Of a stretch of DNA of 64,000 bases, positions 1-64,000 are shown one piece after another. The DNA is taken from the IMG/VR virus record IMGVR_UViG_3300045988_148355, positions 58,966-122,965 of that record. The stretch is one strand, 5' to 3'. Positions within the stretch are counted from its first letter, which is position 1; every line of letters begins with the position of its first letter. This stretch comes from a virus. Made by a program: the position numbers and the translations under genes. The notes beneath the pieces are model-generated. The model saw only the letters and a list, made by a program, of their open reading frames with translations, made no database searches and was not told the origin of the DNA.

Positions 1-2
1 CT

Positions 3-773
3 GGATATATTATTAATAATAAATTAAATACTATTACTAAAGATACAACTCTTAATGATAGTATTAGCAAGTTAATTGATAATAGCGACAGTAAATATAA
101 TACTTTATTAGGTCAAACTAATAATAGTTTCGGTAAAGATGCTGTTCCAACTCTTTATGGCTTAAGACAAGGAATTAATAGCGATAGAGATAGTATTAGT
201 AATTTAAGTGATAAAATTGATGTTCTGAACGGAGCAGAATCTACAACGAATTCTGTGACTTATAGTATTAAGTAGGCTATTAATAAATTAGATAAAGCTG
301 ATAATAAGGTAGATAAACAATTTGTCACCGCTGTTGAGGAAAAAGATGGTCTGATAACTGTTTCAAGAAGCGCCTTACAAGAAAGCGATTTACCTATTAC
401 TTTTGATGGAACTTATAGTAATAGTAATAAAGTTGCTACTATGAGTAGTTTAAATACTTTGAAAACAAATCTTTTAGGTGGTTATACTGGTACATTAGCT
501 GATGTAAATACTCTTGCAAGTAGTAAATTAAATGAAAACGCGGTGCGTGATCTTACATATAATGCGACTTCTGGAAATAATGGAGCTAAAACAATAACAG
601 GAATGTTTGATTTAATTGTAGAATTATAGAGTAAAAATACACAGTTAAATACAACTATTAAAGCATTATAGGATAAAGATACGGAATTAAATAAATTGAT
701 TACAGAATTAAGAACAGATGTTGATGAATTAAAAAAGAAAATAAATGCTAATACTCCATCTGAAACAACTTAA
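3..773 (+). CDS. 3' part of a coiled-coil tail fiber/structural protein (5' end outside window); in-frame TAG at 273, 627, 669; stop TAA 771
   Basis: Frame 0 is open from the window start to TAA 771 apart from three TAG codons. Residues are Ser/Thr/Asn-rich with a C-terminal heptad-like stretch. Track ORF 441..629 is one fragment of it. Confidence 0.55.
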
Positions 774-780
774 TTTAAAT

Positions 781-815
781 AAAGGGTTTGGTCTTAATAG
801 GCCAAACCCTTTTAG
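781..815 (+). terminator. rho-independent terminator
   Basis: Hairpin aaagggtttggtc / gaccaaaccctttt followed by a T-rich run directly after the TAA. Confidence 0.5.
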
Positions 816-861
816 TATTAATTAAAAAGATTTTATAAATAATAGAAAGGAGTCGATTATC

Positions 862-1443
862 TTGCCTAATACATTAAATAAATATGTAAAATTTGTCAGA
901 GGTTCTAAAGTTGCTTTTGAAAATTTAGGAACAAAAAGAGACAATGATACTTTATATTTTATTTATGGAGAAAATGATTCTTCTGGAGAACTTTATTTGG
1001 GTAATCGTCTAATTTGCGGTGGAATTAGTTCTGCAGGTAAGTTAAGCGATTTAAGTGATATTGTTCTTAATGAAGTTAAAGCGAATCAAGTTTTAATTTA
1101 TGATGAAGGACAAAAGAAATGGATTAATTAGGGTTTAGAAAATAATGAAACCTTAATCAATTCTATTGTTGAAAAATTATCTACAGAAGAGAATTTAGCT
1201 AAATTAGCTCCTGTTTTTAAGGGCGTAGTTCCAGGTTTAGTTCCTGTTTCCTTGCATGAAACTAAAGGAAAACATATTCTTACCGATGCAGGTACTTGGG
1301 TGAATATGCCAGTGGGAACATTAACTTAGGGAGATATTGAAACAATTAATATAGCTAATAAATATTTAGTAGATAAGGGTCCTGATAATTTGGTAACTCG
1401 TGTTGAAGCAGTTGAACAAACTGTTTCTTGGGCTGATATTTAA
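862..1443 (+). CDS. tail-fiber-like protein carrying the phage fiber N-terminal motif (KFVRGSKVAFENLG...LYFIYGE...GELYLG); TTG start; TAG at 1129 and 1327; TAA 1441
   Basis: RBS aaggag 8 nt upstream of the start. Track ORF 862..1131 continues in the same frame through two TAGs to TAA 1441. Confidence 0.55.
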
Positions 1444-1457
1444 AGGAGTGAAAAAGA

Positions 1458-3125
1458 TTGAACGTTAAGTTTTTAAAAGGCTCTCAAGCCGAATTTGAAA
1501 GAGTGGCAGGTAGATATAAACCTGGTGCATTTTATTTAGTAATTAATGATGATAAGTCCGCTGAGGATTATAAAAAACCAAGTCGTCTTTATTATGGTGT
1601 AGATGAAAATAATTGCGTTCCTGTAAATCAAGGTATTAATGTAATTAATACTACCGCAGATTTACCTCAAAGTTTTACTCAAAACACCGCTGGCGAATTT
1701 TATTATGTAAAAGATAAAAATATTTTATGTATTAATAATGGTAAAGATTGGATCCAAACTAATACCGATACTGTTTTAGATACTGATAAGAAGAATAGTA
1801 ATGTATCAGTAAATAGTAATCCTGAAAAACCTAATGGAGTTTCTATAACTAATACTATTGCTGATAGTAGTGGTAATATTATTACTGAAACTTATGATGT
1901 TGTTGGCAGTGATTATATTCAGGTTGAAGCTGTTCCCGCAGTTGGTGATAAAGGCGTAGATACTGTTAAACTAAGTTTAAAAGGAATTAATTATCAATTA
2001 GGTTCTTCTTTAAATAAAAAAACTTTAAATGTTAATTTAAAGAATGATGATGCTGATGCGGGTAATTTTAATATTATTGCTGGTAGTAATGTTAATATTG
2101 CTGAAACTTCCACAGGAAATTATACTTTAAGTGTAGACAAAGCGGTCAATGAATTTGCCATTAACAATCATGCTACTGGTACTGGTTTTACTGCTTCTAT
2201 TACTGGTCCTGGTATTGAAGGAAAAAATAGCACAACTTTATCTGCGGATATCGATCCAGAAATTGCTTTAGAAGGTAAAAGCGGTGGTTATAAGTTCAAG
2301 AATGGCGTTTTAACTCTTCCTGTTTATAGTAAGCAAGATATTGATAATCAACTTAGAACCATTAATGCTATGGTGTTTCGTGGTGGATTTTAGATTACCA
2401 ATGGAGCAATTGTATATGATGATACAAAAATTAATACAAATCCTAATATTGCTAAGGGTAATACTTTTATTTACACTGGAGCTGATGATGTTCTTTGGGA
2501 TGGCCATTATTTACGTACCGGAGATTTAATTATTGCTTCTGGCGAAGAGGTTGAAGGAATTATTACTGGTACTATTAAATGGACTTATGTGCCTTCTGCT
2601 GATGATCCTGTTACTGAAGTTGAAGGAGCCAGTGATAATAGTACTACTGGTTTTATTATTAAACTTGGTTCTACTAAAGAACTTTTAGATTACACTCTTA
2701 ACGGCGAAAGTGGTATTGTTTTAGAAACAAAAGTTTTAGAAGATTTAAAAGGTCAACCTACTAATTCTAAAGTTGTTACTATTAAACATAGCAATACTTT
2801 AACTGTAAATGATCCAGTCCCTCAAGATTATGCTGATGAACAAACTATTACTATTAACGAGCCAACTGAGATTGATGCCCAAGGACATGTGGTAAAATCT
2901 ACTCAAAAGACTTTTACAGTAAAAAATACTCACCAAGAAATTTTGGCGAATGGCTATACAACGAATGGAACTGATACTTTAATTCCTAGACTTAAAATTG
3001 CTGGTGCTGATTTTGAAAATGAACCAATTACTTTTACTAGTGATAGTTTAAAAGTAAATGTTTCTGCAACAGCTGAAAAATCTAACGCTAAAGTCAATTT
3101 TGAGTTAGAGTGGGGAACATTCTAA
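1458..3125 (+). CDS. tail fiber protein (~555 aa) formed by merging track ORFs 1458..2393 and 2589..3125 across in-frame TAG 2391
   Basis: Both ORFs are in frame 0 and the stretch between them has no TAA/TGA. N-terminal motif FLKGSQAEF...LYYGVDENN matches the phage tail-fiber N-terminal domain. RBS aggag upstream. Confidence 0.6.
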
Positions 3126-3186
3126 GGGCAATACTATTTAATAATAAATATAATTTTTTCTATTTTATATAGAAGAATGTTTTTAT

Positions 3187-3226
3187 GGGGAAAGATGAAA
3201 TATTCTTTCCCCATATTTTTTTTAGG
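3187..3226 (+). terminator. rho-independent terminator
   Basis: Hairpin ggggaaagatgaaatattctttcccc followed by a T9 run. Confidence 0.5.
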
Positions 3227-3243
3227 ATAGAAAGGAGTAAATT

Positions 3244-6200
3244 ATGTCTAAGATACGTTTTCGTCCCGTTTAGGGCCCAGAAGAAAAAATAAAGGCATAT
3301 CCTCAAACTGATGGATATTTTTATGTGGCAACAGATACAGGACGAGTTTATTTAGATACAGCGACTGAGAATAAAATACCGATAGGCTCAAGCGGAGTTT
3401 AGGTAATTTATGGAACTGAAAAAGAAGTCGAAATTGATTATGATGCAGATGAGAATCCAATTGGATATTCAATTCATTTATCTAATTTATCAAGTTCTAA
3501 TCCTCATATAAATGATTTAATTTTAAATAGCGATGGAGCATTTTATCGTATTAAAAAATTTAAATTAAATGATGATAAAGAAAAAGTTGCAAGTTGTGAA
3601 AAATTATTGGCGGGTGGTGGAAATCAAGACCAAGAAATTAAAGTAAATGGTACTGTTTCTTTAACTTTAGATGGTCCTACTGATGTGCTTAATGGTGAAT
3701 CAGTAAGTGTAACCGCTCTTGTAAAATGTAGAACAATAAACGGAGATCCAGTTCTTGATTCTGTTGAAGGCACTTTAACTATTAGATAGAAAAAAAGTGA
3801 TGGTTCTTGGGAAGATATTTATAGTGAAGCAAAAACTTATCAACATAATAAACCAATTACTATTGATATTTCAGCTCATTTAAGAAAATCTTCCACACAT
3901 GAAATTGAGTTTATTGTTAGTAAAAATAGTGATCCTACTAACAATCATTTTTCTACAACTAAGAAAACTCAATTTATAACTACTCATGAATTAACTCTTT
4001 AGTGGTAGGAAAGTAAATTTAATAATAATTTGCCTTTTGACAATGGTTAGATTAATATTACTTGGTTAATGTCCAATAAAGTAAATAGCGCTATTGAAGT
4101 TTATTTTGATAATTATTTAGTTTTAGATAAAGAATATGATAATACTAATACTAGAAATGAAGATAGTATTACTATAACAAAGAATACAATTATTTTAAAT
4201 AATAATAATGATTCTATAATAACTTTAGCAAATTATTTTCTTCATGGAGAACATACCATTAAAGCTAAACTTTATTTAGTTAATAGTGGTGAAAAAGGAA
4301 ATGGTACTGATTTTATTGAGAAAGAAATTGTTATTTTAGATAAAAGTAGCAAAACTCCTTTAATTTGGACTGGGGATTTTAAAACTGAATATTACACTTA
4401 TGAAACTATTAGAATTCCTTTTAGAGTATATGATCCCAATGTAATAATTGCGAAAGTTAGCTTGTATAAAAATGGTGTCTTATTAAGTACTCGTGAAATT
4501 GCTGATTAGACTATATGGCAATATTGGGAAATTACTAATCTTTCTGTTAATGATAGTTCCTATTATACAATTAAAGTAGGAACTGAGCCATATGATTATT
4601 CTCGTAATTTTACTTTTACAATTAAAATAGACCCATTGAGAAATATGGAATTGGCTAGAAGTAATGATTTAAAAGTTAATTTTGTTGCTACTGGACGCTC
4701 TAATTCTGAGAGTAAATTAAGCCGTGAAACATTAGAAATTAATGGTAAATATGCGGAATTTAAAAACTTTAATTGGTATAATAATGGTTGGGTTTTTGAT
4801 GATAATAATACTACTTGTTTAAGAGTTAGTAATGGAGCTGAAGTCTCTATTCCTATTGGATCATTATCTTTTGATAATAGTTCTTCTACTCCTACTCATA
4901 GTATTGAAATTCAATTTAAAATTAGAAATCCACAAAATTATTCTAAAGTAATTACAAAGTATACTCGTTATAAAGCAAGTGATGATTCTGGAAAATCTTG
5001 GACTGATAGAGACGCTTGGAATGCATTTAAAGATTAGTCTACTTATGTTAATTATGATGAATTCTTAACAAAAAAATATTTACCAGAACATCCAGAAGCA
5101 CCAAGTTATGATGAATTAACTTATAATGGATTAGATCAAGATTTTAATTTAAATAATCTTGTTTGTGCTTACGGTTCTTTAAAAAATCCTTTAGGTATTT
5201 ATTTTAGCCCTCAAGATGCTGTATTTACAGCTAATGGCGATGAAGAGACTGTTTCAGTTGATTTTGTAGAAGATGAAATGTTATATTTAACATTTGTTTA
5301 TACAAGTTCTAAGCCTGGCCATACTGGTGGAGATTCTAAATTATTAGAAATTTTTTTAAACGGTGTTTTAACTAGTGTAGCTCGTCGTTCTGATAAATCT
5401 AGCAATTCTGCTTGGACAATTGATTCTGATGTGATTAAATTTATGTCTAATACTTGTGATATTGATATTTATAGTATTAGAGTTTATGATGCTAGCTTAA
5501 CTATTCCTGACGTAGTTTAGAATTATGCTTTTGATAAAAAAGATATTAATCAATGGGACCAAAAAGATTTATATGATTATAATACTATTTTAAACGATTA
5601 CGTATTTTCTTATCGCAAAATGCTTGATTACAATACTGACCATAGTGATAAACCATTAATGCCATATATTATTTTAAAAACTACTAAAAATAATAGTGAA
5701 AGCACTGATAATAGACTTCCATACTCTAAAGAGAATGGTGCTCAAAAAGGAACTATGGAATTCGTAAATGTCCCATTAGATATTGCTTATGCTAAGGGCG
5801 AACTTGATAAAATAGTTGAAAAAGAGGGTTGGAAACCAGTAATAGATGAAGAAACTAAGGAAATAAAATATACTGCGGTATAGAATTATTATTTACATCA
5901 TTGCCCCAGCTTTATAACTCTTTTTGATAAAGCAACATTTTAGGTTTAGGGAACTTCTTCTCGTAATTATCCAAGACGTAATTATAAGGCTAAATGTAAA
6001 GAAGCTATGTTTATGAATAGAGGACCTTTTGAATCTATTTATAAAGAAGAAGAAGCAAATAATAATTTAAATACAAAAAGTAAGAGTTATCTTAAATTTT
6101 TCTATATGGATAATAATACTGTTGGTACTACTAAGTTTACTCTAAAAATTGATTTTATGGAATCTTCTGGAGATTATAATAGAGGATTTGCTAATTTAGT

Positions 6201-9200
6201 TAATGAAACTTATTCTAAGCATCCAATAGAAGATTATCAGGAGTCTTTTGATAAATATGATTTATATGAAAATGCTGATGATTATAGAACTTCTATGAAA
6301 GGATATCCTGTTTTAGCATTTCATTGGCCTTCAACTAATGACAATGAATATAGTGAAAATGATATTATTTATATTGGAAAATATAATATGTTATTAGATA
6401 AGGGGTCTGATGAATGTTTTGGATTTAAACCTGATAAAAAGGTTTTATAGAATCAAATTAATGGAACTCCAAAAGTAAGAGATATTGCTGAATGTTGGGA
6501 ATTTTAGAATAATTCAAGAACATATTGTTCTTTCCGTGATCCTTGGAATAGATATAAATTATCTTTTAGACCTCCATTAATGGATGATAAAAATTCAACA
6601 GGTTACTTAACTTCTGGCGGAGCTCCAATAGTTGCTGACTCTTTCGAAGTTAGATATAACTCTAATGATGATTTAATCACAGACCAATTATTTAAGTGCA
6701 TTTCAGCGGAAGCTACCGACGCAGATAAGATAATTGAATTTACTGACGCAATAAATAATACAGTTCCCGATAGATTAAAATCAGAAACCATTATTGATAA
6801 TTCTACTGGCATTAAACATAAACAATGGACTATTACTAATCCAGGACAAAATCCTATCATCTTTGATATGAAGAATAGAAATACTTCTCGTGAATTACTT
6901 CTTGCATTAATGTCAAATTGGGAAGATGCCGTAAGTTGGGTTTGGAGTACTTGTTTAGATTGTAGCATTGATTTTGATGGAGTTTTATATGAAATTCCTT
7001 CAATGGGTCAATATGAGAAAATAGATTTAGCTGAAGCTAAGTATGAGCCAAATAAATATTATCTATTTGATAAAGTTGATGAAAATGGTAGCGAAACTTA
7101 TAAAATTGCCACTGAAGATTTTAATTTAGAAGAAAAATATTATATTTATAATAAAGACAGTAAAGTTTATAGTATAATTAAATTAACTGATGATGATAAT
7201 AAAGTTTATTAGATAAATAAATACTATATTTTATAGAATTAGGATAATAAAATTTATATCTTAGATTCTGAAAAATATAATCCTTATACAACTTATTATT
7301 CTTTTATTGAAGATGAGAGCCAAATTGATGATAGATGGTTATTACCTACACCGATAACTTATAACTCAATTACTTACCATAAAGATAGTAAGGAATATCG
7401 TCAAGCTAAATTTAAAAATGAGTTAAGCAATTATTTTAATATTGAATATTTAGCTACTTACTTTTTAATGACTGAAATTTTTGAATGTTATGACTCTCGT
7501 GGTAAAAATGCGATGTTTGCTTCTTGGGGTCCTCAAAAAGGAAATATTGAAAAAATCACTGGAATTCAACATTATATTTGGTATCCTATTTTTTATGATA
7601 TTGATACTCAATTAGGTATTAATAATACTGGTATTCCATCATTTGAATATTATGTTGATGCTACTGAAGATGGTAGTTATTCTACTAATGATAGTGTATT
7701 ATGGAATAATTTCTATACTTTCTTTAAGAGCAAAATTGTTGATAAATACAAGCAATTAATGGGTAAGCCAAATGGATCTTATGATTAGAGCCAAGTAAAA
7801 CAAATTTTTAAGAAAGAATCTGGAACTTCCTCTAAAAAAAGTGATGTTGTTGATAAATGGTATAAAACAGATCCTTCTTTATTCCCAGGTAGTTATGCTG
7901 TATAGGGAGAGCGTCCTATTATTGCTTTAAATTTAGATGAAGAATATAAATATATTATTCCAACTAATTCAGCGGCCAAGGATACTATTTTTGGTCGTAT
8001 TACTAATGGTGGTTAGTATGAAGTAGAAACTGATTAGTATTTTTATGCTTTATAGGGTGACCGCAATCTTTATCGTTCTCAATTTTTAACTAATCGTCTT
8101 AATTATATTGACTCTTGGTTAACCGTAGATGAATATTCTGGAGATAGTGGTAGTAATAATATTATAAGTCGTATTTCTGCTAACAATCCGAATACTACAT
8201 CTGATGAATGGATTGAAGGAACTAATAATTAGGGATTAACTAATTTAATACCAAATTCTCCTTATTGGAAAGATGGAGTTGAATTTGGCGCTAAAAATCA
8301 TATGTTCGATGGTGAATATTGGATTGAGATGGAACCAGCACGTCGTTCTTATGTTACTGTTGGAACAGACGGAGCAAATTTCCCATCTTAGAAATATGAT
8401 GGTTTAACTCCAGTTAGATTTACTGCCCCAGACTTAAAAAAAGGTATTATGTCAAGTGGTAATTATCGCGAACAATTATATTATATTTACGGACTAGAAC
8501 AAATGAAATCTCTTGGAGATTTAAGTAAATTATATTTCCAAGAATTATTCATTAGAGGTAAAGCTAATAAATTAGTAGATTTATTATTAGGATATGATGG
8601 TCTTTCCGAGCAAGGAAAAGAATATAAAAATAATGATGTAAATAATTGGAGTTATCCTAGTGAAGGTATGCCTCTATTAAAAGAAATGAATCTTTGTAAT
8701 ATTAAATTTTTAAATCCAGTAGCTTTAGATTTAACTAAAAGTGAAAAATTAGAAAACTTTAGAAATACCGGTTCTAATGTTACTAAAGTTTAGTTTGCTG
8801 AAGGAGTTGCTTTAAATACTTTATATTTAACTGATTATACAAATTACTTAAGTTTAATAGAAGCAAATCTTTTAACTAAATTAGTTACTAAATATGTATA
8901 TCCTACAGTTAATCCTATTACTAATCGTCTTGAGGTTGCAGAAGAAAATAAGGGGTTATATATTAAGAATCTAACGGATGTCGGAGATACCGCAATTACA
9001 ACAAGTATAAAAACTTTTGATATCCGTGGTGGTAATTTAGATTATTATTCTTATGAATTATTAAGACGTTATTATCTTGGGTGTGAAAAAAGTAATTTAA
9101 TGGGATGTGAAATTAATTTAACTAATGTCCAATGGAGTCCTTATAGACTGTTAAATGATGATAAAACAGAATTGAATAGTAATATTGAGTATTATAAAGA

Positions 9201-10944
9201 TAATGGACACTTCCAATTAGAAAAAATTAATATAGAAGATATAAGTAAAATTACTCCAAGTGAAATAAAGAATAATTTAATTTATTATTATGATAATAAT
9301 ATAAATGGATATAATGATATTCATAATAAAATTACTGATTATACTTTATTACGTAATTTATATAATAAAGCTCCGGTTTATTTCAAAGGTATTAATTAGA
9401 CTCATCCTAATATAACTGGTGTTATTTATATTGAAAATGCTCAAGAAATAGAAGAACATGTGATTCAAGAAGAACTGCAAAGTATTTATCCTAATTTAAT
9501 TATTTTTGTAAAAAATGTTAAAAAAGAATATTCTGCTAAATTTGTTCTTGAACAGGAAAATACGGATGGAGTACTAACTCAAGAAATTTTAAAAACTTAG
9601 AAATTACCTTTATCAAGCACTAAGTTTTTTGATAATCCTACGAATTCTTCAAATGAGACTTATATTTCTTTTGGCAGCTTGCAAGAAAAAATGCCTACTT
9701 ATGACTTTAAAGGTTGGGAAGATGATACTGGTGAATTAATAATTACAATTGGAAAAGATGTAAATGAAAAAGATATTGTTTTAAAAGATAATTGGGATTC
9801 TTTATCTTTGCGATCTGATAAAATAGATTATATTTTTAAAGCGAGATTTGAGCGTAAATCTTATACAATTACTTTTGTTAATGGCGATCGTGTTATTGAT
9901 GATTCAACTGTAAAGAAAGTATTTAATTATGGTGAAAGAATTACTGTTCCAGAAGAATTCTATTATTTTAATAATACAGAAGTATCTGATTTACCAAAAG
10001 GTGAAGACTCATTAGAATGGACTTGGAGATAGACGGGATGGGCAGATAAAGATGGAGTTAAAATTGATTTAACTAAACAATTAGCTTATTCCGACCGTGA
10101 ATTCTATGCTGTTGGAGAGCCGATTAGTGTTTATGATAATATTTTAACTAATGATTCTACTCATAAATATTATGATATTATAAATTCTGATGGAGAGTTA
10201 TCATTTGTAATGACTGACTTAGCTAAGAATTTAAAAGGCAAAGTTACTTTACCTACAACCTATAATGGCTAGCCAATTACAAGGATTAGATATACTTAGG
10301 TGAATCCCTCTGCAGCTGTTGGTATTCAAGTAAATCCTAATATTACAGCAATATTTTTTGCTCCAAAAGATAGTAATAAAGTTTCTGTAATAGATGATTA
10401 TGCTTTTATTTTAGATGAAGGATTAGAATATTTCCAATTTAGTAATTGTTTAAAGAAAATTGGTATTAAAGCATTTTATAGATGTCCTTTAAGTTATAAC
10501 AATATAATTCCTTATTCTTCTTCAACTGAAGGATTAAGTTTTGGATCTCAAGCATTTTATCAAAGTAAGATGGGATCTTATTCTCCTTATAATTTAATTA
10601 TAGAAGGATGTAAAGATGGTATTCTTAATTTTGATTTAAATGCATTTTCTGGTTAGACAATTTTAAATATGTCTGGTAATCAATTTAAAGGATATACAGG
10701 AGCTATTTAGATATAGATTGGTACAAATAAACATCCAATTAAACAAATTACTGTTGATAGTTCTGGTAATATTTTTACCCCTAGTCGTACTGGTATGCCT
10801 ACTATTGTTAATGGATATACTGGTCGTTTTAGATATTATTATGTTGGTAGCTATGGTGAAAATGTTAAAAATACTTTACACAATATTTATGAGGCAATGA
10901 TATCTAATAGAGCGAACTTTGAAGAAGAACCTATTGTAAAGTGA
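3244..10944 (+). CDS. giant structural protein (~2,566 codons; tail fiber, host-specificity or tail-associated protein) containing ~33 in-frame TAG codons; ATG 3244, stop TGA 10942
   Basis: Fourteen track ORFs (4069.., 4636.., 5278.., 5620.., 6007.., 6580.., 7468.., 8449.., 9100.., 9679.., 10300.. and others) all lie in frame 1 (start mod 3 = 1). They are separated only by TAG. The first TAA/TGA in this frame after 3244 is TGA 10942. RBS aaaggag at 3231-3237. Confidence 0.55.
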
Positions 10945-10953
10945 GGATAAATT

Positions 10954-11155
10954 ATGGAAAAAGAAATTGTTTATAGATATATGGGTTCTAATGGTATTAT
11001 TGAATCTTCTATATAGTTATCAGGAATTTCTGCAACTACTTTATATAGATTAATAGCAGATTACAATAAAAAATTAACGAGAGATGGAAAAGAGTTTTTT
11101 TTCATCTCTCCTTTAGTTCCTGAAAATGAATTAAAAGAGTGGTATGAGGTTTAAA
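10954..11155 (+). CDS. small hypothetical protein (66 aa, one in-frame TAG)
   Basis: An ATG follows the TGA of the giant gene after a ggataaatt spacer. The frame is open to TAA 11153. Confidence 0.35.
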
Positions 11156-11188
11156 TAGGCCAGAATACATTGATTTAAATATAAAAAA

Positions 11189-11232
11189 AATTAGGTTAAA
11201 TAGGAAAAGAAACTATTTAACCTAATTTTTTT
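11189..11232 (+). terminator. rho-independent terminator
   Basis: Inverted repeat aattaggttaaata...tatttaacctaatt followed by a T6 run. Confidence 0.45.
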
Positions 11233-11250
11233 AGAAAGGAAGAGATAGAT

Positions 11251-12927
11251 TTGATAGTTAAAAATGATAGCGTTATCGAGCAAGCTAAGTGGGAAGAACT
11301 TCAAAAGAAAATCAATACTTTAGCTAAAGATAACAAAATAAAAAACGTTAATGGAAAAATCGTTGAAATAAAATCTATTGAAGACTATTATAGTAACATC
11401 ACTGGTATTGTTCAAATGAAGAAGCTAGATCCATCTGTTCTTCGTATACCTTTAGATGAGCCTATTATAAATATAAATGCTGATACTCGTCAAATTGAAT
11501 TAACTAAAGAGTTTGGAAAAACTCAATTGCTTACTGTTGAAAATGATCATTTGGCAGAAACAATTTATTTTCAAATTGATAGATATTTTGATTTATAGGA
11601 TTTGGCGGCTGATGATATTAAAATTTATATTTAGTATTATTTAAACGATCAAATTCAAGGTTATTCTGAAGCTATTTGCCCTGATATTGGTACTGCTGGA
11701 AAATTAATTTTTGGTTGGCAAATTAGTGATGAAGTAACTAGTGAATCTGGTACTTTATAGTTTTCTATTATTTTCTTCAAAAAGAATCCAAAAGATAATA
11801 ATAATTTAATGTATGTATTTAATACATTACCTGCGCAAATGGTTATTAATAAAACTTTAGACATTGATGAAGATTTAGTTACTGCGCAACCTGTTGATTA
11901 TTTAACTGGGTATTTAGAAAGCTTAATTGATTCAAAGAAATCCGCAGGCTTTGGAGTTCCTGATAATGTGGCTTTCTTGACAAGTATTTTGAATAACAAA
12001 TCAGTTTATTTAACTGGTGATAAATTATATGCTTTAGCTTATAATGATACTTTAAATAATCCAGATAATACTACTATTGAGTATAAATGGATTTGTAATT
12101 ATAGAGGAACTAATACTGAATTAAAAAATGGTATTGGTTATGAATATAAAAAAATTGTTGATGATAATAGTATTTTTAGTGGAGATATGGCTTATAATGA
12201 AAAATTGACCTATTTTACTAAAAATGGAGATACTTATATTAATAGTAGTAGTGATATTAATCTTGAAAATTATGTTGCTAAAAAGAATGACCTTTATTTA
12301 AAAGTTCAATATTGTGAAGTTGATGGATGTGGAAGTTATAGTGTGACAGCATTTGGCGCAACCGCGAATCAAGTAAGTAAAGAAGTTAAATGGGTAGGAT
12401 TAAGTGTTGTTGTGGAAGGTATCAGTGAAGATTTTAAAATTATTCTTGATCCCTCTCCTGATAATGGATGTTATTATGGCTCTTCTAATACAATTACTGC
12501 TATTGGATAGAATGATGAGGGAGTTCAATGTACTTATCTTTGGACAAAGAATGGATCTGAATTTAGTAATGAAAAAACTGTAACTTTAACTCAAGAAGAT
12601 AATTACACTTTAACAGTTCATGGGTATAAAAATAAAGATAATATAGATTATGGTCCAATTAATTTTACTAATTATTTTGATCCTATTAATTTAGTGCCTA
12701 CTGGTGAAGTAAAAACTGAAAATGGAAAATATATTGTTAATATCACTAATACTAGTGAGTTGGGAAATGGAATTTATGAATATTAGTGGAAAAATGCTGA
12801 AGGTGTTACTCAAATAACTACTTCTGGAACTAATAATGCAATAGAAATAAATGAAAATATTACTCAAGTGGCTGTCATTATCAAAAAAGGCGAAAGAAAT
12901 TCAAAGCCAGGAGTACTTACGATATAA
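11251..12927 (+). CDS. structural protein (~558 aa) with a conserved VENDHLAETIYFQIDRYFD motif; several in-frame TAGs; TAA 12925
   Basis: Track ORFs 11251..11598 and 11809..12510 share a frame and are joined through TAGs. TTG start preceded by RBS gaaaggaag. Confidence 0.5.
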
Positions 12928-12939
12928 GAGGTAAGATAA

Positions 12940-13560
12940 ATGATAACTAATCCAACTGATTATTATAGCGTTTTACATCAAATACAAGATGAAAATTTCC
13001 CGGTAAAATATCCAGCTCTTCCGGCTCCAGAAGATGAAAAATTAGTTTAGGTAAATTTAAATTCAAGGACTATTAGTAATGAAAATAATTATATTACAGT
13101 TGAGGGTGATCACGCTGCTGAAATTATTTATTTTGAAATAGATAGATATTTTGACACTATGGATTTAACTAATATGATGTGTATTATTCAGTATATTAAT
13201 GCTGATAATGAAAAACGCATTTATCCAGTTCCATATTATGATACTTTGACTCATAAAGATAAAATTATTTTTCCTTGGGTTTTAAATTATAGCGCTACTA
13301 AAAAATCTGGTAATTTAAATTATATGATAACTTTTTACAGAATAGAAAAAGATTCTAATAATTTATTATATAATTTAAATACATTACCAGCAAGTCTTCA
13401 GGTTTATTCTAAACTTAATTTAGATTCTATCGTAAAAGAAGAAGATTATTATGTAATTGATGATAGCCAAGTAGTTCAACAAATTTGGGAGCGTTTAGCT
13501 CGTTTAGAAGGATTTGTTGGTGGTAATGGGTTGGATGTTTATTGGATTGTTCTTGAATAA
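12940..13560 (+). CDS. paralog of the preceding gene (motif VEGDHAAEIIYFEIDRYFD); one in-frame TAG
   Basis: ATG 12940 preceded by RBS aagagg. Same frame as track ORF 13159..13560. Shares N-terminal architecture with the 11251 gene. Confidence 0.5.
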
Positions 13561-13568
13561 ATAAACTA

Positions 13569-13605
13569 AATGGTATAGAATTATTAATTTAATTCTATAC
13601 CATTA
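13569..13605 (+). terminator. hairpin / putative terminator
   Basis: Inverted repeat aatggtatagaatt / aattctataccatt directly after the TAA. Confidence 0.4.
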
Positions 13606-13633
13606 ATTTATAGAAAGGAGTTATTGAAGATCG

Positions 13634-14662
13634 ATGGCTCTATTTAAAATTTTAAAAGGAGACTCAAATAATTTAGTTTCCTATGACAATGCTGAAGTGG
13701 TTAATGGTAAAGTTCCTTTTCCTGCCTTGGGTTCAGGAAAAACTTTATTTACAACAATAGACAGTACTCCTATTACAGAAGGATATGCTTATTTCACAGA
13801 AGATACTCATAAATTTTATATTGATACTAAAGACAAAAGATTAAATTTATATACTGATCACTCGGATTATGCTACTTATGATGAAAATGGACGTAATTTA
13901 GCAGAATTATCAGAAGTATCTTATGAAAATATTGATGATACTGGAAGTAAAATTGGTACAATAAATATTAATGGAATTGAGCATAATGTTACTTGTCCTA
14001 CTAATATAGTAAACAAACCTATAAATAAATATGTGTTTACAGCAAAAGCAAACTAGAATACATTTACAATTCCTTTCGATTTTGATGATAGTAGCGCTTT
14101 AACTTTATATTATAATGGTATTATGTTAAAAGAAACAGATCATTATACCATTAAAGGAAAAGTTATTACTTTAAATGGATGGACTAGTGAAGCTAATGAT
14201 TATCTTGCGGTTATGGGTATTGAAGGAGCTGCCGCGATCAACGTAGATGAAAAAGTTGCTTAGATTTAGGAAGCAGTAGACAATGCTGAAGTAACTATTA
14301 ATAATAAAGTAAGTAGCGCTATTAAACAAATTGATGATAAATTAGCAACTGTTCCCGATGACGTAACACAAGCAATTTATAAAAATAAGTCTAATATAAT
14401 GACTAAAGATGGTAAAATTACCATGGATAATACTTATGTTCCTATCGCGGATATGGATTTAGCAACTAAAAAATATGTTGATAATGCCACACCTCCTACA
14501 GTTGGAACTACTACTGATTATTCTATTTATATTGGATCTACTCAACCCGCATCTGGGACCGCACCTTTAGTGTGGATAGATACAACTGCTAAAACTGGTA
14601 CTTTTAAATATAGAACTTCTACCACAGGCACTTGGACACCTGTTCCCGTGGCTTGGATTTAA
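13634..14662 (+). CDS. tail-fiber-like protein (~342 aa); N-terminus MALFKILKGDS...GYAYFTEDTHKFYID resembles the phage fiber N-terminal domain; three in-frame TAGs
   Basis: Track ORFs 13634..14056 and 14399..14662 are in the same frame. RBS aaaggag upstream. Stop TAA 14660. Confidence 0.5.
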
Positions 14663-14696
14663 TATAAATTTATTGTAAGAAAAAGGAGATAATATT

Positions 14697-15107
14697 ATGG
14701 ATCAAAATTTAATTAATCAGTTATTCCAAGTATGTTTGATTCCTATGCTTGGCGCTTTAACTACTTTTATAGTTATTTGGATTAAAGCAAAAAGTACAGA
14801 ATTACAAAAGAAAACTAATAATGATATTTTGAATAAATATGTACAAATGGCTACTGACACAATTACCAACTGTGTTATTGCCACTAATCAAACTTATGTA
14901 AATTCTCTTAAAGAGCAAGGTAAGTTTGATGAAGCTGCTCAAAAAGAAGCATTTTAGAGAACTTATCAAGCGGTATTACTTATTTTAAGTGATGACGCTA
15001 AAGAGTATTTAAATAATGCTTTTGGTGATTTGAATAAATATTTACAAGAAAAGATTGAATCTACAGTAAATAATTATCGTACTCCAAGTGATGATTTAAA
15101 ACAATAA
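14697..15107 (+). CDS. small membrane protein (single TM helix LIPMLGALTTFIVIWI); one in-frame TAG; TAA 15105
   Basis: Track ORF 14697..14957 extends through a TAG. Hydrophobic N-terminal segment followed by a charged tail. RBS aaaaggag upstream. Confidence 0.4.
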
Positions 15108-15111
15108 AAAT

Positions 15112-15152
15112 AAGGGAGACATTCTTAATTGAATGTCTCCCTTATTTTTTTT
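15112..15152. terminator. bidirectional rho-independent terminator between convergent transcripts
   Basis: Hairpin aagggagacattc-ttaatt-gaatgtctccctt. A-run on one side and a T10 run on the other. Confidence 0.6.
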
Positions 15153-15476
15153 TTATCTAAATGGATTTTTCCATCGTCGATTAATTTCTTCATAGCCTTT
15201 TTTAGGAAAGTATAAAACTTCACCATTTTTAAAAGTTAAATTATCTTTATTCATTATTTTAATTTGATTTAAATTAATAATTAAACTTGGTGGGATAAAG
15301 ACAAAATCTGGATGGTAAACTAAAGTCCCTATATAATTTTTAAAAGAAGTTTTTAAAGTTTTACTATTTAAAACCTCATTTTCTAAATGGCAACATAAAT
15401 TTCGTTTTTGGATGTCAGCATATAATACTTTATTCAAATCAATTTTTATTTCTCCATTAGGAGTGTCTAAATATTT
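15153..15476 (-). CDS. LytTR DNA-binding domain, reading frame offset -1 relative to the upstream REC domain ORF
   Basis: Track ORF 15153..15437 shows LytTR signatures: LYADIQ..., FVFIPPSLIINLNQI..., TFKNGEVLYF. Its frame is open upstream to ~15476, where the domain begins (EIKIDLNKVLY). Confidence 0.5.
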   Translation of the reverse strand, partial: KYLDTPNGEIKIDLNKVLYADIQKRNLCCHLENEVLNSKTLKTSFKNYIGTLVYHPDFVFIPPSLIINLNQIKIMNKDNLTFKNGEVLYFPKKGYEEINRRWKNPFR

Positions 15477-15808
15477 TTATATTCACGTCTTTTTTCTTCT
15501 CTAATTTCATGTAAAATAGAAAAAATTTTTTCTTTATTAACAGGTTTTTTGACAAAATTAAATGCTTTTACTTCATAAGAAGCCACTCCATAATTTATTT
15601 GAGAGGAAACAAAAATTATTTTTCCAATATAGCTATTTACTCTTAAGAGATGAGCTATTTCAATACCATCCATTTTTTTAAATGTAATTCCTAAAAAAAT
15701 TGCATCATAATCAATATTAGAGTTAATTAATTTTTCAGGATCGGTAAATTTATATACATATCCTGGTAAATTAAAATCTTTAAAATACTGATTTATTATT
15801 TCTTCCAA
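15446..15808 (-). CDS. response-regulator receiver (REC) domain protein; the track ORF ends at TAG 15467, and reading that TAG as sense gives TAA at 15446
   Basis: Motif DAIFLGITFKKMDGIEIAHLLR...IIFVSS matches REC beta3-alpha3, but the phosphoacceptor Asp is replaced by Gly (FLGI). Confidence 0.5.
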
Positions 15809-15949
15809 TGAGTCATTTTGCTAATCGCTATTGTCGCAAACACCTACGATAAAAATTTTAATCACCTTCATTTTGTTTATTTTAGAAAAAATTTTTCTAT
15901 CTTTATATTCTTTCTACATTATAATTATACAAAAATTTTTAAATATTGT

Positions 15950-16100
15950 AAAATAAAAAATTATAAAGTGTCAAATTTATTTAATTTTAAGTAAGTGAAA
16001 TTTTTATCCAAAAAGTGTCAGTAATTATAATATATTTACACAAAATAAAAGTTATATATTAATGAAAGGAAAAGATAAAACCTTTCATTAATATATTTCT
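15950..16100 (+). promoter_or_regulatory. AT-rich divergent promoter region with a repeated aaagtgtca motif and a hairpin immediately upstream of the RBS
   Basis: Intergenic region between the - strand regulator and the + strand genes. Candidate -10 TATAAT at ~16027. Hairpin tgaaagg...cctttca at ~16061-16088. Confidence 0.25.
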
Positions 16101-16114
16101 CCGGAGGTAATAAC

Positions 16115-16561
16115 ATGAATACTTATGGTTATCCATAGCAGTAGTATCCAATAGGTAATAATAGACCTATTTATGGAACAACTGCTACACCTGTGATTCA
16201 AAACAATACTGCATAGCGAATTAGACCTGTTGCTTCTTTAGAAGAGGTTCGAGCTATGAGTATAGATTTTGATGGTTCAGTTTTTTATTTTCCCGACTAT
16301 GCTAATCGTAGAATTTATACAAAACAAATAAATATGGATGGAACGGCTTCTATTAATATGTATGAATTAAAGGAAATCCCGAATTCTTCTTAGCCTAACA
16401 ATGATTATATAACACGAGAAGAATTCAATACTACTCTAACTTCTATTAAAGAAGTATTCGCATAGATCATGGGATCTAATAACGCGGTTGCGCCGTCTCA
16501 GGGGGCGGATTAGCCAGCTCAATAGCAACCAGTAGAGAGCAAACCGCAGTTTAATTTTTAA
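16115..16561 (+). CDS. Gln-rich hypothetical protein (YPQQQYP and PAQQQPVE once TAG is read as Q); 8 in-frame TAGs
   Basis: RBS ggagg then ATG. The frame is open to TAA 16559 only if TAG is read as sense. Confidence 0.45.
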
Positions 16562-16573
16562 GGAGAGTTTCAA

Positions 16574-16822
16574 ATGATGCAATCAATGAATCCAATGCAG
16601 ATTATTGCTATGATTAAAAACGGTCAAAATCCATAGCAATTAGTTTTATCTATGCTTGAAAATCAAATGGGTGGAACGCCAATGGGTAATAATTTATTAC
16701 AAATGGCACGGAACGGTCAATCCGATGACATTGAAAAATTTGCTCGTAATTTGTTTGAATCAAGAGGCTTGAATTTCGATAAAGAATTTAATAGTTTTAA
16801 GTCCCAAATGGGGTTTAAATAA
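16574..16822 (+). CDS. small hypothetical protein (82 aa, one TAG)
   Basis: RBS aaggagag then ATG ATG. Stop TAA 16820. Confidence 0.4.
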
Positions 16823-16848
16823 ATAAAATTATAGAAAGAGGTTTTGTT

Positions 16849-17730
16849 ATGTTTAATTACAATTATCCGATGAGCACGCCGAATTATTCATTATCTGATA
16901 TTGCTGCGGCTTCTGGAAATGGCTATCGTAATAATGATGGCGGAATGTGGGGAGACGGAGCATGGTGGATTATTATCCTGTTCTTATTCTGCTTCAATGG
17001 TTGGGGCGGTAATGGCTGGGGTAATAATGGTGCTAATGGTTCTGGTTTCCAAGGCACTACAACCAGAGAAGAAATTGGTTATGGCTTTAACATGAGCGAT
17101 CTTAAATCTGGGGTTAACGGTTTAGCTTCTAGCCTTTGTAATGGTTTTAGTGGAGTAAATACTAATCTTTTAAGTGGCTTTGCTAATCTTGCTGAAACTA
17201 ATAATGCTAATACTCGCACTTTACAGAGTGATATCTGTAATATGGGTATGAATAATATGCAAAATACCTTTAGTATCACTCAGGCTATTAATGCTGATAC
17301 TGTAGCAAGTATGCAGAATACTAATAATTTAACTCAGCAATTAAATAATATGGCAGCTACTAATGCTCAATGTTGCTGCGAGAATAAACAGTTAATTCAA
17401 TCTAGCTTTGCTGATCTTAATTACAATCTCGCTAGTATCGCTTGCCAGAATCGTTAGGCTACCGTTGATGGTGTCCGCGATATTATTGACAACAATAATG
17501 CTAATATGCGTTCTATTCTTGACTTCCTTGTTCAAGATAAAATTGAGACTCTTACCAGCGAAAATAGCACTCTTAAAAATTAGATTTCTCAAAATCTTCA
17601 AAATGCTTATCTTATTGATCAGTTGTCTCCAAAAGCAACTCCTGCTTATATTGTTGCTAATCCTTATACCGGTGTTAGCTATACCAGTTATGGATGGGGA
17701 TATGGTTCAGGATGCGGTTGCAATTCCTGA
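16849..17730 (+). CDS. Gly/Asn-rich structural protein (GWGGNGWGNNGANGSG) with a Cys-rich C-terminus; two TAGs; TGA 17728
   Basis: Track ORF 16849..17457 continues in frame through TAGs at 17455 and ~17581. Confidence 0.45.
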
Positions 17731-17751
17731 TTGAAGAAAGAAGGTTAAATT

Positions 17752-18174
17752 ATGGAAATAACGGCTAATGCTTTACAATCAGTCGCTACTGGTTCTAATG
17801 TAGTATTTACTAACATCGCTGTTGCTGGAAACTATTCCATAATGTATCGCGAGGGTAGCGGTTTAGTTACCCTCCGCGGTCTTACGAACGGTCAGCGCAG
17901 AGCTCGTTTCCGCATTTCATTTGGAGGTAATATAGGACTTCCAACTACTGGAACTGCGGGAGCTATTTCTTTGGCTATAGCCATTAATGGAGAGCCAGTT
18001 ACTACTTCTACGATGATTTCTACTCCTACGGCTACTGGACAGTTTAATAATGTTTCACGTGCTTTATTCCTCGATGTGTTAGGCGGTTGTTGCACTCAAA
18101 TTAGTATTGAAAACACGAGTTCATAGGCTATTGATGTTGAAAACGCTAGCTTAATTATCGAGAGAGTGGCATAA
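17752..18174 (+). CDS. C1q/BclA-C-terminal-like jellyroll protein (putative capsid or fiber decoration); one TAG
   Basis: Segment ISFGGNIGLPTTGTAGAISLAIAINGEPVTTSTM resembles BclA/C1q-type trimeric domains. Track ORF 17752..18126 extends through a TAG to TAA 18172. Confidence 0.4.
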
Positions 18175-18187
18175 GGAGGTTTTTTAA

Positions 18188-18421
18188 ATGTGTGATAAAT
18201 TCCAAGAAATTAAAAAACAATTATTAGCTCAAGTAGAAAGCCAAATGGCTCATTTAGAATGTGTTGATACAAAGGAAATGGGCGAAGTAATAGATATGAT
18301 AAAAGACCTTGAAGAGGCTATTTATTATTGTACTATTACTGAAGCTATGAATGAATTACCTGAAACCACACATTATTATACTGAAAAATATAAATCTCCT
18401 CATAAAAAAAAGAATCTATAA
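18188..18421 (+). CDS. hypothetical protein
   Basis: RBS aaggagg then ATG. Standard TAA stop. Confidence 0.4.
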   Translation: MCDKFQEIKKQLLAQVESQMAHLECVDTKEMGEVIDMIKDLEEAIYYCTITEAMNELPETTHYYTEKYKSPHKKKNL

Positions 18422-18425
18422 ACCT

Positions 18426-18734
18426 ATGACATATGATTATGATTGGGAAGATTATGATTATGATGAGCATGAATATGAAATGCCAACGAGTGGAAAATCT
18501 CATGAAACCCATGATAGTAGAGAAGGGCGTAGTGGTATTCATAGAAAGATGTATATAGAAGCCAAAGAACTTCATAAAGATAAGAGTGTTTAGATAAAAG
18601 AATTAGATAAGTATCTTCAAGAATTAAGCTCTGATATAGTAGAAATGATTGAAGATGCATCTAATGATGAACGTTCTTATATGGAGAAGAAAATTTAGGC
18701 TTTAGCATCTAAAATTGGATCTATGAATGGTTAA
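18426..18734 (+). CDS. acidic hypothetical protein (two TAGs)
   Basis: ATG 18426. Same frame as track ORF 18351..18593. Open through TAGs to TAA 18732. Confidence 0.35.
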
Positions 18735-19026
18735 TATTAATAATAGGAATTGGAGGATACTATTAGTATCTTCCAATCATCCTATGTTGATGCGACCTTC
18801 TGGAATATATACTTTAGGTTCTTGCGATGATCCTACTTCAACAATTTATATTAATGAAAATGTTAGTAATAAAAAATTAAAAAAAGTATTAGCACATGAA
18901 CTAACTCACGCTGCTATTTTTAGCTATAATATTTCATTAAAACCAGAAGAAGAAGAATTGATTGCGGATTTGGTGGGAACTTATGGTGAAGAAATTATAA
19001 ATAATACTAATCTTTTATTTAAATAG
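18727..19026 (+). CDS. SprT-like zinc metallopeptidase domain protein (HELTHA motif); ends at TAG 19024 or, with TAG read through, at TGA 19045
   Basis: HExxH motif in the context VLAHELTHAAIFSY. Confidence 0.4.
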   Translation: MVNINNRNWRILLVSSNHPMLMRPSGIYTLGSCDDPTSTIYINENVSNKKLKKVLAHELTHAAIFSYNISLKPEEEELIADLVGTYGEEIINNTNLLFK

Positions 19027-19034
19027 ATAAAAAA

Positions 19035-19080
19035 AATAAGGGAATGAAACTATTTTTGTTTCATTCCCTTATTTTTTTTT
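19035..19080. terminator. bidirectional rho-independent terminator
   Basis: Hairpin aataagggaatgaaac / gtttcattcccttatt followed by a T10 run, between convergent genes. Confidence 0.6.
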
Positions 19081-19081
19081 A

Positions 19082-19510
19082 TTAGTCTTTAAGCGGTAAT
19101 TTTAAAGTCCTTTCATAGTACTCTTTAGCCTATCCATTTCCACCTAAACCTGCATATACTTTAAAGAATTCGACTAACTATTCATACTGTCCTGAAGTCA
19201 TATATCCCTGTTTTAAGAAACTTTGACATAATTGAATTAATCTAAATCTATAAGAAGCAAGAATTATTTCAATATATCTCTCACTAATCTTCTTTTCTTC
19301 TAATACGAAAGATCTTAAATTATTTAGATCTTCTTTAATTGGAGCTATGTGTTCTTCAATTAATTCTTCTAATTGTTCATCTTTCTTTTCCTCTGCCAAT
19401 TTTTGATACATTTTCATTTGAGTATAAATATATCTACAAAAGGCTAAGAGGCCAGCAGAAATAAGACCAAAAAATATTTCTATAAAATGCTAGGCAATAA
19501 AAGTAGACAT
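19082..19510 (-). CDS. membrane-anchored hypothetical protein (N-terminal TM helix, three in-frame TAGs, stop TAA 19082)
   Basis: Track ORF 19178..19417 extends upstream to an ATG at ~19508 (RBS ggaaggagg). Downstream it runs through TAG 19178 and TAG 19130 to a TAA abutting the terminator. Confidence 0.4.
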
Positions 19511-19587
19511 AAAAAATACCTCCTTCCATTAACTTCTAATATATTTTAAAAGAAAGGAAGGAGGATTATTTATTTAAGGCCTATTTA

Positions 19588-20100
19588 TTATTCCCAATTA
19601 AAATCATTATTGGAACTTTCTTTCGTAAAATATGCGGTATATAAACATATAGCATCACATATATCATCATTGGCTTTTATATTATATTTTTGCTATACAA
19701 AATCAATATCGGCTTGTTTGAGAGTTTCACGTTTAATACTGCGACCGGTTTTAATTCCAAGTTTTTTGCGCCACTCGCTAGCCTACATTAACTCTAATGT
19801 TTTGGAAGTAAATGAAGAATTAACTCCGTGCGCTCCTAGCATTACTGCTCCTTGAAGCCACATTAATAAACGTGAAGTGTCAGAATACCCATAAGTTTCA
19901 GGATGAACATCTTCCGCTACTATCTTTTCTATATTATATTTTTTTACTAACTCAACAATCTAATTTTGTATTTTTTGTATTCTATCTAAATTATTAGAGG
20001 AAATCGCGGTTAGCAGTCCATAATCTAACATTTCTCCCTCGCTATTAGATACACAATAACCAGTAGATTTAGTAGATAAATCTAAAAAGAGGATATTCAA
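19588..20100 (-). CDS. ruvC: RuvC-like Holliday junction resolvase (phage-type); TTG start; three in-frame TAGs
   Basis: Motifs LFLDLSTKSTGYCV and C-terminal NDDICDAICL. RBS ggagg. The ORF track misses this gene because of the TAGs. Confidence 0.55.
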
Positions 20101-20133
20101 GTAATTACCTCCTTTCTTTAAGGTTTGAGGTAA

Positions 20134-20652
20134 TTACTTTGAAGTTGAGCCAAATCCTCCAAGGCGATCACCAGAAGCATTATCATCTTCGGTGATTAAA
20201 TAAGGTTTAATAATACCTTGACCAATAACATCACCTTTATGAAGTTGAATATCAAAAGGAGATAAATTAATCATTTGAAAATAAATATGTCCTTCATTAT
20301 CAGAATTATTATAATAATCTGCATCAATAATTCCTACACCATTGGCAAGAATAAGCCAATATTTTAAAGGACAAGAACTACGAACTGATAATTCAAGATA
20401 TGTATTATCATTTAATTCACATTTAATTCCAGTAGGCACAAGAGTTGGTTTTGCTTTAAGATTTTTTGTCATATTACCCATATCTTCAAGAGAAATTGAA
20501 TCAAAATAACGTGTTGGAAATCTATTTAACAAATTCTTGTATGCTGGAATTACAATATCTTCCGCTACTGTAAAATCGTAGCCTGCGGATTTTGCTGTTT
20601 TTCTTACAGGCAAAACCGCATCAGGATATTTGCTTACTCGTTCAAACTTCAT
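20134..20652 (-). CDS. dut: dUTP diphosphatase
   Basis: dUTPase motifs AGYDF, LVPTGI, GVIDADY and RLGGFGSTSK. Confidence 0.75.
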   Translation of the reverse strand: MKFERVSKYPDAVLPVRKTAKSAGYDFTVAEDIVIPAYKNLLNRFPTRYFDSISLEDMGNMTKNLKAKPTLVPTGIKCELNDNTYLELSVRSSCPLKYWLILANGVGIIDADYYNNSDNEGHIYFQMINLSPFDIQLHKGDVIGQGIIKPYLITEDDNASGDRLGGFGSTSK

Positions 20653-20900
20653 TAAAAGCTTACCTCATAATTTACATCAATATTACTAATAGGATCTTTT
20701 TCATCATTGAATTTCTTAACAAGAGTGACTTGATACCATTCATCGACAATTTCACCCTTAGCCTTTTTTTCTTTCTTTACTGAACTATACTTAGCTAAAA
20801 TATATTTAGTTTCAGCCTTAGCCTCATCAATAAGCGCGGCCGCACTTTCCTCATTATCTACACGATAAACTTCTGTAGCACTTACAAGATACTTATTCAT
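20652..20900 (-). CDS. hypothetical protein
   Basis: Track ORF with a TAA stop. Confidence 0.3.
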   Translation of the reverse strand: MNKYLVSATEVYRVDNEESAAALIDEAKAETKYILAKYSSVKKEKKAKGEIVDEWYQVTLVKKFNDEKDPISNIDVNYEVSF

Positions 20901-21160
20901 TAACCTACCTCAACTTTAATTTCTTTTCTATTGGAATAATTTAAACTATTACTTTCATAAATTTTTGGAATTAATTCATTAATAAAATCTTCAATACCAT
21001 ATAAACGTATAGTATCAGTATCGTTCTTATAACAAGATGCTACTAAAACATTTGGAAGATCAGAAATACTACAAGTTCCAATAGTTACTGCCATTCCGTC
21101 ATCATAAGTTTTAAAAACATTTTGTTCCATTGAAAATAAATTAATATTACAAACAATCAT
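20900..21160 (-). CDS. hypothetical protein
   Basis: Track ORF. Confidence 0.3.
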   Translation of the reverse strand: MIVCNINLFSMEQNVFKTYDDGMAVTIGTCSISDLPNVLVASCYKNDTDTIRLYGIEDFINELIPKIYESNSLNYSNRKEIKVEVG

Positions 21161-21694
21161 TTAATTACACTCCACAATACCAGCATCATATTGGAATAAA
21201 TAAAAACAATAAGATTCATTATCAATATTTATCCAAATTTCAATAGCGCCATCATTATTTTTTTCCCAACCAACAATACTTCCTAATTCTTGACAAAGTA
21301 TAATTACCATACTCGCTACAGAACCAGTTGAAATAATTGGAGGAATATTTTTGTGAAAAATGGTATAATAATTATAATCTTTACATAATAACATATAATA
21401 CATTCCATATTCACTCATTTCATTGATACTACTCATTAATTTATTTAATTCTTCTTCATTGATTGGATTCATTTGTATCATAATATTTTTATTAAAATCA
21501 TATAAATTCATTCCAGTTTGAAATGTAGTAGAATTATCTGATAAACTGTTAGTAGTAGTTCCTATCATTACCCATTCATTTCCCGTGTAATAATATTGTT
21601 TCTGATCTTCACCAGAAATGGCAATAGTTCCTTCTTCGAATTTACGAGGAGAATTATATAATTCTCCCATTGTATTAGTATAAAAAACATTCAT
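21161..21694 (-). CDS. hypothetical protein
   Basis: Track ORF. Confidence 0.3.
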   Translation of the reverse strand: MNVFYTNTMGELYNSPRKFEEGTIAISGEDQKQYYYTGNEWVMIGTTTNSLSDNSTTFQTGMNLYDFNKNIMIQMNPINEEELNKLMSSINEMSEYGMYYMLLCKDYNYYTIFHKNIPPIISTGSVASMVIILCQELGSIVGWEKNNDGAIEIWINIDNESYCFYLFQYDAGIVECN

Positions 21695-21775
21695 CGTTAT
21701 ATAATCTCCTATCTATTTCATAGAAAAATTATATCACAAATTTTCTTTTTTGTCAAGTTTTAAATTAATAATGTT

Positions 21776-22228
21776 CTAATTGCGGGAACCGCGCAAAGGT
21801 AAAGTAATATCCCTTTCCTTTTGGATATATGGTCCATCAATTAGATAATCAGCGGTTTTTAGTATATTCTTAATTCTAATATTATTACTATTCTTTAAAT
21901 CATCGTAAACATATCCAGTCCATATATATATTTTAATGTTTGGATATATTTTTTTAATTTCAGTAATAACTAAATTAGTTAAAAATTCGTTTTCAGGGCA
22001 GAGAGGTTCTCCACCCATAATACAAAGATTGCGCTCAACATTATTTGCATTAATAGCAGTAATTAATTCATCTAATACTTTATTAGTAAATTCTTTACCG
22101 CCATTAAAATCCCACGTTTCAAGATTCTGACATCCTTCACAATGGTGCGGACACCCTTGTGTAAAAAATGATACACATACTCCGGGTGCCGCTGCCAAAT
22201 CATTCTTTATAATTCCTGCATATTTCAT
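21776..22228 (-). CDS. nrdG: anaerobic ribonucleotide reductase activating protein (radical SAM); terminates at TAG 21776
   Basis: Cluster CPHHCEGC matching CxxxCxxC. Size matches NrdG. Readthrough of the TAG would add 13 low-complexity codons before a TGA. Confidence 0.75.
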   Translation of the reverse strand: MKYAGIIKNDLAAAPGVCVSFFTQGCPHHCEGCQNLETWDFNGGKEFTNKVLDELITAINANNVERNLCIMGGEPLCPENEFLTNLVITEIKKIYPNIKIYIWTGYVYDDLKNSNNIRIKNILKTADYLIDGPYIQKERDITLPLRGSRN

Positions 22229-24495
22229 TCTAATGCTCCTGTATGTTTTACTCTTGCTTCGACTTCTTTTTGTTTACCCCAGTTAAAAGCAGTTTTATAA
22301 TTGCCTGTAAGATAGCCAGTTACACGACGTAATTGTTGAATATTGTGGCTCCCGCACTCAGGACAAGAATCATTAAATTCATCACAATAACCACATTCAA
22401 GGCAAGTATCATTAGGAACATTTACTGCGAAATAAGGAATATCTTTATCCATTGCATAATTAACGATAGTTTCAAGAGCATCAATATTATGTTTTACAGT
22501 AGAATCAAGTTCGACATAGGTAATACATCCCGCAGAAGAATAACCAGTTAACTCAGATTCGATATCAATTTTATCAAAAGGACTCATTTCTTTCCATACT
22601 GGAACGTGAATACTATTGGTAAAAAATTCTTTATCACTAACATTAGGAATTTCGCCATATCTTTCTTTAAATTTTGTCATAGCTGTATAACATAAATTTT
22701 CTGCGGGCGTATAGTATACACCAAAATTTAATTTATATTTTTCTTTATATTCAGCGCATCTTTCTTTAAATAATTGTTCAATTTGTTTAGCTAATTCCAT
22801 TCCTTCTGAAGTGGTATGGTCTTTACCAATGAGAATTTGAAGAGTTTCTGCCAAACCTAACTGACCAATAGCAAGAGTTCCATGTTTAAGAGCAGAACGA
22901 ATTCCCTCTTCTGGGATATAGCCTGCCATAACATTATTTTCATACATAAATTTCGCGGAGCCTGGATCTTGAGAACAAATCCATTCAAAACGTTCCATTA
23001 ATTGAATACGTGCTTCATTGATTTTTCTATCGAGTAAAGACATAAATCGTTCTACGCCAATTTTAGTCCGCTCTTCTTGAGACAATGATTTATAGTCATC
23101 CCAATTATCATTTTCATTTAGAGTAACGGCCATCATTGCAAGAGTTGGAAGAATAATAGTAACTGGACAAATATTTCCACGTCCATCTTTAAGCTGGCCG
23201 AATCCATTAATATCCCATCCATTCGCAGTTCTACATCCCATTGTGGAAAAATAAGTGCGAGGATCATTAATATCATATCCCGCATTACCAGACCAATCAA
23301 CATTTGCATAATTAGGATAAAGGCGTCTCGCGGTGCTTTCTAATGCTAATCTATATAAATCATAGTTAGGATCACCAGGTTTACGGTTAACACTTTTCAT
23401 ACATTGGAAAATTCCACAGGGAAAAATTGAAGTCTTATGCAATTTACCAAGACCTTCAATGGAGACGTCTAATAATGCCTTAGTTACCATTCTACCTTCA
23501 GACTTGGTGCAAGTGCCATAGTTAATGCTTGTAAATGGTAATTGGTTACCACTACGAGATTGTAAAGTATTAAGATTATGATAAAGACCTTCTGCAGCTT
23601 GATGAGTCTCACGAGTAGTCATTTTCATAGCATACTTATATGCTTTTGGAAATGATTTATAAAAATCATCATCAATAGGAGTTTCTTTACTATAACAACC
23701 ATCATACTTACTCATATCTAATCCTTCATATAAAAATTCAATACCATCATTGAAATGTTTAAAGAAAGATTTTCTTACATAAGGAACCATAGTCCAATCT
23801 AAGTGAGTGGCACTAACTCCGCCAAACTAACAAAGACTTTGGATTTGAAAAATAACAGCAATTAATTGAAATGCTGTATTAATTGAGCCTGCTGGACGAA
23901 CATCTGCTTGACGAGTATTAAATCCATTAGCAAGCAAATCATCAAAAGGAATACTTAAACAGTTATGAGAACCGACATAATAAGAATCAAGATCGTGAGT
24001 ATAAATAATATTATCAATATGGTTCTTACGAGCCATAGGTGAAAGTAAATAATCAAGTGCAAGTTGTTTGGTGACAACACTACTTGCTTCACCTATACGA
24101 CCACCAAATGAATGTTCATCAACGTTAGCATTTTGATTTTTTACATTATTACCATCAAGTTTTTCACGAATGGCTTTAATAAAATCATCTTTTTTATTAC
24201 GAGCAACTTCTTTCTTATATCTATATCTGATATAAGCACGAGCAACATCGCGTCGCTCAGAACGCATTAGATAATCTTCAATCCAATCTTGAAGATCTTC
24301 TACTCCAACACTTCCATCAGGGAAATGATTTATTTGTCTTTCAATGTCTTCTGCGATATCTTTTGCGGTATCATCTTCATATAGTTTACCATCAACTTCA
24401 ATAAATGCTTTATTTATTGCGTTAATAATTTTCTTTTTATTAAATTGAGTTATACTTCCATCACGTTTAATAATATACAATTTTTTTGCCTCCAA
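22225..24495 (-). CDS. nrdD: anaerobic ribonucleoside-triphosphate reductase NrdD, a single ~755-codon gene with one in-frame TAG at 23827-23829
   Basis: Track ORFs 23827..24495 (ATP-cone, N-terminal region) and 22225..23790 (glycyl-radical C-terminus, CxxC and RVTGY) are in the same frame. They are joined by TAG plus 12 sense codons. Stop TGA overlaps the nrdG start. Confidence 0.85.
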
Positions 24496-24554
24496 ACTAA
24501 ATATAGTAGTTCTTTTAGAATATTCTACTATATTTAGGTTTTGTTAGTAAATAA

Positions 24555-25160
24555 TTATTTATCTTGGTCCATTTCCGCCCATTGCTTAACTTTTTGAGTT
24601 AAAAGGTTAACAATATTATTGTAATCTTCTAATGTTTCATTTGTCATAATATTGCATTTAATATCATTCATTAGTTGAAATTGAATTTCATCAGTAGTAT
24701 ATCTTCTAATGATTTCATTTACATCAGGGTTTTTTTCTCTATTTAATTGTCTAATTAAGCGTGTCTTTCCTTTAGCGGTGATATAATATATCTCCAATTC
24801 AATTCTATCATCTTTAAGAAGACTTATAATTCCTTCAGGATTAAAAACACCAATATTAACTTTACTATCAGACAAACTATCAATACTTGTACCATAATAC
24901 CAATTATTAAAAGAAGTGGTTTCTAACATTTTATTTTCATCAATTAAAGTTAAAAACTGATCATCTGAAACAAAATGATAATTTTTGTCTGCTATTTCTT
25001 TTTCACGCTTCGGGCGCGTAGTGTGGCTTATAATAGGATTTAAATATTCTTCTAAGTGAGAAAAGGTAGCCATCATTAGGCTATCTTTTCCCGCACCAGA
25101 TTTTCCACATAATGCAATAATTTTATACATCTTCTTCAATTCCTCCTTGATAACGAGCAT
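24555..25160 (-). CDS. guanylate kinase-like nucleoside monophosphate kinase
   Basis: P-loop GKSGAGKDS and the TTRPKR...YHFVS signature. Confidence 0.65.
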   Translation of the reverse strand: MLVIKEELKKMYKIIALCGKSGAGKDSLMMATFSHLEEYLNPIISHTTRPKREKEIADKNYHFVSDDQFLTLIDENKMLETTSFNNWYYGTSIDSLSDSKVNIGVFNPEGIISLLKDDRIELEIYYITAKGKTRLIRQLNREKNPDVNEIIRRYTTDEIQFQLMNDIKCNIMTNETLEDYNNIVNLLTQKVKQWAEMDQDK

Positions 25161-28100
25161 CTTTTAAAACTAAATCGCCATTGGATAAAATTTCATCAAT
25201 TTTATATAATTGATGTCCTCCAGAAGAAGCATATTTTTTTGACATGAAATTATCTCCATTGCGGATTCCAGAGACTACAATCATATTTCCGCGATTAAAC
25301 CAAGATTTTTCAACAATATGTTTGGTTCCATCTGCACCGCGCTCTGAAATTTGTTTATCAAACAAACTAAAATATTCTTTTCTAAATTTTACTTCTACAG
25401 GACCAGTAGTAGTAAGAATAGTTACGGTGCTTTTAGTTTTATTTTTTGCAATACAAGTCCCGCAAATCTTAAATAATTTATAAATATGAATAGTATGATT
25501 TCCTTTAGTGAAACTTCTGTCAACTATTGGATCTTCTGGAAGTTTAAAGAAATCTACAAATCCATATTTATCATTGTTAATATTATTCAATTCATGAGTA
25601 TGATAATAATAACAAAGAACTTCCATTTCCCAAGCAGATAAATTATTTTTATTAGCATATTTATTCCAATCATCTTTAAATATTTTTATATTTAGATTAT
25701 TTAAAATTTCATCTTTGTTATTAGCAATCCAAGTGCGAAATATATCCATCCATTTTTGGTATATACCATTCCAAATATTCTCACTTAAAGAATAATTAGT
25801 TCCATCAAATTGAATATTATTATCTTCTCCAATTTCTACTAAGAAATTAATAGCTCGTTCATCAAGTTGATATAGACCATTATTTTTTGTAGTTTTACAA
25901 ATTGCTTTTAAATATCTATTAAATTCATAAATACGGCGAGCCATAATTTGACTTTCATTTTCTTCTGGAAGAAGATCATACTTCATAAGTCCGCCCATAT
26001 TTTGAAGAGTAATTCTTTTCTTTTTATCGCAAGTTTCCCAAATATACCAAACCATTAATTCTTTTCTATCCATCATATTATCAAAGGCTCCGCCTTTAAT
26101 AAGAGAAATCATAGCTTGTTTACCTGGCTTAATACGGTATAAAAATTCTTTAGGATTTGAATAAGGACGATTAGCAATGATTGTATTAACTAATTCATCA
26201 CCAACATTCAGCATACCTTTTAATCCGAAAAGAATTTTATTATTTTCAATATCAGGAGCAAATCCAAATTTAGATTTGTTAATATCAGGAAGACCTACTT
26301 CAATTCCTGCTTTTTGAATGTCACTAATGGCCTTAGCAATTTTTCCATAATCAGTGGCCGCGGTTTTGCGGATTTTACCACTTTTATCAGGGAGATCTTC
26401 AAATGTTACTCCATTAGCTAAATCATCACCTTCAGGAGCATAAATATCTACAATCTCTTCTTCACTATTATCTTCAAGGGAACCGCTATTGACAATTAAG
26501 CAAGCAGTATCCCAATAGATGGGATTAAAATGAATTACTAAGTAAATCATTTGAATTGCCACAAATGAATAAGGAAGAGAGTGATTAAGACTAAATGCGT
26601 ATCCTAATTGAGGAGCAACGGCGATTTCCCAAAAGTATTCAGCAGATTTTTCATTATCAAATTTACTAAATACTTGCTCTCTCAATTGTGGAATTTTAGC
26701 CATTTGTTTTTTAGCAACAATCTTACGCGCAGTATTAGCTTCACCAAGAGTAAAATGAGCCACATCCATAAGGATTTCCATCATTTGCTCTTGGATAGGG
26801 CAACATCCATAATATTTATCACAATGTTTATGCATCTTATCAATTAATTCTTGTGGAAGATGCTGAGCTTTCATTTCATTATCAAATACTTTAATGCCTG
26901 AATGCTGAATGCGATAATATCTATCCTGCTGTGATTCCTTACCTTTTTCAGACATAAGACGCATCATAGCATTGGCTGCTGTCATTTCCATAGGGTCTTG
27001 GGGTTTAAGGCGTTTCGCAATCGCCAAACCAACACCCGTAGAAAATTGGAATACATCTAATACATCACCGGCAGCGAGGTGATCCCAAATTGCTTGATCG
27101 GTTGTATCTATTACTTCTGGATGAATATATTTATTATAAAATTCTCGCAAAGATAATTCTGGAATCTGTTTATCTTTTAGAAGTAATTGATAACAAGTAA
27201 TAATTTTGTCAGAAGCTTCAGTTACGAGGAAATCATATTTTGTATCTCCTGCGGCTTCCGCTTTATGAAGATCCCAACAAGTAATCATATCTCCGCTAGG
27301 AGTTCTCATAAATGATGCGGTATCAAATGGATCGTCACCATATAAAATAACGCCAGAAGCATGAGAAGAACGTTTATTAACCATTCCTTCAATATATACA
27401 ATAATATCCAAAAGACCAGGATATTGATTTACTTCTCGAATAAATGCTTGAACGGGTTTACGGTCTTTTTCCTCATTACCATAAATAACATCATGGATAG
27501 GCCATAAAAATCCACGCTCTTGAGGAATTAACGAAGACATATATTGAGCATTATCAACATCGATTCCTTCTGGAAATTCTTCACTTCTATATCCACGACA
27601 AGCAGTTAAAATACTCTGTTTAGTGCCTTCTGTTCCAAACGTAGCAACTTGAACCAGTCCTAATTCTCCGCGTTCTTTTCTAATTGCTTTAAAAATTGCG
27701 GGGCGTTTACTTGGAGCAAGGTCAATATCAATATCAGGTAATTCTGCGCGCTCCTTATTTAAGAATCTCCAATAAGGAAGTCCCCAACGAATTGGGTCTA
27801 ATTGAGTAATACCTAAAAGATAATTAGATAAAAAACCAGTCGCAGAACCACGTCCAGGTCCTACAATACTTCCACACTCCCAAAATAAATTAATATAGTG
27901 TTGGAAAGTATTAAAATAAGCGAAAAGACAGTCATCTAATTTTTCACCAATATCTTTTATAATATCAGCTTCAATTTCAAGTCGTTCCAAATAATTTTTA
28001 TTATCATAAAGTTGCTTTTCTTGTAAAGCTTTAATACATTCATTTACCCAATATCGTTCTTGAATATTGTCGCTATTAATTAAAGAACAGATAATTGGAT

Positions 28101-29136
28101 ATTTATCGAACCAGTTTGAAGGAATAAATCCTTTCTTATAATCCTTTACTTCAACTTTTGGAATAATTTGTTTTCTTTCTAATGAATAAAAAGAAATTTT
28201 ATTTTGAATCTCTTGAGTGTTATCAAGAATCCAATTTATCAATTCTTTTCCTGTTTTATTACCTTTATCCCAATCATTAGCATAAGGTTCCATTAATTCA
28301 AGAATTTCATCACTTGTCATTAAGTAAGTAAATTTATAGAAATCGTCAACTTCTCTTTCTCCTGGCTTAGAAGTAAGATATGCTTTATGAATGGGTCTAT
28401 CTTCTTTAGTTAAATAATGCGCATCTGTTCCAACTACCATTTTTAAATCAAATGCCTTGGCGATTTGATAAATTTTATGATTTACAATTATTTGCTCAGC
28501 ATCAGTAGACGGCGCACATTCAAGATAAAAATCATCTTTTCCAAATACTTTAATACAAAAATTGATATAATCAATTATTTGATTATAATATTTAGTTTGA
28601 GTTTCAATATCTTTATTTAATTCAGCTTGGAACATTGGTAAAATACAACTACCAAGTTCTCCACCAATACAGGCAGTCGTTGCTATAACATGCCCTTTAT
28701 ATTGTTCCATTACCATTTCAAGTTCACTTTTTAAAGTAGGAACTCGTTCCATTCGTCTATCAACATAACTATGAATCCAAGCAATAGAACTTAATTCTCT
28801 TAATGCTTTATGTCCAAGAGCATCTTTAGCAATAAGAATAAAGTGGTAATATTTTTGTCCGCTATCTCTTGTATCAGTAAGATAAATTTCATTACCAAGA
28901 GCAATAGTAAAATCAGGATTTTTTTCTCTTAATTTCTGCGCATATTGATTTACTTCCATATGCGCAGAAAGGCACTCATGATCTGTAATAGTTATTCCTG
29001 ATAGCCCTAATTCTATTGCTTTGTCAATAAGGGCTTGGGGTCTATTAATACAATCTAATAAACGCAAATTAGAATACATTGTATGATTGTGAATCCCGAA
29101 ATATGATCTCATTCGCACATTCCTTTCATCTTTCAT
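25123..29136 (-). CDS. dnaE: DNA polymerase III alpha subunit (C-family, DnaE-like) with an N-terminal PHP domain; zero TAG codons in 1,337 codons
   Basis: PHP motifs GIHNHTMYS and DHECLS. Catalytic PDIDIDL motif. Confidence 0.85.
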   Translation of the reverse strand: MKDERNVRMRSYFGIHNHTMYSNLRLLDCINRPQALIDKAIELGLSGITITDHECLSAHMEVNQYAQKLREKNPDFTIALGNEIYLTDTRDSGQKYYHFILIAKDALGHKALRELSSIAWIHSYVDRRMERVPTLKSELEMVMEQYKGHVIATTACIGGELGSCILPMFQAELNKDIETQTKYYNQIIDYINFCIKVFGKDDFYLECAPSTDAEQIIVNHKIYQIAKAFDLKMVVGTDAHYLTKEDRPIHKAYLTSKPGEREVDDFYKFTYLMTSDEILELMEPYANDWDKGNKTGKELINWILDNTQEIQNKISFYSLERKQIIPKVEVKDYKKGFIPSNWFDKYPIICSLINSDNIQERYWVNECIKALQEKQLYDNKNYLERLEIEADIIKDIGEKLDDCLFAYFNTFQHYINLFWECGSIVGPGRGSATGFLSNYLLGITQLDPIRWGLPYWRFLNKERAELPDIDIDLAPSKRPAIFKAIRKERGELGLVQVATFGTEGTKQSILTACRGYRSEEFPEGIDVDNAQYMSSLIPQERGFLWPIHDVIYGNEEKDRKPVQAFIREVNQYPGLLDIIVYIEGMVNKRSSHASGVILYGDDPFDTASFMRTPSGDMITCWDLHKAEAAGDTKYDFLVTEASDKIITCYQLLLKDKQIPELSLREFYNKYIHPEVIDTTDQAIWDHLAAGDVLDVFQFSTGVGLAIAKRLKPQDPMEMTAANAMMRLMSEKGKESQQDRYYRIQHSGIKVFDNEMKAQHLPQELIDKMHKHCDKYYGCCPIQEQMMEILMDVAHFTLGEANTARKIVAKKQMAKIPQLREQVFSKFDNEKSAEYFWEIAVAPQLGYAFSLNHSLPYSFVAIQMIYLVIHFNPIYWDTACLIVNSGSLEDNSEEEIVDIYAPEGDDLANGVTFEDLPDKSGKIRKTAATDYGKIAKAISDIQKAGIEVGLPDINKSKFGFAPDIENNKILFGLKGMLNVGDELVNTIIANRPYSNPKEFLYRIKPGKQAMISLIKGGAFDNMMDRKELMVWYIWETCDKKKRITLQNMGGLMKYDLLPEENESQIMARRIYEFNRYLKAICKTTKNNGLYQLDERAINFLVEIGEDNNIQFDGTNYSLSENIWNGIYQKWMDIFRTWIANNKDEILNNLNIKIFKDDWNKYANKNNLSAWEMEVLCYYYHTHELNNINNDKYGFVDFFKLPEDPIVDRSFTKGNHTIHIYKLFKICGTCIAKNKTKSTVTILTTTGPVEVKFRKEYFSLFDKQISERGADGTKHIVEKSWFNRGNMIVVSGIRNGDNFMSKKYASSGGHQLYKIDEILSNGDLVLKDARYQGGIEEDV

Positions 29137-29161
29137 TTATAATTATATAATATCATATTAT

Positions 29162-29425
29162 TTAATAATAATCAAATCGAGAGATATAATTATCGCATAT
29201 ACTACGAATATCTTTTAAAAAATCAGCAAATTCCCTTGACCGAGATGATATCTTATGCATATTATCATGAACCATAGAATTTAATGTATCTAATTCTACA
29301 TTTAAGTCATGGGTAAAAAGTTCTAAATTAGAATTTAAATCCTAAGCTAAATCTGCGTCTTTAAGAAACATGTTATTTTCAAGTATAGCATTAATACTTG
29401 AATTTAAATTAGATATATTTAACAT
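29162..29425 (-). CDS. hypothetical protein (87 aa, one TAG)
   Basis: RBS aaggaag then ATG. Open through one TAG to a TAA. Confidence 0.3.
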
Positions 29426-29426
29426 A

Positions 29427-30626
29427 TTACTTCCTTATAATTACTAATTTATCACTGGCTCTAGTAGCCATAGTATATAAATACTTTTTATGTTCTTCTC
29501 GATCAAAAGGATGATTTTCTTCAAATCCTAATACTTTTCCATACTCGCTACCTTGCGCTTTCCAACAAGTAATAGCATAAGCATAAGAAAAATCAAATGG
29601 AGGATCGAGACATTGTTTGTTATTTCTTAATTGATAACATTGACTACCTGTAAGAGTTCCTTCGCCAGTAATAAGTTGTTTATAATCAATAGGAGTTCCA
29701 CAAAATTTATCTCCATCGCTTAAAACAATTTGAGTAAACATATAAGTAATGGGAACTTCTGAAATATAATAAGGGACTCGAATGTCTTCAGTATAAAAAT
29801 CTTCAATAGTCCCAACAGTGCCATTAGTTAAAGCCCATACTCGATTCTCAGACATAAAGTCCCAGTTATTATGTAATCCGATAATTTTATCTCCAATTTG
29901 AGGAGTATTAGGATCAAATCCTTTTCTCAATCGAACTTCGTTATTAATTTTAGTTCTTGTGGCATTTTTAGCACAAATAATCTAATCAGCCCAATCATAC
30001 ATTTCAGGTATAATTTGACTTTTATCATATACCCTTACTTGTTTTCCTTCTGGACGATAAGAAATTAAAGATTTACCTTCTCTAATCCACATTGAGAAAC
30101 GAATAATCTCACTATCTTGTGCTTGACGCATAATTTCATCAAGAAAAATGTGTGGTTTATCTAATACATGATTATTTTCATTAGGATCTACAGGAGGCAA
30201 TTGACCTGGATCGCCGGCCGCGATAATATAAATACCATGAGTTAGCATTAAGTCCCATAACTTTTTAGGAAGCATTGATACTTCATCGACAACAATTACT
30301 TTATATTGGGCTAATTCACTATTATCTTTTGGAAAAAATTTAAAGGTTCCATTAGCCATCATTTTAGCTTTATATAAAAGTTTATGAGCAGTCGTTGCAT
30401 TTGGGCAACCTTTTTGTTGAAGCACGGTCGCGGCCTTACCCGTAAATGCCACATAACAAACTTCTTCTTCTGGATCGACATTAAGAGCAGAAATAATAAA
30501 CTTAATCAAAGTGCTCTTTCCACTTCCCGCGTATCCAGCTATACAAGTCCAGCGTTCATGGGCGTAATAGCGCTCAACCGCAATTTTCAATCCTTCTTCT
30601 TGTTTACGAGTTAATTCCATCTTCAC
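29427..30626 (-). CDS. Dda/RecD-like SF1 DNA helicase, a single gene with in-frame TAG at 29982
   Basis: Track ORFs 29982..30626 (Walker A GYAGSGKST, VDEVSM, GDPGQLPPV) and 29427..29930 share a frame. The 51 nt between them are sense codons. Confidence 0.7.
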
Positions 30627-30825
30627 ACTCTCCAGGGTTTAATCTATAATATTTATTTTCATCAACTATAAAATAATCACAAGTCCATTTCAATGTTCCA
30701 TAAACACCTGTCGTATGTCTATCTATACTATCTAATTTAGAAATTAATTCTTGAACTTTATTATAATAAGAACAATTCTCATAATTAGAACAATAATCAC
30801 ATTGTTCTTTCCAATAAATCCACAT
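30604..30825 (-). CDS. hypothetical Cys-rich protein
   Basis: Track ORF. Confidence 0.3.
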   Translation of the reverse strand: MWIYWKEQCDYCSNYENCSYYNKVQELISKLDSIDRHTTGVYGTLKWTCDYFIVDENKYYRLNPGECEDGINS

Positions 30826-31103
30826 TAGTCATGTTCTCCAATTGCTTCATCGAGAATTTGATAAAAACGCATACAATCTCTTTCATAAAGTTCCATAGCT
30901 GTATTTTCAGCTTCCTTTTTAGTATATCTTCTACTATTAATATACTTTTCAATATCTTCCTTCATAGCTTTATAGCGAGCTAATTGATATCTATAGCAAA
31001 GACTATCATATATATAGCCTTTAGTATGTTTTTCTCTTTCTTCAAAAAATTCTAAACTATTATCGTATTTATGAGCTTTATCAATCATTTCTTTTAAATC
31101 CAT
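30825..31103 (-). CDS. hypothetical protein
   Basis: Track ORF. Confidence 0.3.
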   Translation of the reverse strand: MDLKEMIDKAHKYDNSLEFFEEREKHTKGYIYDSLCYRYQLARYKAMKEDIEKYINSRRYTKKEAENTAMELYERDCMRFYQILDEAIGEHD

Positions 31104-31247
31104 AATATTTTTCTTCTTTCTTCATTTATATTTATATAATACCATATTTTAATTATTTAGTCAAATTTAAAATATAATAAACTCATTATTTGTGTTGTCA
31201 GCTTTAATTGTCATAGGCGGTCCAAAAGAAATAGTTGTTGTATGTGG

Positions 31248-31610
31248 CTAATTAGATTCAGAAAAAATTTCAGATTCAAGTTTTTCTCCAAAAATTTCTA
31301 AATCACTTTTTTCATTTGACTTGTCGGTTTCTTCGTCTGTTCCCGGCCCGAGCAACCACCCTTCTTCTTTATAGCCAGTGGTAGAAGCTTTAATCCATAA
31401 GTCTGCGATTTCATCTAATACCTTGAACAAATCGTCTTTAGAAGAAATCCCCAGTTCATTTAATTGTTTATTTATTCTATTGTTCACTTCATTATATGTA
31501 TACCCATATGATCCTAAAGATTCTAAAATTTTATAAAGTGCTTTACCACTTTCTTGTGGGGTTGCCTAATATACCATATTAATGTCATCAGCATAATAAT
31601 TAAATTTTCC
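31248..31610 (-). CDS. hypothetical protein; ends at TAG 31248 (readthrough would add 27 codons to TAA 31167)
   Basis: The track ORF extends upstream through a TAG to an ATG with RBS ggag. Confidence 0.3.
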
Positions 31611-31625
31611 CATAATCTACTCCAT

Positions 31626-31670
31626 AAATAAAAATAATGGCTATATGAAGAAATAAATCTTCATATAGCC
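31626..31670 (-). terminator. rho-independent terminator
   Basis: Hairpin ggctatatgaag / cttcatatagcc followed by a T-run on the - strand. Confidence 0.5.
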
Positions 31671-31676
31671 GTAAAA

Positions 31677-32516
31677 TTAATTAGTAAAATAATTATAAGC
31701 AGTGGTCGCATTCTTTTGTCTTTGATTTAAAGAACTTGATCCACAACGCTCATAACATTTTGCAAAAGCTTTAGCAACTTCTTTTTCATCATTTAAATTT
31801 AAAAAAGAATTAAAATTAAATCCTCTTTTATATGAAGAACCAAAAGTATTAAATTCATATTCAATAGTATTTATTAAGAATTCACATTGTGTGTCTAAAT
31901 TAGAATACCAAACACTTGAATATCCTTTACTCCATTGACAAATTCCATAATAATATTTATTAGAAGCAGTTGGCTGTAAAGATAAAGTATGACCGCCACA
32001 TTCTGCCATCATATTACCTAAAATACCTGCGCAAACCGCGTCATTCCATCCTTGGTCTTTCATATAAAGCCAAATTTCTGTCGCTACTGGATAAGTAGAT
32101 GATTTATCACTCCATTGAGAATTAATTTTATCTAAACGATTCTGATAAATTTCTAAATATCCATTAGCAGTTTCATATTCTTTTTTAGCAAATTCAATAA
32201 TAGGATGATTTTCATCATACCCTAATGCTCTTGTTGCTTCGGCTAAGTCATGAGCACTATTCACAATCTCTTGATATTCTTGGATTAGAGATTTGAGCTC
32301 TTTACGATTAACTGTATCATTAATTTCTCTATCCATAGGCTCCATATCAATAGTTTCTTCTGGTAAGAAATTATATACAGTTGATGATTCAGAAGGGATG
32401 TAAGCTTCCGAAAAAGTAGTGATTTCGCTATAATTTAAAGCAAGAGCTGATGTTTGTAAAATAAAAATTAATACAAAACAAATAATGCTTCCTGCTAAAA
32501 TCTTATATCTTTTCAT
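31677..32516 (-). CDS. secreted protein with a phage-tail-lysozyme-like domain (GILGNMMAECGG...YYYGICQW)
   Basis: N-terminal signal peptide/TM. Motif similarity to the N-terminal domain of the endolysin at 55575..56878. Confidence 0.45.
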   Translation of the reverse strand: MKRYKILAGSIICFVLIFILQTSALALNYSEITTFSEAYIPSESSTVYNFLPEETIDMEPMDREINDTVNRKELKSLIQEYQEIVNSAHDLAEATRALGYDENHPIIEFAKKEYETANGYLEIYQNRLDKINSQWSDKSSTYPVATEIWLYMKDQGWNDAVCAGILGNMMAECGGHTLSLQPTASNKYYYGICQWSKGYSSVWYSNLDTQCEFLINTIEYEFNTFGSSYKRGFNFNSFLNLNDEKEVAKAFAKCYERCGSSSLNQRQKNATTAYNYFTN

Positions 32517-32689
32517 AAATGATTTTCTCCTAATAGGTTTTTTAAGTCTATTAGTCGTAGTGTCAATTATTAAAAATAATAAGCAGCCCTATCTACAATT
32601 TCGTAATCTTCTATAATAATCTAAGGACTAATGTTATTATTCCATATATTTCGTTCGCATTTACCAACGATATTAATTGTCACATAACC

Positions 32690-34318
32690 CTATTCAGAAT
32701 ACAATTTCTCGTATTCCTCCTCGGACGACTTAAACTTGATTAAACTGATGCCATCTGGCATAGTTATCTTCAAGGTAGGATTTTTATCTTTTGACATTAA
32801 AGTTAAGTTATTTGATGCAACTTTTATTCCTTCAACGGCAATAGATGCTTCTTCTACCCCTTGGCCCCAAAGTGGTTTAAGTTGAGCGATATCAATAATA
32901 TCTTTTCCAACTAAATCATTAGTGTGATAAATAAAATCAACACTATAAATTGGGGTGAAATCAAAATCTTGTAAAGCAGAATTCGCATATTCAATAAATT
33001 TATCAAAATTATCATCAATAATACCAAATCCAAAAGCGTTAGGATGTCCTTCTGCATACATAATTAGATTTGATTTTTGACAAAATTCTCTAAAGTCTTT
33101 AAGCGCGGATTTGTCGTATCCTCTGCCGGAGCCTTCCCAACAAATTTGTTGAGTTTCTTCATCTATTGTTTTATTAAGAATTAAAACAGGACGTTGATAT
33201 TTGCTCATTAATTGATTGGCCATTAATCCAGTCAAATTTTTATCAGCAGCAAATCCATCTAACTTAATTCCTAAGATTTTATTACTTAAAAGATTTTGAT
33301 TTGCGATTATCTATTCAATTTTTTCCAAGCTAGTGTCTCTGATTTTAGTTTGCCTATTCTTGATATTAGTACAATTACGACAAGCTTGTTCTACTCTTGT
33401 TTCTGCTTGACCTTTACATCCACGTTTTGTTGAAGGGACAAGTTCGTATCCCTTAAAATCAAGCATTGACTCGAATAGCATGAGCTTTTCTTCTTGCGTC
33501 CCAACACGAGTAGTTGCATTAACTAAAGGAGCAATATAGAAAGCTACTCCAATAGGCGTAATCTCATTATTAAAATGAAACTAATCTCTATTGATTATGC
33601 CTCTGAAGTAAGGATTGGTGATTTGTTGTAAGCCTTTATTAATTAAATGTTTTGTTTCAAAATCACGCATATCCATCATGTCGGCCACCATTCCAAGAGC
33701 AACTAAATCCAATATATGATCCGCGTATTGAACGTTCATAAGTTCATCAATATAACAACAAAACTTATAAACCATTCCTACGCCAGATAAAGATTTAGTT
33801 GGATAATCACATAATTGATTGTTAATAATACAAGCATACTATGATATTTTATCAGCTTCATGGTGGTCTATTACCAACACATCAATACCATTTTTATATA
33901 AATATTCGTGTTCTAAATAATCATTTGATGAAGAATCTGGAGCAATTACTAATTTAATATCTTTATCAATACTATCTGGTATAATTCCGTGTTGTTTTCC
34001 TGCATGGACACGATAAAAAATATTGTTTTGCACAAACGCAGGAAAAAGACAGTATAAGTAATTCATGAGCGCGGCCGCCGAAGTATAGCCATCACAATCA
34101 CTATCTACCTATATAAGAACTTTGTCATTTTGTGCAATATGTTTGACGAGCATTTTTGCGCCATTTTCTATTCTGTCAATAGTTGCTGGTTCTATAATGT
34201 CGTCATCAGTGGTATTAAGATAATGAGGAATATCTTGTAATTTAATCCCTCTATTGGTTAGCACCTGTTCGACCGCTGAATACTGCGGGATGCGAGGAGC
34301 TTTTAGTTGATAGTCCAT
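32690..34318 (-). CDS. DHH-DHHA1 phosphoesterase (RecJ/NrnA-like), ~542 codons with four in-frame TAGs
   Basis: Track ORFs 34109.., 33839.., 33581.. and 32690.. are all in the same frame. Motifs DSDCDGYTSAA (DHH motif I), VLVIDHH and GHPNAFGFG (DHHA1). The 345-nt gap 33236-33580 has no TAA/TGA. Confidence 0.7.
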
Positions 34319-34387
34319 AGGCTATTCAACCTCCTTTCATAATACCACCACTATTATTTAAGAATTTCTATAATTTACTTATTCATA

Positions 34388-34705
34388 TCAGTCCTCTCCT
34401 ACTGGATCACCATAATAATGATAAGCAGTATAAGGAAGGGCTCTTGTGCATGGAAAAATAATAGTTTCAATAACTGAAAGAGGGGTTTGACGAGAAATAT
34501 AAGAAATATTACATTTATATCCTCTTGCGCTATCAGTAGAAATAACTACTTTCCAATAATCTTCATTTTCAAAAATTATAGAATAACGATTGATAGATTT
34601 ATTTTTTTCTATTACTTTTATATCCATTGCTTTATATTGTTCTTCAATTCTTTCTAATTGTTCAATTCCTTCAATGAAAGTATTACACCAAACAATACCT
34701 ATCAT
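34388..34705 (-). CDS. hypothetical protein
   Basis: Track ORF. Confidence 0.3.
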   Translation of the reverse strand: MIGIVWCNTFIEGIEQLERIEEQYKAMDIKVIEKNKSINRYSIIFENEDYWKVVISTDSARGYKCNISYISRQTPLSVIETIIFPCTRALPYTAYHYYGDPVGED

Positions 34706-34992
34706 AAACCACTCTCTCCCATCTTATGGCCTAATGGACAAATATGAAAAAGAACAGGAATTTCCATTTCCGTATATCCTTTTTCCAAATCTCCATTATA
34801 TTTAATTATTTTTCGAGTTTCAATTCTACTTGAGATACAATTACTGGTTTTATCATAATATTTATTACATTTATCACAATAAATACAACTCCGAAGCAAA
34901 CTATCTCTTTGCTTTTTTAATCCTTCAATCTGTGCGCTTAATGAAATAATTGTATCATTTACAGAAATAGGAATATCATAATCATCATTCAT
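34702..34992 (-). CDS. Cys-rich (zinc-ribbon-like) hypothetical protein
   Basis: Track ORF with a CxxC...CPLGH pattern. Confidence 0.3.
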   Translation of the reverse strand: MNDDYDIPISVNDTIISLSAQIEGLKKQRDSLLRSCIYCDKCNKYYDKTSNCISSRIETRKIIKYNGDLEKGYTEMEIPVLFHICPLGHKMGESGL

Positions 34993-36092
34993 ATAAATAT
35001 TCTTTCCTTATATAATTGTAAAAATTTTTCTTTACCGTCATCAATTGGCGAATCCTTATACTTTGTAATCATATTTTTATCAAAAATAAAAGATATAAGC
35101 ACATCATTTTTAAATTTAGTTCTAATCTTTAAAAGATTTAATTTTAAGTGTTGAAATTCCGCGTCTCCAATTTCTTGGAATTGCCTATCAAAAGCAATTA
35201 TAATTTCCTGCGCACCGCTATCTAACAATAGTTGAATTTGATGCGAAGAAACATTGCTTCCGCAACAAGCTACTGATATATTATTATTCCAACCAAAATC
35301 AGTTGCATATTTTAATACTGATTTTTCGCTTTCAAAAATAATTGCTTTTTTCATTATGCTAATGGCATTTTTAGACCAATTTAATCCATATAAGTTCATT
35401 CCAAGAGGATGATTATATAATTGATTATTTATTTTCATTGGTCTATATTTTCCATATAGTTCCGCCTCGTCTTTGCACATAGTGCGTCCGCGCAAGCCTA
35501 CAAATCTTCCACTAATATCATAATGAGGAATTGTAATTTGATCTGCTCCTGGATAAAAACCAATACGCGCTTTATCAATTACTTCTTGAGAAATCCCTTC
35601 ATCAAGCCAAGGAACTATTTTAATATTATAATTTAATCTATTTAAAATAGAATCATCATAATCTTTTAAAATAATTTTGTTATTTTTTAATTCAATCTCT
35701 TGAATACGAGAATAATTTGATAAAATTTTCCAATCATCTAAAGTTTTACCCATATCGTCATCTTTTATCATACCTGATAAACCAAAACGACGAGCAACCC
35801 ATAAAACTGAATCATTTAAATCAAATTCTTCATCATATTGAATTTTCATTACCTTAGAACATAATTCAAAAATATCAAAAGTTGAATCGCATCCTGTGTA
35901 GCATTTAAATAATCCTGTATTTTCATAAAAATAAAGTTTTCTACTACCTTCTCCAGGAGGATTATGACAAATGGTGGAAGAGAGAATCCCGAATTCTGTA
36001 TATTCAGGATCTCCGCCCCATTCAATTAATAAATCATAAATATTTTCAAGCCCAAGAGCTTGACGAATTTCTGATTTATCAAATACTATCAT
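34989..36092 (-). CDS. DNA primase (DnaG/T4 gp61-like: zinc-binding domain plus TOPRIM)
   Basis: Zinc-finger pattern CHNP...CYTGC. TOPRIM acidic motifs ESEKS and DSGAQE...AFD. Confidence 0.7.
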   Translation of the reverse strand: MIVFDKSEIRQALGLENIYDLLIEWGGDPEYTEFGILSSTICHNPPGEGSRKLYFYENTGLFKCYTGCDSTFDIFELCSKVMKIQYDEEFDLNDSVLWVARRFGLSGMIKDDDMGKTLDDWKILSNYSRIQEIELKNNKIILKDYDDSILNRLNYNIKIVPWLDEGISQEVIDKARIGFYPGADQITIPHYDISGRFVGLRGRTMCKDEAELYGKYRPMKINNQLYNHPLGMNLYGLNWSKNAISIMKKAIIFESEKSVLKYATDFGWNNNISVACCGSNVSSHQIQLLLDSGAQEIIIAFDRQFQEIGDAEFQHLKLNLLKIRTKFKNDVLISFIFDKNMITKYKDSPIDDGKEKFLQLYKERIFI

Positions 36093-36261
36093 AAGTAATT
36101 ACTTTAGAACAATTTCTCATAAGTCCACACTGTTCATTAACATAATGGACAAGCATTTCCTGCGGACGAAGCTTAGCAAGACTGGGAATGGCTTTATAAG
36201 TACGAATAATCTCTTTAGCCATTCTATTGCTCATCTTATATTCAACATTACCACTCTTCAT
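36079..36261 (-). CDS. hypothetical protein
   Basis: Track ORF. Confidence 0.25.
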   Translation of the reverse strand: MKSGNVEYKMSNRMAKEIIRTYKAIPSLAKLRPQEMLVHYVNEQCGLMRNCSKVITYDSI

Positions 36262-36386
36262 AATTTTTCTCCTTAATTTTAAATTAAATCATTTAATGAA
36301 ATATTATCTTTATTTAAATATGAAATTCTAATTAAAGGAATTCCATGTTCTTTACAATAATTATTTTTTAATTCATCACATTTTTG

Positions 36387-36983
36387 CTAATACATAATTT
36401 TTTCTTTAGTATTCCATCCTCCAATATAGTTTGTTGAATGTGTTTCTCCATCATATTCGATTAATTTTTTTACCATATTATCATCATCTAATATAGCAAA
36501 ATCAAATCTTAAATAACCATTTTTAGGAGATAATAAATCAGAAAAAACGTATTTTTTTTTATAACTAATATTATTTTTCTTAAGGATATTTTCTATAATG
36601 TACTCCCCTTGCGATTGTTTCAGGCAACCACAAGACATAGTAGTTTTTTGTTTTAAACTATTTGAAGATACTTCTGTAATTTTTCCACATTCACATTGGC
36701 ATTCCCAAATAATACCTCTTTCTTTAGTCCTTTTTCCGCTATCTTTTAAAACTGTTAATTTACCAAATTTCTAGCCCACTAAATTATTTGAAATTTTTTC
36801 TTTGCGTAAACACCCACAAGATTGAGTTAAACCAGAAACTAAGTTTGCTCTTTGTATACTTTTTATTGTACCACAAGAACATTGACAAATCCAATATTGT
36901 TGTTTGGATTTTCTTTCTGTATCTAATTTCAATACCGTTAATCTATTAAAAATTTGTCCTGTTAAATCTTTCATTAAATTCAT
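36387..36983 (-). CDS. putative homing endonuclease: tandem zinc-ribbon repeats (LTVL...WxCxCxCG...SCGC) plus a PD-(D/E)XK/DUF559-like domain (RFDFAI...IEYDGETH); one in-frame TAG
   Basis: Track ORFs 36771..36983 and 36387..36638 are in the same frame and joined via a TAG. The gap encodes a second copy of the zinc-ribbon motif. Confidence 0.5.
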
Positions 36984-37037
36984 CTCCTCTATTATTTTTA
37001 AATGAATAGGAGAGCATTTTAAGAAAAATTGTCCTTG

Positions 37038-38570
37038 TCAAAAAGCACTTTCTTCTTCAAGAGTAATTTTTATATCATCGATAGGAACAAGTTCATAAGC
37101 ATATGTAGTACAAAACATAGGAATAATTCTACAAGTTCCTAAATCTGCTTTACACCATAAAATAACTCCTTTATATCTACCGCGTCTATTTTTATAAATA
37201 GACATTTTAATAGTTGGAGTATCAAATAATTTTGTGTTTAGTATTTTTTCTAATGAAATTAAGTCATCGTCTTGAACATTTAAAAGAATTGAACCATAAT
37301 CTACTTTATCAGCTATGGATTTTGCTCCACGCAAAAGATTTTGGTCTGGGGTTTTAGAATCAACATAATCACCATTTAATTGAGTTGCTGACATAATAAA
37401 AACGCCATACTGATTACAAATATCTTTTAATTTGTTAGATAGCATAAAAAGTATATTATCTTCACGAAGTTTTACTCCACCGCTACGACGAGTAATTTCT
37501 TCAAGAATTTTCATACTTGTATGAATATAGTCATGAAATATATATTTTACATCATGGTCGCGAATGCCTTTTTTGATTTCATTTTCGACATCCTGCAATG
37601 AAAAATCAGGTAATTCACGAATATACAATGGACTATCTTTAAGAATTTTCGCAGCTTCTATTACTCGTTCTTTTTCATTTCCTTGATATTCATTATAAAT
37701 AATATGTTCTTCATTCACATTAGAAAGAAAAGCAAGCATCATTGTTTGAATTTCATTTTTATCTTGCTCTGTAGTTATATACAATACTGGTTCTTGAATT
37801 CCGTTTTTAATCCAACTTCCAAAAGTATCATCATATATTTTATTACAAGCAATATAGCACGAATCCGCAATCATAGAACGAGTTTTACCTACACCGGTGG
37901 CCGCGGAGCGCAAGTAAAACTTTTTAAGTCTTGCGCCACGAGTAACTGTATTAATTAATGGCCCATATAGAGGACTTCCTGCTATTGGATGTTGCTCTAA
38001 ATCGTCAAGTAATTCAAAAATTCCATCACCTGCTTGAACAGCAACTCCCTCAACGTCATTTACATACTCATATTTAATTTGTTCTACGCGGTCATCAATT
38101 AATTGTGCGATATGTTCTAATGAAGAATTATCAAGATTATCTTCTTGTAATTGTTTTTTTTCAGTATCTAAAATATTATCAGGGTCATAAATAAAAGAAA
38201 CATCAATGCCATATCTATCATAAGCACGAAGTAGAGACATTTTTTTTAAACGACCATAATAATAATCAAATGATAAAGGTTTCGCATTCTCAGAAACTTT
38301 TAATAGCCATTCTTCACCTTTATTGACTTTAAATGTAGCTTCATATTTAGGTCGAGAAGAAAGAAAATCACTAATATTTTCTAAAGTAATTTTCTAAGCT
38401 CCTAATTCATGAATTTTATATATTGCTCCAAAAACAATTCTATGAAATTCATCAGCAAAATCTTCGTCAGTTATTGTATATCTATCAGTAAAATCCAAAA
38501 GCTAAGGAGTATTATATACACACCCTATAACTTGTGTAATTGCTGTTGGATCTACATACTTACTCGGCAT
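37038..38570 (-). CDS. dnaB: replicative DNA helicase (DnaB/T4 gp41 family), ~510 codons, two in-frame TAGs in the N-terminal domain
   Basis: Walker A SAATGVGKTRSM and the IFHDYI and SATQLNG motifs. The track ORF extends upstream through TAGs to an ATG with RBS ggagg. Confidence 0.8.
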
Positions 38571-38580
38571 TTAACTCCTC

Positions 38581-39128
38581 CTATTCATCTAAAAATGTAA
38601 AAACTGATCTTTTTCGAGGTTCTTTTTTAGGAATAGGAATTTTTATTTCCTTTAATTTAGGAACGTAATCAATAATATTTTTATCTTTATTGGATTGTTG
38701 AATCATCCAAAGATTATAATAATAATTGTAAGCGTCTTTATAAATAAAGGGTATAATACCAATTCCACCATTAGCTTTATTTTTATTATTTCCTTTAACC
38801 TCATAAAAATAAACTAAGGCTTTTAACATTCCAGAATATGTATATTGATATTCTTTAATATAGTCATTCATTTGCTTGCGGACGCGAGCGTTAATATATG
38901 ATTCTCCTAATAAATTTTTTACATATTCTTCAAATTTTTCTTTATCTAAATCTTCTTTTGTCTTTACTTTTTCAGGTGGATTATGAACTTGTAAAGGAGT
39001 GTCTTCATTTTCAGCCTATTTAGCACATTCAGGGTGCGCATATCTTCGAGATTTTATTTGAACATAAGGAAACTTATCTCTATCAAAAGTTTGCTGACAA
39101 TAAATACATTTAACTTTATGTATATAAA
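38581..39128 (-). CDS. hypothetical protein with an N-terminal CxxC...HPEC zinc finger; start codon uncertain (no in-frame ATG near the RBS; possible ATA/ATT start)
   Basis: Track ORF 38581..38871 extends upstream through one TAG to a TAA at ~39131. RBS aaaggag is present. Confidence 0.3.
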
Positions 39129-39185
39129 TTACTCCTTTCCATTACTTTATATAAATATTATATAATATTTTTAAATAAAAGTCAA

Positions 39186-39211
39186 ACCGGAGCGACTTTT
39201 ATCACTCCGGT
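39186..39211 (-). terminator. hairpin terminator downstream of the Sak4-like gene
   Basis: Stem ccggag...ctccgg followed by a T-rich run on the - strand. Confidence 0.4.
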
Positions 39212-39228
39212 TATAAATTATATTTTAT

Positions 39229-40224
39229 TTACTTACTTTCCATTTGAGGAAGAAGATCATCTTTAATTTCGCCAACAATTAAAGATACAAATTCTGCCTG
39301 TTCAGGAGTGGCGTCAGAAATTTTCTTACCTTTACCCAAATATTTATCAATAATTTGAGTGATACGAGGACCAAAGAATCCAGGATTCTTATTCATCATA
39401 TCTCCAGCAAGATTTTGGAATTCGGCCATAAGTGCTTCATAATCATAAGTAGGAGCTTCAGGGGCAACAACCATCTTTTCATCAGTGACAAATTTACCAC
39501 CATTGTCAGCAGCTTCCTTGTCAATAGCCTCATGGATGGCGTTAATAAGACTATCATAATTCATAGGAATTTCACTCTCAATATACTTAAAACGACCGCC
39601 ACAGTCAATGAGATCATTACCAGAACGAAGAGTTAGAACAGACATTTGACCTGCCGCTTTTTGATGTGCATATCCATAAACATCAGCCATACCGGTAATA
39701 ATAGTACGAGTGGATTGAGAAAGATTTGGTCTTACTGCTACAACCTCAGTACCATCAGGGCGAGTTACAGTTTGTTCTTTTTCATGTCCAATAAAGAAAA
39801 CGGCATAACCAAGACGAGTTAAACCTCTAAAAACTTCATTAAATTCATCTTTGAACTTAGACCAACCCTTACCATAACCAAGGTCTCCAAGAGATTCAAT
39901 CTGATTTTGATTACAGATATATTTCTCACAATACTTAGCAGCTTCATCAATAGTATCTACAATAATAGCATTATACATTGCCTTTACTTCTGGACGCTTC
40001 AAATCACGATAGACTTGCTTCATTTCTGCCCAAGAAGTAATATCCGCGGCCATAACACCAGGAAGGCAGTTATAACCTTGTTCAAAAGCTAAAAGCAAAG
40101 AATTCGGCATTTGAGTTGCTAAAGTAGTCTTGCCGGTCTTAGGCTTGCCATAAATAAAAGTAATATAACCAGAAAGATCTTTACTTACCTTATGAGGTTG
40201 AATTTTAGTTAAATCAATAGGCAT
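39229..40224 (-). CDS. AAA_24-family RecA-like ATPase (Sak4-like phage recombination protein)
   Basis: Walker A ITFIYGKPKTGKTTLA. Walker B at IIVDTIDE. GC content is higher than in flanking genes. Confidence 0.55.
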   Translation of the reverse strand: MPIDLTKIQPHKVSKDLSGYITFIYGKPKTGKTTLATQMPNSLLLAFEQGYNCLPGVMAADITSWAEMKQVYRDLKRPEVKAMYNAIIVDTIDEAAKYCEKYICNQNQIESLGDLGYGKGWSKFKDEFNEVFRGLTRLGYAVFFIGHEKEQTVTRPDGTEVVAVRPNLSQSTRTIITGMADVYGYAHQKAAGQMSVLTLRSGNDLIDCGGRFKYIESEIPMNYDSLINAIHEAIDKEAADNGGKFVTDEKMVVAPEAPTYDYEALMAEFQNLAGDMMNKNPGFFGPRITQIIDKYLGKGKKISDATPEQAEFVSLIVGEIKDDLLPQMESK

Positions 40225-40320
40225 TATGTTATTTCTCCTTATTTGTTTTAATTATTATCTCTTTAAGTATTTCTTCTAAATTTAGTATATTACAAAAATC
40301 ATCATATAAATTAACTTTAG

Positions 40321-40351
40321 CGCGATGACCTCTTATTGAGAGGTCATCGCT
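40321..40351 (-). terminator. rho-independent terminator (12-bp stem)
   Basis: Inverted repeat gcgatgacctct-tatt-gagaggtcatcgc. Confidence 0.5.
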
Positions 40352-40371
40352 ATTTAATGGCTAATTCATGA

Positions 40372-41319
40372 TTAGAATTTAAAACCTTCTGTAGCAGTGG
40401 ATGCGACAGTAGTAGCAGTAGTAGCATTCTGCTTAGAAGCTTTATATTCATCTTGACGCTGCTTCAAAGTAGCAAGGTAAGTCTCACGTGCGGCCATAGC
40501 TTCAGTAAGCTCTTTTGCAGTAATAGAACTTTCATCATCCCAAACATAAGGCTCCTTGGCACCACCGGTAATGACAAAATCCTTACGAGTACTCTGAACC
40601 TCACGAACATTATCGTCACCGAACGCAGATTCTTCACGAATCTCGCGCTTAATTACTTCAGATACCTGACGACCCCAAAGCTTTGTAAATACAGGCTCAG
40701 AAGGAGAGGCTCCAAGACCTTCGTAATAAGCCATAGCTCCAGGATTAGTAGCTGTAAACTCAACAGGAAGCAAAGACTTGCGGAAATCAAAAATTGCTCC
40801 CTTAACAATTACCTTTTCAGGAACATTATGCTCTTCATCAGCATCAATATGAGTTACATTAGTGATAATCATATCACACTTAAAAGTATTGCGCTGTTTT
40901 TCATCATCAATAAGAGTGGTAGTAGTATGAACAAATCCGCCCTCATTGCGCTTAGTGCTTACAAGCTCTTCCTTACCATTACGGTCAGAATAAAATTCAT
41001 TAAGACCAATCGCGGAATCAACACGAAGCTTAGCAGCTTTATCTTCTCCATCAGCCATATAATTACCAATTGTACCATCAATAATATTCTGAAGAATACT
41101 ATATGTAGCATTGGGAGTACCCTTGGTAGTGGTTTGAGTTACATAAGTAAAGTGAACCTGGACGATATTAGTAAGAGCATTATCAGTAGCAATACTAATA
41201 GTACCAGAAATAAAAGGAGTGCCGGGATTCTTAGAATTTGGTCCGGTTACCTTATTTTCCAAAGCATGTTCGTACAAGATACCTTCAATATGAGTAGCAT
41301 TTTCCATTACTTTCTTCAT
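40372..41319 (-). CDS. hypothetical protein, possibly an abundant DNA-binding/SSB-like partner of Sak4; GC-rich codon usage
   Basis: Track ORF. Function assigned from position only. Confidence 0.3.
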   Translation of the reverse strand: MKKVMENATHIEGILYEHALENKVTGPNSKNPGTPFISGTISIATDNALTNIVQVHFTYVTQTTTKGTPNATYSILQNIIDGTIGNYMADGEDKAAKLRVDSAIGLNEFYSDRNGKEELVSTKRNEGGFVHTTTTLIDDEKQRNTFKCDMIITNVTHIDADEEHNVPEKVIVKGAIFDFRKSLLPVEFTATNPGAMAYYEGLGASPSEPVFTKLWGRQVSEVIKREIREESAFGDDNVREVQSTRKDFVITGGAKEPYVWDDESSITAKELTEAMAARETYLATLKQRQDEYKASKQNATTATTVASTATEGFKF

Positions 41320-41333
41320 AAATAAATTTCTCC

Positions 41334-41711
41334 TTAATTAAATAAATTCAATAAATTAATATTTTTTCCTTTTTCTGTTAAAGTATAAATAATTGGATCT
41401 TGACTAACTTTTTCTACGAAACCATCAGATACTAATTTGCGCATGGAACCCGCAACTCCACGGCTAGACACACCGAGATATTCGGCAATTTCTCTTGATT
41501 TAACAAGAGGAATATCTTTATTATTATCTTGCATCCATTTAATAATGGCTTTTCCGCCCTCAGTAAATAGAGGCTTTTCAGTTTCTTCTTTAGCTTTTAA
41601 CGCTTCCCAATAGATACGAGCATCTTCACTCATTACTACTGGATAGCGATTTTCATTAGTGGCAACAATTAATTCTTCAACATAATCAATAAATGCTTGT
41701 TTCTTACTCAT
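41334..41711 (-). CDS. winged-helix DNA-binding protein (putative transcriptional regulator)
   Basis: HTH-like segment REIAEYLGVSSRGVAGSMRKLVSDGFVEK. Confidence 0.4.
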   Translation of the reverse strand: MSKKQAFIDYVEELIVATNENRYPVVMSEDARIYWEALKAKEETEKPLFTEGGKAIIKWMQDNNKDIPLVKSREIAEYLGVSSRGVAGSMRKLVSDGFVEKVSQDPIIYTLTEKGKNINLLNLFN

Positions 41712-41872
41712 TTTAAAAAGTTTATAACCTTTCTTTATCTTATATAAATATTATATAATATTTATTTAGAAAAATCAAGTTATGATTAATTTACCAATAG
41801 TTCTTCCGCATAAGGAAGAGTTTCAATCCATCTACAGAATTCTCTCCATTCGGGAAGACGATGGTTTTTTCT

Positions 41873-42448
41873 CTAAATATATATGTTTCTTAAACATCTA
41901 TAATTAGTAGTTAATCTTGCGGTAAGCAAAAATCCAGCGGGATTAGAATATAGAATTTCAAGATATTTTTCTTTTCTAATTTCCTCTAACTGCTCAAGCA
42001 TTTTAATTTTCTCATTTTTATTTTCAGTTTCACAATGCTTAATTCTATCAATAATACTTAAAAGTTTATTATAAATATCAACTTTCTCACGCATTATTTC
42101 AATGATTCTTGAATCAACATATTCATTATATTGTTCATTTAAATCAAATTTAGTAATGCAATGCATTGTGGATTGTGAAGATACAAATTCAAGGAATCTA
42201 TATCTTTCTGCTTCGACCCAAGCCTTATTGGAAAAAGTTAAATCAAAATTAACTCTAATACCAGTTAAAAATTGAGCATGAGCCATATTGCCACTTTTTG
42301 TGGCAGATACAAGATTCTAACATCTTGTCATATCTTTATCATTAATTGGATGTTGCTCAGTATCCGTTCTCATTGGATATCCAGAAGCAACCATACTTTC
42401 TGGCAAGTCATAGACTCTCACATTACTGACGATTTTATTATTTTTCAT
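41873..42448 (-). CDS. hypothetical protein (191 aa, one TAG)
   Basis: Track ORF 41873..42286 extends upstream through a TAG to an ATG overlapping the upstream gene's stop. Confidence 0.3.
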
Positions 42449-42450
42449 AA

Positions 42451-42729
42451 TCAATCCTCATTACTTAAAGTATATCCACTTAGATTGTGCCCAAGAGAAC
42501 GAACAAAACAATCAAGTTCATCAATAAATACCATACTGCCTTTTGGATAATTTCCATTTATATAGTCATGATATGAAATAAAATTAATTCCAGAAATTCC
42601 GTATCCTTCTGACTTAATTCTCATAGCATTAGGATTAGAACAAGCAATAATAGCATTTTTCTCTTTAGCTAACAGTATTAATCTACTCGTTTTTCCTGTT
42701 CCACGTTTATCAATTATTCTATACATCAT
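42451..42729 (-). CDS. small P-loop NTPase-like protein
   Basis: Motif DKRGTGKTSRL. Confidence 0.3.
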   Translation of the reverse strand: MMYRIIDKRGTGKTSRLILLAKEKNAIIACSNPNAMRIKSEGYGISGINFISYHDYINGNYPKGSMVFIDELDCFVRSLGHNLSGYTLSNED

Positions 42730-43151
42730 TTTATACTATACCCGAATTCCTTAGCTTTAAAATAGTCTTGCCAATAATCTTCTCGCGCATCTAACTCTTC
42801 ACGAGAGCATTCTTCTATTACTTCAAAACTAAAATTTTCTACTCCAATAGCTAACATAGCAGGATAAAGTTTATTGCGAGTGGCGGGTTCTGCACCAATT
42901 CCGCGTTTAATATGTTGTTTCCAACGTGCAGAAAGATCAACTGCTTGACCCACATAACACATTTGATTTTCTAAATTAGTAATTTTATAAATTCCTGTGT
43001 GGATTCCAGAGCCAATTACTCGACCAATTAAATCTGTAGTTGGTTTTTCATAATAACTTTTCCAAATTACTTTATTTAAAATATCTTTATCACGAAGTTT
43101 CGGCTCAATAGAGCGAAGAAGACTGATTTCATCAATATCTATTTGAGGCAA
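42726..43151 (-). CDS. GIY-YIG nuclease domain protein (GIYKITNLENQMCYVGQA...RWKQH); in frame with the upstream coiled-coil ORF across TAG 43152
   Basis: GIY-YIG motifs. TTG start immediately after the TAG. Confidence 0.55.
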   Translation of the reverse strand: MPQIDIDEISLLRSIEPKLRDKDILNKVIWKSYYEKPTTDLIGRVIGSGIHTGIYKITNLENQMCYVGQAVDLSARWKQHIKRGIGAEPATRNKLYPAMLAIGVENFSFEVIEECSREELDAREDYWQDYFKAKEFGYSIK

Positions 43152-43739
43152 CTATAATTTATAGAAATCAGCTTGGTTTTTAATTTCTTCGGCACGTTTC
43201 GCAGCATCAACTGCGGCCGCGACTTCTCTACTATGTAATTGGATTTCTTCATCTAATTTATTTAATTCTTCTTTTTTAGAATCAATTAAATTAGATAATT
43301 CTAAAGAACAATCAACAAGAGTTGATTGATATTCATTTTCATATTCTTCTTTAGCTTTTGTATATTTAAATTCTTGTTTATTTAAATCATATTCAAGACG
43401 AACACGAGCATTTTCCATTGATTGCTGATAGAAAATATCCGCTGATTGCTTTGCTTGATTCTATAAAGAATTTAAACTATTTTCAACTTCGTCTCTTTTG
43501 GACTAAAGAATATTTAAATTATTTTCTACTTCTTCTTTTCTGGAAGTAATACTTTTTACTGCCGTTGATAATATTGTATACTAATCATCTAAATCTGAAT
43601 TTTTATATTCAAGTTCTTTATTTTGTTTTATTATTTCTTCATTAAGCTTTTGAATATTATTTAGTCGTGGACGTAAAATAAAATATATTAAAAATCCACC
43701 AATAATAAACGCCAGTATAGCAATTATTAAAGTAAGCAT
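43152..43739 (-). CDS. membrane-anchored coiled-coil protein (N-terminal TM helix MLTLIIAILAFIIGGFLIYFIL) ending at TAG 43152, in frame with the downstream GIY-YIG domain
   Basis: Track ORF 43152..43418 extends upstream through three TAGs to an ATG at ~43737. No TAA/TGA until the end of the GIY-YIG ORF. Confidence 0.4.
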
Positions 43740-43752
43740 AAATATTTAAAAA

Positions 43753-43783
43753 AGAAGGGGCAGATATTAAATATCTACCCCTT
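43753..43783. terminator. hairpin terminator
   Basis: Inverted repeat aaggggcagatatt / aatatctacccctt. Confidence 0.45.
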
Positions 43784-43798
43784 AATAATTTATATTAA

Positions 43799-44068
43799 TT
43801 ACTCCGCGTCAGGAGCGTCGGGATCAAAGCTCATGCCAGCGGGAGTGAGAGAGAGGAACTTGACCTGCTTATGAGTACCATCCTCAAGCTCAACCTCAGC
43901 GGGAGTGCGAAGACCGAGACCCTTGCGCTGAATAGCACTGGTAAAGATACCATCAACAGAACGCTTCTCGAGACCGAGAGCCTCAGCAACATCAGCAGCG
44001 GTAACTTCCTGACCGTTAACTTCCTTCAAATAATTAAGAACCTTCTTAGAATTTTCCTTCATAGCCAT
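43799..44068 (-). CDS. small winged-helix DNA-binding protein; strongly GC-rich relative to neighbours
   Basis: HTH-like segment EVTAADVAEALGLEKRSVDGIFTS. RBS aaaggag. Driven by a consensus promoter. Confidence 0.5.
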   Translation of the reverse strand: MAMKENSKKVLNYLKEVNGQEVTAADVAEALGLEKRSVDGIFTSAIQRKGLGLRTPAEVELEDGTHKQVKFLSLTPAGMSFDPDAPDAE

Positions 44069-44141
44069 AATAATAATAATCTCCTTTAAATAATTAAATA
44101 TTTTTTTTATTTTTTTCTTTTAACCTTTAGGTTATGTAAAT

Positions 44142-44170
44142 ATTATAGTAAAAAATTTTTTATTTGTCAA
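44142..44170 (-). promoter_or_regulatory. consensus sigma70 promoter (TTGACA-17-TATAAT)
   Basis: On the - strand: TTGACA, 17-nt spacer aataaaaaattttttac, then TATAAT, upstream of the 43799..44068 gene. Confidence 0.55.
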
Positions 44171-44360
44171 GAATTTTTCCAAGAATTTCTTGAACCATTT
44201 CATCAATGGTTGTAATATCATCAAGACTGTGAACATGGCTCGAAAGTTCCATAATTTGATTCTGGGCTTTATGAACAGCTTGCGGGTCTTCACTTGTCTG
44301 AACGACTAATTCTGCATTAGCAATTTTTTTTGCGAGATTCTTGAGTTCTTTTGTTTTCAT
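44160..44360 (-). CDS. hypothetical protein (66 aa)
   Basis: Track ORF preceded by a near-consensus promoter. Confidence 0.35.
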   Translation of the reverse strand: MKTKELKNLAKKIANAELVVQTSEDPQAVHKAQNQIMELSSHVHSLDDITTIDEMVQEILGKILDK

Positions 44361-44393
44361 TTAAAAATTTTCTTCCTTAATTTTTACAAGTTT

Positions 44394-44422
44394 ATTTTAC
44401 AAAAAATTTTTTTATTTGTCAA
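44394..44422 (-). promoter_or_regulatory. near-consensus sigma70 promoter (TTGACA-17-TAAAAT), a repeat of the promoter at 44142
   Basis: The same aataaaaaaatttttt spacer is repeated. Confidence 0.5.
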
Positions 44423-44472
44423 AACATTCCGCCAAAGTGCAGTCGGTAATGTTCTTATCATCGCGAAATCCT

Positions 44473-45039
44473 TTAAATTAAATAAACTGATGATTGAGGA
44501 ACCAAATCTTCTAATTGTATTTTATCAATAACTGTATAAGGAATTCTGATAATTGGAATATTATTTATCTTACAATAATTATTCCTCATTTTATCTCGTT
44601 CTTTCGTTTTTAAAAAATTATCTCTATTGTTCCAGCCTGTTTTATCATATGAAAAATGCTATCTACCATCAAATTCAATAATATATTTATCATTAACATA
44701 TAAATCAAATTTAATTGGTTTTTTACTTTCTTCATAATAAAAATCATCAAAAGATTTCTCTGAAATATAAGAAATATTATTTTCTTCTAAAATCTTTTTT
44801 ATTTTTGTAATACCTTGAGAATCATGAGAACACAATCCACAACTTTTAGTATTTCCACTTTTAAGGCTAGATCCTCTAATATATTTTAAATTGCCACACT
44901 CACACTAACACAACCAAGTATAACATCCATGATTATCTAATGGGCCCACATCTAAAACAGTTAATTTATCAAAAACTTGATTCCTTAAATCTAATCTTAA
45001 TTTAGTCCCTAATTTTTGAGACTATTTTTTCTTTTCCAT
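44473..45039 (-). CDS. putative homing endonuclease (zinc-ribbon LTVL...WLCQCECG...SCG plus a PD-(D/E)XK/DUF559-like domain FDLYV...IEFDGRQH); three in-frame TAGs
   Basis: Paralog of 36387..36983. Missed by the ORF track because of the TAGs. Confidence 0.5.
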
Positions 45040-45056
45040 AAATAACTACCTTCTTT

Positions 45057-45084
45057 CTCCATAAATATTTAAATATTTATGGAG
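45057..45084 (-). terminator. palindromic hairpin terminator downstream of the ligase
   Basis: Perfect palindrome ctccataaatattt / aaatatttatggag. Confidence 0.45.
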
Positions 45085-45089
45085 AAAAA

Positions 45090-46304
45090 TTAGTTAAAAA
45101 TGTCCTTAATAGTACAATCTTTAGAATTTTTATCATCTCTAAAAGACTTAAAAAAGCCATGTCTTAAAGTATGCTCTTCATTATTACGTTGCATACATTG
45201 TATGGCAACTACTCGATTAAGGTATTTTTCAGGTTCTTTAGCAAAAGCTTCTTTAAGTTCATCAGTTAATCCAGAGGATACCGTTCCGATTTCAATAAGA
45301 TTTCCTTTATCATCATAGGCGCCTAACTTCATAGATGTCTTCCATCCATAATAATAGCCTTTGGTAACTGGCATATAGTATCTTTCATCATCGTTTATTA
45401 GTTGAGACCTACAATTTGTATTATTACAATTTTGAGTATACTTATAATAATAATTACCACTTAACAATTTAGGATTAATCCAACCAGCAAAACAATGGTC
45501 TTCTTCAAAGCAATCATAAAAACTTGGTTCTTTTACTTCCCAATACTGCCAGCTTTGAATTTCTTTACCATCATAATATTTAGTTGCCTCTTCAAATCCA
45601 ATACAAATACAATCAACATAGTCCATTTTTTTAATTTTAATAGAAGACCATGCCGGTCGCTTATCTGGAACATACGGAGCATCTTTTTTCTTTAAAACGG
45701 CGCCTTCTTCACCCGCAGTAAGAGCGGCCGCAGTAAATTCTTGAATATTATCAAGAACCGCATCCGCCAGTTCCATATAAGAATATTGGCTTAAATTAAA
45801 TTTATCCCAAATAGCTTTTAATACCTGATAACGTGTCCAAGCACCCTCATTTTGAATATTAATTCCATTATATTTAATAACATCATGTAAATAATAATGG
45901 ATTAATCCACTGGACTGCTGACGTTTAATCGCTTCAGGTGCTAAACATCCCATAATTTTAGTCACATCTTTAGAAGTTTTACCTGGATAATAAATTTCAC
46001 CTATTAAAATAGTGCCGGAAGGTAAATCTTTGAGTGCTTCATGAATATGAGGGACATTTGCTAACTTTTCAGTTAAAATACCAGTATTTGCACTTATATT
46101 ACGACTAAATAAATAATCATAATGTTCTGTCTTTTCATACTGATACCAATATCCATCTTTCTTTAATTCAGCAAAATATTCACCGCCATTACAAACAACG
46201 GGGAAAAGACTCTCTTTACCATCAGGCAATTTCCAAATCTTCATCGCTTGGATACAATCTGCTTCTGGAGCATACTTATCAAGCAATTCTTTAGAGAAAC
46301 TCAT
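45090..46304 (-). CDS. ATP-dependent DNA ligase (a nucleotidyltransferase-family RNA ligase cannot be fully excluded)
   Basis: Motif I AELKKDG. Motif IV EGAVLKKKD. Motif V WSSIKIKK. Confidence 0.65.
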   Translation of the reverse strand: MSFSKELLDKYAPEADCIQAMKIWKLPDGKESLFPVVCNGGEYFAELKKDGYWYQYEKTEHYDYLFSRNISANTGILTEKLANVPHIHEALKDLPSGTILIGEIYYPGKTSKDVTKIMGCLAPEAIKRQQSSGLIHYYLHDVIKYNGINIQNEGAWTRYQVLKAIWDKFNLSQYSYMELADAVLDNIQEFTAAALTAGEEGAVLKKKDAPYVPDKRPAWSSIKIKKMDYVDCICIGFEEATKYYDGKEIQSWQYWEVKEPSFYDCFEEDHCFAGWINPKLLSGNYYYKYTQNCNNTNCRSQLINDDERYYMPVTKGYYYGWKTSMKLGAYDDKGNLIEIGTVSSGLTDELKEAFAKEPEKYLNRVVAIQCMQRNNEEHTLRHGFFKSFRDDKNSKDCTIKDIFN

Positions 46305-46333
46305 TGATTTATTTCCGTCCTATCTTTAAATAT

Positions 46334-46386
46334 ATTATAGAAAAATTTTTTAAAAAAATCAAGTAAAGGAGGATACAATCCTCCTT
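46334..46386 (-). promoter_or_regulatory. terminator hairpin (aaaggaggatacaatcctccttt) followed by a promoter (ttgatt-17-TATAAT) upstream of the ligase
   Basis: Intergenic region between the gyrA-like stop and the ligase start. Confidence 0.4.
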
Positions 46387-46395
46387 TATAAGATT

Positions 46396-48819
46396 TTATA
46401 CCTTAGTTACTGACTTAATCTTACTAGACTTAATAATCTGATTACCAACAGAAATACGTCCAAGAGCAGGAATGTCTTTCGCGGAAACGCAAATAGATGC
46501 TTTATCCCCTGTAATAAGTAGATTATCTTCGTCAGCAATTAGCGCGGTTGCGGTCAATGGACCGGTAGACCCACTCGTTTTATATATATTAAGTCCTTTA
46601 CCACCACGTTTTTGTAAAGTCAATTCATTTAAAGACAACTTCTTTCCTAAGCCATTTTCACTAAATACTGCGATAGAATCAGTGTCATGTCGAATTGGCA
46701 TAGTAGAAATTACTTCATCACCTTCATTAAGATTAATACCTTTAACTCCAGCAGTAGCACGAGAGGTCGCAGTAATGTCTGTGGAATTAAATTTAATTCC
46801 CATACCATTTTTAGTTGTTAATACAATAGGCTCATCTTTAATTAAACACACAGAGGCTAAGCTATCACTTTCGCGCAAATTAATTGCGACAATACCAGTC
46901 TTTTTCTTCGTATTAATATACTCTTCCAGAGCAGTCTTTTTTACAAGCCCATTCTTAGTGGTAAATAATACATATTTAGCATCAGTATCTCTATAAATTG
47001 AATACATTGTTTCAGGACTTTCATCAGGAGCCATATTTACAAGACTCTTAATAGATTGACCTTGTGAACTATTTGTTCCTACTGGAATATTATCAACTAA
47101 AAGACGATACATTACACCTTTATTTGAGAAAATCATTAAAGAATCAATAGTATTAGTTCTTAAAACACAAGAGGTAATATCTTCTTGAGATTTAATACCT
47201 TTACCATTTTTCTTTTGCGTGCGATAGGAAGCTGTCGGAATACGCTTAATTGTTCCGCCTTCAGTCATTACAACAACGCACTTCTCAGGTTCAACATATT
47301 CAATTTCTTTATCTTCTTTTTCCACTGGAGCTTGAATGATTTTAGTAATACGTGCATCACCATAAGTATTTTTAATAGTAATGAAAATCTTTTCAAGTTC
47401 ATCAGTGGAATCTTTAAGAATTAAAGCTAAACGCTCACTCTCTTTAATTAAATTATCTCTTTCCTCTTGGATTTCAACTTTTTCTAAACGAGCTAATCTA
47501 CTTAATTTAATATCAAGAATTGCTTTAGCTTGATCTTCATCTAACTTATATTGAGTCATTAAAGCTTGACGAGCAACAATGGCGCTTTCGCTCTTTTTAA
47601 TAAGAGCAATTACGTTATCAATATCTTCAAGTGCTTTAAGAATACCATTTAAAATATGAATACGAGCTTGTGCTTTATCATATTCATATTTTGTTTTTCT
47701 TAATATTACATCTTTTTGATGACTAATATAAATTTCAATAAGTTGTTTAAGATTTAAAAGTTTTGGTTTCTTATTAACAAGAGCAACTTGATTAAAACTA
47801 TATGTTTCTTCAAGACGAGATAATTTATAAAGTTTAGAAATGATAGGTTGAGCACTAACGCCCTTATCAAGTTCAATTACAAAACGCACTCCATCTTTAG
47901 TGCTTTCATCTCTAATGGCAACAATACCATTTAATTTACCCTCTTCACAAAGTTTATCAATATCTTCACAAAGAGTATCTTTTGAAACTTTATAAGGAAT
48001 TGTAGTAAATACAATTAAATCATGTGTTTTTTCATGCTCAATTACATAATCAGCCCTCATACGAGCTCGACCCTTACCAGTTAAATAAGCAGTCTTTAAT
48101 TCATCTTTATTAATAACAGTTCCACCAGTAGGGAAATCAGGGCCTTGAACAAATTGAAGCAAATCTTCAACTTTACACTCGCTATTGCGCAAAGTGTAAA
48201 TAATTGCATCCATAATTTCAGTTAAATTATGTGGAGCAAAAGAACAAGCCATAGCGACTGCAATACCAGTAGTGCCATTTACAAGAAGATGCGGAATTCG
48301 GCCCGGCAAATATACTGGTTCATTTTCAACATCAGTATAAGCTAATTGCCAATCACAAGTATTCTTTTTAATGTCAGCAAGCATTTCTTCGCCAACTTTA
48401 GATAATTTACATTCAGTATAACGATATGCTGCTGGCTCTCCACCATCACGACTACCATTATTGCCATGGAATGAAATTAATGGATAACGCATCGTCCAAG
48501 GTTGGCTTAAAAGACATAAAGCTCCATAAATAGAACTATCGCCGTGAGGATGAAAACGACCCATTGCATCACCGACAGGCTGAGCGCACTTAACAAACTT
48601 CTTATTATTAAAGTATCCTTTATCGAACATATCATAAAGAATACGTCTTGCAACTGGTTTTAATCCATCTTCTGCAGATGGAATTGCTCTATCAGTTATT
48701 ACACTTAAAGAGTAATCCAGGAAGGATTGCTCCACTTCATTAACTATTGGAGTTTTTAGAATCTCTCCCATATTTTTTAAGGACCTCCTCAGCTGTAATT
48801 TTTCCAGTGGCAAGACCAT
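46396..48819 (-). CDS. type II topoisomerase subunit A (GyrA/ParC/T4 gp52-like)
   Basis: Motifs EDGLKPVARRILY and HPHGD. Active-site Tyr region AAYRYTE. Confidence 0.85.
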   Translation of the reverse strand: MVLPLEKLQLRRSLKNMGEILKTPIVNEVEQSFLDYSLSVITDRAIPSAEDGLKPVARRILYDMFDKGYFNNKKFVKCAQPVGDAMGRFHPHGDSSIYGALCLLSQPWTMRYPLISFHGNNGSRDGGEPAAYRYTECKLSKVGEEMLADIKKNTCDWQLAYTDVENEPVYLPGRIPHLLVNGTTGIAVAMACSFAPHNLTEIMDAIIYTLRNSECKVEDLLQFVQGPDFPTGGTVINKDELKTAYLTGKGRARMRADYVIEHEKTHDLIVFTTIPYKVSKDTLCEDIDKLCEEGKLNGIVAIRDESTKDGVRFVIELDKGVSAQPIISKLYKLSRLEETYSFNQVALVNKKPKLLNLKQLIEIYISHQKDVILRKTKYEYDKAQARIHILNGILKALEDIDNVIALIKKSESAIVARQALMTQYKLDEDQAKAILDIKLSRLARLEKVEIQEERDNLIKESERLALILKDSTDELEKIFITIKNTYGDARITKIIQAPVEKEDKEIEYVEPEKCVVVMTEGGTIKRIPTASYRTQKKNGKGIKSQEDITSCVLRTNTIDSLMIFSNKGVMYRLLVDNIPVGTNSSQGQSIKSLVNMAPDESPETMYSIYRDTDAKYVLFTTKNGLVKKTALEEYINTKKKTGIVAINLRESDSLASVCLIKDEPIVLTTKNGMGIKFNSTDITATSRATAGVKGINLNEGDEVISTMPIRHDTDSIAVFSENGLGKKLSLNELTLQKRGGKGLNIYKTSGSTGPLTATALIADEDNLLITGDKASICVSAKDIPALGRISVGNQIIKSSKIKSVTKV

Positions 48820-49264
48820 CTGCTAATTCATTCCACAAATGGCCATCGTGCCCGGAAATTTTTCTTAAATCAATTTTAACTTCTTTTTCTGTTTCATAAT
48901 AATCTTTAATTAAATCAAGATTTTCTGGAGCTTTTTTATTAGATTTAATCCAATTATTACGTTCCCATCCATACATCCAATTAGTAAAAGTATTTACACA
49001 ATAGGCTGAATCACTATATACAGTAGGGATATCATTAGTCCATTCTCCATTGTCATGCTTGCCATATTTTTTCAATACATGAAGAATAGCTTTAATTTCT
49101 TCGCGGTTATTGGTAGTATCTTCAAAAGCGTTTATTTGACAAGCATCAATTACAACACCGTTTTCAGGATTGCTATCATATTCAATAACAACAAACCCAT
49201 AACCACCGCTATTATTTATTTGTCCGTTTTTACGACACGAACCGTCCGTATAAATTGCTATCAT
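48740..49264 (-). CDS. rnh: ribonuclease H
   Basis: Motifs IYTDGSC, YSDSAY and GHDGH..NELAD. The 3' end overlaps the annotated topo A start. Confidence 0.7.
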   Translation of the reverse strand: MIAIYTDGSCRKNGQINNSGGYGFVVIEYDSNPENGVVIDACQINAFEDTTNNREEIKAILHVLKKYGKHDNGEWTNDIPTVYSDSAYCVNTFTNWMYGWERNNWIKSNKKAPENLDLIKDYYETEKEVKIDLRKISGHDGHLWNELADGLATGKITAEEVLKKYGRDSKNSNS

Positions 49265-49362
49265 TATTTTTTATACCATATTTTATTAAATCCACTTAAA
49301 GAATAGATATTTTTATAATCATTATATACATCTAATCTTTTTTCTTTATTTTCTTTTCTTCG

Positions 49363-49950
49363 CTAAATTTCTATCCAAATTTCTTGTTGATTAGAACTAA
49401 TTTGACTTTTTCTAGCAAAACTTCTTACTTTAGATAAATATTCTTTTGATTTAACATATTCTATAGCTTCAGGACATATATCTATCCAACTGTCGCCCTT
49501 CCAAATATGTTTAAATCCTGATAAAGAAATTTTTTTACTATATAAAGGATAAACTTCAGACAACATTTTCCCCTAAAGTAATAAAGTTCTAATGTTTTGG
49601 ACTTCTTGTTCAGTTAAAGAAGAATTTGGATTTTTCTCTCCAGGTAAAGAAGGCCCTCCTTCTCCCCCTTTAGTTTCATTATAACCATTATTATAAGAAC
49701 CATAATATTCAATCCAATATTTCTCACGTTCAAATAATTTTTCTTTTGAAGTTAATTCAATTATTTCAAAAGAAAAATTATCAATTCCATATTTTCGGAA
49801 TGCTTTATGAATACTATAATTATACTAAGGATTTTTTTCTAATATTGATTCTGATTTATGAGAAATCCATCTACGTTCTATATTAACAGAACATCCTATA
49901 TAAATTTTTTTATTTATATTATTAGTTATTTTATAAATACCACAGCTCAT
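49363..49950 (-). CDS. GIY-YIG homing endonuclease with two in-frame TAGs
   Basis: N-terminus MSCGIYKITNNINKKIYIGCS...RRWISH. Track ORF 49363..49566 is its C-terminal DNA-binding part. Paralogous to 50785..51300. Confidence 0.6.
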
Positions 49951-49993
49951 ATTCTATTCACCTCATAAGAATATGAAATTATGAATGATTGCC

Positions 49994-50311
49994 TTAACAA
50001 AATTTGTCCGGGCAATCATGTGATGGCCTCCCTAAAAATTCATTTTCTCCACAATCAATATGAAAAGAAGTATTAGTAAAAATAGTAATTTTATCAATAA
50101 AATAATCGTTAATAATATTTACTTTATTATCTGGAAATAACTTTTGTAATTGCTCATGGAGGTCTCTACAAGTAATTATATCAATATCTTTATTAACATG
50201 AGCTAAAATAACGTCATCTTTACGAATAGGAATTATTTCAATAGGTGTTCCTTTATAATTACTTACATATCCCTTATCAGTTTTATACATCAATATTGGC
50301 CCTTTCTGCAT
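49994..50311 (-). CDS. hypothetical protein
   Basis: Track ORF. Confidence 0.25.
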   Translation of the reverse strand: MQKGPILMYKTDKGYVSNYKGTPIEIIPIRKDDVILAHVNKDIDIITCRDLHEQLQKLFPDNKVNIINDYFIDKITIFTNTSFHIDCGENEFLGRPSHDCPDKFC

Positions 50312-50495
50312 TTAATTCAATGAAAGATTTACGAGGGCCAACTGATTCACCCATTAAATCCATAAATGTTTTATTTACAAGATTCATATCATCCATTGTA
50401 ATCTGTTTTAAGGTGCGAGTTTCTGGATTCATAACCAATTCCATTTCATGAGTATCCATTTCACCTACATGTTTCTCCAATATTACTATTGGCAC
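50283..50495 (-). CDS. hypothetical protein (overlaps the previous ORF by 29 nt in a different frame)
   Basis: Track ORF. Confidence 0.25.
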   Translation of the reverse strand: MPIVILEKHVGEMDTHEMELVMNPETRTLKQITMDDMNLVNKTFMDLMGESVGPRKSFIELNAERANIDV

Positions 50496-50784
50496 TGACT
50501 ATTTCTTCGCTCCGGCTAACGTATTAACTGCCATCATCACGCCTACCTTTTTGAAAGTATGTATCAATAATACTTCCTACTCCCCGACAAAGGGGATAGT
50601 CGATACAGGATTAAACTACGATATTTTTCCAATTCTAATAACTCCATATATTTGTAAAAGAACCATATGTAAGTTTATTAGAATAATCTTTATAAACTTC
50701 TCTTATATTTTCTCCATTTTTACGACGTAATCTTATTTGATAAACATCTTGCTCAGTCATTTTAGAACGTCCATTTTTACTTCC

Positions 50785-51300
50785 CTAATTAGAAGTATTA
50801 TGTTTATGAAAATTTTTATTTTCAATACTATACACTTCTGGCATGATATTTTTCCAAGTATCACCATTCCAAATTTTATGGAAACCAGACTCACCAATTA
50901 AATTTTTATAATCTTCATAAACCTCATTTTTTCTTTCTTGATTATTATAGCGAGTTCTAATATCAATAACATCTTGCTTAGTTAACTTATGACTCGGATG
51001 GCTTTCTTCAGCATTAAATTGTCCTCCAGGAGTCATATTATACTAATCAGGATAAGTATTATAATACTTTATATAATACTATTCTTTATCATTAAGCTCT
51101 TCTATAGAACATTCTTCCAATATTTCAAAAGAAAAATTATCTATTCCATATTCTAATATGTCTTTATATAACTTTTTATTTTTTTCTCTATACCAGTTAT
51201 ATGATTTTTTATGTTCTCTAAAACGCTATTCTATTTGTGTGCTTTGTCCTATATAAGATAAGTTATTTATTTTATTGGTTATTTTGTAAATACCAATCAT
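50785..51300 (-). CDS. GIY-YIG homing endonuclease with three in-frame TAGs
   Basis: Reverse-strand translation reads MIGIYKITNKINNLSYIGQSTQIE-TAG-RFREH...DKE-TAG-YYIKYYNTYPD-TAG-YNMTPGG. The TAGs sit at positions occupied by polar residues in paralogs. Confidence 0.6.
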
Positions 51301-51451
51301 TTTAATTACCTCACTAATTATAAGTAAGATAATATCGCAGTTCTTCCCACGAGATTATCTCCACTAATATTTAACGCTTATTCATTTCAATTTTTCCTGA
51401 AATGTCCTAAATATTAGCAAGACTGCCTCGTTAGCCGCCAACTGGAAAATT

Positions 51452-53266
51452 TTACCAATTCGCGACCCCGCCGATCAGCGGAAAAGTAGGTAAGGGCCAG
51501 ACTTTCTCGTACCCTTTCATACGTCCTAATTCAAAGTTTTTGCTTTTCATAGTTTTTCTGAATGTTTCAAGAGCGACGTCATCTTTAAGATATTTAATAT
51601 TTGTGCCCCAAGTCGCTTTATAAAGAGGTGGAACCGCAGCATAAATATAACCTTTTTCAATTAATTCAGGTGCAAATTTCCAAATAAATGTAAGAAATAG
51701 AATACGAATATGGCTACCATCAACATCAGCATCCGCTGTGATAATAATCTTACCATAACGTAATTTAGATTCGTCCACAATTACTTTACCATCTTTAACC
51801 TCAAGACCAAAAGCATCAATCATCGCACTAATTTCTTTATTTCCTAATGCTTTATGCAAATCTGTTTTTAAAGTATTAAGGATTTTACCTCTTACAGGCA
51901 AAACTGCTTGTGTATTACGGTTACGAGCTTCTTTAGTAGGGCCTTCCGCGGAACGGCCTTCAACAATAAAAATTTCACATTCGCTTCTATTTTTACTATT
52001 GGCATCACTTAGTGTGCCGGGTAGAATGGTTCTTTTCTTTGTATCAACTTTACGAACGGTTTCTTTAGCCTTTTTCGCTTTTTCGCGTGCCGCACGCGCC
52101 AGCATTGCCTTATCTACAATAGCTTTAGCATCTTTTGGATTATTGTCGAGCCAAACTTTTAAATCTTTTGAGACAAGACGTTGAACAATAGTTCTTGCTT
52201 CACTACTGGATAAAACATCTTTGGTTTGACCAGAGAAAACCGGATCAGGCATAATAAATGAAAGAACAAGACTTAATCCTTCTTTAAGTTCTTCACCAGT
52301 GATATTAGCATCTTTCTCTTTTAAAAGACCTTTATCACGAGCATATTCATTAATAGAAGTAGTAAGTGCTGTTCTAAAACCGGTTAGATGTGTTCCACCA
52401 CTATTAGGAATTGAATTAGTATAAAGTTTATAAGTATCGCTATAGGTATCATTATATTCCATAGCAATTTTTACACCAATTCTATCTTCAATATTTTCAG
52501 TATAAAAAATTGAAGTAAGAGAAGTTTTATTGCTATTTAAATCTTTAATATAATCAAGAATACCATTTTTTGAAGTAATCTCTTCTTCTGGCTTATCAAG
52601 ATAAGTAAAATGAAATACCATACCAGGAGAAAGATAAGCTAATTCTTGAATTTGTTTTCTTAAAGCATCATAATCAAGAAGAATACCTTCTTTAAAAATA
52701 CTTTCATCTGGCAAAAATTTAACCCAAGTTCCAGTCTCTTTACCAGTCCATTTTTCTTCTTGATAATCTTTTAATTTTCCTTTTTCAAAAGATGCAACTG
52801 CGTGTTTACCATCACGGAAAGACGCTACTTGAAAATAACGAGAAAGAGCGTTAGTGGCTTTAGCGCCAACGCCATTCATACCACCAGATGTATTATATCC
52901 AGTTTTTCCGTTGCTATCAAATTTTGCACCGGTATGTAGTTTTGTATAAATATTTACCAATGTTTCACTACCGTCTTTAGCTTTTCCAAAAGGAACACCA
53001 CGTCCATTGTCGCGGATTTCAACATAACCATCTTTAGATACTGAAATATCGCAACGAGTACAATGACCATTTAAATATTCATCAACCGCGTTTGAAATAA
53101 TTTCAAGAGTAATATGTTTAACTCCATCGGGTCCAGTAGAACCGATAAACATACCAGGTCTAAGACGAATTGCCTCCATCCCTTCTAAAGTTTTTATATC
53201 TTTAATACCATAATCATCTTTTCCTCTTTTGAGGATAATTTCTTGACTCAATCTAAATACCTCCAA
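51452..53266 (-). CDS. type II topoisomerase subunit B (GyrB/ParE/T4 gp39-like: GHKL ATPase plus TOPRIM)
   Basis: Motif EGRSAEG. ATP-lid segment GGMNGVGAKATN. Confidence 0.85.
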   Translation of the reverse strand: MEVFRLSQEIILKRGKDDYGIKDIKTLEGMEAIRLRPGMFIGSTGPDGVKHITLEIISNAVDEYLNGHCTRCDISVSKDGYVEIRDNGRGVPFGKAKDGSETLVNIYTKLHTGAKFDSNGKTGYNTSGGMNGVGAKATNALSRYFQVASFRDGKHAVASFEKGKLKDYQEEKWTGKETGTWVKFLPDESIFKEGILLDYDALRKQIQELAYLSPGMVFHFTYLDKPEEEITSKNGILDYIKDLNSNKTSLTSIFYTENIEDRIGVKIAMEYNDTYSDTYKLYTNSIPNSGGTHLTGFRTALTTSINEYARDKGLLKEKDANITGEELKEGLSLVLSFIMPDPVFSGQTKDVLSSSEARTIVQRLVSKDLKVWLDNNPKDAKAIVDKAMLARAAREKAKKAKETVRKVDTKKRTILPGTLSDANSKNRSECEIFIVEGRSAEGPTKEARNRNTQAVLPVRGKILNTLKTDLHKALGNKEISAMIDAFGLEVKDGKVIVDESKLRYGKIIITADADVDGSHIRILFLTFIWKFAPELIEKGYIYAAVPPLYKATWGTNIKYLKDDVALETFRKTMKSKNFELGRMKGYEKVWPLPTFPLIGGVANW

Positions 53267-53269
53267 ATA

Positions 53270-53997
53270 TAATTTTTATGGGTATTTCTTTTACCTCTAC
53301 AAACAGCGGATATAGTAGAAGAATTTCCTTCACAAAATTGTGCTGCTAATTGTAAACTATCGAATTCTTTTATAAGATTATTATTTTTATCAAATGCTCC
53401 TACTTTACGGCTTGTTTTTATTATTCTATTAGACTAAATTTGATTAGTCTTTTTTTCAGGTTCAATAATTTGATTTTCTTCATCTAAAAATCTAAATACT
53501 CTATTTCCTGTAGTTAGTCTAATCCCATTACATACGTTACTAATTTTAAATCTATCTAAATTAGTCTATTCTCCTGCGTCAGCCAATGAATTCCAAATAT
53601 TTAAAATATTTTTATTTTTATCAATTTCACAAACTTTTTTTCCATATTTTTTTCTTTTTGTATCACTCATTTTTGAAGCAATTTTAGGATCAAACATAGG
53701 ACTTTCTGTATTATCAGTCTAATTATAGCCTTTTGGAAAAATACAGTCTTCTTTAATAATATAATCATGCTCTATTTTAATCATATCTTCCCAATTTTTA
53801 GCATTACTAATAATTTCAAATGTAAAATTATTTATCCCGTATTCACGGAAATCTTGCATCAGTGGATAATTATAACGATGATCTTTCGGATTTTTAGAAG
53901 CTCCAATATGATGTCTCCAACGTCTATGCACATCAATCGAAGAACCAATATATATTTTGTTATTTATTTTATTAGTAATTTTATAAATTTGATACAT
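53270..53997 (-). CDS. GIY-YIG homing endonuclease with three or four in-frame TAGs; 3' end overlaps the topo B start
   Basis: Track ORF 53719..53997 (MYQIYKITNKINNKIYIGSS...RRWRHH) continues through TAGs to a TGA at ~53270. Confidence 0.55.
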
Positions 53998-54069
53998 AGA
54001 AATTCACAACCTTTCTATTATATCTTAAAATTTATTTAGACATTTTTTACATTCCTGTCCCATTCCTGG

Positions 54070-54294
54070 TCAACCGCACTCATATTCATTATAAACAATT
54101 TTTTCAAAATCTTCTTTAGAGATTTCGGGTAAAGTATATAAATAACCATTAGCTTTATCATTATAATAAAATAAAAAACTATTATAATCATGATTTTCTA
54201 ATGCTTTTTCGATACTATTAATTACTGTTGGAATATAATCTCTAGAAAGATGGTCATACCAATAATAAACGATACCTTCAGTTGTCGTTGCCAT
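54070..54294 (-). CDS. hypothetical protein
   Basis: Track ORF. Confidence 0.3.
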   Translation of the reverse strand: MATTTEGIVYYWYDHLSRDYIPTVINSIEKALENHDYNSFLFYYNDKANGYLYTLPEISKEDFEKIVYNEYECG

Positions 54295-54988
54295 TAGATT
54301 CCTCCTTAGTTTTAGGAATAATTTGATTCAATTTATGACCATAAATTGAATTATTAGCTAATTCTTCTAAATATTGTTTATTATTAACTAATTCTTCAAT
54401 TTGATTTAATTTATAATCATAAACTAAATCATCGTATAATTTCTTTAAATATTTTTTATTAAGTAATTCTTCAATAGGAGTTCCATTTTTCCATCTGAGA
54501 AAAATTACATTAACAAAAGACTTAACAGCTGGATGCATTAAGACCTCTTCACGCTTTTTAAGCCACCAATTTAATTCACTTTCTGCATTGAATTTGTCTT
54601 TCATATAGGCGGCTCCCGCGCCCAAATAATCACAAAGAAGTTCAACGGTATCTTCATAGGGCATTAATAGTGCTTTTGGATGACCTACTCCACCATCTTT
54701 AATATCATCAATCCAATACTCCCAATGATGAGTATTGTGGCCTTTATGATGTTGCCATGCTTTACTAAATCCATTAACATCTTTACAATTATCAATTGGA
54801 GAACGATTACCGGTCCAATAATGAGCGGATTCAATGAATTCAATAGGAGTGAACTTGGATAAATCATGTTTAATACCGCGCCAAGGGATACCAGCCATTT
54901 TACAATATTTAAATACATATTTTTTATGTATTAAAACAGTATTTAAATGATTAATATAATTACTCATATTTTTTTTCTCCAATAACAT
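54278..54988 (-). CDS. His-rich hypothetical protein (HHKGHNTHHWEYW), possibly a metal-dependent hydrolase
   Basis: Track ORF. Confidence 0.3.
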   Translation of the reverse strand: MLLEKKNMSNYINHLNTVLIHKKYVFKYCKMAGIPWRGIKHDLSKFTPIEFIESAHYWTGNRSPIDNCKDVNGFSKAWQHHKGHNTHHWEYWIDDIKDGGVGHPKALLMPYEDTVELLCDYLGAGAAYMKDKFNAESELNWWLKKREEVLMHPAVKSFVNVIFLRWKNGTPIEELLNKKYLKKLYDDLVYDYKLNQIEELVNNKQYLEELANNSIYGHKLNQIIPKTKEESNGNDN

Positions 54989-55177
54989 ATTTCTTTATTT
55001 TATAAATATATTATAACAAAAATATTTTGGAAAGTCAAAAATCGTGGCTTAAAATGTCAATTTAAATAAAACTTGACAGAGATAAAAAATTTTTTGTATA
55101 ATATATTTAAGGGAAACGCCCAGAGATATAAATAAAAAAAATTGGATAGTATATAAAATATACTATCCAATTTTATA

Positions 55178-55573
55178 TTAAATACCATAATCAGTATTTA
55201 TAGGGGCACTATTATCGCTATAATCGTCTTCGGTGTAATAATTCATAGAAGTAGTTTCAGTATTATCTACTACTGGTATATTATTTAATTCTTCTTTATA
55301 ATTATTATAAGCTTCATCAAGCTCTTTCATAACTGAAGCATATTTAACGCCATCTTTAGTATTTTCAGCCATTGATTTTTTATAATAGTATACTTGGCTC
55401 ACGCCATATGCTGCCCAAGGAAGACTTGCGCTTGCAGTAAGCCAGGGTAAAGAACCCATATATCCATTATAAATACAATAAAATGCTAAAACAATATATG
55501 CTAATGTTGAAATCCAAATTAAAGCAGATTCTTGAATTAATAAAGTCTTAGAAAATTCTCTTTTTTGTTTCAT
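55178..55573 (-). CDS. holin (two TM helices plus a charged C-terminal tail), immediately downstream of the endolysin
   Basis: Hydrophobic segments ALIWISTLAYIVLAFYCIY and LPWLTASASLPWAAYGV. Its start overlaps the endolysin stop. Confidence 0.5.
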   Translation of the reverse strand: MKQKREFSKTLLIQESALIWISTLAYIVLAFYCIYNGYMGSLPWLTASASLPWAAYGVSQVYYYKKSMAENTKDGVKYASVMKELDEAYNNYKEELNNIPVVDNTETTSMNYYTEDDYSDNSAPINTDYGI

Positions 55574-55574
55574 C

Positions 55575-56878
55575 TTACACCAATCCTTTATCTTTCATAA
55601 TTCTATAAAGAACTACAATCATTTCTTCACGAGTCATAAATTTTTTATACATTTTACGATTTAAATTATCGCCTTTAATATATCCTTTGCTTTCAGCCCA
55701 AGTTCTTTCCGTATCAGACCAAGAACTTGCGTTTTTTTCAGCTTGTTGATTTAAATAAACTTCCATCATTTCATTAAATTTATCCTAAGTCATATCGTCT
55801 TCATCCTCCTCATTAATATTTATATTATCACCAATTTTTTGTTTAAATAGCTACCATTGGTAATCGCCACTTGTTTTATAATAACTATTCATATCAGTTC
55901 CGCACAACGGACGAGGGCATAATTTACCAGTTACGTCATAGTGACGAATAACACGATTCGCAGGTATATTGTATTTCTACATTAATTGCTTTACTAATTG
56001 TACTGTATTTTCTAATGCTCTTGGATCGAAATACCAATCAGTATCACTGGCTACAATATTAGATTTATTTATTTTACAGGGTCTTACTTCAATTCCAATA
56101 GAATTAGCATTTCTACATTCAGGATGTTTATATCCTTTTCTTGTGCCGCAGTGCCAAGCAATATCTTCATCTTTAACACTACGATAAATAATATCTTTTT
56201 CATCAACACAATAATGGGCTGATGATTTAGCGACAGGATTTTTAAAATAATTACTAATATTTTTTGCCGTTCCCAAAGAACCAAAATAATGTATTACAAT
56301 ATATTTTATTTTTCTATTATTGCCTTTTTGATAATTAGATGTTGTTAAATTATCTACAATTTTCATATCTTCACCTTTTCCTATAAATTGGTCATATATT
56401 TCAACCCCATAATATAATCTCTACTATTGGATTTTTAAACTCTAATCTTTTGGTCGTTCAAACTATGTTAAAACTATATTTGAAGCAGTCTATATATCTT
56501 TACAATTTATTAAAGTATTCCAAACGGTAGGATAATATGTAGAAAGTTGATAAATTAAAAATTCAAGTTGTGTATTTAAGTTTCCTATTGAAGTATTTTT
56601 CTTTTTTGTAAAATCATATAATTGTTTTTTAAGACTCCAATAAGTCCATTGAGCTAAACCATATCCAACTTTATCATAAATGAAATTAGTATATTTACCA
56701 TTATCTACTTGTTTTGTATACTATTCATCATTTAATCCAAGTGTTTTTTCAAAACTATTTTGAAGATTTTTTGGATTAAAATTTGATTCAGCTTTTAAGT
56801 TTCCCATTAGCCCGGCTGTTCCATAAGGATTTTTTATTTGTTTATACAAATAATTCCAAGTTATTTCAATGTTAGTCA
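55575..56878 (-). CDS. three-domain endolysin: phage-tail-lysozyme-like N-domain, Amidase_2/PGRP N-acetylmuramoyl-L-alanine amidase, C-terminal SLH-like cell-wall-binding module; about five in-frame TAGs
   Basis: Track ORFs 55977..56366 and 55575..55769 lie in the same frame. Amidase motifs IVIHYFGS, HYCVD, AWHCG and HYDVTGKLCP. SLH-like segment SWSDTERTWAESKGYIKGD...TREEMIVVLYRI. Confidence 0.65.
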
Positions 56879-56898
56879 TATTATCCTCCTTTCTATAA

Positions 56899-56938
56899 AA
56901 TAAAAAAAGAAAGAGAAGAAGTAAATCTTCTCTTTCTT
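56899..56938 (-). terminator. rho-independent terminator
   Basis: Hairpin aagaaagagaag / cttctctttctt followed by a T7 run on the - strand. Confidence 0.5.
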
Positions 56939-56942
56939 ATAA

Positions 56943-58205
56943 TTACATATGTTCAGCTAATGCTGCAATTTTAGAACGATGAATTTGTTTTAATTCAATT
57001 TCGCCATATACATCCGATCCTCTAAATACTTTAGAAGCACGACGCATACCATTATTGGCTCCGGCAAAAGCAATATCATCAACTTGAGTTTTATCATCGC
57101 CATCAATGATACAAATGCCATCTTCACCGATACGCTGTAAAGTCAATTTCATAAGCGAAATATCCATATTTTGGGCTTCAGAAATATAAATACCTGCTTT
57201 CATTCCAGTAGTGTCATAACCACGAATATCACTTAACGGCAAAAGAACTAATTGTTCATTTTCAATCATGCGTTCAACAGCTAAGCGACCACCAAATTTA
57301 CTAATTAAAAGATTGCCAATTTGGCTATCAAGTAATTTTTCATCTCGGGTGCCAGGATAAAAGCCTAATTTTGCAGAATTTTTAGTGGCAATTGTATTAC
57401 AAAATACAATGATTTTATCAATGCGTCCACGCTCAAATTGATTCATTAAGAAAGCTAAGCTTAAATAAGTTTTACCTGAACCCGCAGGGCCACGAACCAT
57501 AGTAATAGTATTATTAATAAGGCTATCGGCGAATAAAGCTTGGTAAGGGTCATCTTTCATAGGTTTTACTTTTCCAAATTGAGCAGAATCAAAATTACCA
57601 AATGAAATAGGACGATAACCATCACCAGTATAACATACTTTATCAACGATATTATTATCTTTGTCTTTTATAATTAAATATTCATTAATATGTAAATTAT
57701 AAATATTTTCATATTGGGTAGAATAAAAATCAGCCATTTCCGCATCTGACATTGTAATTTCTACATATCCCTTATATTCATCAATTAATTCTTCATCTAT
57801 ACTTTGGATATGATCTTTATCAAAGAAAAGATTCGCCATCGCTTTTAATGATAAATCATTAGTGATAAATATAGTATTTGGATGGGCTAATTTAAATTCA
57901 ATTGCGGTAGATAAAATTTTACTATCATCAGTAATTGGAAGGTTAGAATCTTCAATTATTTTTAATCCATCTAATTTGAATAGTTGGATAATATAATTAT
58001 CAGGGTTTTCATTCAATTTATGTAATACTTTACGAGCTGAATATTTAACATCAGCATCTTTATTTGATGATGTTTTTATATTTTCTAATTCTTTTAAAGT
58101 AATAGAAGATATAACAGGTGTATATTCTTCCTCTTGGAGGAATGTATCAACCGTCATCAGCAAACTACAAGTATCATAGAATTTATACATCTTCGTACTC
58201 ATCAT
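56943..58205 (-). CDS. phoH: PhoH-like ATPase with an N-terminal PIN domain
   Basis: Walker A GPAGSGKTYL. PhoH signature downstream. Confidence 0.7.
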   Translation of the reverse strand: MMSTKMYKFYDTCSLLMTVDTFLQEEEYTPVISSITLKELENIKTSSNKDADVKYSARKVLHKLNENPDNYIIQLFKLDGLKIIEDSNLPITDDSKILSTAIEFKLAHPNTIFITNDLSLKAMANLFFDKDHIQSIDEELIDEYKGYVEITMSDAEMADFYSTQYENIYNLHINEYLIIKDKDNNIVDKVCYTGDGYRPISFGNFDSAQFGKVKPMKDDPYQALFADSLINNTITMVRGPAGSGKTYLSLAFLMNQFERGRIDKIIVFCNTIATKNSAKLGFYPGTRDEKLLDSQIGNLLISKFGGRLAVERMIENEQLVLLPLSDIRGYDTTGMKAGIYISEAQNMDISLMKLTLQRIGEDGICIIDGDDKTQVDDIAFAGANNGMRRASKVFRGSDVYGEIELKQIHRSKIAALAEHM

Positions 58206-58497
58206 CTTCTTCCTCTTCTATGTTTGGTATAGCAAATCCGACTGCGTGAATTGAAGTCTTTGTATCGGTTGCTAATTTTTCGATTTGGGAATTATACTCT
58301 GCTATTTTTAGAGTTAATTTTCCCTTTACCAATTCGAGAAAAGTTGTCAATAAACTAACTAAACTATCTCCTATTGGGTATAAAAATGCGATAAATATTA
58401 TTCCGAATATAAATGTTAAAATAAATATTCACCCTTTCATTAGGGATTTGAAGATTTTTACCTCTTAACATTTATAAAAATTTATATATTTTTATTT

Positions 58498-58935
58498 TTA
58501 ATTCTTGGCCTCATTACGATGTTTACGAATACTTTGGTAAAATTTATCTTTTTCTTTTATGATATAATTTAATTCATTTTTAGCATTTTTAATAGAATCA
58601 TTTACATAACTAATATCTTCTTGTCTTTGGCGAATTTGTCTTTGAAGCATTTTATTTTCATAAGATTTAGGATTAAAATATTTGCTTCTATTCATTGAAT
58701 AATATAATTGATTTAAAGCTCCAAGTTGAATTTTTAATTCTTTTTTATATGCTTGTAAAACTTTAATATAAGCTCGTTTATAAGCAAAATTACATCCAGT
58801 TTTTTCATTTGCCATATCCATATCATCAGGATGACATTTAGCGATACCATAAATAATATTACCATCTTTGTCTTCAATTAAACAAGAAGCTTCGCCTGAT
58901 TCAGGATTATAACTAAATAAAGGTTCTTTTTTCAA
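58498..58935 (-). CDS. hypothetical protein
   Basis: Track ORF. Confidence 0.3.
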   Translation of the reverse strand: MKKEPLFSYNPESGEASCLIEDKDGNIIYGIAKCHPDDMDMANEKTGCNFAYKRAYIKVLQAYKKELKIQLGALNQLYYSMNRSKYFNPKSYENKMLQRQIRQRQEDISYVNDSIKNAKNELNYIIKEKDKFYQSIRKHRNEAKN

Positions 58936-59073
58936 AGTAGTAGAACTCCTTTCTATCTATTTCTATAAATATATTAACATAAAAATTATTAAAAGGCAAG
59001 TTTTAGGATTTTTGTTAAAAAAATTTCTATGGGTGTGAGTAATTGGAACTACGGCCGATCGCGTTAATCAGGG

Positions 59074-59113
59074 CAAAAAAATAGACACTATGAAATAAAT
59101 CATAGTGTCTATT
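59074..59113 (-). terminator. rho-independent terminator downstream of the flotillin gene
   Basis: Hairpin atagacactatga / tcatagtgtctat followed by a T7 run on the - strand. Confidence 0.55.
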
Positions 59114-59117
59114 TAAA

Positions 59118-60503
59118 TTACTTATTCAATGCCTTTGTAAGCATTTCCTTAATGTCGATGCCATTTTCAGACATTGCTTCGATAACCTGGTTTGCGGAAC
59201 CCATAACATCCTTTACAAGACGAGCAGAGTTTCCATCGCCATACTGGACGATCTTATCCACATTGGTAAGAGGGGCCGCTGCATTTGCCACGATTTGAGG
59301 CATTGCATTGAAATACATTTCAATGATAGAAGCTTCACCCATCTTCTTCTGCGCTTCTGCTTTCTTGTCGATTGCTGCGGCTTCGGCTTCACCAACAGCT
59401 GCGATACCGGCAGCTTTCTGTTCGGCTGCAAACTTTTCTGCTTCAGCGCGAGCACGCATAGCTTTTGCTTCCTGCTCGATCTCATAAGCCTTAGCTTCGG
59501 CATCCTTCTGACGACGAATCAGATCTGCTTCAGCGGCCTTTTCCGCAGCATACTTATCAGCATCGGCCTGCTTACGAACCAATGCAGTCAGTTCGTATTC
59601 CTTAAGCTCGATTTCTTTTTGCTTCAGCTCAGCTTCGCGCTCGGCCTTTGCGATATTCGCATTAGTTGCAGCGACATCCTTGAGCTTACGCTGATTTTCA
59701 GCCTCAATGCCAGCCGCAGCTTCAGCCTGAGCTTTCTTAGTATCAGCTTCCTGCTTCAACTGAGCCTGCTTGATAGCAAGATCATTATTGCGGATTGCAA
59801 TTTCCTCAGCAGCCTTGACCTTGGCGTCATTGGACTGCTTAGCATTTTCCGCACGAGCGACCTCAATCTCACGTTCCGCATTGGACTTAGCGATCGCCGC
59901 GTTCTTGCTAATCTGAGCGACATTATCAATACCAAGGTTAGTGATAACATCATTATCATCAGAGAAGTTCTGAACGTTAAAGGTAATCAGCTCAAGACCA
60001 TAACGCGCCAGATCGGGAACTGCGTTCTCCTGGACTTTCTCGCTAAACAACTTACGATCGCTAACCATATCAGTCAACTTCATCTGACCGACGATCTCAC
60101 GGATATTACCCTCAAGAAGGTCGTTAATCTTACGAGAAATTTCATCACGGCCTACATTAAGGAAGTTCTGAGCGGCGAGTGCAATCATTTCAGGATCTCT
60201 ACCAACACGTACAGAAACCGTAGAATCAACACGAACGTTAATGTATTCGGCAGTAGGAACCGCAGATCCAGTCTTTACATCAATTTGAATAGCTCCAAGA
60301 GCAAGCTTATCCAAACGTTCGAAGAAAGGAATCTTCAAGCCAGCTTTACCAACAAGAATTCGAGGTTTCTTATGGACACCACTGATGATATAAGCCATAT
60401 CAGGCGGGGCCTTTACATAACCATTGAGGAAAATGAAAATTACCAGTAGTACGATAAGAACTACAGGAATTGCCGGAAGGATAAATGAAATAATAGCGGG
60501 CAT
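59118..60503 (-). CDS. flotillin-like SPFH/band-7 membrane protein (N-terminal TM helix, SPFH domain, Ala/Glu-rich coiled coil)
   Basis: Coiled-coil EA-repeat region (AEAKA..., EAEAAAIDKKAEAQ). GC content ~50% versus ~30% in the backbone. Confidence 0.75.
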   Translation of the reverse strand: MPAIISFILPAIPVVLIVLLVIFIFLNGYVKAPPDMAYIISGVHKKPRILVGKAGLKIPFFERLDKLALGAIQIDVKTGSAVPTAEYINVRVDSTVSVRVGRDPEMIALAAQNFLNVGRDEISRKINDLLEGNIREIVGQMKLTDMVSDRKLFSEKVQENAVPDLARYGLELITFNVQNFSDDNDVITNLGIDNVAQISKNAAIAKSNAEREIEVARAENAKQSNDAKVKAAEEIAIRNNDLAIKQAQLKQEADTKKAQAEAAAGIEAENQRKLKDVAATNANIAKAEREAELKQKEIELKEYELTALVRKQADADKYAAEKAAEADLIRRQKDAEAKAYEIEQEAKAMRARAEAEKFAAEQKAAGIAAVGEAEAAAIDKKAEAQKKMGEASIIEMYFNAMPQIVANAAAPLTNVDKIVQYGDGNSARLVKDVMGSANQVIEAMSENGIDIKEMLTKALNK

Positions 60504-60805
60504 AAATAATTCTCCTTATTTATTTAATTTTAAATTTTATACTTATATTTGAATAATGCTTCAATAGCATCATCAATCGAATTATAGTATCCATTGTGTT
60601 CAAATTCTCCATCTTCATCCCATAAGAAAGAGATTTCTACACCTAATGGACCTTGTTCCAATTTTTCTTTTACTTCTTTGTAAATTGCTTCTTCCATTTA
60701 TCTTGTTATTAATTTTTCCCAATCTTCATAGGACCATTTTTCCAGTAATGAGTTTTTTTGTTAAATCATTACCTTTATAATCATAAAGTGCCATTTAGTT
60801 TTTCC

Positions 60806-61366
60806 TCATTCATCAAGGAATGATTTACATTCCTCAACTTTGGCTTTCATAGCATCAATGATTACATCAAGATTAATGGGATATCCATGGTGAGAATCAA
60901 CACCTACATGATACATATAAGGTCGATCTTCAAAGAAATTAGTAGTTTGATGAGTATGACCGTAAAGATTCAAAGTCATTTGATGAAGATTTTCTCTTTC
61001 AAGATTACCAGTCATACAAGGGAAATGGGTCATAAAGAAATGGTATTTACGATAATTTAGCATAATTGCCCAGTCCATTTCAACAACATTAGGCAAATCC
61101 GCGTAAAGCTTCTGCCGAGTCGTTGTATCATGATTGCCAAATACAATATGGAATTTACCCTTAAGACGTTTAACATATTCAATATTAGAAGGGTCTCCAA
61201 GCATTAGATCACCAAGAATATAAACGTCATCTTCATCAGAAATGATGCTATTCCATTTCTCGATGTAATCTTCATTCATTTCTTTAATTGAAGAATAACC
61301 ACGAGCTTTCCAAATAAATTCTCGATCATGTCCAAAGTGCATATCACTGGTTAAAAAGATTGCCAT
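60806..61366 (-). CDS. calcineurin-like metallophosphoesterase
   Basis: Motifs SDMHFGH, GDL and GNHD. Confidence 0.65.
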   Translation of the reverse strand: MAIFLTSDMHFGHDREFIWKARGYSSIKEMNEDYIEKWNSIISDEDDVYILGDLMLGDPSNIEYVKRLKGKFHIVFGNHDTTTRQKLYADLPNVVEMDWAIMLNYRKYHFFMTHFPCMTGNLERENLHQMTLNLYGHTHQTTNFFEDRPYMYHVGVDSHHGYPINLDVIIDAMKAKVEECKSFLDE

Positions 61367-61870
61367 GTATGAATCACTTCTCCTTTTTCGTTAACCTCTT
61401 GGATAAGGTTATATTTAATATATTCTTTAAAAGTGGGAGGAGTAAAAGAATTTGCCATACTCCGAATCACTTCTTCTGGAACCTGTGCTCGACCATCACG
61501 CTGTTTATTGCGCTCAATACAAACTTCAACAGGAACATTAAAATAAATAACATTCACGTTAAGATTTGTATATCCTTTTGCGTTAATTGCTTTGAGAAGT
61601 TTCTTGCGGGAGCCGGGTCCAAGATGCGTGGCATCCGCATATACATCATCATAGTCTCTTAAAGAAAGAGTAATTGCTTCAACAAAAGCATGCCATACAC
61701 TTTCCTCTTTGGCAAAATAACTTTCATCATCATTTAACATTTGAAAACGAATTGCATCACGAGAAACAATACAACCACATTGAGGCCAACGGTTTTTAAG
61801 CCAAGTGGATTTACCCGAGCCGAGACTAAGGAATACCAGACATAATCCAAAGATTCTTTCTAGTATTCAT
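61351..61870 (-). pseudogene. polynucleotide-kinase-like P-loop kinase, interrupted at Walker A by a 7-nt TAG-containing insert (needs a +1 frameshift or is inactivated)
   Basis: Frame A reads MNTRKNLWIMSGIP-TAG-SRLG-TAA. Frame B reads LSLGSGKSTWLK...FQ and joins track ORF 61351..61740. Deleting tagtctc would restore GIPGSGKST. Confidence 0.45.
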
Positions 61871-62352
61871 TTAATCATCCCCTTTCTTTTCTTTGCTATG
61901 AATTTCTCTATGACAATTAGCACATACTAATTGACATTTATCTAATTCTTTTTTAATAACTTGCCAATCTAAAATTAAATTTCTATCACTTAAATTAAAA
62001 TCTTTTTCTTGAGGATCTAAGTGATGAAAATCAAGTACTTCAGAACATTTATTATATCCGCAAATCTCACATTTATTTCCTTTATATTCTAAGGCCCATT
62101 TTTTTATTAATGCTCTTTGTCCTGCTCCAGATTTCGGCACTAATGGAACACATTCATAACAATATCTTCTATTATAAGCATTTTCTTTTGCTATAAATTT
62201 TTTTCCACATTTAGCACAAATTTTTTCAGAAATATTTATGCCTTGACTTCGACGCAATCTTGAAGCTTTCGCCTAACAAGATTGAGAACAATATTTAGTG
62301 TCTCTACGGGATCCCTCAAACTCTTTACCACAATGCTAACAAACTAATTTCA
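61871..62352 (-). CDS. HNH endonuclease with N-terminal zinc ribbons; two in-frame TAGs in the N-terminal extension
   Basis: C-terminal HNH region DFHHLDP...NL..LCANCH. The track ORF extends upstream through TAGs to an ATG at ~62350. Confidence 0.55.
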
Positions 62353-62409
62353 TATAATAATCTCCTTTATATTGAATTATTATATTTAAAATTTATTTAA
62401 TAATGATTG

Positions 62410-62676
62410 TTAGGTTTTGCCAAAAGAGGTATTCCGGACATAATCCAAAGATTCTTTTGCTTCATCTTTATACACCCCATTCTCAAAATTTTCTTTAAAC
62501 TCTTCCACTTCTTCTGGAGTTCTACATTCGATATGATTTACTTCTTCTTTGCAATAAATACAATACAACTTTTTACGATGAAATTTACCATGCTGAAGAC
62601 TTACTCGACGAGATAAAGGAATTCCTTTTCGTCCACAATTCATACAGTAAAAATCATGGTTTTCATAAGAGGCCAT
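62410..62676 (-). CDS. zinc-ribbon hypothetical protein
   Basis: Track ORF with CxxC...CxxC. Confidence 0.3.
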   Translation of the reverse strand: MASYENHDFYCMNCGRKGIPLSRRVSLQHGKFHRKKLYCIYCKEEVNHIECRTPEEVEEFKENFENGVYKDEAKESLDYVRNTSFGKT

Positions 62677-62681
62677 TTATA

Positions 62682-62888
62682 TCACTCCTTTAAATTTGAA
62701 CGAGAAGGAATTGCAATATTAATAAAAATCTTAATGACAAACATCTGCCAATAAGTAATGCTTGGAAAGCAAAACCAAGGAATAAGAGCAGTATTCCAAA
62801 TAAGTAGCATGATAGCTACTTCAATGAACATAAAAGCTATACCCGCAAGTGCCATAGAAATATCATCATAATCGTTCATTTTTATCAA
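62682..62888 (-). CDS. small membrane protein
   Basis: Track ORF, hydrophobic. Confidence 0.3.
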   Translation of the reverse strand: MIKMNDYDDISMALAGIAFMFIEVAIMLLIWNTALIPWFCFPSITYWQMFVIKIFINIAIPSRSNLKE

Positions 62889-62950
62889 TTCCTTTCTTAA
62901 CCTTATATATATATTATATATTATTTTTTATAAAAAATCAATAAAGATCT

Positions 62951-63229
62951 TTATACTTCCTTTAAATGATTTTCACATTCTTCAGCATCATATTCAACAG
63001 TTAAATTTGTAGCATCAAGATAACCACCATCATAGTAAAGTATATCGTGTTTAACAGTAGCATTTTTATAAATTTCTTCCTCGTTAGTATCTTTTACAAT
63101 TTTAAAAAGATCACATAAAAATCTACAAGCAGATTCAATAGTGTCAAATTTAAGAGCTTTATCATCCCAACAGAGTGGATTAACACCCTCTTTTGTTTCA
63201 TAAATATGATATTTCATACCTCTAACCAT
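62951..63229 (-). CDS. hypothetical protein
   Basis: Track ORF. Confidence 0.3.
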   Translation of the reverse strand: MVRGMKYHIYETKEGVNPLCWDDKALKFDTIESACRFLCDLFKIVKDTNEEEIYKNATVKHDILYYDGGYLDATNLTVEYDAEECENHLKEV

Positions 63230-63240
63230 TATTTTTCTCC

Positions 63241-63960
63241 TTACATAGTAAATTCAATAGTCTCGAACGTATCAAGGTCAATAAGACAAGTTTTTCCAGT
63301 AGCAAAAGAACCATTATCAATATCGCATTTATGTCCATCGCAATACCAAAAATGATTCATATTTTCCAAATCAAAATCTTTATAACTTTTGCCTACTGCG
63401 ATATAAGGATCATAATTAGGCATCAGCAGAAAAGGCGTATGGCCATGAATACAGAAAGTGCGGTCTGCGGATGAATCTTCGGGCCACGGATCATAAAAAT
63501 GATCTCGACTCCAAATTAAATTATAAGAATTAGGGCTATCGCCAAGAGTATAACCGGCATGAGAAAGAAGAATAATTTGATTATCCTTATTCACATAGGT
63601 TTCTTGCAGAGGAAGTTTAGCAAGTTCACGATACCATCCAGGATTAGCATGTTCTCCAATTTGCCAATCTTCAAATGTTTTTGCTCCACTATTATTACAA
63701 AGAAGAGCATATGCTCGACTAAAATTTTCATCTTTAAGATAATCTTTCATAGCTTCAAATAACATATCTTCATGATTACCTTTAAGATAAATAACTCTTT
63801 TGTCCGCAAGAGCATTTTTAATAATTTCCCAACCATCATTTCCGCGGTCTGCGCAATCACCCAGACAATAAAGAGTATCAGTCGGATCAAGATATTTCAT
63901 AATTTGATCCCAAAGGGGCTTCATACCATGAATATCACTAACCGCATATGTTTTATTCAT
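63241..63960 (-). CDS. Ser/Thr protein phosphatase (lambda-PPase-like metallophosphatase)
   Basis: Motifs DIHG, GDCADRG and GNHE. Confidence 0.7.
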   Translation of the reverse strand: MNKTYAVSDIHGMKPLWDQIMKYLDPTDTLYCLGDCADRGNDGWEIIKNALADKRVIYLKGNHEDMLFEAMKDYLKDENFSRAYALLCNNSGAKTFEDWQIGEHANPGWYRELAKLPLQETYVNKDNQIILLSHAGYTLGDSPNSYNLIWSRDHFYDPWPEDSSADRTFCIHGHTPFLLMPNYDPYIAVGKSYKDFDLENMNHFWYCDGHKCDIDNGSFATGKTCLIDLDTFETIEFTM

Positions 63961-64000
63961 AAAATATCAATCCTTTTTTAATTTATATATATATTATAGA

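Follow-up and report, generated by a model that had tools for sequence, protein, structure and literature searches.

Response regulators of the LytR/AlgR family combine a receiver (REC) domain with a LytTR DNA-binding domain, and ComE, AgrA, LytR and BtsR are among the named examples. LytTR regulators bind paired 9–10-bp direct repeats, which are typically 21–22 bp apart and precede the promoters of their targets, and the AgrA and ComE boxes have an ACAGTT core.

Receivers that depart from the canonical active site are also described. A pseudo-receiver is defined as a domain that is recognised by the Pfam model PF00072 and is without at least one of the five catalytic residues; the Asp is absent from about 2% of PF00072 domains (PMC12632262). 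Atypical response regulators such as ChxR (PMC3960148) are comparable. In a separate context, recoded gut phages show a pattern of TAG usage in which replication genes are TAG-free, and tail and lysis genes are TAG-rich (Borges et al., bioRxiv 10.1101/2021.08.26.457843; PMC9523058).

The locus analysed here is found in a 64-kb stretch of phage DNA, termed the window, and consists of a minus-strand gene for a REC-LytTR regulator whose two domains are out of frame with each other. It is probable, if well short of certain, that this is a phage pseudo-receiver LytTR regulator that has genuinely been split by a 2-nt insertion, and that it is part of a decaying, dispensable accessory module. An atypical REC-LytTR regulator is already a known type; here it is borne by a phage with a code-15 genome.

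The phage protein shares with the LytR/AlgR regulators the two-domain architecture, a length of ~238 aa and the fold, as well as the beta4 Ser/Thr, the beta5 Lys-Pro and LytTR motifs such as PSLxINL. It differs from them in having Gly in place of the phospho-acceptor Asp and Asn in place of the second acidic residue, in being without a nearby histidine kinase, in carrying a recoded TAG and, in the window, in being split by a frameshift. With pseudo-receivers and atypical response regulators it has in common the PF00072 match and the absence of a catalytic residue, but here the output domain is LytTR, the gene is viral, and the Asp column flips among D, G and E within this phage clade.

The recoded genome and the regulator gene

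The window has a G+C content of 30.4%. When TAG is read as sense, open reading frames of 100 aa or more cover 92% of the window instead of 72%, and an open reading frame of 2568 codons with 33 in-frame TAGs appears. Among the TAG substitutions that separate the window from close relatives, 67 of 98 and 69 of 101 (~68%) involve CAA or CAG, and this exchange shows that TAG encodes glutamine. Thus TAG is Gln across the genome, and the virus is a code-15 recoded phage. Replication genes are without TAG (e.g. the 1337-aa polymerase has no TAG and 51 CAA/CAG codons), and tail genes and many others in the window are rich in TAG.

The use of TAG as sense, the TAG-free replication genes, and the abundance of TAG in tail, lysis and other genes are shared with the code-15 gut phages of Borges et al., and the genome size is inside the 150–210-kb range reported for them. 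The described phages belong to named clades (Jade, Sapphire, Agate, etc.); in the phage analysed here neither a suppressor tRNA(CUA) nor any other tRNA gene was found within the 64-kb window. The phage genome is ~190 kb, of which the window represents about one third. A megablast search with window positions 14000–18000 against 50,697 deposited phage records gave no DNA match for the clade, and an alignment of the relatives P0001 and P0002, used to scan 185,579 genomes of bacteria and archaea, gave no relatives, and hence no clue to a host or prophage.

The REC frame reads MKVIKIFIVGVCDNSD-TAG-QNDSLEEIINQYF...FLGITF...EIREEKRREYKNI-TAG-TLLMEK-TAA. Upstream of the first TAG the frame is open through strand beta1 (MKVIKIFIVGVCDNSD-TAG-QNDSLEE...). 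Near the junction it reads ...REEKRREYKNI, followed by TAG at 15469..15467, and the tail that follows the insertion, KNI-TAG(Q)-TLLMEK, ends with TAA at 15448..15446. The first-pass annotation, made from the letters of the window, placed the start at TTG 15808 and the stop directly after KNI. Both are misreadings that arose because TAG was not recognised as Gln: the TAG at 15823..15821 is a sense codon and the frame continues upstream of it, to ATG 15871 in this lineage, and the codon after KNI is also Gln. The start is itself uncertain, as the position of ATG 15871 is occupied by TTG, TGG or AAG in other lineages. A further candidate, ATG 15919, the start chosen by the ENA gene caller, was rejected since relatives carry ATA at that position. 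IMG and ENA hold versions of the gene product of 113, 157 and 217 aa.

The LytTR frame is offset by -1 and reads TAA-KYLDTPNGEIKIDLNKVLYADIQ...RRWKNPFR-TAA; its open stretch runs from 15476 to a terminal TAA (15155..15153). The offset occurs at an A5 run, within the overlap sequence TATAAAAATATTTAG, and with TAG read as sense the two frames overlap at 15476..15449. The division of REC and LytTR over two minus-strand frames around A5 had been recognised in the first-pass annotation, and the frames and both Pfam matches bear it out. The need for a -1 shift to obtain the full-length regulator also holds, and is equivalent to a +2 correction.

Table 1. Positions of the regulator gene, its neighbours and the small indels private to the window
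Feature	Position	Strand	Remarks
Holin gene, convergent with the regulator	14697..15107	+	phrog_13712, E 1.4e-37
Bidirectional terminator hairpin, 19-bp stem	15106..15149	.	between regulator and holin gene
LytTR DNA-binding domain, -1 frame, KYLDTPNGEIKIDL...RWKNPFR	15153..15476	-	PF04397, 23.5 bits (cut-off 22.6) on the fragment; AgrA LytTR TM 0.80
A5 run (A3 in orthologues)	15474..15478	-	two A's are a strain-private insertion, residue ~132
Pseudo-receiver (REC) half	15477..15871	-	ATG 15871 to insertion site; PF00072 (Response_reg), 37.7 bits (cut-off 30.2) for the REC product
Gly61 codon GGA (FLGI), phospho-acceptor Asp column	15689..15691	-	HMMER and family alignments
In-frame TAG, codon 17, Gln	15821..15823	-	kept in all 17 close orthologues and the 68% lineage
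Promoter-like site, TTTACA-17-TATAAT	15924..15952	-	conserved in the 68% lineage
Conserved upstream block, candidate operator	15965..16021	-	two exact TGACACTTT, TCACTTAC and 12-mer CTnACACTTTTT
Divergent TAG-rich operon; 148, 82, 293, 140, 181 and 106 aa	16115..19047	+	syntenic with the regulator in all lineages
Private indel, AA inserted	15478/15477		coding, regulator
Private indel, A8 vs A7	18411	+	coding; divergent operon, splits its conserved 181-aa gene
Private indel, poly-A length	15154		just past the regulator stop codon
Private indel, 1 nt	55042		intergenic
Private indel, 1 nt	60735		intergenic

The REC product clears the Pfam cut-off; the LytTR match is marginal on the fragment and, at 21.0 bits, just below the cut-off on the fusion. 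With P0001 as query, an exhaustive HMMER search found 7,424 relatives (E ≤ 1e-3); those that score best are mostly full-length REC-LytTR proteins of 235–250 aa with 25–35% identity. For the intact orthologue, AlphaFold (AF2) with a 70-sequence alignment as input gave a model (pLDDT 95.4) with a (beta-alpha)5 receiver at residues 7–128 followed by a beta-rich domain at residues 131–233. With Foldseek, full-length ComE (4cbv, E 1e-13) is the top match to the model; for the C-terminal half, the matches include the LytTR domain of AgrA (4g4k, TM 0.80) and 3d6w (TM 0.72). Identification of the two halves as REC and LytTR, proposed at first sight, is thus supported by the Pfam matches and by the structural matches to ComE and AgrA, and members of the protein cluster carry the JGI/IMG label 'DNA-binding LytR/AlgR family response regulator'. 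Scores against the NCBIfam equivalogs LytR, BtsR and AgrA are far below every cut-off, and therefore the protein is not an orthologue of any of the named regulators.

A full-length match (E 1.5e-24 to 2e-29) was found to phrog_8810, a PHROG family of unknown function, which shows that REC-LytTR-like proteins are already present in catalogued phage genomes, although identity to the deposited phage records is at most 27%. Distant homologues are present in two C. difficile phages and in gut-virome fragments. Recoded metagenomic phages of roughly 110–200 kb, which form a large clade, have the regulator as a conserved gene; a single matching contig carries the label 'human gut'.

Gene order is maintained in every lineage examined: tail-like genes and the holin gene, the hairpin, the regulator, always on the opposite strand, the intergenic region of ~240 bp and the divergent TAG-rich operon. 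A strong GGAGG Shine-Dalgarno sequence precedes the operon start at 16115. The last operon gene encodes a small HExxH peptidase that is M78/DUF2268-like; Pfam and PHROG annotation assigned no function to the operon apart from this one, and the designation 'late structural operon' in the first-pass annotation is therefore provisional.

Origin of the frame offset

In all 17 IMG/VR orthologues that span the junction (85–97% protein identity; contigs of 47–197 kb), the regulator is a single contiguous protein of ~238 aa (...REEKRREYKYLDTPNGE...). In the nucleotide alignment, TATAAAAATAT of the window corresponds to TATAAATAT in 15 of 15 orthologues, and the window thus has an insertion of two nucleotides. 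The single frame is also found in P0001/L023 (97% identity, a cluster of 574 sequences), P0002/L019-22 (68%), P0005/L024-26 and L204/L205 (about 45–47%), P0008/L186 (36%), P0006/L185 (34%), and L206, L207 and L209 (31–38%). The comparison with orthologues that the first-pass annotation had suggested therefore gives a contiguous frame in all 17 and in deeper homologues down to 31% identity, and all orthologues hold REC and LytTR contiguously in one polypeptide, which the window does not. The frame offset is carried by none of the more than 25 related loci. As every orthologue has A3, the split is explained by a +2 insertion that is private to this strain and falls between the domains, in the linker. 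A homopolymer slip had been put forward as a cause, but relative to all orthologues the lesion is a change from A3 to A5 and not that of a single base.

Overlapping frames that a -1 shift can join are familiar from genes with a programmed frameshift, such as dnaX and the phage tail-chaperone G/GT genes, and a shift within the overlap of the two frames would indeed join both domains here. The window locus differs from these genes in that a slippery heptamer, a stimulatory structure and conservation of the offset are all absent. The overlap contains no X XXY YYZ heptamer, the sequence being U AAA AAU AUU UAG, and the 90 nt downstream have a predicted minimum free energy of -9.1 kcal/mol, with z = -0.42 relative to shuffled sequences. 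Transcriptional slippage would be an analogous route to the full-length regulator; an A5 run is far too short for it to be efficient. Together with the single A3 frame of the 17 orthologues, these findings lead us to reject the programmed shift entertained earlier, and restoration of the full-length regulator at A5 by either route is very improbable.

A second possibility is that the lesion is an artefact, i.e. that the true genome of the window strain has A3 (and A7 at 18411) and an intact gene. A survey of small indels private to the window covered roughly 58 kb and used about 10 close relatives. There are five (Table 1), and only those in the regulator and at 18411 break a reading frame. 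The 181-aa gene is unbroken in 11 relatives and is split in the window by the insertion at 18411. A further site, 12924, was discarded from the survey, being an ordinary polymorphism that L004, L006 and L010 have as well. Both frame-breaking lesions are extra A's inside A-runs, which is also the signature of homopolymer errors; a +2 error in a 3-base run, on the other hand, is atypical of short reads, the remainder of the ~58 kb has no further frame-breaking private indel, and both lesions are inside one 3.6-kb module that is wholly deleted in a sister strain.

The lesion is also found in other assemblies. The exact 157-aa split product with the tail NIQTLLMEK (P0154) is present on four ENA contigs. 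Two of them, a SPAdes contig (ERZ1745033) and a MEGAHIT contig of the human-gut run ERR1018273, match the window at 100% identity along 8.5 and 6.4 kb, respectively, and have A5; the SPAdes contig has A8 as well. The REC fragment of the window under the standard code corresponds to the JGI/IMG protein P0157, from a 123-kb contig. Reproduction of the lesion by different short-read assemblers (SPAdes, MEGAHIT and the JGI assembly) argues against an assembler artefact or a long-read homopolymer artefact. The split-bearing contigs are all 100% identical to the window and may derive from one sample or library, and the reported coverage of one of them is only ~7x. In addition, the database entry P0003 has a different frameshift, located close to the gene's 3' end and beyond the PKK motif, and thus broken copies do turn up in metagenome assemblies. 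On balance the split is probably not a sequencing or assembly error, and an intact gene in the window strain is an unlikely alternative to real decay.

Decay, one of the options raised in the first-pass annotation, is favoured by events in the rest of the module. The allele nearest to that of the window across the junction, P0166, shares window-private residues and is in frame. It is found on two contigs, L212 (147.8 kb, ERZ28662295) and L213 (ERR1137179), that are 96.8–98.6% identical to the window and have a 3.16-kb deletion corresponding to window positions ~15794..18956, with a 7-nt overlap at the junction. The deletion takes regulator codons 1–26, the promoter, the five genes at 16115–18734 and most of the 106-aa gene. 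Thus the module has been damaged in two strains of one sub-lineage: the window strain carries two frameshifts in it, and a sister strain has lost the operon and the 5' end of the regulator together. No other finding argues as strongly that the decay is real and that the accessory module is non-essential. Taken alone, the frameshift is unremarkable, being an inactivating mutation that is private to this strain.

The intact gene would specify a single-chain, phosphorylation-independent transcription factor of ~238 aa, in which REC is fused to LytTR. The change from A3 to A5 in the linker would leave a REC-only product and a LytTR reading frame without a start codon, and the DNA-binding output has most likely been lost in the window strain. 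The accessory module, i.e. the regulator and the divergent operon beside the holin gene, would then be decaying in the sub-lineage of the window.

Perhaps the pseudo-receiver as a free protein and a LytTR domain translated on its own, through reinitiation or from a non-canonical start, still work as a two-piece regulator, possibly in a constitutive manner. The position of the lesion is suggestive in this respect, as residue ~132 belongs to the two-residue linker that, in the AF2 model, connects helix alpha5 of REC to the first strand of LytTR. A GGAG is also present ~8–13 nt 5' of in-frame ATT and TTG codons of the LytTR frame, and a non-canonical start may be used by the family itself. The GGAG, however, represents Gly-Glu codons that are present in the intact orthologues as well, and the earliest canonical start, TTG 15437, would cost the first ~13 residues of the domain, including its first strand. 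The split occurs in no other lineage, and the operon frameshift and the sister-strain deletion indicate loss rather than innovation. A working two-piece regulator is accordingly improbable, more so than an artefact, and inactivation by a private insertion is the reading we prefer.

The phospho-acceptor column of the receiver domain

The first-pass annotation had pointed to FLGI, with Gly at the place of the phospho-accepting Asp. This is upheld by HMMER alignments to MrkE (2qv0) and 6m8o, in which Gly61 falls in the phospho-Asp column, and by the 70-sequence family alignment, in which 58 of 70 sequences have D at this place. The N-terminal family motif is IAICDD, and in the same alignment C12-D13-N14 of the phage protein is aligned to C-D-D. 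The receiver active site of the phage protein has kept D13 and K109, which is followed by P110, with Asn in place of the Asp at position 14 and Ser89 in place of the Thr. As the domain is matched by PF00072 and catalytic residues are absent, it is a pseudo-receiver by the definition given in PMC12632262. No histidine kinase (HisKA/HATPase) was present among the called genes of five lineages within ~5–10 kb on each side. The REC domain of the regulator is presumably phosphorylation-independent.

The reading as a pseudo-receiver without phospho-Asp also fits the wider clade, in that the trait is kept in the window lineage and three further phage lineages. The Asp column is Gly in the window lineage, the L019 lineage, L024/L204 and P0008; it is Asp in L205, P0006, L206/L207 and L209, and Glu in P0007. 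The difference between D and G is found even between near-identical genomes, L204 and its near-twin L205. The distribution suggests that the ancestor was probably a canonical receiver, and that the acceptor residue was lost more than once.

The upstream region, the divergent operon and the early TAG codon

A promoter-like site and a conserved block, a candidate operator, are present upstream of the regulator (Table 1). The two exact copies of TGACACTTT in the block, at 15973..15965 and 16020..16012, are the only two in 64 kb and are 47 bp apart; TCACTTAC (15998..15991) is between them, and the CACTT cores in the block have spacings of 20 and 27 nt. The 12-mer CTnACACTTTTT (16021..16010) persists in the 68% and 47% lineages despite divergence of the flanking intergenic DNA. 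The ACACTT core of the block is similar to the ACAGTT core of the AgrA/ComE boxes, but the 47-bp distance between the TGACACTTT repeats is non-canonical compared with the typical LytTR sites. A search of the window for TGACACTTT with one mismatch, for a wider regulon, gave 18 matches against 18.4 expected. The suggestion that LytTR-box direct repeats would be found here is therefore weakly borne out: two exact repeats are indeed upstream, but their spacing is unusual and a wider regulon is not seen in the window. The intact protein might bind CTnACACTTTTT/TGACACTTT in its own upstream region and so regulate its own promoter, the divergent operon, or both, an assignment that we make with low confidence.

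The only evidence that the regulator and the divergent operon act together is indirect and comes from the sub-lineage of the window, where their shared decay may tie them into one functional unit.

The early TAG codon of the regulator also deserves mention. A TAG is found within 3 codons of the codon-17 position in five of seven lineages, and 5–8 codons past the beta1 Cys in the window, L019, L024/L204/L205, P0008 and P0006. In neighbouring genes, only 11–14% of the window TAGs remain TAG in those divergent lineages. The early TAG was rejected as a universal feature, as it is absent from L206/L207 and L209. There are hints from this comparison, a post hoc test, that the early amber codon may be under selection and may block translation before the code switch, in which case the intact protein would be produced only after the phage has switched its code.

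By extension of this idea, the intact regulator would be gated by the code switch and independent of kinases, and would time the divergent TAG-rich operon via CTnACACTTTTT, and possibly lysis. An amber codon after beta1 would permit translation only once TAG has been switched to Gln, and the absence of the phospho-Asp would provide freedom from host kinases; the role in lysis is suggested because the regulator adjoins the holin gene. This picture is unlikely. If it is true, the window strain and its deletion-bearing sister are natural knock-outs of a non-essential module, and if the early TAG does gate translation, the gene would be a specific case of recoding that times a regulator.

The locus also shows how standard-code gene callers and readers of raw sequence can mis-annotate genes of TAG-recoded phages, here with a wrong start and a misread stop. 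The co-decay of the regulator and the divergent operon offers a concrete hypothesis on the target of the regulator. In addition, a large clade of recoded phages carries a conserved orphan REC-LytTR regulator with a labile phospho-acceptor (D, G or E), and this labile Asp column represents a natural series for the study of the change from receiver to pseudo-receiver.

Divergent operon and its 5′ hairpin

A perfect inverted repeat of 16 nt with an 11-nt loop lies directly 5′ of the Shine-Dalgarno sequence of the first gene in the operon transcribed away from the regulator. In the related locus L001 the repeat carries a compensatory change, T:A to A:T, and in two other related loci, L019 and L024, there is also a hairpin at the same place, but of another sequence. 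The hairpin is a candidate 5′ stabiliser, attenuator or operator.

Further downstream, a second strain-private frameshift (A8 in the window, A7 in all relatives) cuts a conserved gene of 181 aa in this operon into 77-aa and 102-aa parts; it is found again in the ENA contig L210. The final gene of the operon encodes a 106-aa HExxH protein that matches Peptidase_M78/IrrE-like and DUF2268 families. M78/IrrE-like peptidases are partners of repressors in other mobile elements. A sister strain (L212/L213), 97–98.6% identical to the window, has a 3.16-kb deletion with a 7-nt overlap at the junction, and has thereby lost the divergent operon, the promoter of the regulator and regulator codons 1–26.

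Coordinates of features in the window and in related loci
Feature	Window (strand)	Other locus	Basis
Tail-like protein gene	3244..10944 (+)		
Regulator start region	15854..15871 (-)	L019:~6040-6062; L024:~5930-5960	cross-lineage comparison
ATG-TAG 5′ of regulator	15919..15914 (-)		
Span of sister-strain deletion	~15794..18956	L212:4881-4887; L213	
Inverted repeat	16054..16096		
First divergent gene	16115..16561 (+)		
Conserved 181-aa gene	~18188..18734		
Frameshift	18411 (+)		
HExxH protein gene	18727..19047 (+)		
675-nt insertion	~44478..45152		
ORF of 675-nt insertion	44473..45039 (-)		
755-nt insertion	~49259..50013		
ORF of 755-nt insertion	49264..49950 (-)		

Genetic code and private insertions

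TAG is a Gln codon in this genome (code 15). The 2566-aa tail-like protein gene has 33 in-frame TAGs, and there are none in the genes for the 1337-aa DNA polymerase, the primase-like protein and the GyrB-like protein. In no other gene seen in the window is TAG as dense as in the first divergent gene, which has seven TAG versus seven CAA/CAG among its 148 codons. No tRNA genes were found within the 64-kb window.

The window also has two private insertions, one of 755 nt and one of 675 nt. Neither is present in any of the ten close relatives, and each has a single open reading frame. The product of the 755-nt insertion begins MSCGIYKITN...IYIGCS, and this GIY-YIG-like start points to mobile homing-endonuclease genes.

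Start codon and allelic variation of the regulator

The start codon of the regulator varies between lineages: the window lineage has ATG, the related locus L014 has TTG, L019 has TGG and L024 has AAG. What is kept at this site is a Shine-Dalgarno-like sequence (GAAGGTGA / AAAGGAGGAG) followed by in-frame ATT/ATA codons. No ATG, GTG or TTG is present ahead of beta1, the first receiver strand, in the L024 regulator. A non-canonical start codon is possible. Further 5′, a window-specific A-to-G change creates ATG-TAG where relatives have ATA-TAG, and this ATG was taken as the start of P0154, a 157-aa product, by the ENA gene caller.

Two near-identical regulator alleles, L204 and L205 (IMG/VR contigs 3300026522_000023 and 3300045988_151351), differ at the phospho-acceptor position, FLGI versus FLDI; thus the Asp/Gly state is polymorphic inside one lineage. 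The 190-aa ENA protein P0003, another allele of the regulator, has a different frameshift that lies close to the C-terminus, after the PKK motif (...YFPKKAMKKLIDDGKIH...), and therefore broken copies of the regulator have appeared in metagenome assemblies more than once.

What the first reader, a model, noticed from the sequence alone, without database searches (positions are those of the whole stretch)
36387..62352. Swarm of seven putative homing endonuclease genes in the replication module, themselves TAG-recoded
Four GIY-YIG genes (42726, 49363, 50785, 53270), two zinc-ribbon plus PD-(D/E)XK/DUF559-like genes (36387, 44473) and one HNH gene (61871) lie within ~26 kb. Three of the GIY-YIG genes sit between or next to the topo II subunit genes, the classic T4-like HEG hotspot. 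Several carry in-frame TAGs, so they have been resident in the recoded lineage or coevolved with it; they are not recent arrivals from standard-code phages. The 49363 and 50785 genes are close paralogs (FHKIWNGDTWKNI versus FKHIWKGDSWIDI).
Basis: partly seen in the sequence, partly recalled or inferred. Interest (0 to 1): 0.6.

Follow-up and report, generated by a model that had tools for sequence, protein, structure and literature searches.

The report
Homing-endonuclease swarm plus gyrB intron
The replication genes of this TAG-recoded human-gut phage carry six independently mobile homing-endonuclease cassettes, one of them inside a self-splicing group I intron that splits the gyrase B gene. 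This is a dense, well-documented example of a known kind of selfish DNA, not a new kind.

Summary
All seven genes exist on the minus strand and carry the stated nuclease domains: four GIY-YIG, two zinc-ribbon plus Vsr-like PD-(D/E)XK, and one HNH. All have 2-5 in-frame TAGs.

Comparison with about 170 related IMG/VR phage loci shows that six of the seven are discrete cassettes of 568-1062 nt. Each is present or absent among relatives that are 98-99% identical, in a different combination in each genome.

The evidence is a U·G pair at the splice site within P1, a terminal G, 19 of 57 base pairs with compensatory changes, ORF-less copies in two relatives, and a co-conversion signature in the flanking exons.

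The seventh gene (42726-43739; transmembrane helix, coiled coil, C-terminal GIY-YIG) is conserved full-length in nearly all relatives. It is a core gene, not a mobile endonuclease.

The six mobile endonuclease genes are about 6-fold richer in TAG than their replication-gene neighbours, matching late-gene usage. This fits the delayed-translation idea already published for recoded phages. Verdict: a new member of a known kind, moderate interest.

The parts
36279..36983 (-). ZnPD1: free-standing homing endonuclease gene with two CxCxC..C..C zinc ribbons and a Vsr-like PD-(D/E)XK domain. 234 aa, 2 TAG. Its cassette is 36284-37039, placed directly after the dnaB stop codon.
   Evidence: Pfam DUF2726 at 27.9 bits. 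PHROG 374/559/9084. The 756-nt cassette corresponds to 1 nt in L070-72 and L081. It is present in L074, L075 and L145 at 98-99% and in L084/L087 at 79%.
42726..43739 (-). Transmembrane helix, coiled coil and C-terminal GIY-YIG domain. 337 aa, 4 TAG. This is a conserved core gene, NOT a mobile endonuclease.
   Evidence: GIY-YIG at residues 249-329. Full-length orthologues occur in nearly all loci at 43-98% identity. The C-terminal ~150 aa are strongly conserved, and no DNA-binding module was found.
44473..45039 (-). ZnPD2: free-standing endonuclease gene with one zinc ribbon and a Vsr-like PD-(D/E)XK domain. 188 aa, 3 TAG. Its cassette is 44478-45126 and includes the last 12 codons of the ligase gene.
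46396..48771 (-). gyrA-type topoisomerase II A subunit (791 aa). Landmark gene.
   Evidence: Pfam DNA_topoisoIV and DNA_gyraseA_C. A 791-aa gene call on ENA contigs.
49264..49950 (-). GIY49: free-standing GIY-YIG endonuclease gene between the RNase H gene and orf105. 228 aa, 3 TAG. Its cassette is 49265-50011.
   Evidence: Pfam GIY-YIG and TIGR01453 at 81.9 bits. The 747-nt cassette corresponds to 6 nt in relatives. It is present in L001 and L012 (97-98%) and in L026 (69%).
50283..50467 (-). gyrB exon 2. It starts TA GGT GAA ATG and encodes (L)GEM...ANIDV*.
   Evidence: Sequence. The spliced 617-aa product hits DNA_gyraseB_C across the junction.
50468..51510 (-). Group I intron, 1043 nt, in gyrB at KGL|GEM. 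The helix order is P1, P3, two extra hairpins, P4/P5, P6 (which closes the endonuclease ORF), P7, P7.1, P7.2, P8, P9 (GNRA loop) and a terminal G.
   Evidence: The 5' splice site follows a U that pairs with a G of the internal guide sequence GCCCUU. The intron ends in G. 57 pairs are 99.5% paired, with 19 carrying double changes against 0-3 in slid controls. Rfam Intron_gpI gives 23.4 bits, E 4.8e-4, on the ORF-less copy. The model built here gives 169 bits for this site only. The intron is absent from 10 relatives with 98-99% identical gyrB.
50611..51300 (-). Intron-encoded I-TevI-like GIY-YIG homing endonuclease, looped out of P6. 229 aa, 5 TAG.
   Evidence: Pfam, TIGR01453 and PDB 1MK0. The ORF is intact in 16 intron copies and deleted in 2. 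dN/dS is 0.05-0.32. The last codons of the ORF form the 3' strand of P6, with compensatory changes.
51511..53266 (-). gyrB exon 1. It has a TTG start at 53266 with a GGAGG ribosome-binding site lying inside the 3' end of the upstream endonuclease gene, and it ends ...AAA GGG T.
53248..53997 (-). GIY53: free-standing GIY-YIG plus NUMOD endonuclease gene. 249 aa, 3 TAG. Its cassette is 53220-54281, inserted after codon 4 of the ancestral gyrB.
   Evidence: Pfam GIY-YIG, I-HmuI_NUMOD-like and TIGR01453 at 90.4 bits. The 1062-nt cassette corresponds to 7 nt in relatives. It is present in L009 and L051 (96%), with 62-63% homologues at the same site in L033, L036-39 and L064.
54070..54294 (-). orf74: a chimeric ORF that keeps the ancestral gyrB ribosome-binding site, ATG and first four codons (MATT) and then reads into cassette DNA. 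It travels with GIY53.
   Evidence: Alignment of the window with L008/L003. It co-occurs only with GIY53 in L009 and L051. No family hit.
61871..62353 (-). Free-standing HNH endonuclease gene with N-terminal zinc ribbons. 160 aa, 2 TAG. Its cassette is 61860-62427.
   Evidence: PHROG 2255 at E 7.6e-30. Pfam HNH is below threshold. The 568-nt cassette corresponds to 23-28 nt in L001, 2, 4, 5, 44 and 60. It is present at 95-98% in L150-152.

Best explanation
Window 36-62 kb is the replication module of a ~190-kb human-gut phage that reads TAG as a sense codon, most likely Gln. The module has been colonised by six independent homing-endonuclease cassettes.

Five cassettes are free-standing genes in or at the edges of intergenic spacers:
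- ZnPD1, directly after dnaB.
- ZnPD2, directly after the ligase gene.
- GIY49, between orf105 and the RNase H gene.
- GIY53 with orf74, inside the first codons of gyrB, which it supplies with a new TTG start.
- An HNH gene near 62 kb.

The sixth cassette is an I-TevI-like GIY-YIG gene looped out of P6 of a group I intron that interrupts gyrB at the conserved KGL|GEM motif.

Inferred mechanism:
- The intron self-splices from the gyrB mRNA. P1 forms between the exon end AAGGGU and the guide sequence GCCCUU, attack follows the U, and the terminal G is used for exon ligation. This restores a 617-aa GyrB.
- In mixed infections, each endonuclease cuts the cassette-less allele of a related phage. 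Repair then copies the cassette together with adjacent exon or gene-end sequence.
- The endonuclease ORFs are TAG-rich like late genes, while their replication neighbours are almost TAG-free. Their translation is therefore probably delayed until the phage's TAG-decoding machinery is active.

The seventh gene (42726-43739) is a vertically inherited membrane-anchored GIY-YIG protein of unknown role and is not part of the swarm.

Shown here: domains, cassette boundaries, presence/absence polymorphism, intron structure covariation, exon signature and TAG bias. Inferred: splicing, cleavage, homing and timing.
For: - Recoding. ORF content rises from 51.9 to 69.1 kb when TAG is read through. Q is the commonest sense residue opposite window TAGs in relatives. 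TAG and CAA swap at 6 of 11 positions in the intron endonuclease, and every true stop there is TAA.
- Domains.
- Cassettes. Each is a 568-1062-nt insertion corresponding to 0-28 nt in relatives whose flanking genes are 98-100% identical. Each relative carries a different subset.
- Intron junction. The exact junction gives KGLGEM, and a Pfam DNA_gyraseB_C hit spans it.
- Intron structure. P1 covaries between exon and guide sequence: AAAGGGU with GCCCUU versus AAGGGGU with GCCCCU. 99.5% of 790 cells are paired, with 19 pairs carrying double changes against 0-3 in slid controls. P6 closes the ORF with compensatory changes.
- Intron family. ORF-less copies of 287 and 263 nt sit at the same site in L015 and L065. 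Intron_gpI is the top Rfam hit at E 4.8e-4. The same ribozyme core lies at 22 other places in relatives, all on the coding strand.
- Exon signature. Intron-bearing alleles read CGT ATG AAA GGG T|TA GG, while intron-less close relatives read CGA ATG AAR GGT C|TT GG.
- TAG bias. 18 TAGs in 1288 endonuclease codons versus 17 in 7077 neighbour codons, Fisher p 7e-7. The TAG share of Gln-type codons is 31% in the endonuclease genes, 32% in late genes and 8% in replication genes.
- Purifying selection on the intron endonuclease: dN/dS 0.05-0.32.
Against: - No splicing or cleavage was observed; everything is comparative.
- Rfam's group I model scores below its gathering threshold (23.4 vs 50 bits). 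It found nothing at default sensitivity.
- The helix order is atypical. Two hairpins lie between P3 and P4, and there is no P2 between P1 and P3.
- P4, P5 and P7 are invariant, so they give no covariation evidence.
- No suppressor tRNA is present in the window.
- The TAG richness of the endonuclease genes could reflect only their lower GC (25% vs 34%) and relaxed selection, not a timing function.
- Presence/absence polymorphism does not show that the endonucleases are active today.
Confidence: 0.85

Rival explanations
1. One reading: all seven genes are free-standing mobile homing endonucleases sitting between genes, as at the T4 topoisomerase hotspot.
For: All seven carry nuclease domains that match endonuclease families. 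Six are polymorphic.
Against: 42726-43739 is full-length in nearly all relatives down to 43% identity and has no DNA-binding module. 50611-51300 lies inside a structured intron within gyrB. The topoisomerase is gyrase type, not T4 type.
Confidence: 0.08
2. gyrB is a truly split gene, like T4 genes 39/60 separated by mobA. The N-terminal 604-aa and C-terminal ~60-aa parts would be made as separate polypeptides, or the insert would need trans-acting factors, and the intervening DNA would not be a self-splicing intron.
For: Rfam's Intron_gpI model is below threshold. The exon-1 reading frame runs 19 codons into the insert before a stop. The helix order is unusual.
Against: - The insert has a U·G pair at the splice site within P1 and a terminal G in 18 of 18 copies.
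- Compensatory changes occur in P1, P3, P6, P7.1, P7.2, P8 and P9.
- No start codon or ribosome-binding site precedes the GEM... fragment.
- ORF-less copies of 263-287 nt retain the whole conserved core.
Confidence: 0.06
3. The in-frame TAGs are real stops, so the endonuclease genes are decaying pseudogenes in a standard-code phage.
For: The window has no tRNA. Under the standard code the genes break into fragments of 50-140 aa.
Against: - Homology to paralogues and orthologues continues in frame across every TAG.
- TAG alternates with CAA at the same codons.
- dN/dS is 0.05-0.32 over the full ORF.
- Essential late genes carry up to 33 TAGs.
- Read-through adds 17 kb of ORF.
Confidence: 0.02
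4. The cassettes are not merely selfish. They are kept because they act as weapons or marker-exclusion devices against co-infecting related gut phages. TAG gating would tune their expression to the time when competitor genomes are replicating.
For: - Many near-identical strains with different endonuclease sets co-occur in the same metagenome, 3300045988.
- The endonucleases are under purifying selection.
- Their TAG usage is like that of late genes.
- A phage intron endonuclease has been shown to mediate interference competition (PMC11620839, seen).
- The delayed-translation idea has been published for Agate phages (10.1101/2021.08.26.457843).
Against: There is no functional data here. ORF-less introns (L015, L065) show that endonucleases are also lost, as in a purely selfish invasion-decay cycle. 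This reading is compatible with the best explanation, not exclusive of it.
Confidence: 0.3

Closest known systems
Phage T4 td intron with I-TevI (subgroup IA group I intron encoding a GIY-YIG homing endonuclease)
   Same: - The GIY-YIG catalytic domain matches I-TevI (PDB 1MK0).
- The ORF is looped out of a peripheral helix (P6).
- P7.1/P7.2-type extra hairpins lie between P7 and P3'.
- The intron sits at a highly conserved motif of a DNA-metabolism gene.
- The intron is present or absent among close relatives.
   Different: - The host gene is gyrB (KGL|GEM), not td.
- Two hairpins lie between P3 and P4, and there is no P2 after P1.
- The intron is below threshold in Rfam.
- The ORF contains five sense TAG codons.
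- The C-terminal half consists of two '..GF.KIW.G..W..I' repeats, not the I-TevI zinc finger and helix-turn-helix.
T4-like free-standing homing endonucleases (seg GIY-YIG and mob HNH genes, including mobA between topoisomerase genes 39 and 60). From my own knowledge of the T4 literature, not tested here.
   Same: Intergenic GIY-YIG and HNH genes cluster in the replication and nucleotide-metabolism region. They vary between related phages and sit next to topoisomerase II subunit genes.
   Different: The topoisomerase here is bacterial GyrA/GyrB type. One cassette (GIY53) lands inside the gyrB coding start and replaces its N-terminus and start codon. All the genes are TAG-recoded.
I-Bth0305I / Vsr-like (EDxHD) PD-(D/E)XK homing endonucleases
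   Different: The genes are free-standing, not in an intron or intein. One or two N-terminal CxCxC..C..C zinc ribbons serve as the putative DNA-binding module. There is no PDB sequence match, and the family is mostly unannotated (474 homologues).
Recoded group I intron endonuclease in an early gene of TGA-recoded 'Agate' gut phages (Borges et al., bioRxiv 10.1101/2021.08.26.457843)
   Same: An intron-encoded endonuclease lies inside an early gene and is preferentially rich in the reassigned stop codon. The same delayed-translation logic applies.
   Different: Here the reassigned codon is TAG, read as Gln, not TGA read as Trp. The bias extends to five free-standing endonuclease genes as well.

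Membership tests
Group I intron | The 5' splice site follows a U that forms a U·G wobble in P1 with an internal guide sequence. | tested here: met
   Exon AAGGGU pairs with intron GCCCUU. U·G is present in 14 of 14 sequences, and the neighbouring pair covaries A-U to G-C in 4 sequences.
Group I intron | The intron ends in G, and excision restores the reading frame precisely. | tested here: met
   All 18 copies end in G before TAGGNGARATG. The spliced product reads KGLGEM, and DNA_gyraseB_C spans the junction. Intron-less relatives are collinear.
Group I intron | A conserved core with the P3/P7 pseudoknot, the P4-P6 domain, P8 and P9. | tested here: met
   57 pairs are 99.5% paired. Double changes occur in P3 (3 pairs), P7.1 (3), P7.2 (3), P8 (4) and P9 (3), against 0-3 in slid controls. 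P6 covaries. Caveats: P4, P5 and P7 are invariant, and two hairpins lie between P3 and P4.
Group I intron | A match to the curated covariance model (Rfam RF00028) at its gathering score. | tested here: not met
   No hit at gathering or at E<=10 with the ORF in place. On the ORF-less copy it is the top hit, at 23.4 bits against a gathering score of 50, E 4.8e-4.
Group I intron | Guanosine-dependent self-splicing. | not testable with these tools
   Needs in-vitro transcription and splicing, or RNA-seq junction reads.
GIY-YIG homing endonucleases (I-TevI / TIGR01453) | An N-terminal GIY-YIG catalytic domain. | tested here: met
   PF01541 at 35-39 bits (gathering score 22.6) and TIGR01453 at 80-90 bits (cut-off 56) for 49264, 50611 and 53248. 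PDB 1MK0.
GIY-YIG homing endonucleases (I-TevI / TIGR01453) | A C-terminal DNA-binding module. | tested here: inconclusive
   53248 has I-HmuI NUMOD-like at 29.3 bits, above its gathering score of 27. 49264 and 50611 have two unclassified repeats that match the TIGR01453 and PHROG 7168 profiles over their full length.
GIY-YIG homing endonucleases (I-TevI / TIGR01453) | Sporadic presence at a fixed site among close relatives (mobility). | tested here: met
   for 49264, 50611 and 53248.
GIY-YIG homing endonucleases, applied to 42726-43739 | Sporadic distribution and a DNA-binding module. | tested here: not met
   The gene is full-length in nearly all relatives. The GIY-YIG domain is C-terminal, behind a transmembrane helix and a coiled coil, and no DNA-binding domain was found. 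It is therefore not filed as a homing endonuclease.
PD-(D/E)XK (Vsr-like / EDxHD) homing endonucleases | A restriction-endonuclease-like fold with conserved acidic and His residues. | tested here: met
HNH homing endonucleases | A ββα-metal HNH motif. | tested here: inconclusive
   The motif DFHH...N...CANCH is present. PHROG HNH families match at E 7.6e-30, but Pfam HNH scores 16.7 bits, below its gathering score of 21.4. Mobility is met.
TAG-to-Gln recoded phage (genetic code 15) | TAG is read through within conserved genes and corresponds to Gln in homologues. | tested here: met
TAG-to-Gln recoded phage (genetic code 15) | A phage-encoded suppressor tRNA(CUA) or release-factor manipulation. 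| tested here: not met
   The 64-kb window has no tRNA. The rest of the ~190-kb genome was not available.

The most novel reading that the evidence does not exclude
In this family of TAG-recoded human-gut phages, reassigned TAG codons act as a built-in translational timer for a whole arsenal of homing endonucleases embedded in otherwise TAG-free early genes. The arsenal comprises intron-borne and free-standing genes of three nuclease folds. These endonucleases, together with a family of atypical group I introns that has colonised at least gyrB (three or more sites), dnaB and other replication genes, would drive strain-level competition and mosaicism among co-circulating phages. A conserved membrane-anchored GIY-YIG protein (42726-43739) may be a domesticated descendant of such an endonuclease with a new function.
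Probability: 0.3. Interest if true: 0.6.

Novelty: new member of a known kind. Interest (0 to 1): 0.45.

Why it matters
The locus gives a clean natural experiment. Dozens of 98-99% identical gut-phage genomes differ almost only in which of six endonuclease cassettes they carry. Homing sites, co-conversion tracts and invasion-decay cycles can therefore be read directly from metagenomes.

It extends the published idea that stop-codon reassignment delays endonuclease translation. The earlier case was one TGA-recoded intron endonuclease; here it covers a set of TAG-recoded intron-borne and free-standing endonucleases.

It also shows that automated annotation of such phages will mis-call gyrB as two fragments and miss a group I intron family that Rfam does not detect at default thresholds.

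It does not reveal a new class of element.

Tried and rejected
- Rfam scans at gathering score on the window, at E<=10 on 50400-51600 and at E<=0.1 on five loci found nothing. Only a narrow scan of the ORF-less copy gave a sub-threshold Intron_gpI hit.
- Megablast of 25 kb against GenBank phages found no match. The best protein-level GyrB hit is 43% identical, so no cultured relative is available.
- I considered a second intron at the gyrB 5' end carrying GIY53, and rejected it. Only 28 nt follow the ORF. The region upstream of the endonuclease gene is orf74 plus an AT-rich spacer. The intron model R1 finds nothing there. gyrB has its own ribosome-binding site and TTG start.
- An alternative P3 (GGCUAAC with GUUAGCC) was rejected. 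It is broken without compensation in 5 of 14 sequences and is absent in the L056 type.
- The split-gene reading of gyrB (T4 39/60-like) was rejected; see the rival explanations.
- A PDB sequence search with ZnPD1 found no hit.
- PADLOC gave only weak endonuclease and UzuA hits for 42726 and nothing for ZnPD2 or the HNH gene.
- A literature search for phage gyrB group I introns found only incidental co-mentions.

Full report
**Setting.** The window is about 30% GC. From about 19 kb to 64 kb the genes lie on the minus strand. Reading TAG as sense raises the length of ORFs of at least 100 aa from 51.9 to 69.1 kb and merges fragments into full-length genes.

Region 20-64 kb is a replication and nucleotide-metabolism module. 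It encodes:
- DnaE-type polymerase, dUTPase and guanylate kinase;
- a RecJ-like protein and a putative primase, both assigned by eye without a domain search;
- DnaB, an AAA_24 ATPase and an ATP-dependent ligase;
- GyrA, RNase H, GyrB and PhoH.

Exact copies of the ligase gene occur on human-gut metagenome contigs. GenBank phages hold no DNA-level relative, and the best GyrB match there is 43% identical. IMG/VR holds many relatives of up to about 197 kb.

**The observation.** All seven ORFs exist and carry the claimed domains.
- The four GIY-YIG genes pass Pfam and TIGR01453 thresholds. The 50611 protein aligns to the I-TevI catalytic domain.
- The two zinc-ribbon proteins are 39% identical. 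One hits DUF2726.
- The HNH gene matches PHROG HNH families at E 7.6e-30 but is below threshold in Pfam.
- All seven carry 2-5 in-frame TAGs.
The true stops are at 36279, 49264, 50611 and 53248, and homology to paralogues continues past the TAGs.
- The two 'close paralogs' are 38% identical.

**Mobility test.** I fetched 69 loci around gyrB, 80 around dnaB and 19 around the HNH gene from IMG/VR. I compared them by tblastn and blastn. In relatives whose flanking genes are 98-100% identical, six discrete window segments are each replaced by 0-28 nt:

| Window segment | Length | Content | Present in | Absent from |
|---|---|---|---|---|
| 36284-37039 | 756 nt | ZnPD1 | 3 of 12 close relatives; 2 at 79% | the other 9 close relatives |
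| 44478-45126 | 649 nt | ZnPD2 | L060, L010 | other close relatives |
| 49265-50011 | 747 nt | GIY49 | L001, L012; L026 at 69% | other close relatives |
| 50468-51510 | 1043 nt | intron with endonuclease gene | see below | see below |
| 53220-54281 | 1062 nt | GIY53 and orf74 | L009, L051; 62-63% homologues at the same site in six distant loci | other close relatives |
| 61860-62427 | 568 nt | HNH | L150-152 | six close relatives |

No relative carries the same combination, and the window carries all six.

**The seventh gene.** 42726-43739 behaves differently. It is full-length (residues 1-337) in almost every locus that reaches it, at 43-57% identity where GyrB is 61-83% identical. Its C-terminal 150 residues are very strongly conserved. 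It consists of an N-terminal hydrophobic helix, a divergent coiled coil and a C-terminal GIY-YIG domain. It has no recognisable DNA-binding module. It is a core gene of this phage family, not a member of the swarm.

**The gyrB intron: junction.** The GyrB reading frame stops 19 codons after ...GRMKG. The missing C-terminal tail (GEMDTHEM...ANIDV) lies about 1 kb downstream in another frame. Joining 51511 to 50467 gives ...AAA GGG T|TA GGT GAA ATG..., which reads KGLGEM. The product is a 617-aa protein whose DNA_gyraseB_C domain spans the junction.

**The gyrB intron: structure.**
- The 1043-nt insert begins after a U and ends in G.
- Exon AAGGGU pairs with GCCCUU 13 nt into the insert, placing the U·G wobble at the splice site.
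- When the exon Lys codon is AAG instead of AAA, the guide sequence changes from T to C.
- On an alignment of 14 distinct copies with the ORF loop removed, I specified 57 pairs including the P3/P7 pseudoknot. They are 99.5% paired, and 19 pairs carry changes on both sides. Slid controls give 0-3 such pairs, and 0 of 500 shuffles reach the observed value.
- P6 is a long-range helix that closes the endonuclease ORF. Its 3' strand is formed by the last codons of the ORF, and it also covaries.
- P9 carries a GNRA loop.
- Two relatives keep the core but have lost the ORF: L015 (287 nt) and L065 (263 nt).

**The gyrB intron: model searches.** Rfam finds nothing at normal sensitivity. On the ORF-less copy, Intron_gpI is the top hit at 23.4 bits, E 4.8e-4, below the gathering score of 50. 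A covariance model of the 3' half built here finds exactly one copy in the window at 169 bits; the next best hit scores 13 bits. It finds 39 copies in the 168 loci, all on the coding strand. Twenty-two of them lie at sites not used for training. These include other positions in gyrB, dnaB of L145 and the 42726 homologue of L009.

**The gyrB intron: distribution and exon signature.** The intron is present in L006-9, L015, L028/29/43, L045-47, L056-59/69 and L065. It is absent from ten relatives with 98-99% identical gyrB. All intron-bearing alleles read CGT ATG AAR GGG T|TA GGN. Intron-less close relatives read CGA ATG AAR GGT C|TT GGA. This synonymous signature is expected from co-conversion and from target-site differences.

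I conclude that this is a group I intron of the phage IA type (P7.1/P7.2 present). One oddity remains unexplained: two hairpins lie between P3 and P4, and there is no P2.

**The GIY53 cassette.** In cassette-less relatives, gyrB starts AAGGAGGAATCT(A/G)-ATG GCA ACG ACA ATT AAT TTA GAT TCT TAT GGA... In the window the same ribosome-binding site, ATG and first four codons now head orf74 (MATT-TEGIV...). gyrB restarts from a TTG at 53266, preceded by GGAGG inside the last codons of the endonuclease gene, and so has a different N-terminal decapeptide. orf74 co-occurs only with this endonuclease gene. I considered an intron here and rejected it (and the anatomy).

**TAG usage.**
- The six mobile endonuclease genes contain 18 TAGs in 1288 codons. 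The 28 other minus-strand genes of 34-64 kb contain 17 in 7077 codons, nine of them in one lysin-like gene. The odds ratio is 5.9, with p 7e-7.
- Counting Gln-type codons as CAA/CAG/TAG, the endonuclease genes have 40/0/18, the plus-strand late genes 109/19/60 and the replication neighbours 148/50/17.
- In relatives, Q is the commonest sense residue opposite window TAGs.
- In the intron endonuclease, TAG and CAA alternate at 6 of 11 positions across lineages, while all true stops are TAA. dN/dS is 0.05-0.32.

Their late-gene-like TAG load fits delayed translation. Borges et al. proposed this for a TGA-recoded intron endonuclease in Agate phages (10.1101/2021.08.26.457843). The endonuclease genes are also much more AT-rich than their neighbours (25% vs 34% GC), so a purely mutational explanation is not excluded.

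**Comparison and verdict.** The closest known systems are:
- T4 td/I-TevI;
- the T4 seg and mob free-standing endonucleases, including mobA at the topoisomerase genes (my knowledge, not tested here);
- I-Bth0305I-type PD-(D/E)XK endonucleases;
- the recoded Agate intron endonuclease.

The differences from these systems are the gyrase-type host genes, the gyrB KGL|GEM insertion site, the atypical intron periphery, the cassette that rewrites the gyrB start, and TAG recoding of the whole set. None of this is a new category. It is a rich new instance of known mobile elements, with a useful correction (six endonucleases rather than seven, one of them intron-borne). A side observation is a conserved membrane-anchored GIY-YIG protein. 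Interest is moderate.

Noticed in passing
window 42726-43739 (-): A protein with a transmembrane helix, a coiled coil and a C-terminal GIY-YIG domain is conserved in essentially all relatives. The last ~150 aa are highly conserved and the coiled coil is divergent. The usual GYN Asn is Ser. The function is unknown; it may be a domesticated endonuclease-type nuclease. In L009 its homologue is itself interrupted after residue 268 by an intron-like insert.
   Followed up: partly
L145 7036-8069 (dnaB of IMG/VR 3300045988_117464); L065 2776-4825; L053/L054; L068 11473-11775: The same intron family occupies other sites in relatives. These are dnaB after residue ~345 (with a GIY-YIG ORF), three separate insertions in one gyrB (L065), and gyrB residue ~488 (L053/54 with an ORF, L068 ORF-less). 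The window's dnaB and the rest of its gyrB are uninterrupted.
   Followed up: partly
window 54070-54294 (-): orf74 begins with the ancestral gyrB ribosome-binding site, ATG and MATT codons and then reads into cassette DNA. It is a chimeric ORF created by the insertion of the GIY53 cassette. It has no TAG and no family hit.
   Followed up: yes
window 45090-46304 (-), especially 45372-45536 and 45090-45126: The DNA ligase is unusually variable among otherwise 98-99% identical relatives (81-97% aa identity). It has a divergent internal block, and its last 12 codons belong to the ZnPD2 cassette. This suggests recombination or co-conversion next to the endonuclease site.
   Followed up: partly
window 51497-51380 (-), intron hairpins A and B: Two covariation-supported hairpins lie between P3 and P4 of the intron, where group I introns normally have a 3-nt J3/4. 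An invariant GGCUAAC before P4 is complementary to the P8 loop but does not covary.
   Followed up: partly
window 55575-56879 (-): A lysin-like gene (434 aa) embedded in the minus-strand module carries 9 TAGs, the highest load among non-endonuclease genes here. This is in line with published enrichment of recoded stops in lysis genes.
   Followed up: no
window 3244-10944 (+): A 2566-aa ORF with 33 in-frame TAGs on the plus strand, presumably a late or structural gene. It was not characterised.
   Followed up: no
window 42451-42729 (-): A 92-aa ORF that is missing or divergent in L004 and L006 (window gaps 42467-42682 and 42479-42725). It is a further small polymorphic segment with no nuclease signature.
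   Followed up: no

What the first reader, a model, noticed from the sequence alone, without database searches (positions are those of the whole stretch)
59118..60503. Phage-encoded flotillin (SPFH) protein with host-like GC content
The 461-aa product has an N-terminal TM helix, an SPFH/band-7 core and a long Ala/Glu-rich coiled coil typical of FloT/YqiK flotillins. The gene is ~50% GC inside a ~30% GC genome and is bracketed by its own terminator at 59074-59113. This is consistent with recent acquisition from a higher-GC bacterium or selection for host-optimal codons. A phage flotillin could reorganise membrane microdomains during infection or lysis; it sits in the same region as the holin, endolysin and PhoH genes.
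Basis: partly seen in the sequence, partly recalled or inferred. Interest (0 to 1): 0.6.

Follow-up and report, generated by a model that had tools for sequence, protein, structure and literature searches.

The report
Conserved, codon-optimised flotillin in gut phage
A large human-gut phage carries a real flotillin (a membrane-scaffold protein) whose high GC content comes from its Ala/Glu-rich sequence plus capsid-like codon optimisation, not from recent gene theft, which suggests the phage makes this protein in large amounts.

Summary
Window 59118-60503(-) encodes a 461-aa flotillin-type SPFH protein with an N-terminal membrane helix, an SPFH core and a 187-residue Ala/Glu/Lys helix. It aligns full length to human flotillin-1. 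Its GC is 45.7% against 30.4% for the window, the highest of any gene-sized stretch in the 64 kb, and an intrinsic terminator follows the stop codon.

"Recent acquisition from a higher-GC bacterium" is not supported. The gene sits at the same syntenic position in more than 60 phage contigs of a roughly 190-200 kb, TAG-recoded gut phage group. All phage copies form one clade (97% bootstrap). It is the most conserved protein in its neighbourhood (omega about 0.05-0.16).

Synonymous sites are saturated between lineages, yet the unusual codon usage persists (AAG, CAG, CGT, GGT, ATC and TTC preferred; TTA, AGA, GGA, CCA and ATA avoided). The phage's major capsid, scaffold-like and tail-tube-like genes use the same codons.

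About 38% of the GC excess comes from amino-acid composition and about 62% from translational selection, which implies very high expression.

The biological role is inferred only: an abundant scaffold or cage on the host membrane. No NfeD partner was found. The terminator, a separate promoter and the pattern of stop-codon recoding set the gene apart from the adjacent lysis genes.

The parts
59118..60503 (-). Flotillin-type SPFH protein gene, 461 aa, ATG start, TAA stop
   Evidence: ORF. Pfam Band_7 E=6.5e-20. NCBIfam FloT full-length alignment at 220 bits. Flotillin-1 of PDB 9l3g, E=4.8e-43 over residues 33-446. Identical protein found on 9 metagenome contigs.
60423..60503 (-). N-terminal hydrophobic membrane anchor (residues 1-27)
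   Evidence: Kyte-Doolittle 19-residue mean up to 3.29 over residues 1-35. AF2 helix 2-27. Composition 26% Ile, 19% Leu, 15% Val.
59874..60404 (-). SPFH / Band-7 domain (residues 34-210)
   Evidence: Pfam PF01145 covers 34-210. Many invariant columns across 30 phage and bacterial homologs.
59361..59921 (-). Long Ala/Glu/Lys-rich helix (residues 195-381), the flotillin coiled-coil region; GC is highest here
   Evidence: AF2 predicts a single helix 195-381 with pLDDT 81-90. 28% Ala, 15% Glu, 13% Lys and 24 EA/AE dipeptides. Aligned to the flotillin-1 helical region. GC 0.49-0.53.
59166..59447 (-). C-terminal flotillin-like region (residues 353-446)
   Evidence: Pfam PF15975 'Flot' scores 20.6 bits, below the 27-bit cut-off. 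The region is aligned to the flotillin-1 C-terminus.
60512..60517 (-). Shine-Dalgarno AAGGAG, 8 nt upstream of the ATG
   Evidence: Sequence. AAGGAG or AGGAG is present upstream of the flotillin start in nearly all phage lineages.
59074..59114 (-). Intrinsic terminator directly after the stop codon
   Evidence: 15-bp stem plus T-run, dG -20 kcal/mol, z=-9.2, 0 of 200 shuffles as stable. A hairpin plus T-run at the same place, with different stem sequences, in about 19 of 21 lineages.
58971..59073 (-). Context: a conserved GC-rich element of about 45 nt (59030-59073), then a sigma-70-like promoter (-35 TTGCCT 58994-58999, -10 TAATAT 58971-58976) for the next, separately transcribed unit (orf145-PhoH-endolysin)
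   Evidence: Alignment of the intergenic region across lineages shows terminator, then ...CGGCCGTAG...CACCCATAGAAATTTTTT, then TTGAYTT-N17-TATAAT, then the SD. Window sequence. Function not tested.
60530..61740 (-). Context: co-directional, TAG-free upstream genes that probably share the transcript: AAA_33 kinase-like (61351-61740), Metallophos_2 (60806-61366), 55-aa ORF (60530-60697)
   Evidence: Pfam. Conserved order in relatives. Metallophos_2 has no in-frame TAG in 20 lineages. No terminator-like site between them. Co-transcription is inferred.
59295..60449 (+). 384-aa antisense ORF: a by-product, not a gene
   Evidence: It is exactly codon-aligned to the flotillin. It is open because the sense gene has no TTA, one CTA and one TCA. 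The antisense frame is broken at different places in other lineages, with longest open runs of 58-491 codons.

Best explanation
Window 59118-60503(-) encodes a genuine flotillin-type SPFH membrane scaffold. It is an old, vertically inherited and strongly conserved gene of a group of roughly 190-200 kb, TAG-recoded, siphovirus-like phages from human and animal guts. The host is probably a member of the Clostridia (inferred).

The high GC has two causes. About 38% of the excess comes from the Ala/Glu/Gly/Val-rich protein, which raises GC at first codon positions. About 62% comes from a particular synonymous codon usage: AAG, CAG, CGT, GGT, CTT/CTG, ATC, TTC and AAC are preferred, and A-ending codons such as TTA, AGA, GGA, CCA, ATA and CAA are avoided.

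Selection maintains that codon usage, and it is the same usage seen in the phage's major capsid, scaffold-like and tail-tube-like genes. It therefore marks translational optimisation for very high expression with the host's tRNA pool. It is not a foreign-DNA signature.

The gene is the last cistron of a TAG-free unit (AAA_33 - Metallophos_2 - orf55 - flotillin). It has a strong SD and ends at a positionally conserved intrinsic terminator. The lysis-side genes downstream have their own promoter.

Proposed mechanism (inferred, not shown): the protein inserts by its N-terminal hydrophobic helix into the cytoplasmic face of the host membrane. It oligomerises through the long helix into SPFH-type domes or cages, as flotillin-1/2 and HflK/C do. 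In stoichiometric amounts it reorganises or stabilises the host membrane during the long infection cycle, for example by keeping the membrane intact and energised, or by scaffolding membrane-bound phage processes, until lysis.
For: Identity:
- Pfam Band_7, NCBIfam FloT end-to-end alignment, flotillin-1 of the solved cage E=4.8e-43 over residues 33-446.
- Membrane helix and a 187-residue helix.

Old phage gene:
- The identical protein or 82-99% relatives lie on 190-201 kb metagenome and IMG/VR contigs with the same gene order.
- All 48 viral loci, down to 56% identity, share window proteins in their flanks.
- All phage copies plus seven nested Oscillospiraceae sequences form a 97%-bootstrap clade; Lachnospiraceae flotillins (50-55% identity) are the outgroup.
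- The flotillin is the most conserved gene locally: median 79% identity against 61% or less for neighbours. dN/dS is 0.05-0.18.

Not a decaying import:
- dS is 1.2-2.8 or incalculable.
- Conserved 4-fold sites differ at 0.60 against 0.62 expected for independent third positions, even versus the closest sister lineage.
- Yet 29 of 38 shared Lys sites are AAG/AAG and 14 of 20 shared Gln sites are CAG/CAG, against a genomic background of 81-84% AAA and 87% CAA.
- The same codon pattern is seen in most of the 21 lineage representatives; L023 and L134, and partly L015 and L139, are the exceptions.
- Flotillin GC3 exceeds the neighbour mean in all 63 phage loci.

Selection rather than GC drift:
- Ala and Asp codon fractions are almost as in the rest of the window, and 4-fold families stay mostly T-ending (GCT, CCT, ACT, GTT, CGT, GGT).

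Positive control:
- In the same phage lineage (L198) three genes are TAG-free and prefer AAG: the MCP (368 aa; homologs are annotated as major capsid protein in Bacillus phages), the adjacent 305-aa gene, and the 327-aa virion structural / tail-tube-like gene. AAG:AAA is 19:5, 20:5 and 13:11.
- The tape-measure and baseplate genes are 23:192 or similar.
- Preferences learnt only from those three genes rank the flotillin 2nd of 72 window ORFs (z=2.8). The preference vectors correlate at r=0.66.

Transcription-unit boundary:
- Terminator, separate promoter and TAG pattern.

Established knowledge: SPFH proteins form membrane-attached oligomeric domes. The PDB entries matched are 22+22-chain flotillin and 26-chain QmcA assemblies.
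Against: - No expression data: high expression is inferred from codon usage alone.
- The host is unknown, so 'host-optimal' is inferred from the capsid-gene proxy and from the AAG/CAG-rich usage of Clostridia genomes in the fetched loci.
- A few phage lineages (L023, L134; partly L015, L139) lack the AAG preference and have GC3 of only 0.26-0.27, so selection is not uniform.
- Conservation did not correlate with the codon pattern across the nine neighbourhood genes once the flotillin was removed.
- An RNA-ligase-like gene and a NAMPT-like enzyme in relatives also carry the pattern, and these are not obviously abundant proteins.
- The phylogeny is neighbour-joining only, with weak internal support (9-76%).
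- The AF2 model is poor (pLDDT 63). Oligomerisation and membrane effects were not tested.
- The absence of in-frame TAG cannot date expression, because the late MCP is TAG-free too.
Confidence: 0.72

Rival explanations
1. Recent horizontal acquisition from a higher-GC bacterium, with the GC excess being un-ameliorated donor composition.
For: - The gene is GC-richer than every other stretch of the window.
- The closest bacterial homologs (66-73% identity) come from Oscillospiraceae MAGs with about 60% GC, and their flotillin GC3 is 0.88-0.92.
- C-to-T decay of G/C-ending codons would also produce T-ending 4-fold codons.
Against: - No bacterial sequence above 73% identity was found among representatives of 185,579 species.
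- The gene is syntenic and forms one clade across phage lineages down to 57% identity.
- Synonymous sites are saturated between lineages, yet AAG and CAG persist while Glu has moved to mostly GAA.
- The codon usage matches the phage's own capsid genes. It fits 60%-GC bacterial flanks worst (log-likelihood -1.38 to -1.51, against -1.01 for 39%-GC phage relatives).
Confidence: 0.05
2. An ancient phage gene whose host-like composition is kept by repeated recombination or gene conversion with the flotillin genes of successive hosts, not by translational selection.
For: - The Oscillospiraceae clade is nested among the phage sequences, which shows that exchange between phage and bacteria did occur at least once.
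- GC3 varies widely between lineages (0.26-0.53) and roughly follows flank GC.
Against: - No phage lineage is close to any bacterial sequence; the highest identity is 73%.
- Capsid, scaffold-like and tail-tube-like genes have no host counterpart to recombine with, yet they show the same codon usage.
- Phage copies stay in one clade apart from a single nested bacterial clade.
Confidence: 0.07
3. The codon pattern is an mRNA-level constraint of a Lys/Glu/Gln/Ala-rich coiled coil, such as avoiding long A-runs that cause slippage or ribosome sliding, or stabilising the mRNA. It does not signal high expression.
For: - GC3 is highest (0.40-0.53) from codon 121 onward, which includes the K/E/Q-rich helix. 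It is lower (0.27-0.37) in the first 120 codons.
- AAG instead of AAA is the classic way of avoiding poly-A tracts (own knowledge).
Against: - The bias also affects Leu (TTA 0 of 32), Arg (CGT rather than AGA), Gly (GGT rather than GGA), Pro, Ile and Phe, which have nothing to do with A-runs.
- The SPFH core at codons 121-210 already has GC3 of about 0.52.
- The same pattern is found in the non-coiled-coil capsid and tail-tube-like genes and in an 89-aa winged-helix-like gene.
Confidence: 0.08
4. Functional rival: the flotillin belongs to the lysis system. It would organise holin rafts or otherwise time lysis, as its proximity to PhoH, the endolysin and a holin-like gene suggested.
For: - The endolysin (55575-56936) and a holin-like membrane protein (55178-55573) lie 2-4 kb downstream on the same strand.
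- This order is conserved in relatives.
- Flotillins concentrate membrane proteins (established knowledge).
Against: - A conserved terminator and then a separate promoter lie between the flotillin and the downstream genes.
- The downstream genes are TAG-recoded in many lineages (orf145 6/16, PhoH 12/16, endolysin 4/5, holin-like 5/9). The flotillin is recoded in 0 of 21, like its upstream neighbours.
- Capsid-level codon optimisation suggests far more protein than a lysis regulator would need.
Confidence: 0.12
5. Functional rival: the flotillin acts in conflict. It could exclude superinfection by altering the membrane where incoming phage DNA enters. It could counter host abortive-infection systems that damage the membrane. 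Or it could cage the FtsH protease as HflK/C does.
For: - SPFH relatives HflK/C enclose FtsH and influence phage lambda development (established knowledge).
- An SPFH protein recruits the phage-shock protein PspA in B. subtilis (PMC8581546).
- The gene is very strongly conserved.
Against: - No match to any PADLOC defence model.
- No partner gene such as NfeD, FtsH or PspA was found among the neighbours or membrane proteins of the window.
- Conflict genes usually evolve fast and vary in presence, whereas this is the slowest-evolving gene in the region.
Confidence: 0.12

Closest known systems
Bacterial flotillin FloT (B. subtilis YuaG type) / E. coli YqiK
   Same: - N-terminal membrane anchor, SPFH domain, long Ala/Glu-rich coiled coil and C-terminal region.
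- Similar length (461 aa against a 477-position profile).
- Aligns end to end with the NCBIfam FloT model.
   Different: - It scores 220 bits against the 700-bit equivalog cut-off, so it is not a FloT orthologue by NCBI's criterion.
- No adjacent NfeD partner.
- It is encoded by a phage and is at most 57% identical to any bacterial flotillin outside the one nested Oscillospiraceae clade.
Eukaryotic flotillin-1/flotillin-2 cage (PDB 9l3g, 9bq2)
   Same: Sequence homology over SPFH, helical and C-terminal regions (residues 33-446, E=4.8e-43). The fold and an oligomeric dome are therefore expected.
   Different: - The eukaryotic proteins are anchored by acylation and a hairpin, and they form hetero-oligomers of two paralogues. 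The phage has a single gene with a hydrophobic N-terminal helix.
- Assembly state was not tested here.
SPFH / Band-7 genes listed in other phage genomes (T4-like 44RR, Aeh1, RB43; Vi01-like Sajous1; Vibrio phage KIT04 'flotillin family protein')
   Same: Phage-encoded SPFH-domain proteins of unknown role (PMC1524935, PMC10892097).
   Different: - They are only distantly related: KIT04 is 27% identical over 39% of the query.
- No PHROG family matches this protein.
- None has been shown to be a conserved, codon-optimised gene across a phage group.
TAG-recoded gut phages: the 'Sapphire' clade (~200 kb; preprint 10.1101/2021.08.26.457843) and phAss-1 (PMC10607447)
   Same: [quoted passage not shown]
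- The MCP and tail-tube-like proteins are about 50% identical to phAss-1 proteins.
   Different: - Membership of 'Sapphire' was not tested because no reference sequence was compared.
- Neither paper mentions a flotillin.
- phAss-1 gave no flotillin hit.

Membership tests
SPFH (stomatin/prohibitin/flotillin/HflKC) superfamily | SPFH / Band-7 domain detectable by sequence | tested here: met
   Pfam PF01145, 72.4 bits against a 23.6-bit cut-off, residues 34-210.
Flotillin family (FloT / flotillin-1 type) | Homology extends beyond the SPFH domain through the flotillin helical and C-terminal regions | tested here: met
   Flotillin-1 aligned over residues 33-446, E=4.8e-43. The NCBIfam FloT profile is matched over positions 4-474 of 477.
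Flotillin family (FloT / flotillin-1 type) | Pfam 'Flot' C-terminal domain above the gathering score | tested here: not met
   20.6 bits against a 27-bit cut-off. Some close homologs do carry a precomputed PF15975 hit.
Flotillin family (FloT / flotillin-1 type) | Membrane anchoring at the N-terminus | tested here: met
   Hydrophobic segment at residues 1-35 with a maximum 19-residue hydropathy of 3.29. Predicted helix 2-27. Prediction only.
Flotillin family (FloT / flotillin-1 type) | Long Ala/Glu-rich coiled coil that drives oligomerisation | tested here: met
   Single predicted helix 195-381, 28% Ala and 15% Glu, 24 EA/AE dipeptides. Oligomerisation itself was not tested.
Flotillin family (FloT / flotillin-1 type) | Assembly into a large membrane-attached ring or dome | not testable with these tools
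   The monomer model is poor (pLDDT 63) and no multimer prediction was available.
B. subtilis FloT equivalog (NCBIfam NF058507) | Score at or above the curated equivalog cut-off of 700 bits | tested here: not met
   220.3 bits. It is flotillin-like but not a FloT orthologue.
Bacterial flotillin operon | Adjacent NfeD-family membrane partner | tested here: not met
   - No Pfam hit for the two immediate neighbours.
- No NfeD among the predicted membrane proteins of the window that were scanned.
- Pfam found no NfeD among the ten ORFs flanking the flotillin in the two Oscillospiraceae loci scanned.
- The Lachnospiraceae neighbours were only inspected by eye, not scanned.
Anti-phage defence systems with SPFH-like components (PADLOC-DB) | Match to a defence-system protein model | tested here: not met
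   No PADLOC family at E<=0.01 for the flotillin or its two neighbours.
Recently transferred (alien) gene | Atypical composition, patchy presence among close relatives and a close donor homolog | tested here: not met
   The composition is atypical. But the gene is present and syntenic in every related locus retrieved through the flotillin itself, so presence across the whole phage group was not tested independently. The best bacterial identity is 73%. The codon usage equals that of the phage's own capsid genes.

The most novel reading that the evidence does not exclude
The phage makes flotillin in capsid-like amounts to build its own SPFH-caged membrane domains in the infected cell. This would be a virus-specified membrane compartment that scaffolds a phage process at the membrane (replication, assembly or controlled envelope breakdown), or that shields the membrane against host suicide systems. 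The gene would be indispensable to this widespread group of gut phages. A second, linked reading: in code-switching phages, a small set of genes that must be made in bulk (flotillin, capsid, tail tube, an 89-aa winged-helix-like protein) is kept free of TAG and tuned to host tRNAs. Codon usage would then report the phage's abundance hierarchy.
Probability: 0.2. Interest if true: 0.75.

Novelty: new member of a known kind. Interest (0 to 1): 0.42.

Why it matters
Phage genomes have been known to carry SPFH/Band-7 genes since 2006, but none has a known role. In this case the gene is fixed across a very common group of large gut phages; one variant alone was seen on 357 contigs. It is the slowest-evolving protein in its neighbourhood and is at least as strongly codon-optimised as the major capsid gene, which indicates an abundant and important product. 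That makes it a good candidate for working out what a viral flotillin does to a bacterial membrane.

The case also carries a methodological warning. A strong GC island in an AT-rich phage can be caused by amino-acid composition plus translational selection, and need not mean horizontal transfer.

The nested Oscillospiraceae clade hints that bacteria may have acquired a flotillin from phages.

Tried and rejected
1. Megablast of the region against INPHARED found no match. No PHROG family matches the flotillin.

2. Recent HGT was rejected on synteny, phylogeny and saturation.

3. Antisense 384-aa ORF as a gene: rejected. It is codon-aligned, explained by the missing TTA/CTA/TCA codons, and not kept open in other lineages.

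4. MT835492.1, a 121-kb flotillin-carrying phage, was used for an unbiased ranking of genes by GC3. The phage is unrelated to this window (3 weak protein hits). Its flotillin ranks 5th of 71, but the other top genes have no PHROG function, so the test was uninformative.

5. Conservation against codon pattern across neighbourhood genes: n=9, not significant once the flotillin is removed.

6. AF2 with a shallow 12-sequence alignment gave pLDDT 63, too poor for a fold search.

7. Conserved AATTAAATA upstream motif as a phage promoter: not enriched (17 matches against 11.3 +/- 3.3 expected) and mostly inside genes, so dropped.

8. The GC-rich element CGGCCGTAGTT has one near-copy at 43209, but that lies inside a coding region, so there is no repeat family. 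Rfam found nothing significant in the intergenic region or in the window.

9. 'TAG-free means expressed before the code switch' was weakened, because the late MCP is also TAG-free.

10. No tRNA genes in the window or in 34 related loci, so the idea of phage tRNA supplementation could not be tested.

11. The PhoH-based retrieval meant to test whether the flotillin is a core gene reached only 97-99% relatives. PhoH dN/dS values are unreliable because PhoH is TAG-recoded in other lineages.

12. The contig look-up for window ORF 1458-2393 was not on record.

13. No defence association was found in PADLOC.
Full report
**1. Checking the observation**

- Pfam finds an SPFH/Band_7 domain at residues 34-210 (E=6.5e-20). 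It also gives a sub-threshold hit to the flotillin C-terminal model (20.6 bits against a 27-bit cut-off).
- NCBIfam's FloT model aligns end to end, but at 220 bits against a 700-bit equivalog cut-off.
- A sequence search of the PDB aligns residues 33-446 to human flotillin-1 from the solved flotillin cage (9l3g, 9bq2; E=4.8e-43). It matches E. coli QmcA more weakly.
- Residues 1-35 are strongly hydrophobic.
- An AlphaFold2 model from a shallow alignment is poor overall (pLDDT 63). It still gives the expected secondary structure: helix 2-27, an alpha/beta core at about 70-181, and a single helix at 195-381 with pLDDT 81-90. That helix is 28% Ala, 15% Glu and 13% Lys.

The protein description is therefore confirmed.

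The composition claim is also confirmed, although '~50%' is slightly high.

- The gene is 45.7% GC against 30.4% for the window. 400-bp windows peak at 49-50%.
- The gene-sized window covering it is the GC maximum of the whole 64 kb, 4.8 SD above the mean. The next best stretch is 38.5%.
- The anomaly is not only a matter of amino-acid composition. GC3 is 0.418 against 0.182 +/- 0.078 for the other ORFs.

Directly after the stop codon lies a 15-bp hairpin followed by a T-run (59074-59114; -20 kcal/mol; z=-9.2). The terminator is real, but it is only downstream of the gene. Upstream there is a good Shine-Dalgarno, AAGGAG, 8 nt before the ATG.

**2. What kind of genome this is**

The window holds a phage replication module: a PolC/YorL-like polymerase, NrdD, topoisomerase II subunits, ligase, a DnaB-like helicase, primase and PIN-PhoH. 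It also holds tail-fibre-like genes.

No close relative exists in the annotated phage collection. The polymerase is 39% identical to SPbeta-type YorL.

The identical flotillin and 82-99% relatives lie on human-gut metagenome and IMG/VR contigs of about 190-201 kb. These contigs share the same local gene order: AAA_33 kinase-like, Metallophos_2, a small ORF, the flotillin, then PIN-PhoH, endolysin and GyrB. One variant alone (P0082) was seen on 357 contigs.

**3. Is the gene a recent import?**

I fetched 80 loci from species-representative bacterial genomes and 48 from viral contigs. I classified them by whether their flanks encode relatives of other window proteins.

- Every viral locus is syntenic with the window, down to 56% flotillin identity.
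- Some 'MAG' hits at 70-99% are clearly the same phages binned into bacterial genomes.
- The nearest real bacterial copies are seven Oscillospiraceae/Clostridia MAG sequences (66-73% identity). They sit in ordinary chromosomal contexts: SecY, MBOAT/AlgX, cytochrome c552, ResB/CcsA.
- Everything else, mostly Lachnospiraceae, is 50-57% identical.

I built a neighbour-joining tree with 100 bootstraps.

- All phage copies plus the Oscillospiraceae sequences form one clade with 97% support.
- The Oscillospiraceae sequences are nested inside the phage diversity. The node that excludes the basal phage lineages L138/L134 has 74% support.
- The Lachnospiraceae flotillins form the outgroup.

If a transfer is visible at all, it runs from phage to bacterium. 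The weak internal support and the simple tree method mean this stays a lead and not a result.

**4. Why the GC is high**

If the same protein were encoded with the window's average codon usage, it would be 36.3% GC. So 38% of the excess over 30.5% comes from the Ala/Glu/Gly/Val-rich composition (GC1 = 0.61). The remaining 62% comes from synonymous choice.

The synonymous shift is specific, not a general move towards G and C. Values are flotillin against the rest of the window:

| Codon | Flotillin | Rest of window |
|---|---|---|
| Lys AAG | 81% | 19% |
| Gln CAG | 86% | 13% |
| Leu TTA | 0% | 52% |
| Ile ATC | 48% | 9% |
| Phe TTC | 64% | 17% |
| Arg CGT | 76% | 38% |
| Arg AGA | 5% | 37% |
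| Gly GGA | 15% | 41% |
| Pro CCA | 0% | 31% |

Ala and Asp codon fractions are almost as in the rest of the window. Four-fold families remain mostly T-ending. The main effect is avoidance of A-ending codons.

One side effect is that the exactly codon-aligned antisense frame is open for 384 codons. That ORF is broken at different places in other lineages, so it is not a gene.

**5. Relic or selected?**

- Flotillin GC3 exceeds the mean of its neighbours in all 63 phage loci (mean +0.15). The window's lineage is the most extreme (z about 3.4-4.7).
- Between the window lineage and its closest sister lineages (82-86% protein identity), dS is about 1.9 and dN/dS is 0.05-0.07.
- At conserved four-fold sites, 60% of third positions differ, against 62% expected if they were independent. 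Synonymous sites are fully randomised.
- Even so, 29 of 38 shared Lys sites are AAG in both lineages and 14 of 20 shared Gln sites are CAG in both. Glu has turned over to mostly GAA.
- Most of the 21 lineage representatives show the AAG/CAG/no-TTA pattern. L023 and L134, and partly L015 and L139, do not.

A decaying donor signature would not behave like this. The pattern is an equilibrium held by selection.

The flotillin is also the most conserved protein of the neighbourhood: median 79% identity across lineages, against 61% or less for the others.

**6. What the selection is for**

Two other window genes share the pattern: an 89-aa winged-helix-like gene with its own SD and terminator (43799-44068), and a 315-aa gene next to the Sak4/RecA-like recombinase (40372-41319).

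For a positive control I walked leftwards from the window's tail-fibre genes through IMG/VR contigs of the same lineage.

- Baseplate-like proteins and the 2,586-aa tape-measure protein use ordinary AT-rich codons (for example AAG:AAA 23:180) and are full of in-frame TAG codons.
- Three genes just upstream stand out. They are a 305-aa scaffold-like gene, a 368-aa gene and a 327-aa gene. All are TAG-free, with AAG:AAA of 20:5, 19:5 and 13:11.
- Homologs of the 368-aa protein are annotated as major capsid protein in Bacillus phages PJN02, Kirov and Thrax1-3.
- The 327-aa protein falls in a 'virion structural protein' PHROG and weakly resembles solved tail-tube proteins.

I then learnt codon preferences from these three genes only and scored the window's ORFs. 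The flotillin ranks 2nd of 72 (z=2.8), the 89-aa gene 1st and the 315-aa gene 3rd. The two preference vectors correlate at r=0.66, with near-identical values for CGT, GGT, GGA, GAA and ATA.

It is established that virion structural genes of phages carry host-preferred codons because they are made in bulk (own knowledge). The simplest reading is that the flotillin is translationally optimised to the same degree as the capsid, or more, and is therefore made in large amounts.

'Host-optimal' is not directly shown, because the host is unknown. The direction (AAG, CAG, little TTA) does match the general codon usage of the Clostridia genomes fetched here. The endolysin domains and phage relatives point to Firmicutes/Clostridia.

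**7. Relation to the lysis genes and to stop-codon recoding**

While looking for structural genes I found that this phage reads TAG as a sense codon in late genes.

- With TAG read through, the fragmented plus-strand ORFs at 3241-10944 fuse into one 2,567-codon ORF with 33 in-frame TAGs.
- The apparently split endolysin (55575-56936) becomes one 453-codon ORF with 9 TAGs.
- TAG positions align mostly with Gln in lineages that use a standard codon there.
- This is a known phenomenon in gut phages. The size and habitat fit the 'Sapphire' clade of the recoding survey (10.1101/2021.08.26.457843), and the structural proteins are about 50% identical to phAss-1 (PMC10607447). Neither paper mentions a flotillin.

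Across 21 lineages the flotillin has no in-frame TAG among 527 Gln codons. The same holds for its upstream neighbours.

The genes just downstream of its terminator are recoded in many lineages: orf145 in 6 of 16, PhoH in 12 of 16, endolysin in 4 of 5, and the holin-like gene in 5 of 9.

A hairpin plus T-run follows the flotillin stop in about 19 of 21 lineages, with different stem sequences. It is followed by a conserved GC-rich element and a TTGAYTT-N17-TATAAT promoter for the next gene.

So the flotillin ends one transcription unit and the PhoH/lysis genes belong to another. I first read the absence of TAG as evidence for expression before the code switch. That does not hold, because the late capsid gene is TAG-free as well. 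High expression alone can explain it. Expression timing therefore remains open.

**8. Function**

Nothing in the sequence fixes the biological role.

- There is no NfeD partner among the neighbours or membrane proteins of the window.
- There is no match to defence-system models.
- The library holds no paper on a phage-encoded flotillin of this kind. It holds only lists of SPFH hits in T4-like and Vi01-like phages.

My best-supported mechanism rests on homology to proteins that form membrane-attached domes, on the membrane anchor and on the inferred abundance. The proposal is a stoichiometric scaffold that remodels or stabilises the host membrane during infection. I give this general statement about one chance in three to one in two. 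The specific alternatives (lysis timing, superinfection exclusion or counter-defence, FtsH caging) each get about one in eight.

**9. Verdict**

The feature is real and correctly identified as a phage flotillin. The intriguing explanation, a recent import from a GC-rich donor, is wrong. The GC island is composition plus capsid-like codon optimisation in an old, highly conserved phage gene.

This is a new member of a known kind: phage SPFH genes and translational selection are both known. The interest is moderate. The gene is conserved and probably abundantly expressed across a very common group of gut phages, and no viral flotillin has a known function.

Noticed in passing
window 3-14662 (+), 16819-17730 (+), 55575-56936 (-): TAG is read as a sense codon (most likely Gln) in late genes. 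With TAG read through, 3241-10944 becomes one 2,567-codon tail-fibre-like ORF with 33 in-frame TAGs. 1452-3125, 11221-12927 and 13628-14662 also fuse. The 'split' endolysin becomes one 453-codon ORF with 9 TAGs. These genes have almost no CAG. TGA read-through fuses nothing. There is no tRNA gene in the window. The phenomenon is known; the phages resemble the 'Sapphire' clade and phAss-1.
   Followed up: yes
window 43799-44068 (-): An 89-aa gene with a strong SD and its own terminator. It has the most extreme capsid-like codon usage in the window (AAG+CAG 11:0, TTA 0 of 9, GC 0.50, GC3 0.47). It has only weak winged-helix-like similarities (ComA, Z-alpha; E 0.08-1) and no Pfam or PHROG family. 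It is probably a very abundant small nucleic-acid-binding protein.
   Followed up: partly
window 40372-41319 (-): A 315-aa gene (phrog_2367, unknown function) next to the Sak4/RecA-like gene. It is third in capsid-like codon usage (AAG+CAG 24:8, no TTA) and has no PDB or Pfam match. It could be an abundant DNA-binding protein such as an SSB.
   Followed up: partly
window 59030-59073 (-) and the same position in L005, L008, L015, L109, L116, L117, L120, L123, L138: A GC-rich element of about 45 nt (...AACGCGATCGGCCGTAGTT...CACCCATAGAAATTTTTT) is conserved between the flotillin terminator and a sigma-70-like promoter of the next gene, although synonymous sites are saturated between these lineages. 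It could be an operator or leader for the PhoH/lysis-side unit. No Rfam match and no second copy in the window.
   Followed up: partly
L016-L022 (Oscillospiraceae / Clostridia MAG contigs): Seven bacterial flotillins (GC3 0.69-0.95, fully adapted to 50-64% GC genomes) nest inside the phage flotillin clade. They lie in different chromosomal contexts in L016 and L018. This suggests a phage-to-bacterium transfer of a flotillin. It rests on an NJ tree with moderate support only.
   Followed up: partly
PhoH orthologs in L001, L005, L014, L109, L114, L116, L117, L120, L122 versus window 56943-58205: PIN-PhoH is free of in-frame TAG in the window lineage and in L128, L130 and L139. It carries 1-9 in-frame TAGs in 12 of 16 lineages, so the extent of recoding differs between close relatives.
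   Followed up: yes
L001 5114-6490, L008 2506-3846, L114 659-1849; L123 245-2014: An RNA-ligase-like gene of about 400-460 aa and a NAMPT-like gene in relatives also show the capsid-like codon usage (AAG+CAG fraction 0.71-0.94, TTA about 0). The optimised class is therefore not limited to structural proteins.
   Followed up: no
window 49000-53300; L009-L011: The GyrB-like topoisomerase subunit region is interrupted by GIY-YIG homing-endonuclease genes in relatives: a GyrB body of 575-599 aa, a GIY-YIG ORF, then a separate 84-aa GyrB_C piece. A GIY-YIG-like ORF also lies at window 42726-43151.
   Followed up: no
L140-L142 (MT835492.1, 121.6 kb human-gut phage): An unrelated phage (only 3 weak protein matches to the window) also carries a 517-aa flotillin. 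It ranks 5th of 71 genes by GC3 and prefers AAG/CAG (0.72). Flotillins have therefore entered, or been kept in, more than one gut phage lineage with a similar codon signature.
   Followed up: partly
window 16849-18126 (+): The second GC-richest stretch (38.5% over 1.4 kb) encodes Gly/Asn/Ala-rich ORFs of 202 and 124 aa with no Pfam hit. With TAG read through, the first extends to 303 codons.
   Followed up: no

What the first reader, a model, noticed from the sequence alone, without database searches (positions are those of the whole stretch)
60806..63960. Possible RNA-repair/phospho-signalling cluster: PNK-like kinase (Walker A disrupted), metallophosphoesterase, Ser/Thr phosphatase, HNH
The kinase ORF would read IMSGIP-GSGKST if a 7-nt stretch (tagtctc, containing TAG and a ctcgg/ctcgg duplication) were absent. 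As it stands, a +1 shift at CCU-UAG is needed, reminiscent of stop-codon-stimulated +1 frameshifting. A metallophosphoesterase lies immediately downstream (overlapping) and a lambda-type Ser/Thr phosphatase and an HNH nuclease sit upstream. Together with the ligase at 45090 this resembles T4 PNK/ligase healing systems that counter host anticodon nucleases.
Basis: partly seen in the sequence, partly recalled or inferred. Interest (0 to 1): 0.55.

Follow-up and report, generated by a model that had tools for sequence, protein, structure and literature searches.

The report
Homing-endonuclease gap the ribosome probably hops
The "broken" phage RNA-repair kinase gene is interrupted by a mobile homing-endonuclease cassette that leaves a 7-base stop-containing gap in the ATP-binding motif. 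Ten related phage lineages carry gaps of 2 to 11 bases at the same spot, which points to ribosomes hopping over it, a decoding trick so far known in nature from very few cases, chiefly phage T4 gene 60.

Summary
On the minus strand a Pnkp-type kinase ORF stops at CCT-TAG (61831-61826), and GSGKST resumes 7 nt later in the +1 frame.

It is not an assembly error. Eight independent contigs carry CCTTAGTCT.

Eleven close relatives lack the upstream HNH gene and have an intact MKQKNLWIMSGIPGSGKST. The window therefore carries a 606-nt mobile cassette: the HNH homing endonuclease, a new SD/ATG, 14 replacement codons and the 7-nt gap.

HNH homologues sit before kinase genes in 12 further lineages:
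- Three have no gap.
- Nine have gaps of 2, 6, 6, 7, 7, 7, 8, 8 and 11 nt at exactly this position.
- Eight of those nine, like the window, start with a stop (UAG, UGA or UAA) right after the Pro codon.
- All end in a YYN triplet able to pair with tRNA-Pro; four are true Pro codons.

All nine stop-containing gapped lineages have a hairpin abutting the Pro codon. Ungapped and native alleles do not.

All three frames occur, so +1 frameshifting alone fails. Short translational bypassing ("stop-hop") fits all cases.

This is inference; nothing was tested experimentally. The ligase at 45090 is a DNA ligase.

The parts
62428..62465 (-). Remnant of the original kinase 5' end (ATGAAGCAAAAGAATCTTTGGATTATGTCCGGAATACC). 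It now serves only as the 3' end of the upstream Zn-ribbon gene. The left junction of the cassette lies between 62428 and 62427.
   Evidence: It is collinear with the intact kinase start of the HNH-less relatives L001-L011 up to ...GGAATACC, then diverges.
62410..62676 (-). 88-aa Zn-ribbon gene. In HNH-less relatives its 3' end overlaps the kinase start in another frame.
   Evidence: ORF list; PHROG 1257; the overlap is seen in L001-L011.
61871..62353 (-). HNH homing-endonuclease gene (160 codons) with two in-frame TAG codons at 62338-62336 and 62275-62273.
   Evidence: PHROG 2255 'HNH endonuclease' at 7.6e-30. It is absent from 11 close relatives. It is identical between contigs whose kinase genes differ by 8%. 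Coordinates.
61829..61870 (-). Replacement kinase 5' end carried by the cassette: ATG plus 13 codons (MNTRKNLWIMSGIP) ending in the take-off codon CCT (61831-61829). The SD GGGGA lies just upstream, inside the HNH 3' end.
   Evidence: It differs from the native copy by three synonymous changes and new codons 2-4.
61822..61828 (-). 7-nt gap TAGTCTC: stop codon TAG, then T, then the putative landing triplet CTC. It is absent from intact alleles.
   Evidence: Comparison with L001-L011. It is invariant in 8 contigs apart from CTC/CTT. Homologous gaps of 2-11 nt occur in 9 other lineages.
61824..61876 (-). Predicted RNA hairpin. The inner 10-bp stem pairs 61868-61859 with 61840-61831 and ends on the first C of the Pro codon. 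The outer 6-bp helix pairs 61876-61871 with 61829-61824 and covers the UAG.
   Evidence: Fold at -21.4 kcal/mol, z = -2.8. An equivalent hairpin occurs in all 9 stop-containing gapped lineages and in none of 3 ungapped or 2 native alleles.
61351..61821 (-). Kinase body: GSGKST... for 156 codons plus the stop, in the +1 frame relative to the leader.
   Evidence: Pfam AAA_33 and PDB Pnkp/T4 Pnk matches; NCBIfam bacterial Pnkp and PSTK domain-level hits.
60806..61366 (-). Metallophosphoesterase (186 aa) overlapping the kinase stop by 16 nt. It is the likely 2',3'/3'-phosphate end-healing partner.
   Evidence: PF12850 at 9.8e-12 and PHROG 547 at 2.8e-41. A kinase-MPE pair is conserved in all related lineages where downstream sequence was held, except E and M.
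63241..63960 (-). NinI/lambda-type Ser/Thr phosphatase-like metallophosphatase. It is a neighbour; a functional link is not shown.
   Evidence: PHROG 246 at 4e-26 and PF00149. A similar gene lies upstream in several related lineages.

Best explanation
**Shown**

The window carries the HEG-plus allele of a phage Pnkp-type polynucleotide kinase gene. A 606-nt mobile cassette has been placed in the sequence that encodes the Walker A motif (G-I-P|G-S-G-K-S-T). The cassette consists of:
- an HNH homing-endonuclease gene;
- a new Shine-Dalgarno sequence and ATG;
- 13 replacement codons for the kinase N-terminus;
- a 7-nt gap, TAG-T-CTC.

**Inferred**
1. The endonuclease cuts the intact P-loop coding sequence of naive phages.
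2. The gap breaks that target in the carrier, as the 50-nt insert of T4 gene 60 does for MobA.
3. The cost is paid back at translation. With peptidyl-tRNA-Pro on CCU in the P site and the stop codon UAG in the A site, termination is slow.
4. The tRNA lets go of CCU and the mRNA slides forward. Refolding of a hairpin, whose 3' arm is the 10 nt just behind the P-site codon, probably pulls it.
5. The tRNA re-pairs with the YYN triplet CUC, 7 nt downstream, through a G.U pair at the middle position.
6. Decoding resumes at GGC, which gives the native IMSGIPGSGKST kinase.

Re-pairing at CUU (+1) would enter the same frame but would add Ser-Leu to the P-loop.
For: **Cassette**
- Eleven IMG/VR relatives lack the HNH gene and have the intact ATG..GGAATACCAGGCTCGGGTAAA.
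- Eight contigs have the HNH gene, the duplicated 5' end and CCTTAGTCT.

**Mobility**
- HNH genes are identical (0 differences in 478 nt) in contigs whose kinases differ at 38 of 471 nt.
- HEG-plus and HEG-minus kinase alleles interleave.

**Selection for kinase function after invasion**
- Three lineages (C, G, I) have the HNH gene and a patch fused in frame with no gap.
- Patches keep a hydrophobic strand followed by G-[IVL]-P.
- Gly uses the codons GGU, GGC and GGA across lineages.
- The last 8 patch codons of lineages B and F differ by 5 synonymous and 0 non-synonymous changes.
- The kinase body is intact in all 10 gapped lineages.

**Frame-independence**
- Net displacements, counting the landing triplet, are 2 (M), 6 (F, J), 7 (A, D, E, H), 8 (K, L) and 11 nt (B). 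All three frames are represented.

**A-site context**
- In 9 of 10 gapped lineages a stop follows the Pro codon directly: UAG three times, UGA four times, UAA twice.
- The tenth has CCC-CGG. That is the CCC-CG motif on which tRNA-Pro(UGG) shifts +2 in vitro (PMC4519876).

**Landing triplets**
- They are CUC/CUU, CUG, CCA, UCU, CUU, UCA, CUA, CCA, CCA and CCG.
- All are YYN, and four are cognate Pro codons.

**Hairpin**
- In the 9 stop-containing lineages, 6-8 of the 8 nt ending on the first base of the Pro codon are paired to the start-codon region.
- The figure is 0-1 of 8 in 3 ungapped and 2 native alleles.
- There is a compensatory change: U(-1).A in lineage B versus A(-1).U in lineages F and K.
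- The three synonymous differences from the native copy are exactly those that perfect the stem in the window.

**P-loop length**
- 118 of 120 homologue cluster representatives have the canonical 8-residue GxxxxGK[ST] with no length variant. An inserted dipeptide is therefore unlikely to be tolerated.

**Precedent**
- T4 gene 60/MobA combines a stop after take-off, a 5' stem-loop and immunity by insert.
- Synthetic 'stop-hops' are known.
Against: - There are no experimental data. No peptide, ribosome profile or reporter was available.
- In the window and five other lineages the landing triplet is only near-cognate (CUN or UCN). The gene 60 family uses matched codons.
- The window's gap also allows an ordinary +1 slip. 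CCU-U belongs to the slippery CC[C/U]-[C/U] class, and all four 7-nt lineages use CCU.
- The cassette homes into fresh alleles. The intact kinase bodies and dN/dS of 0.10 therefore do not prove function after invasion.
- One allele (L112) shows decay: a truncated HNH gene, a deleted patch ATG and two 4-codon deletions in the kinase.
- Hairpin shuffle tests are modest per lineage (p about 0.05-0.28), and the lineages share ancestry.
- Ungapped lineage C also has a small hairpin over its start codon, so part of the structure could serve initiation control.
- In a TAG-recoded phage a suppressor tRNA would compete at the UAG late in infection.
- The nascent chain at take-off is only 14 residues, unlike gene 60.
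Confidence: 0.58

Rival explanations
1. Ordinary programmed +1 frameshift. Peptidyl-tRNA-Pro slips from CCU to CUU while UAG waits in the A site. The kinase is then made with two extra residues (IMSGIP-SL-GSGKST).
For: - CCU-U is within the known slippery class CC[C/U]-[C/U] (PMC4519876).
- A stop in the A site stimulates +1 shifts, as in prfB and antizyme (established knowledge).
- All four lineages with 7-nt gaps use CCU and are in the +1 frame.
- CTC/CTT variation within lineage A is synonymous in the +1 frame.
Against: - Homologous cassettes need frame 0 (UAA CUU and UAA CUA) or +2 (8-nt and 11-nt gaps). There a +1 slip is unproductive or meets a stop.
- The would-be inserted residues are not conserved: SL, EP, SS, DS.
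- No homologue among 120 cluster representatives has a longer Walker A.
- No SD-like stimulator is seen upstream of CCU (by eye).
Confidence: 0.15
2. The kinase is simply dead in HEG-plus phages. The selfish endonuclease spreads by homing, the gap exists only to protect the carrier DNA from cleavage, and the intact-looking kinase body reflects recent invasion of fresh alleles.
For: - There is clear evidence of recent horizontal spread: identical HNH genes in diverged backgrounds.
- dN/dS is therefore uninformative.
- Allele L112 is decaying.
- HNH cluster P0121 has 82 members against 792 for the native kinase cluster P0001, so the HEG-plus allele looks like the minority.
- PNK genes are conditionally dispensable in T4 (established knowledge).
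Against: A dead gene does not explain any of the following, all of which persist across HNH lineages only 55-75% identical:
- retention of the SD, the ATG and an open patch encoding the correct strand-G-x-P with synonymous-only changes;
- a stop codon placed exactly after Pro in 9 lineages;
- YYN (four times CCN) exactly before the Gly codon;
- a hairpin maintained by compensatory change only in gapped alleles.

Ungapped HEG-plus lineages show that selection keeps the kinase after invasion.
Confidence: 0.2
3. The HNH gene lies in a self-splicing intron. The 5' splice site would follow the upstream ...ATACCT and the 3' splice site would precede GGCTCGGG, so the gap is removed from the mRNA.
For: - Phage homing endonucleases often reside in group I introns inserted in conserved motifs.
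- The upstream remnant ends in U, as group I 5' exons do.
Against: - No Rfam intron hit even at E <= 10.
- Only about 74 nt of AT-rich spacer with an ordinary SD lie upstream of the HNH ORF, and 45 nt downstream. That is too little for a ribozyme core.
- The would-be intron ends in C, not G.
- Lineage E has the gap but no upstream duplicate exon.
Confidence: 0.03
4. Sequencing or assembly error that created a spurious 7-nt insertion.
For: None beyond the a priori possibility.
Against: - The same junction is present in 8 contigs from at least 5 different samples and three assembly sources.
- There is natural variation around it.
Confidence: 0.01

Closest known systems
Phage T4 gene 60 / MobA cassette: an HNH-family homing endonuclease plus a 50-nt translationally bypassed insert in the topoisomerase gene (Bonocora et al. 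2011, as cited in the Manning & Atkins 2022 preprint)
   Same: - An HNH-family homing endonuclease is inserted in a conserved catalytic motif of a phage enzyme gene.
- Naive relatives have the uninterrupted gene.
- The cassette supplies new terminal coding sequence.
- A short non-coding insert lies a few tens of nt downstream of the endonuclease gene. It starts with a stop codon directly after the take-off codon (UAG, sometimes UGA, or a hungry codon).
- An upstream stem-loop is present.
- Insertions look recent, and there are decay series.
   Different: - The target gene differs (Pnkp-type kinase, Walker A).
- The gap is 2-11 nt instead of 50 nt.
- The take-off tRNA is Pro, not Gly or Asp.
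- The landing triplet is often only near-cognate.
- There is no internal SD, no take-off stem-loop inside the gap, and no long nascent-peptide signal (14 residues at take-off).
- The interrupted gene is not split into two proteins.
- Hosts are TAG-recoded gut phages, probably of Firmicutes.
- Homology of this HNH to MobA was not tested.
Synthetic and low-efficiency 'stop-hops' in E. coli, where 9 nt specify one amino acid and matched codons flank a stop (reviewed in PMC5009743)
   Same: - Lineages F and J (CCU UAA CUU, CCG UAA CUA) have exactly this layout.
- The window has it with one extra nucleotide.
- P-site tRNA re-pairing is independent of frame.
   Different: - Those cases were engineered or adventitious, and the review states that no natural in-frame stop-hop is known.
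- Here the layout is conserved in nature, tied to a mobile element, and accompanied by a conserved hairpin.
Stop-stimulated +1 frameshifting (prfB CUU-UGA, antizyme UCC-UGA) and tRNA-Pro slippage on CC[C/U]-[C/U] and CCC-CG (PMC4519876)
   Same: - A shift-prone P-site tRNA faces a slow A-site codon.
- The window's CCU-UAG fits the +1 motif.
- Lineage M's CCC-CGG fits the documented +2 shift.
   Different: - No SD stimulator is present.
- Related cassettes need 0, +2 or longer moves.
- The purpose appears to be tolerance of an endonuclease-immunity insert, not autoregulation.
Bacterial Pnkp / T4 Pnk RNA end-healing enzymes
   Same: - The kinase domain matches C. thermocellum Pnkp (4gp7/4jst, E = 2.5e-9) and T4 Pnk.
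- It is followed by a calcineurin-type phosphoesterase, as in Pnkp.
   Different: - Kinase and phosphoesterase are separate overlapping genes.
- No RNA ligase was found in this window.
- Scores are far below the NCBIfam equivalog cut-offs, so the relation is at domain level only.

Membership tests
HEG-linked translational bypass cassette (T4 gene 60/MobA type) | A homing-endonuclease gene lies directly beside the interrupted gene, and naive relatives lack both the endonuclease and the insert. | tested here: met
   Eleven HNH-less relatives have an intact kinase and 8 HNH-plus contigs have the gap. The same holds in lineage B (L104 versus L106).
HEG-linked translational bypass cassette (T4 gene 60/MobA type) | A non-coding insert begins with a stop or hungry codon directly after the take-off codon, and its length is not constrained to one frame. 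| tested here: met
   Pro codon then UAG, UGA or UAA in 9 lineages and CGG in one. Displacements are 2, 6, 6, 7, 7, 7, 7, 8, 8 and 11 nt.
HEG-linked translational bypass cassette (T4 gene 60/MobA type) | The take-off and landing codons are matched, that is, read by the same tRNA. | tested here: inconclusive
   The landing triplet is cognate (CCA or CCG) in 4 lineages. It is near-cognate YYN (CUN or UCN, needing a G.U pair at position 1 or 2) in 6 lineages, including the window (CCU to CUC).
HEG-linked translational bypass cassette (T4 gene 60/MobA type) | [quoted passage not shown] | tested here: met
   The hairpin abuts the Pro codon in 9 of 9 stop-containing gapped lineages and in 0 of 5 ungapped or native alleles. 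One compensatory pair change was seen. This is prediction only.
HEG-linked translational bypass cassette (T4 gene 60/MobA type) | Bypassing is demonstrated at the protein level, and the insert protects against the endonuclease. | not testable with these tools
   This needs reporter or mass-spectrometry assays and cleavage assays.
HEG-linked translational bypass cassette (T4 gene 60/MobA type) | Sequence homology to the MobA/gene 60 element, including the 50-nt gap, internal SD and KKYK nascent signal. | tested here: not met
   The gap is 7 nt. There is no internal SD and no long nascent peptide, and the target gene is different. Homology between this HNH and MobA itself was not tested.
Programmed +1 ribosomal frameshift (prfB/antizyme type) | The P-site codon is shift-prone and can re-pair in the +1 frame, with a stop codon in the A site. 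| tested here: met
   CCU-UAG; CC[C/U]-[C/U] is a documented slippery class.
Programmed +1 ribosomal frameshift (prfB/antizyme type) | The same frame relation is conserved in homologous sites. | tested here: not met
   Homologous cassettes require frame 0 (F, J) or +2 (B, K, L, M).
Group I intron carrying a homing endonuclease | A conserved ribozyme core flanks the ORF. | tested here: not met
   There is no Rfam match at E <= 10 over 60700-63000 and none at gathering score over the whole window. Flanks of 74 nt and 45 nt are too short.
Polynucleotide 5'-kinase (Pnkp / T4 Pnk, P-loop AAA_33) | Walker A GxxxxGK[ST], the downstream SRD and DATH motifs, and sequence similarity to solved PNK domains. 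| tested here: met
   - Pfam AAA_33 at 70 bits, above the cut-off of 27.
- PDB 4gp7/4jst at 2.5e-9 and T4 Pnk at 2.6e-4.
- S34, R35, D36 and D77-A78-T79-H80 are invariant in 10 lineages.
- Sources.
- Walker A is intact only if the gap is skipped. Substrate (RNA or DNA) was not tested.
RNA healing-and-sealing system (T4 Pnk+Rnl / bacterial Pnkp-Hen1 type) | A kinase, a 2',3'/3'-phosphoesterase and an RNA ligase are encoded together. | tested here: not met
   The kinase and MPE are present. The only ligase examined in the window (45090-46304) is an ATP-dependent DNA ligase. RNA ligase genes (PF09414) lie upstream in lineages J and L only. The rest of the roughly 190-kb genome was not available.
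Pseudogene | Loss of constraint: further frameshifts and stops, decay of the leader, and no conserved signals. | tested here: not met
   The body is intact in all 8 lineage-A contigs and in the representatives of all 10 gapped lineages. The leader is under synonymous-only change. L112 alone shows decay. Recent homing weakens this test.

The most novel reading that the evidence does not exclude
A family of natural, programmed short-range translational hops (2-11 nt 'stop-hops'). Peptidyl-tRNA-Pro takes off at a Pro-stop context, driven by refolding of a 5' hairpin, and lands on a cognate or G.U-near-cognate triplet. HNH homing endonucleases that target the Walker A coding sequence of phage polynucleotide kinase genes carry these gaps as immunity spacers. 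This would be the second, independent homing-endonuclease/bypass partnership after T4 gene 60, and the first natural in-frame stop-hops.
Probability: 0.55. Interest if true: 0.92.

Novelty: new variant of a known kind. Interest (0 to 1): 0.85.

Why it matters
**Why the case is rare.** Programmed translational bypassing is known in nature from very few cases: essentially T4 gene 60 and its homologues, plus yeast mitochondrial inserts. The 2016 recoding review (PMC5009743) says two things:
- Shorter-distance counterparts have 'long been presumed'.
- No natural in-frame stop-hop is known.

The 2022 survey calls the gene 60 cassette 'unique'.

**What this locus offers.** It provides ten natural variants of a minimal bypass site:
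- different stops;
- gap lengths from 2 to 11 nt;
- cognate and wobble landing codons;
- a co-varying hairpin;
- three ungapped controls.

That is a ready-made mutational series for asking what makes a ribosome let go and land.

**Wider consequences.**
- It would show that pairing a homing endonuclease with a recoding insert is a repeatable evolutionary solution, not a one-off.
- Gene callers will miss or truncate such genes. Here they called 129-164-aa fragments.
- Stop-codon-recoded gut phages may hide more recoding.

If the gene is instead dead, the locus is still a clean example of an endonuclease sacrificing an RNA-repair gene.

Tried and rejected
- **Intron hypothesis.** Rfam gave nothing over 60700-63000 at E <= 10, and nothing over the whole window at gathering score. 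The flanks are too short. Rejected.
- **Selection test.** dN/dS of the kinase is 0.10 in both HEG-plus and HEG-minus alleles. I set it aside as non-decisive once identical HNH genes turned up in diverged backgrounds.
- **Alternative start in the kinase frame.** There is no ATG, GTG or TTG upstream of the P-loop. Only the deleted allele L112 gains one.
- **Termination-reinitiation.** The next in-frame start lies after the P-loop, so this cannot give a functional kinase.
- **TAG read as Gln.** This does not rescue the frame, because frame 0 ends at TAA four codons later.
- **Degenerate DNA pattern scan of IMG/VR.** It found only the known contigs plus three chance matches inside an unrelated ORF.
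- **HNH homologues in Lak, crAss-like and jumbo phages**, and 19 IMG/VR loci. None is next to a kinase.
- **GenBank phages.** There is no close relative. Distant relatives are annotated as polynucleotide kinase. Phass-1 ('code 15 clade') has an intact kinase.
- **GTDB genomes.** Kinase relatives sit mainly in Firmicutes MAGs. None has the HNH gene. This gives only a host hint.
- **No tRNA genes in the window**. A phage-encoded suppressor or frameshift tRNA could not be examined.
- **Structure prediction of the SL-insert kinase.** I considered it and did not run it, because it would not measure function.

Full report
**1. What is in the sequence**

All genes between 60.5 and 64 kb are on the minus strand.

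- The kinase leader starts at ATG 61870-61868 and reads MNTRKNLWIMSGIP.
- The Pro codon CCT (61831-61829) is followed by TAG (61828-61826).
- The rest of the kinase, GSGKSTWLKNRW... for 156 codons, begins at GGC 61821 in the +1 frame and ends at 61351.
- No canonical start codon exists in that frame upstream of the P-loop.
- The kinase is a Pnkp/T4-Pnk-like polynucleotide kinase domain. It scores 70 bits on Pfam AAA_33. PHROG calls it 'polynucleotide kinase'. The best PDB matches are the C. thermocellum Pnkp kinase domain at 2.5e-9 and T4 Pnk. NCBIfam gives domain-level hits to bacterial Pnkp and PSTK.
- A calcineurin-type phosphoesterase (60806-61366) overlaps the kinase stop by 16 nt.
- A NinI-like phosphatase (63241-63960) and an HNH endonuclease gene (61871-62353) lie upstream.
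- The window is from a TAG-recoded phage with 30% GC. One ORF has 33 in-frame TAG codons.

**2. The 7 nt belong to a mobile cassette**

Searching IMG/VR with the repaired kinase returned 14 loci.

- Eleven have no HNH gene and an intact start, ATGAAGCAAAAGAATCTTTGGATTATGTCCGGAATACCAGGCTCGGGTAAA (MKQKNLWIMSGIPGSGK). This start overlaps the 3' end of the upstream Zn-ribbon gene.
- Three loci, like the window, carry the HNH gene inserted right after ...GGAATACC (window 62428).
- Behind the HNH stop comes a second, slightly different copy of the kinase 5' end, and then TAGTCTC.
- Four metagenome contigs show the same arrangement.
- Relative to the naive allele, the window has 606 extra nt (62427-61822).
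- The junction CCTTAGTCT is invariant in all eight contigs, so this is not an assembly error.

The element is mobile. L018 and L019 have identical HNH genes (0 differences in 478 nt), yet their kinases differ at 38 of 471 positions. HEG-plus and HEG-minus kinase alleles also interleave. Because of this, the low dN/dS of HEG-plus kinases (0.10, the same as HEG-minus) is not proof of function. One contig (L021) has a different HNH (68% identity) with the same 3' end and gap.

**3. The same arrangement in many lineages, with different gaps**

HNH homologues are abundant in the large protein collection. For every homologue whose DNA context I fetched, the gene sits directly upstream of an AAA_33 kinase gene. 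In most of these lineages a metallophosphoesterase gene follows the kinase.

Three lineages (C, G, I) have the HNH gene and a replacement 5' end fused in frame, with no gap. Ten lineages have a gap at exactly the same place, between the Pro codon of G-x-P and the first codon of GSGK. Written as take-off | A-site codon, spacer, landing triplet | resume codon, they are:

| Lineage | Locus | Take-off | Gap (A-site codon, spacer, landing) | Resume | Net move (nt) |
|---|---|---|---|---|---|
| A | window | CCU | UAG U CUC | GGC | 7 |
| H | L143 | CCU | UGA U UCA | GGA | 7 |
| D | L136 | CCU | UGA A CCA | GGU | 7 |
| E | L138 | CCU | UAG U UCU | GCC | 7 |
| F | L141 | CCU | UAA CUU | GGC | 6 (in frame) |
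| J | L145 | CCG | UAA CUA | GGC | 6 (in frame) |
| K | L153 | CCU | UGA CG CCA | GGA | 8 |
| L | L155 | CCU | UGA UG CCA | GGA | 8 |
| B | L106 | CCG | UAG UUAAA CUG | GGA | 11 |
| M | L154 | CCC | CG (0-frame codon CGG; lands on the overlapping CCG) | GGA | 2 |

For lineage B the naive allele (L104) is intact.

These lineages show the following:
- All three reading-frame relations occur.
- All three stop codons occur.
- Every landing triplet is YYN, so it can pair with a tRNA-Pro anticodon NGG using G.U pairs.
- Four landing triplets are genuine Pro codons.
- Lineage M reproduces the CCC-CG sequence on which tRNA-Pro(UGG) shifts +2 in vitro.

**4. Evidence that the leader is translated and joined to the body**

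- The cassette-borne leaders always keep an SD, an ATG and an open frame encoding a hydrophobic strand plus G-[IVL]-P. The Gly codon varies among GGU, GGC and GGA.
- Lineages B, F and K all encode LYIMVGIP. B and F differ by five synonymous and no non-synonymous changes in these eight codons.
- The leader is flanked on both sides by cassette-specific sequence, so it is inherited with the endonuclease rather than refreshed from recipient genomes. Its conservation as the first half of a Walker A motif makes sense only if it becomes continuous with GSGK[ST].
- The ungapped lineages show directly that selection preserves the kinase after invasion.
- Among 120 homologue cluster representatives, 118 have a canonical eight-residue Walker A and none has a longer one. 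The two exceptions are a mis-called gapped allele and a fragment. Translating the gap, which would add SL, EP, SS, DS, xL or VKL, therefore looks unlikely to give an active enzyme.

**5. A hairpin that goes with the gap**

- In the window, 61868-61859 (GAAUACUAGA) pairs with 61840-61831 (UCUGGUAUUC). The last base of that arm is the first C of the take-off codon.
- An outer helix, GAUUAA/UUAGUC, covers the UAG.
- The fold is -21.4 kcal/mol with z = -2.8.
- The three synonymous differences between the cassette leader and the native copy (TCC>TCT, GGA>GGT, ATA>ATT) are exactly the ones that make this stem perfect. The 5' arm is made of the novel codons 2-4.
- Every one of the nine stop-containing gapped lineages has an equivalent helix. 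It joins the start-codon region to the 6-12 nt immediately 5' of the Pro codon, with 6-8 of the 8 nt paired.
- Three ungapped HEG-plus alleles and two native alleles have 0-1 of 8 paired.
- Sequences differ between lineages and include a compensatory change: U(-1).A39 in B versus A(-1).U in F and K.
- Per-lineage shuffle tests are modest (25-140 of 500), and the lineages are related, so this is suggestive rather than proof.
- When the Pro codon is in the P site, the 3' arm is inside the ribosome and the 5' arm is outside. Refolding would pull the mRNA forward. That role is proposed for exit-side pairing in gene 60 bypassing.

**6. Most likely mechanism (inferred)**

1. The HNH enzyme cuts the highly conserved P-loop coding sequence of naive phages. 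92 of 120 homologues encode GIPGSGKS.
2. The cassette is copied in by repair.
3. The gap separates the two halves of the target and protects the carrier, as shown for MobA and the gene 60 insert.
4. At translation, the Pro-stop context stalls the ribosome.
5. Peptidyl-tRNA-Pro unpairs.
6. The mRNA slides by 7 nt, and the tRNA re-pairs on CUC.
7. GGC is read next.

A +1 slip onto CUU is mechanistically possible in the window and cannot be excluded for the 7-nt lineages. It cannot serve lineages F, J, K, L, B or M.

The HNH gene's own in-frame TAG codons suggest it is made only once the phage's suppressor tRNA is active. One of these codons aligns with a Gln codon in lineage B. That same tRNA would compete with hopping at UAG. 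This may be why other lineages use UGA or UAA. Both points are speculation.

**7. Rivals**

- **Dead gene.** This remains possible at about 0.2. Homing can keep delivering the cassette to fresh kinase genes, and one allele (L112) is visibly decaying: its HNH gene is 5'-deleted, the leader ATG is deleted, and the kinase has two 4-codon deletions. A new ATG has arisen there in the +1 frame. This rival does not explain the conserved leader, the stop placement, the YYN/CCN landing triplets or the gap-specific hairpin.
- **Intron.** Rejected.
- **Assembly artefact.** Rejected.

**8. Comparison with what is known, and novelty**

- The logic is that of T4 gene 60/MobA.
- The layout of the minimal cases is that of the synthetic 'stop-hops'.
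- I found no description of this kinase cassette in the literature library.
- The reviews state that natural short hops or in-frame stop-hops are not known, and that the gene 60 cassette is unique.
- I file it as a new variant of a known kind, with high interest. Every mechanistic step still needs an experiment.

Noticed in passing
window 3244-10944 (+) and many other ORFs: The phage reads TAG as sense (code-15-like). Treating TAG as sense raises the longest ORF from 1338 to 2568 codons. The 2566-aa ORF has 33 in-frame TAG codons. Minus-strand replication genes mostly have few or none. No tRNA gene is in the window.
   Followed up: partly
window 62338-62336 and 62275-62273 (-): The HNH homing-endonuclease gene has two in-frame TAG codons. 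One sits inside a CxxC motif. The other aligns with a Gln codon (CAA) in lineage B. This supports TAG = Gln and suggests the endonuclease is made only when the suppressor tRNA is active.
   Followed up: partly
window 51452-53179, 50611-51300, 50283-50666 (-): The gyrB-like gene appears to be split. The 575-aa ORF breaks off inside the conserved KGLGEM motif (...RMKGYEKVW...). The missing C-terminus (...GEMDTHEMELVMNPETRTLK...NAERANIDV) is encoded after an intervening GIY-YIG endonuclease ORF. Rfam found no intron, and how the two parts are joined is unexplained.
   Followed up: partly
window 49264-49950, 50611-51300, 53248-53997, and the C-terminal part of 42726-43739 (-): At least four GIY-YIG endonuclease-like ORFs are scattered among the gyrase and replication genes (identified by the GIYKITN... 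motif, by eye). The genome is heavily colonised by homing endonucleases.
   Followed up: no
window 36279-36983 and 44473-45039 (-): Two paralogous ORFs have Cys-rich N-terminal repeats (YWICQCSCGT, TWLCQCECGN). These resemble the N-terminal domain of the alternative HNH enzyme in L021 (IYWICECDCGCGT). They may be further mobile nucleases sharing a DNA-binding module.
   Followed up: no
L112 2240-4500 (Logan SRR17531978): This is a decayed allele of the cassette. The HNH gene is 5'-truncated. A 12-nt deletion removes the leader ATG and the hairpin 5' arm and creates an ATG in the kinase frame (MIERIFGLCLVFLSFGSGKST). The kinase has two in-frame 4-codon deletions. A GIY-YIG gene is inserted between the kinase and the phosphoesterase.
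   Followed up: partly
L154 about 1690-1730 (lineage M): The gap is only 2 nt: GGC UUA CCC CG GGA. That is the CCC-CG sequence shown in vitro to give +2 shifts by tRNA-Pro(UGG), with the rare codon CGG in the A site instead of a stop. It rests on a single contig, so it needs confirmation.
   Followed up: partly
L145/L146 1-391 and L155 1-329: In lineages J and L an RNA ligase gene (PF09414 and PF21189) lies about 1 kb upstream of the HNH-kinase-phosphoesterase group. This supports an RNA-repair role for the module, which the window alone does not show.
   Followed up: no
window 61864-61861 versus 61828-61825 (-); L106 leader: ACUA (codon 3 plus one base) is one of the few leader nucleotide strings shared by lineages A and B. 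It is complementary to UAGU, the stop codon plus the next base. This could allow an alternative pairing of the gap. Its significance is unknown.
   Followed up: no
window 60806-61366 / 61351-61353 (-): The phosphoesterase start overlaps the kinase stop by 16 nt, and the SD lies 14 nt upstream. If phosphoesterase translation is coupled to the kinase, its expression in HEG-plus phages would also depend on the recoding event.
   Followed up: no
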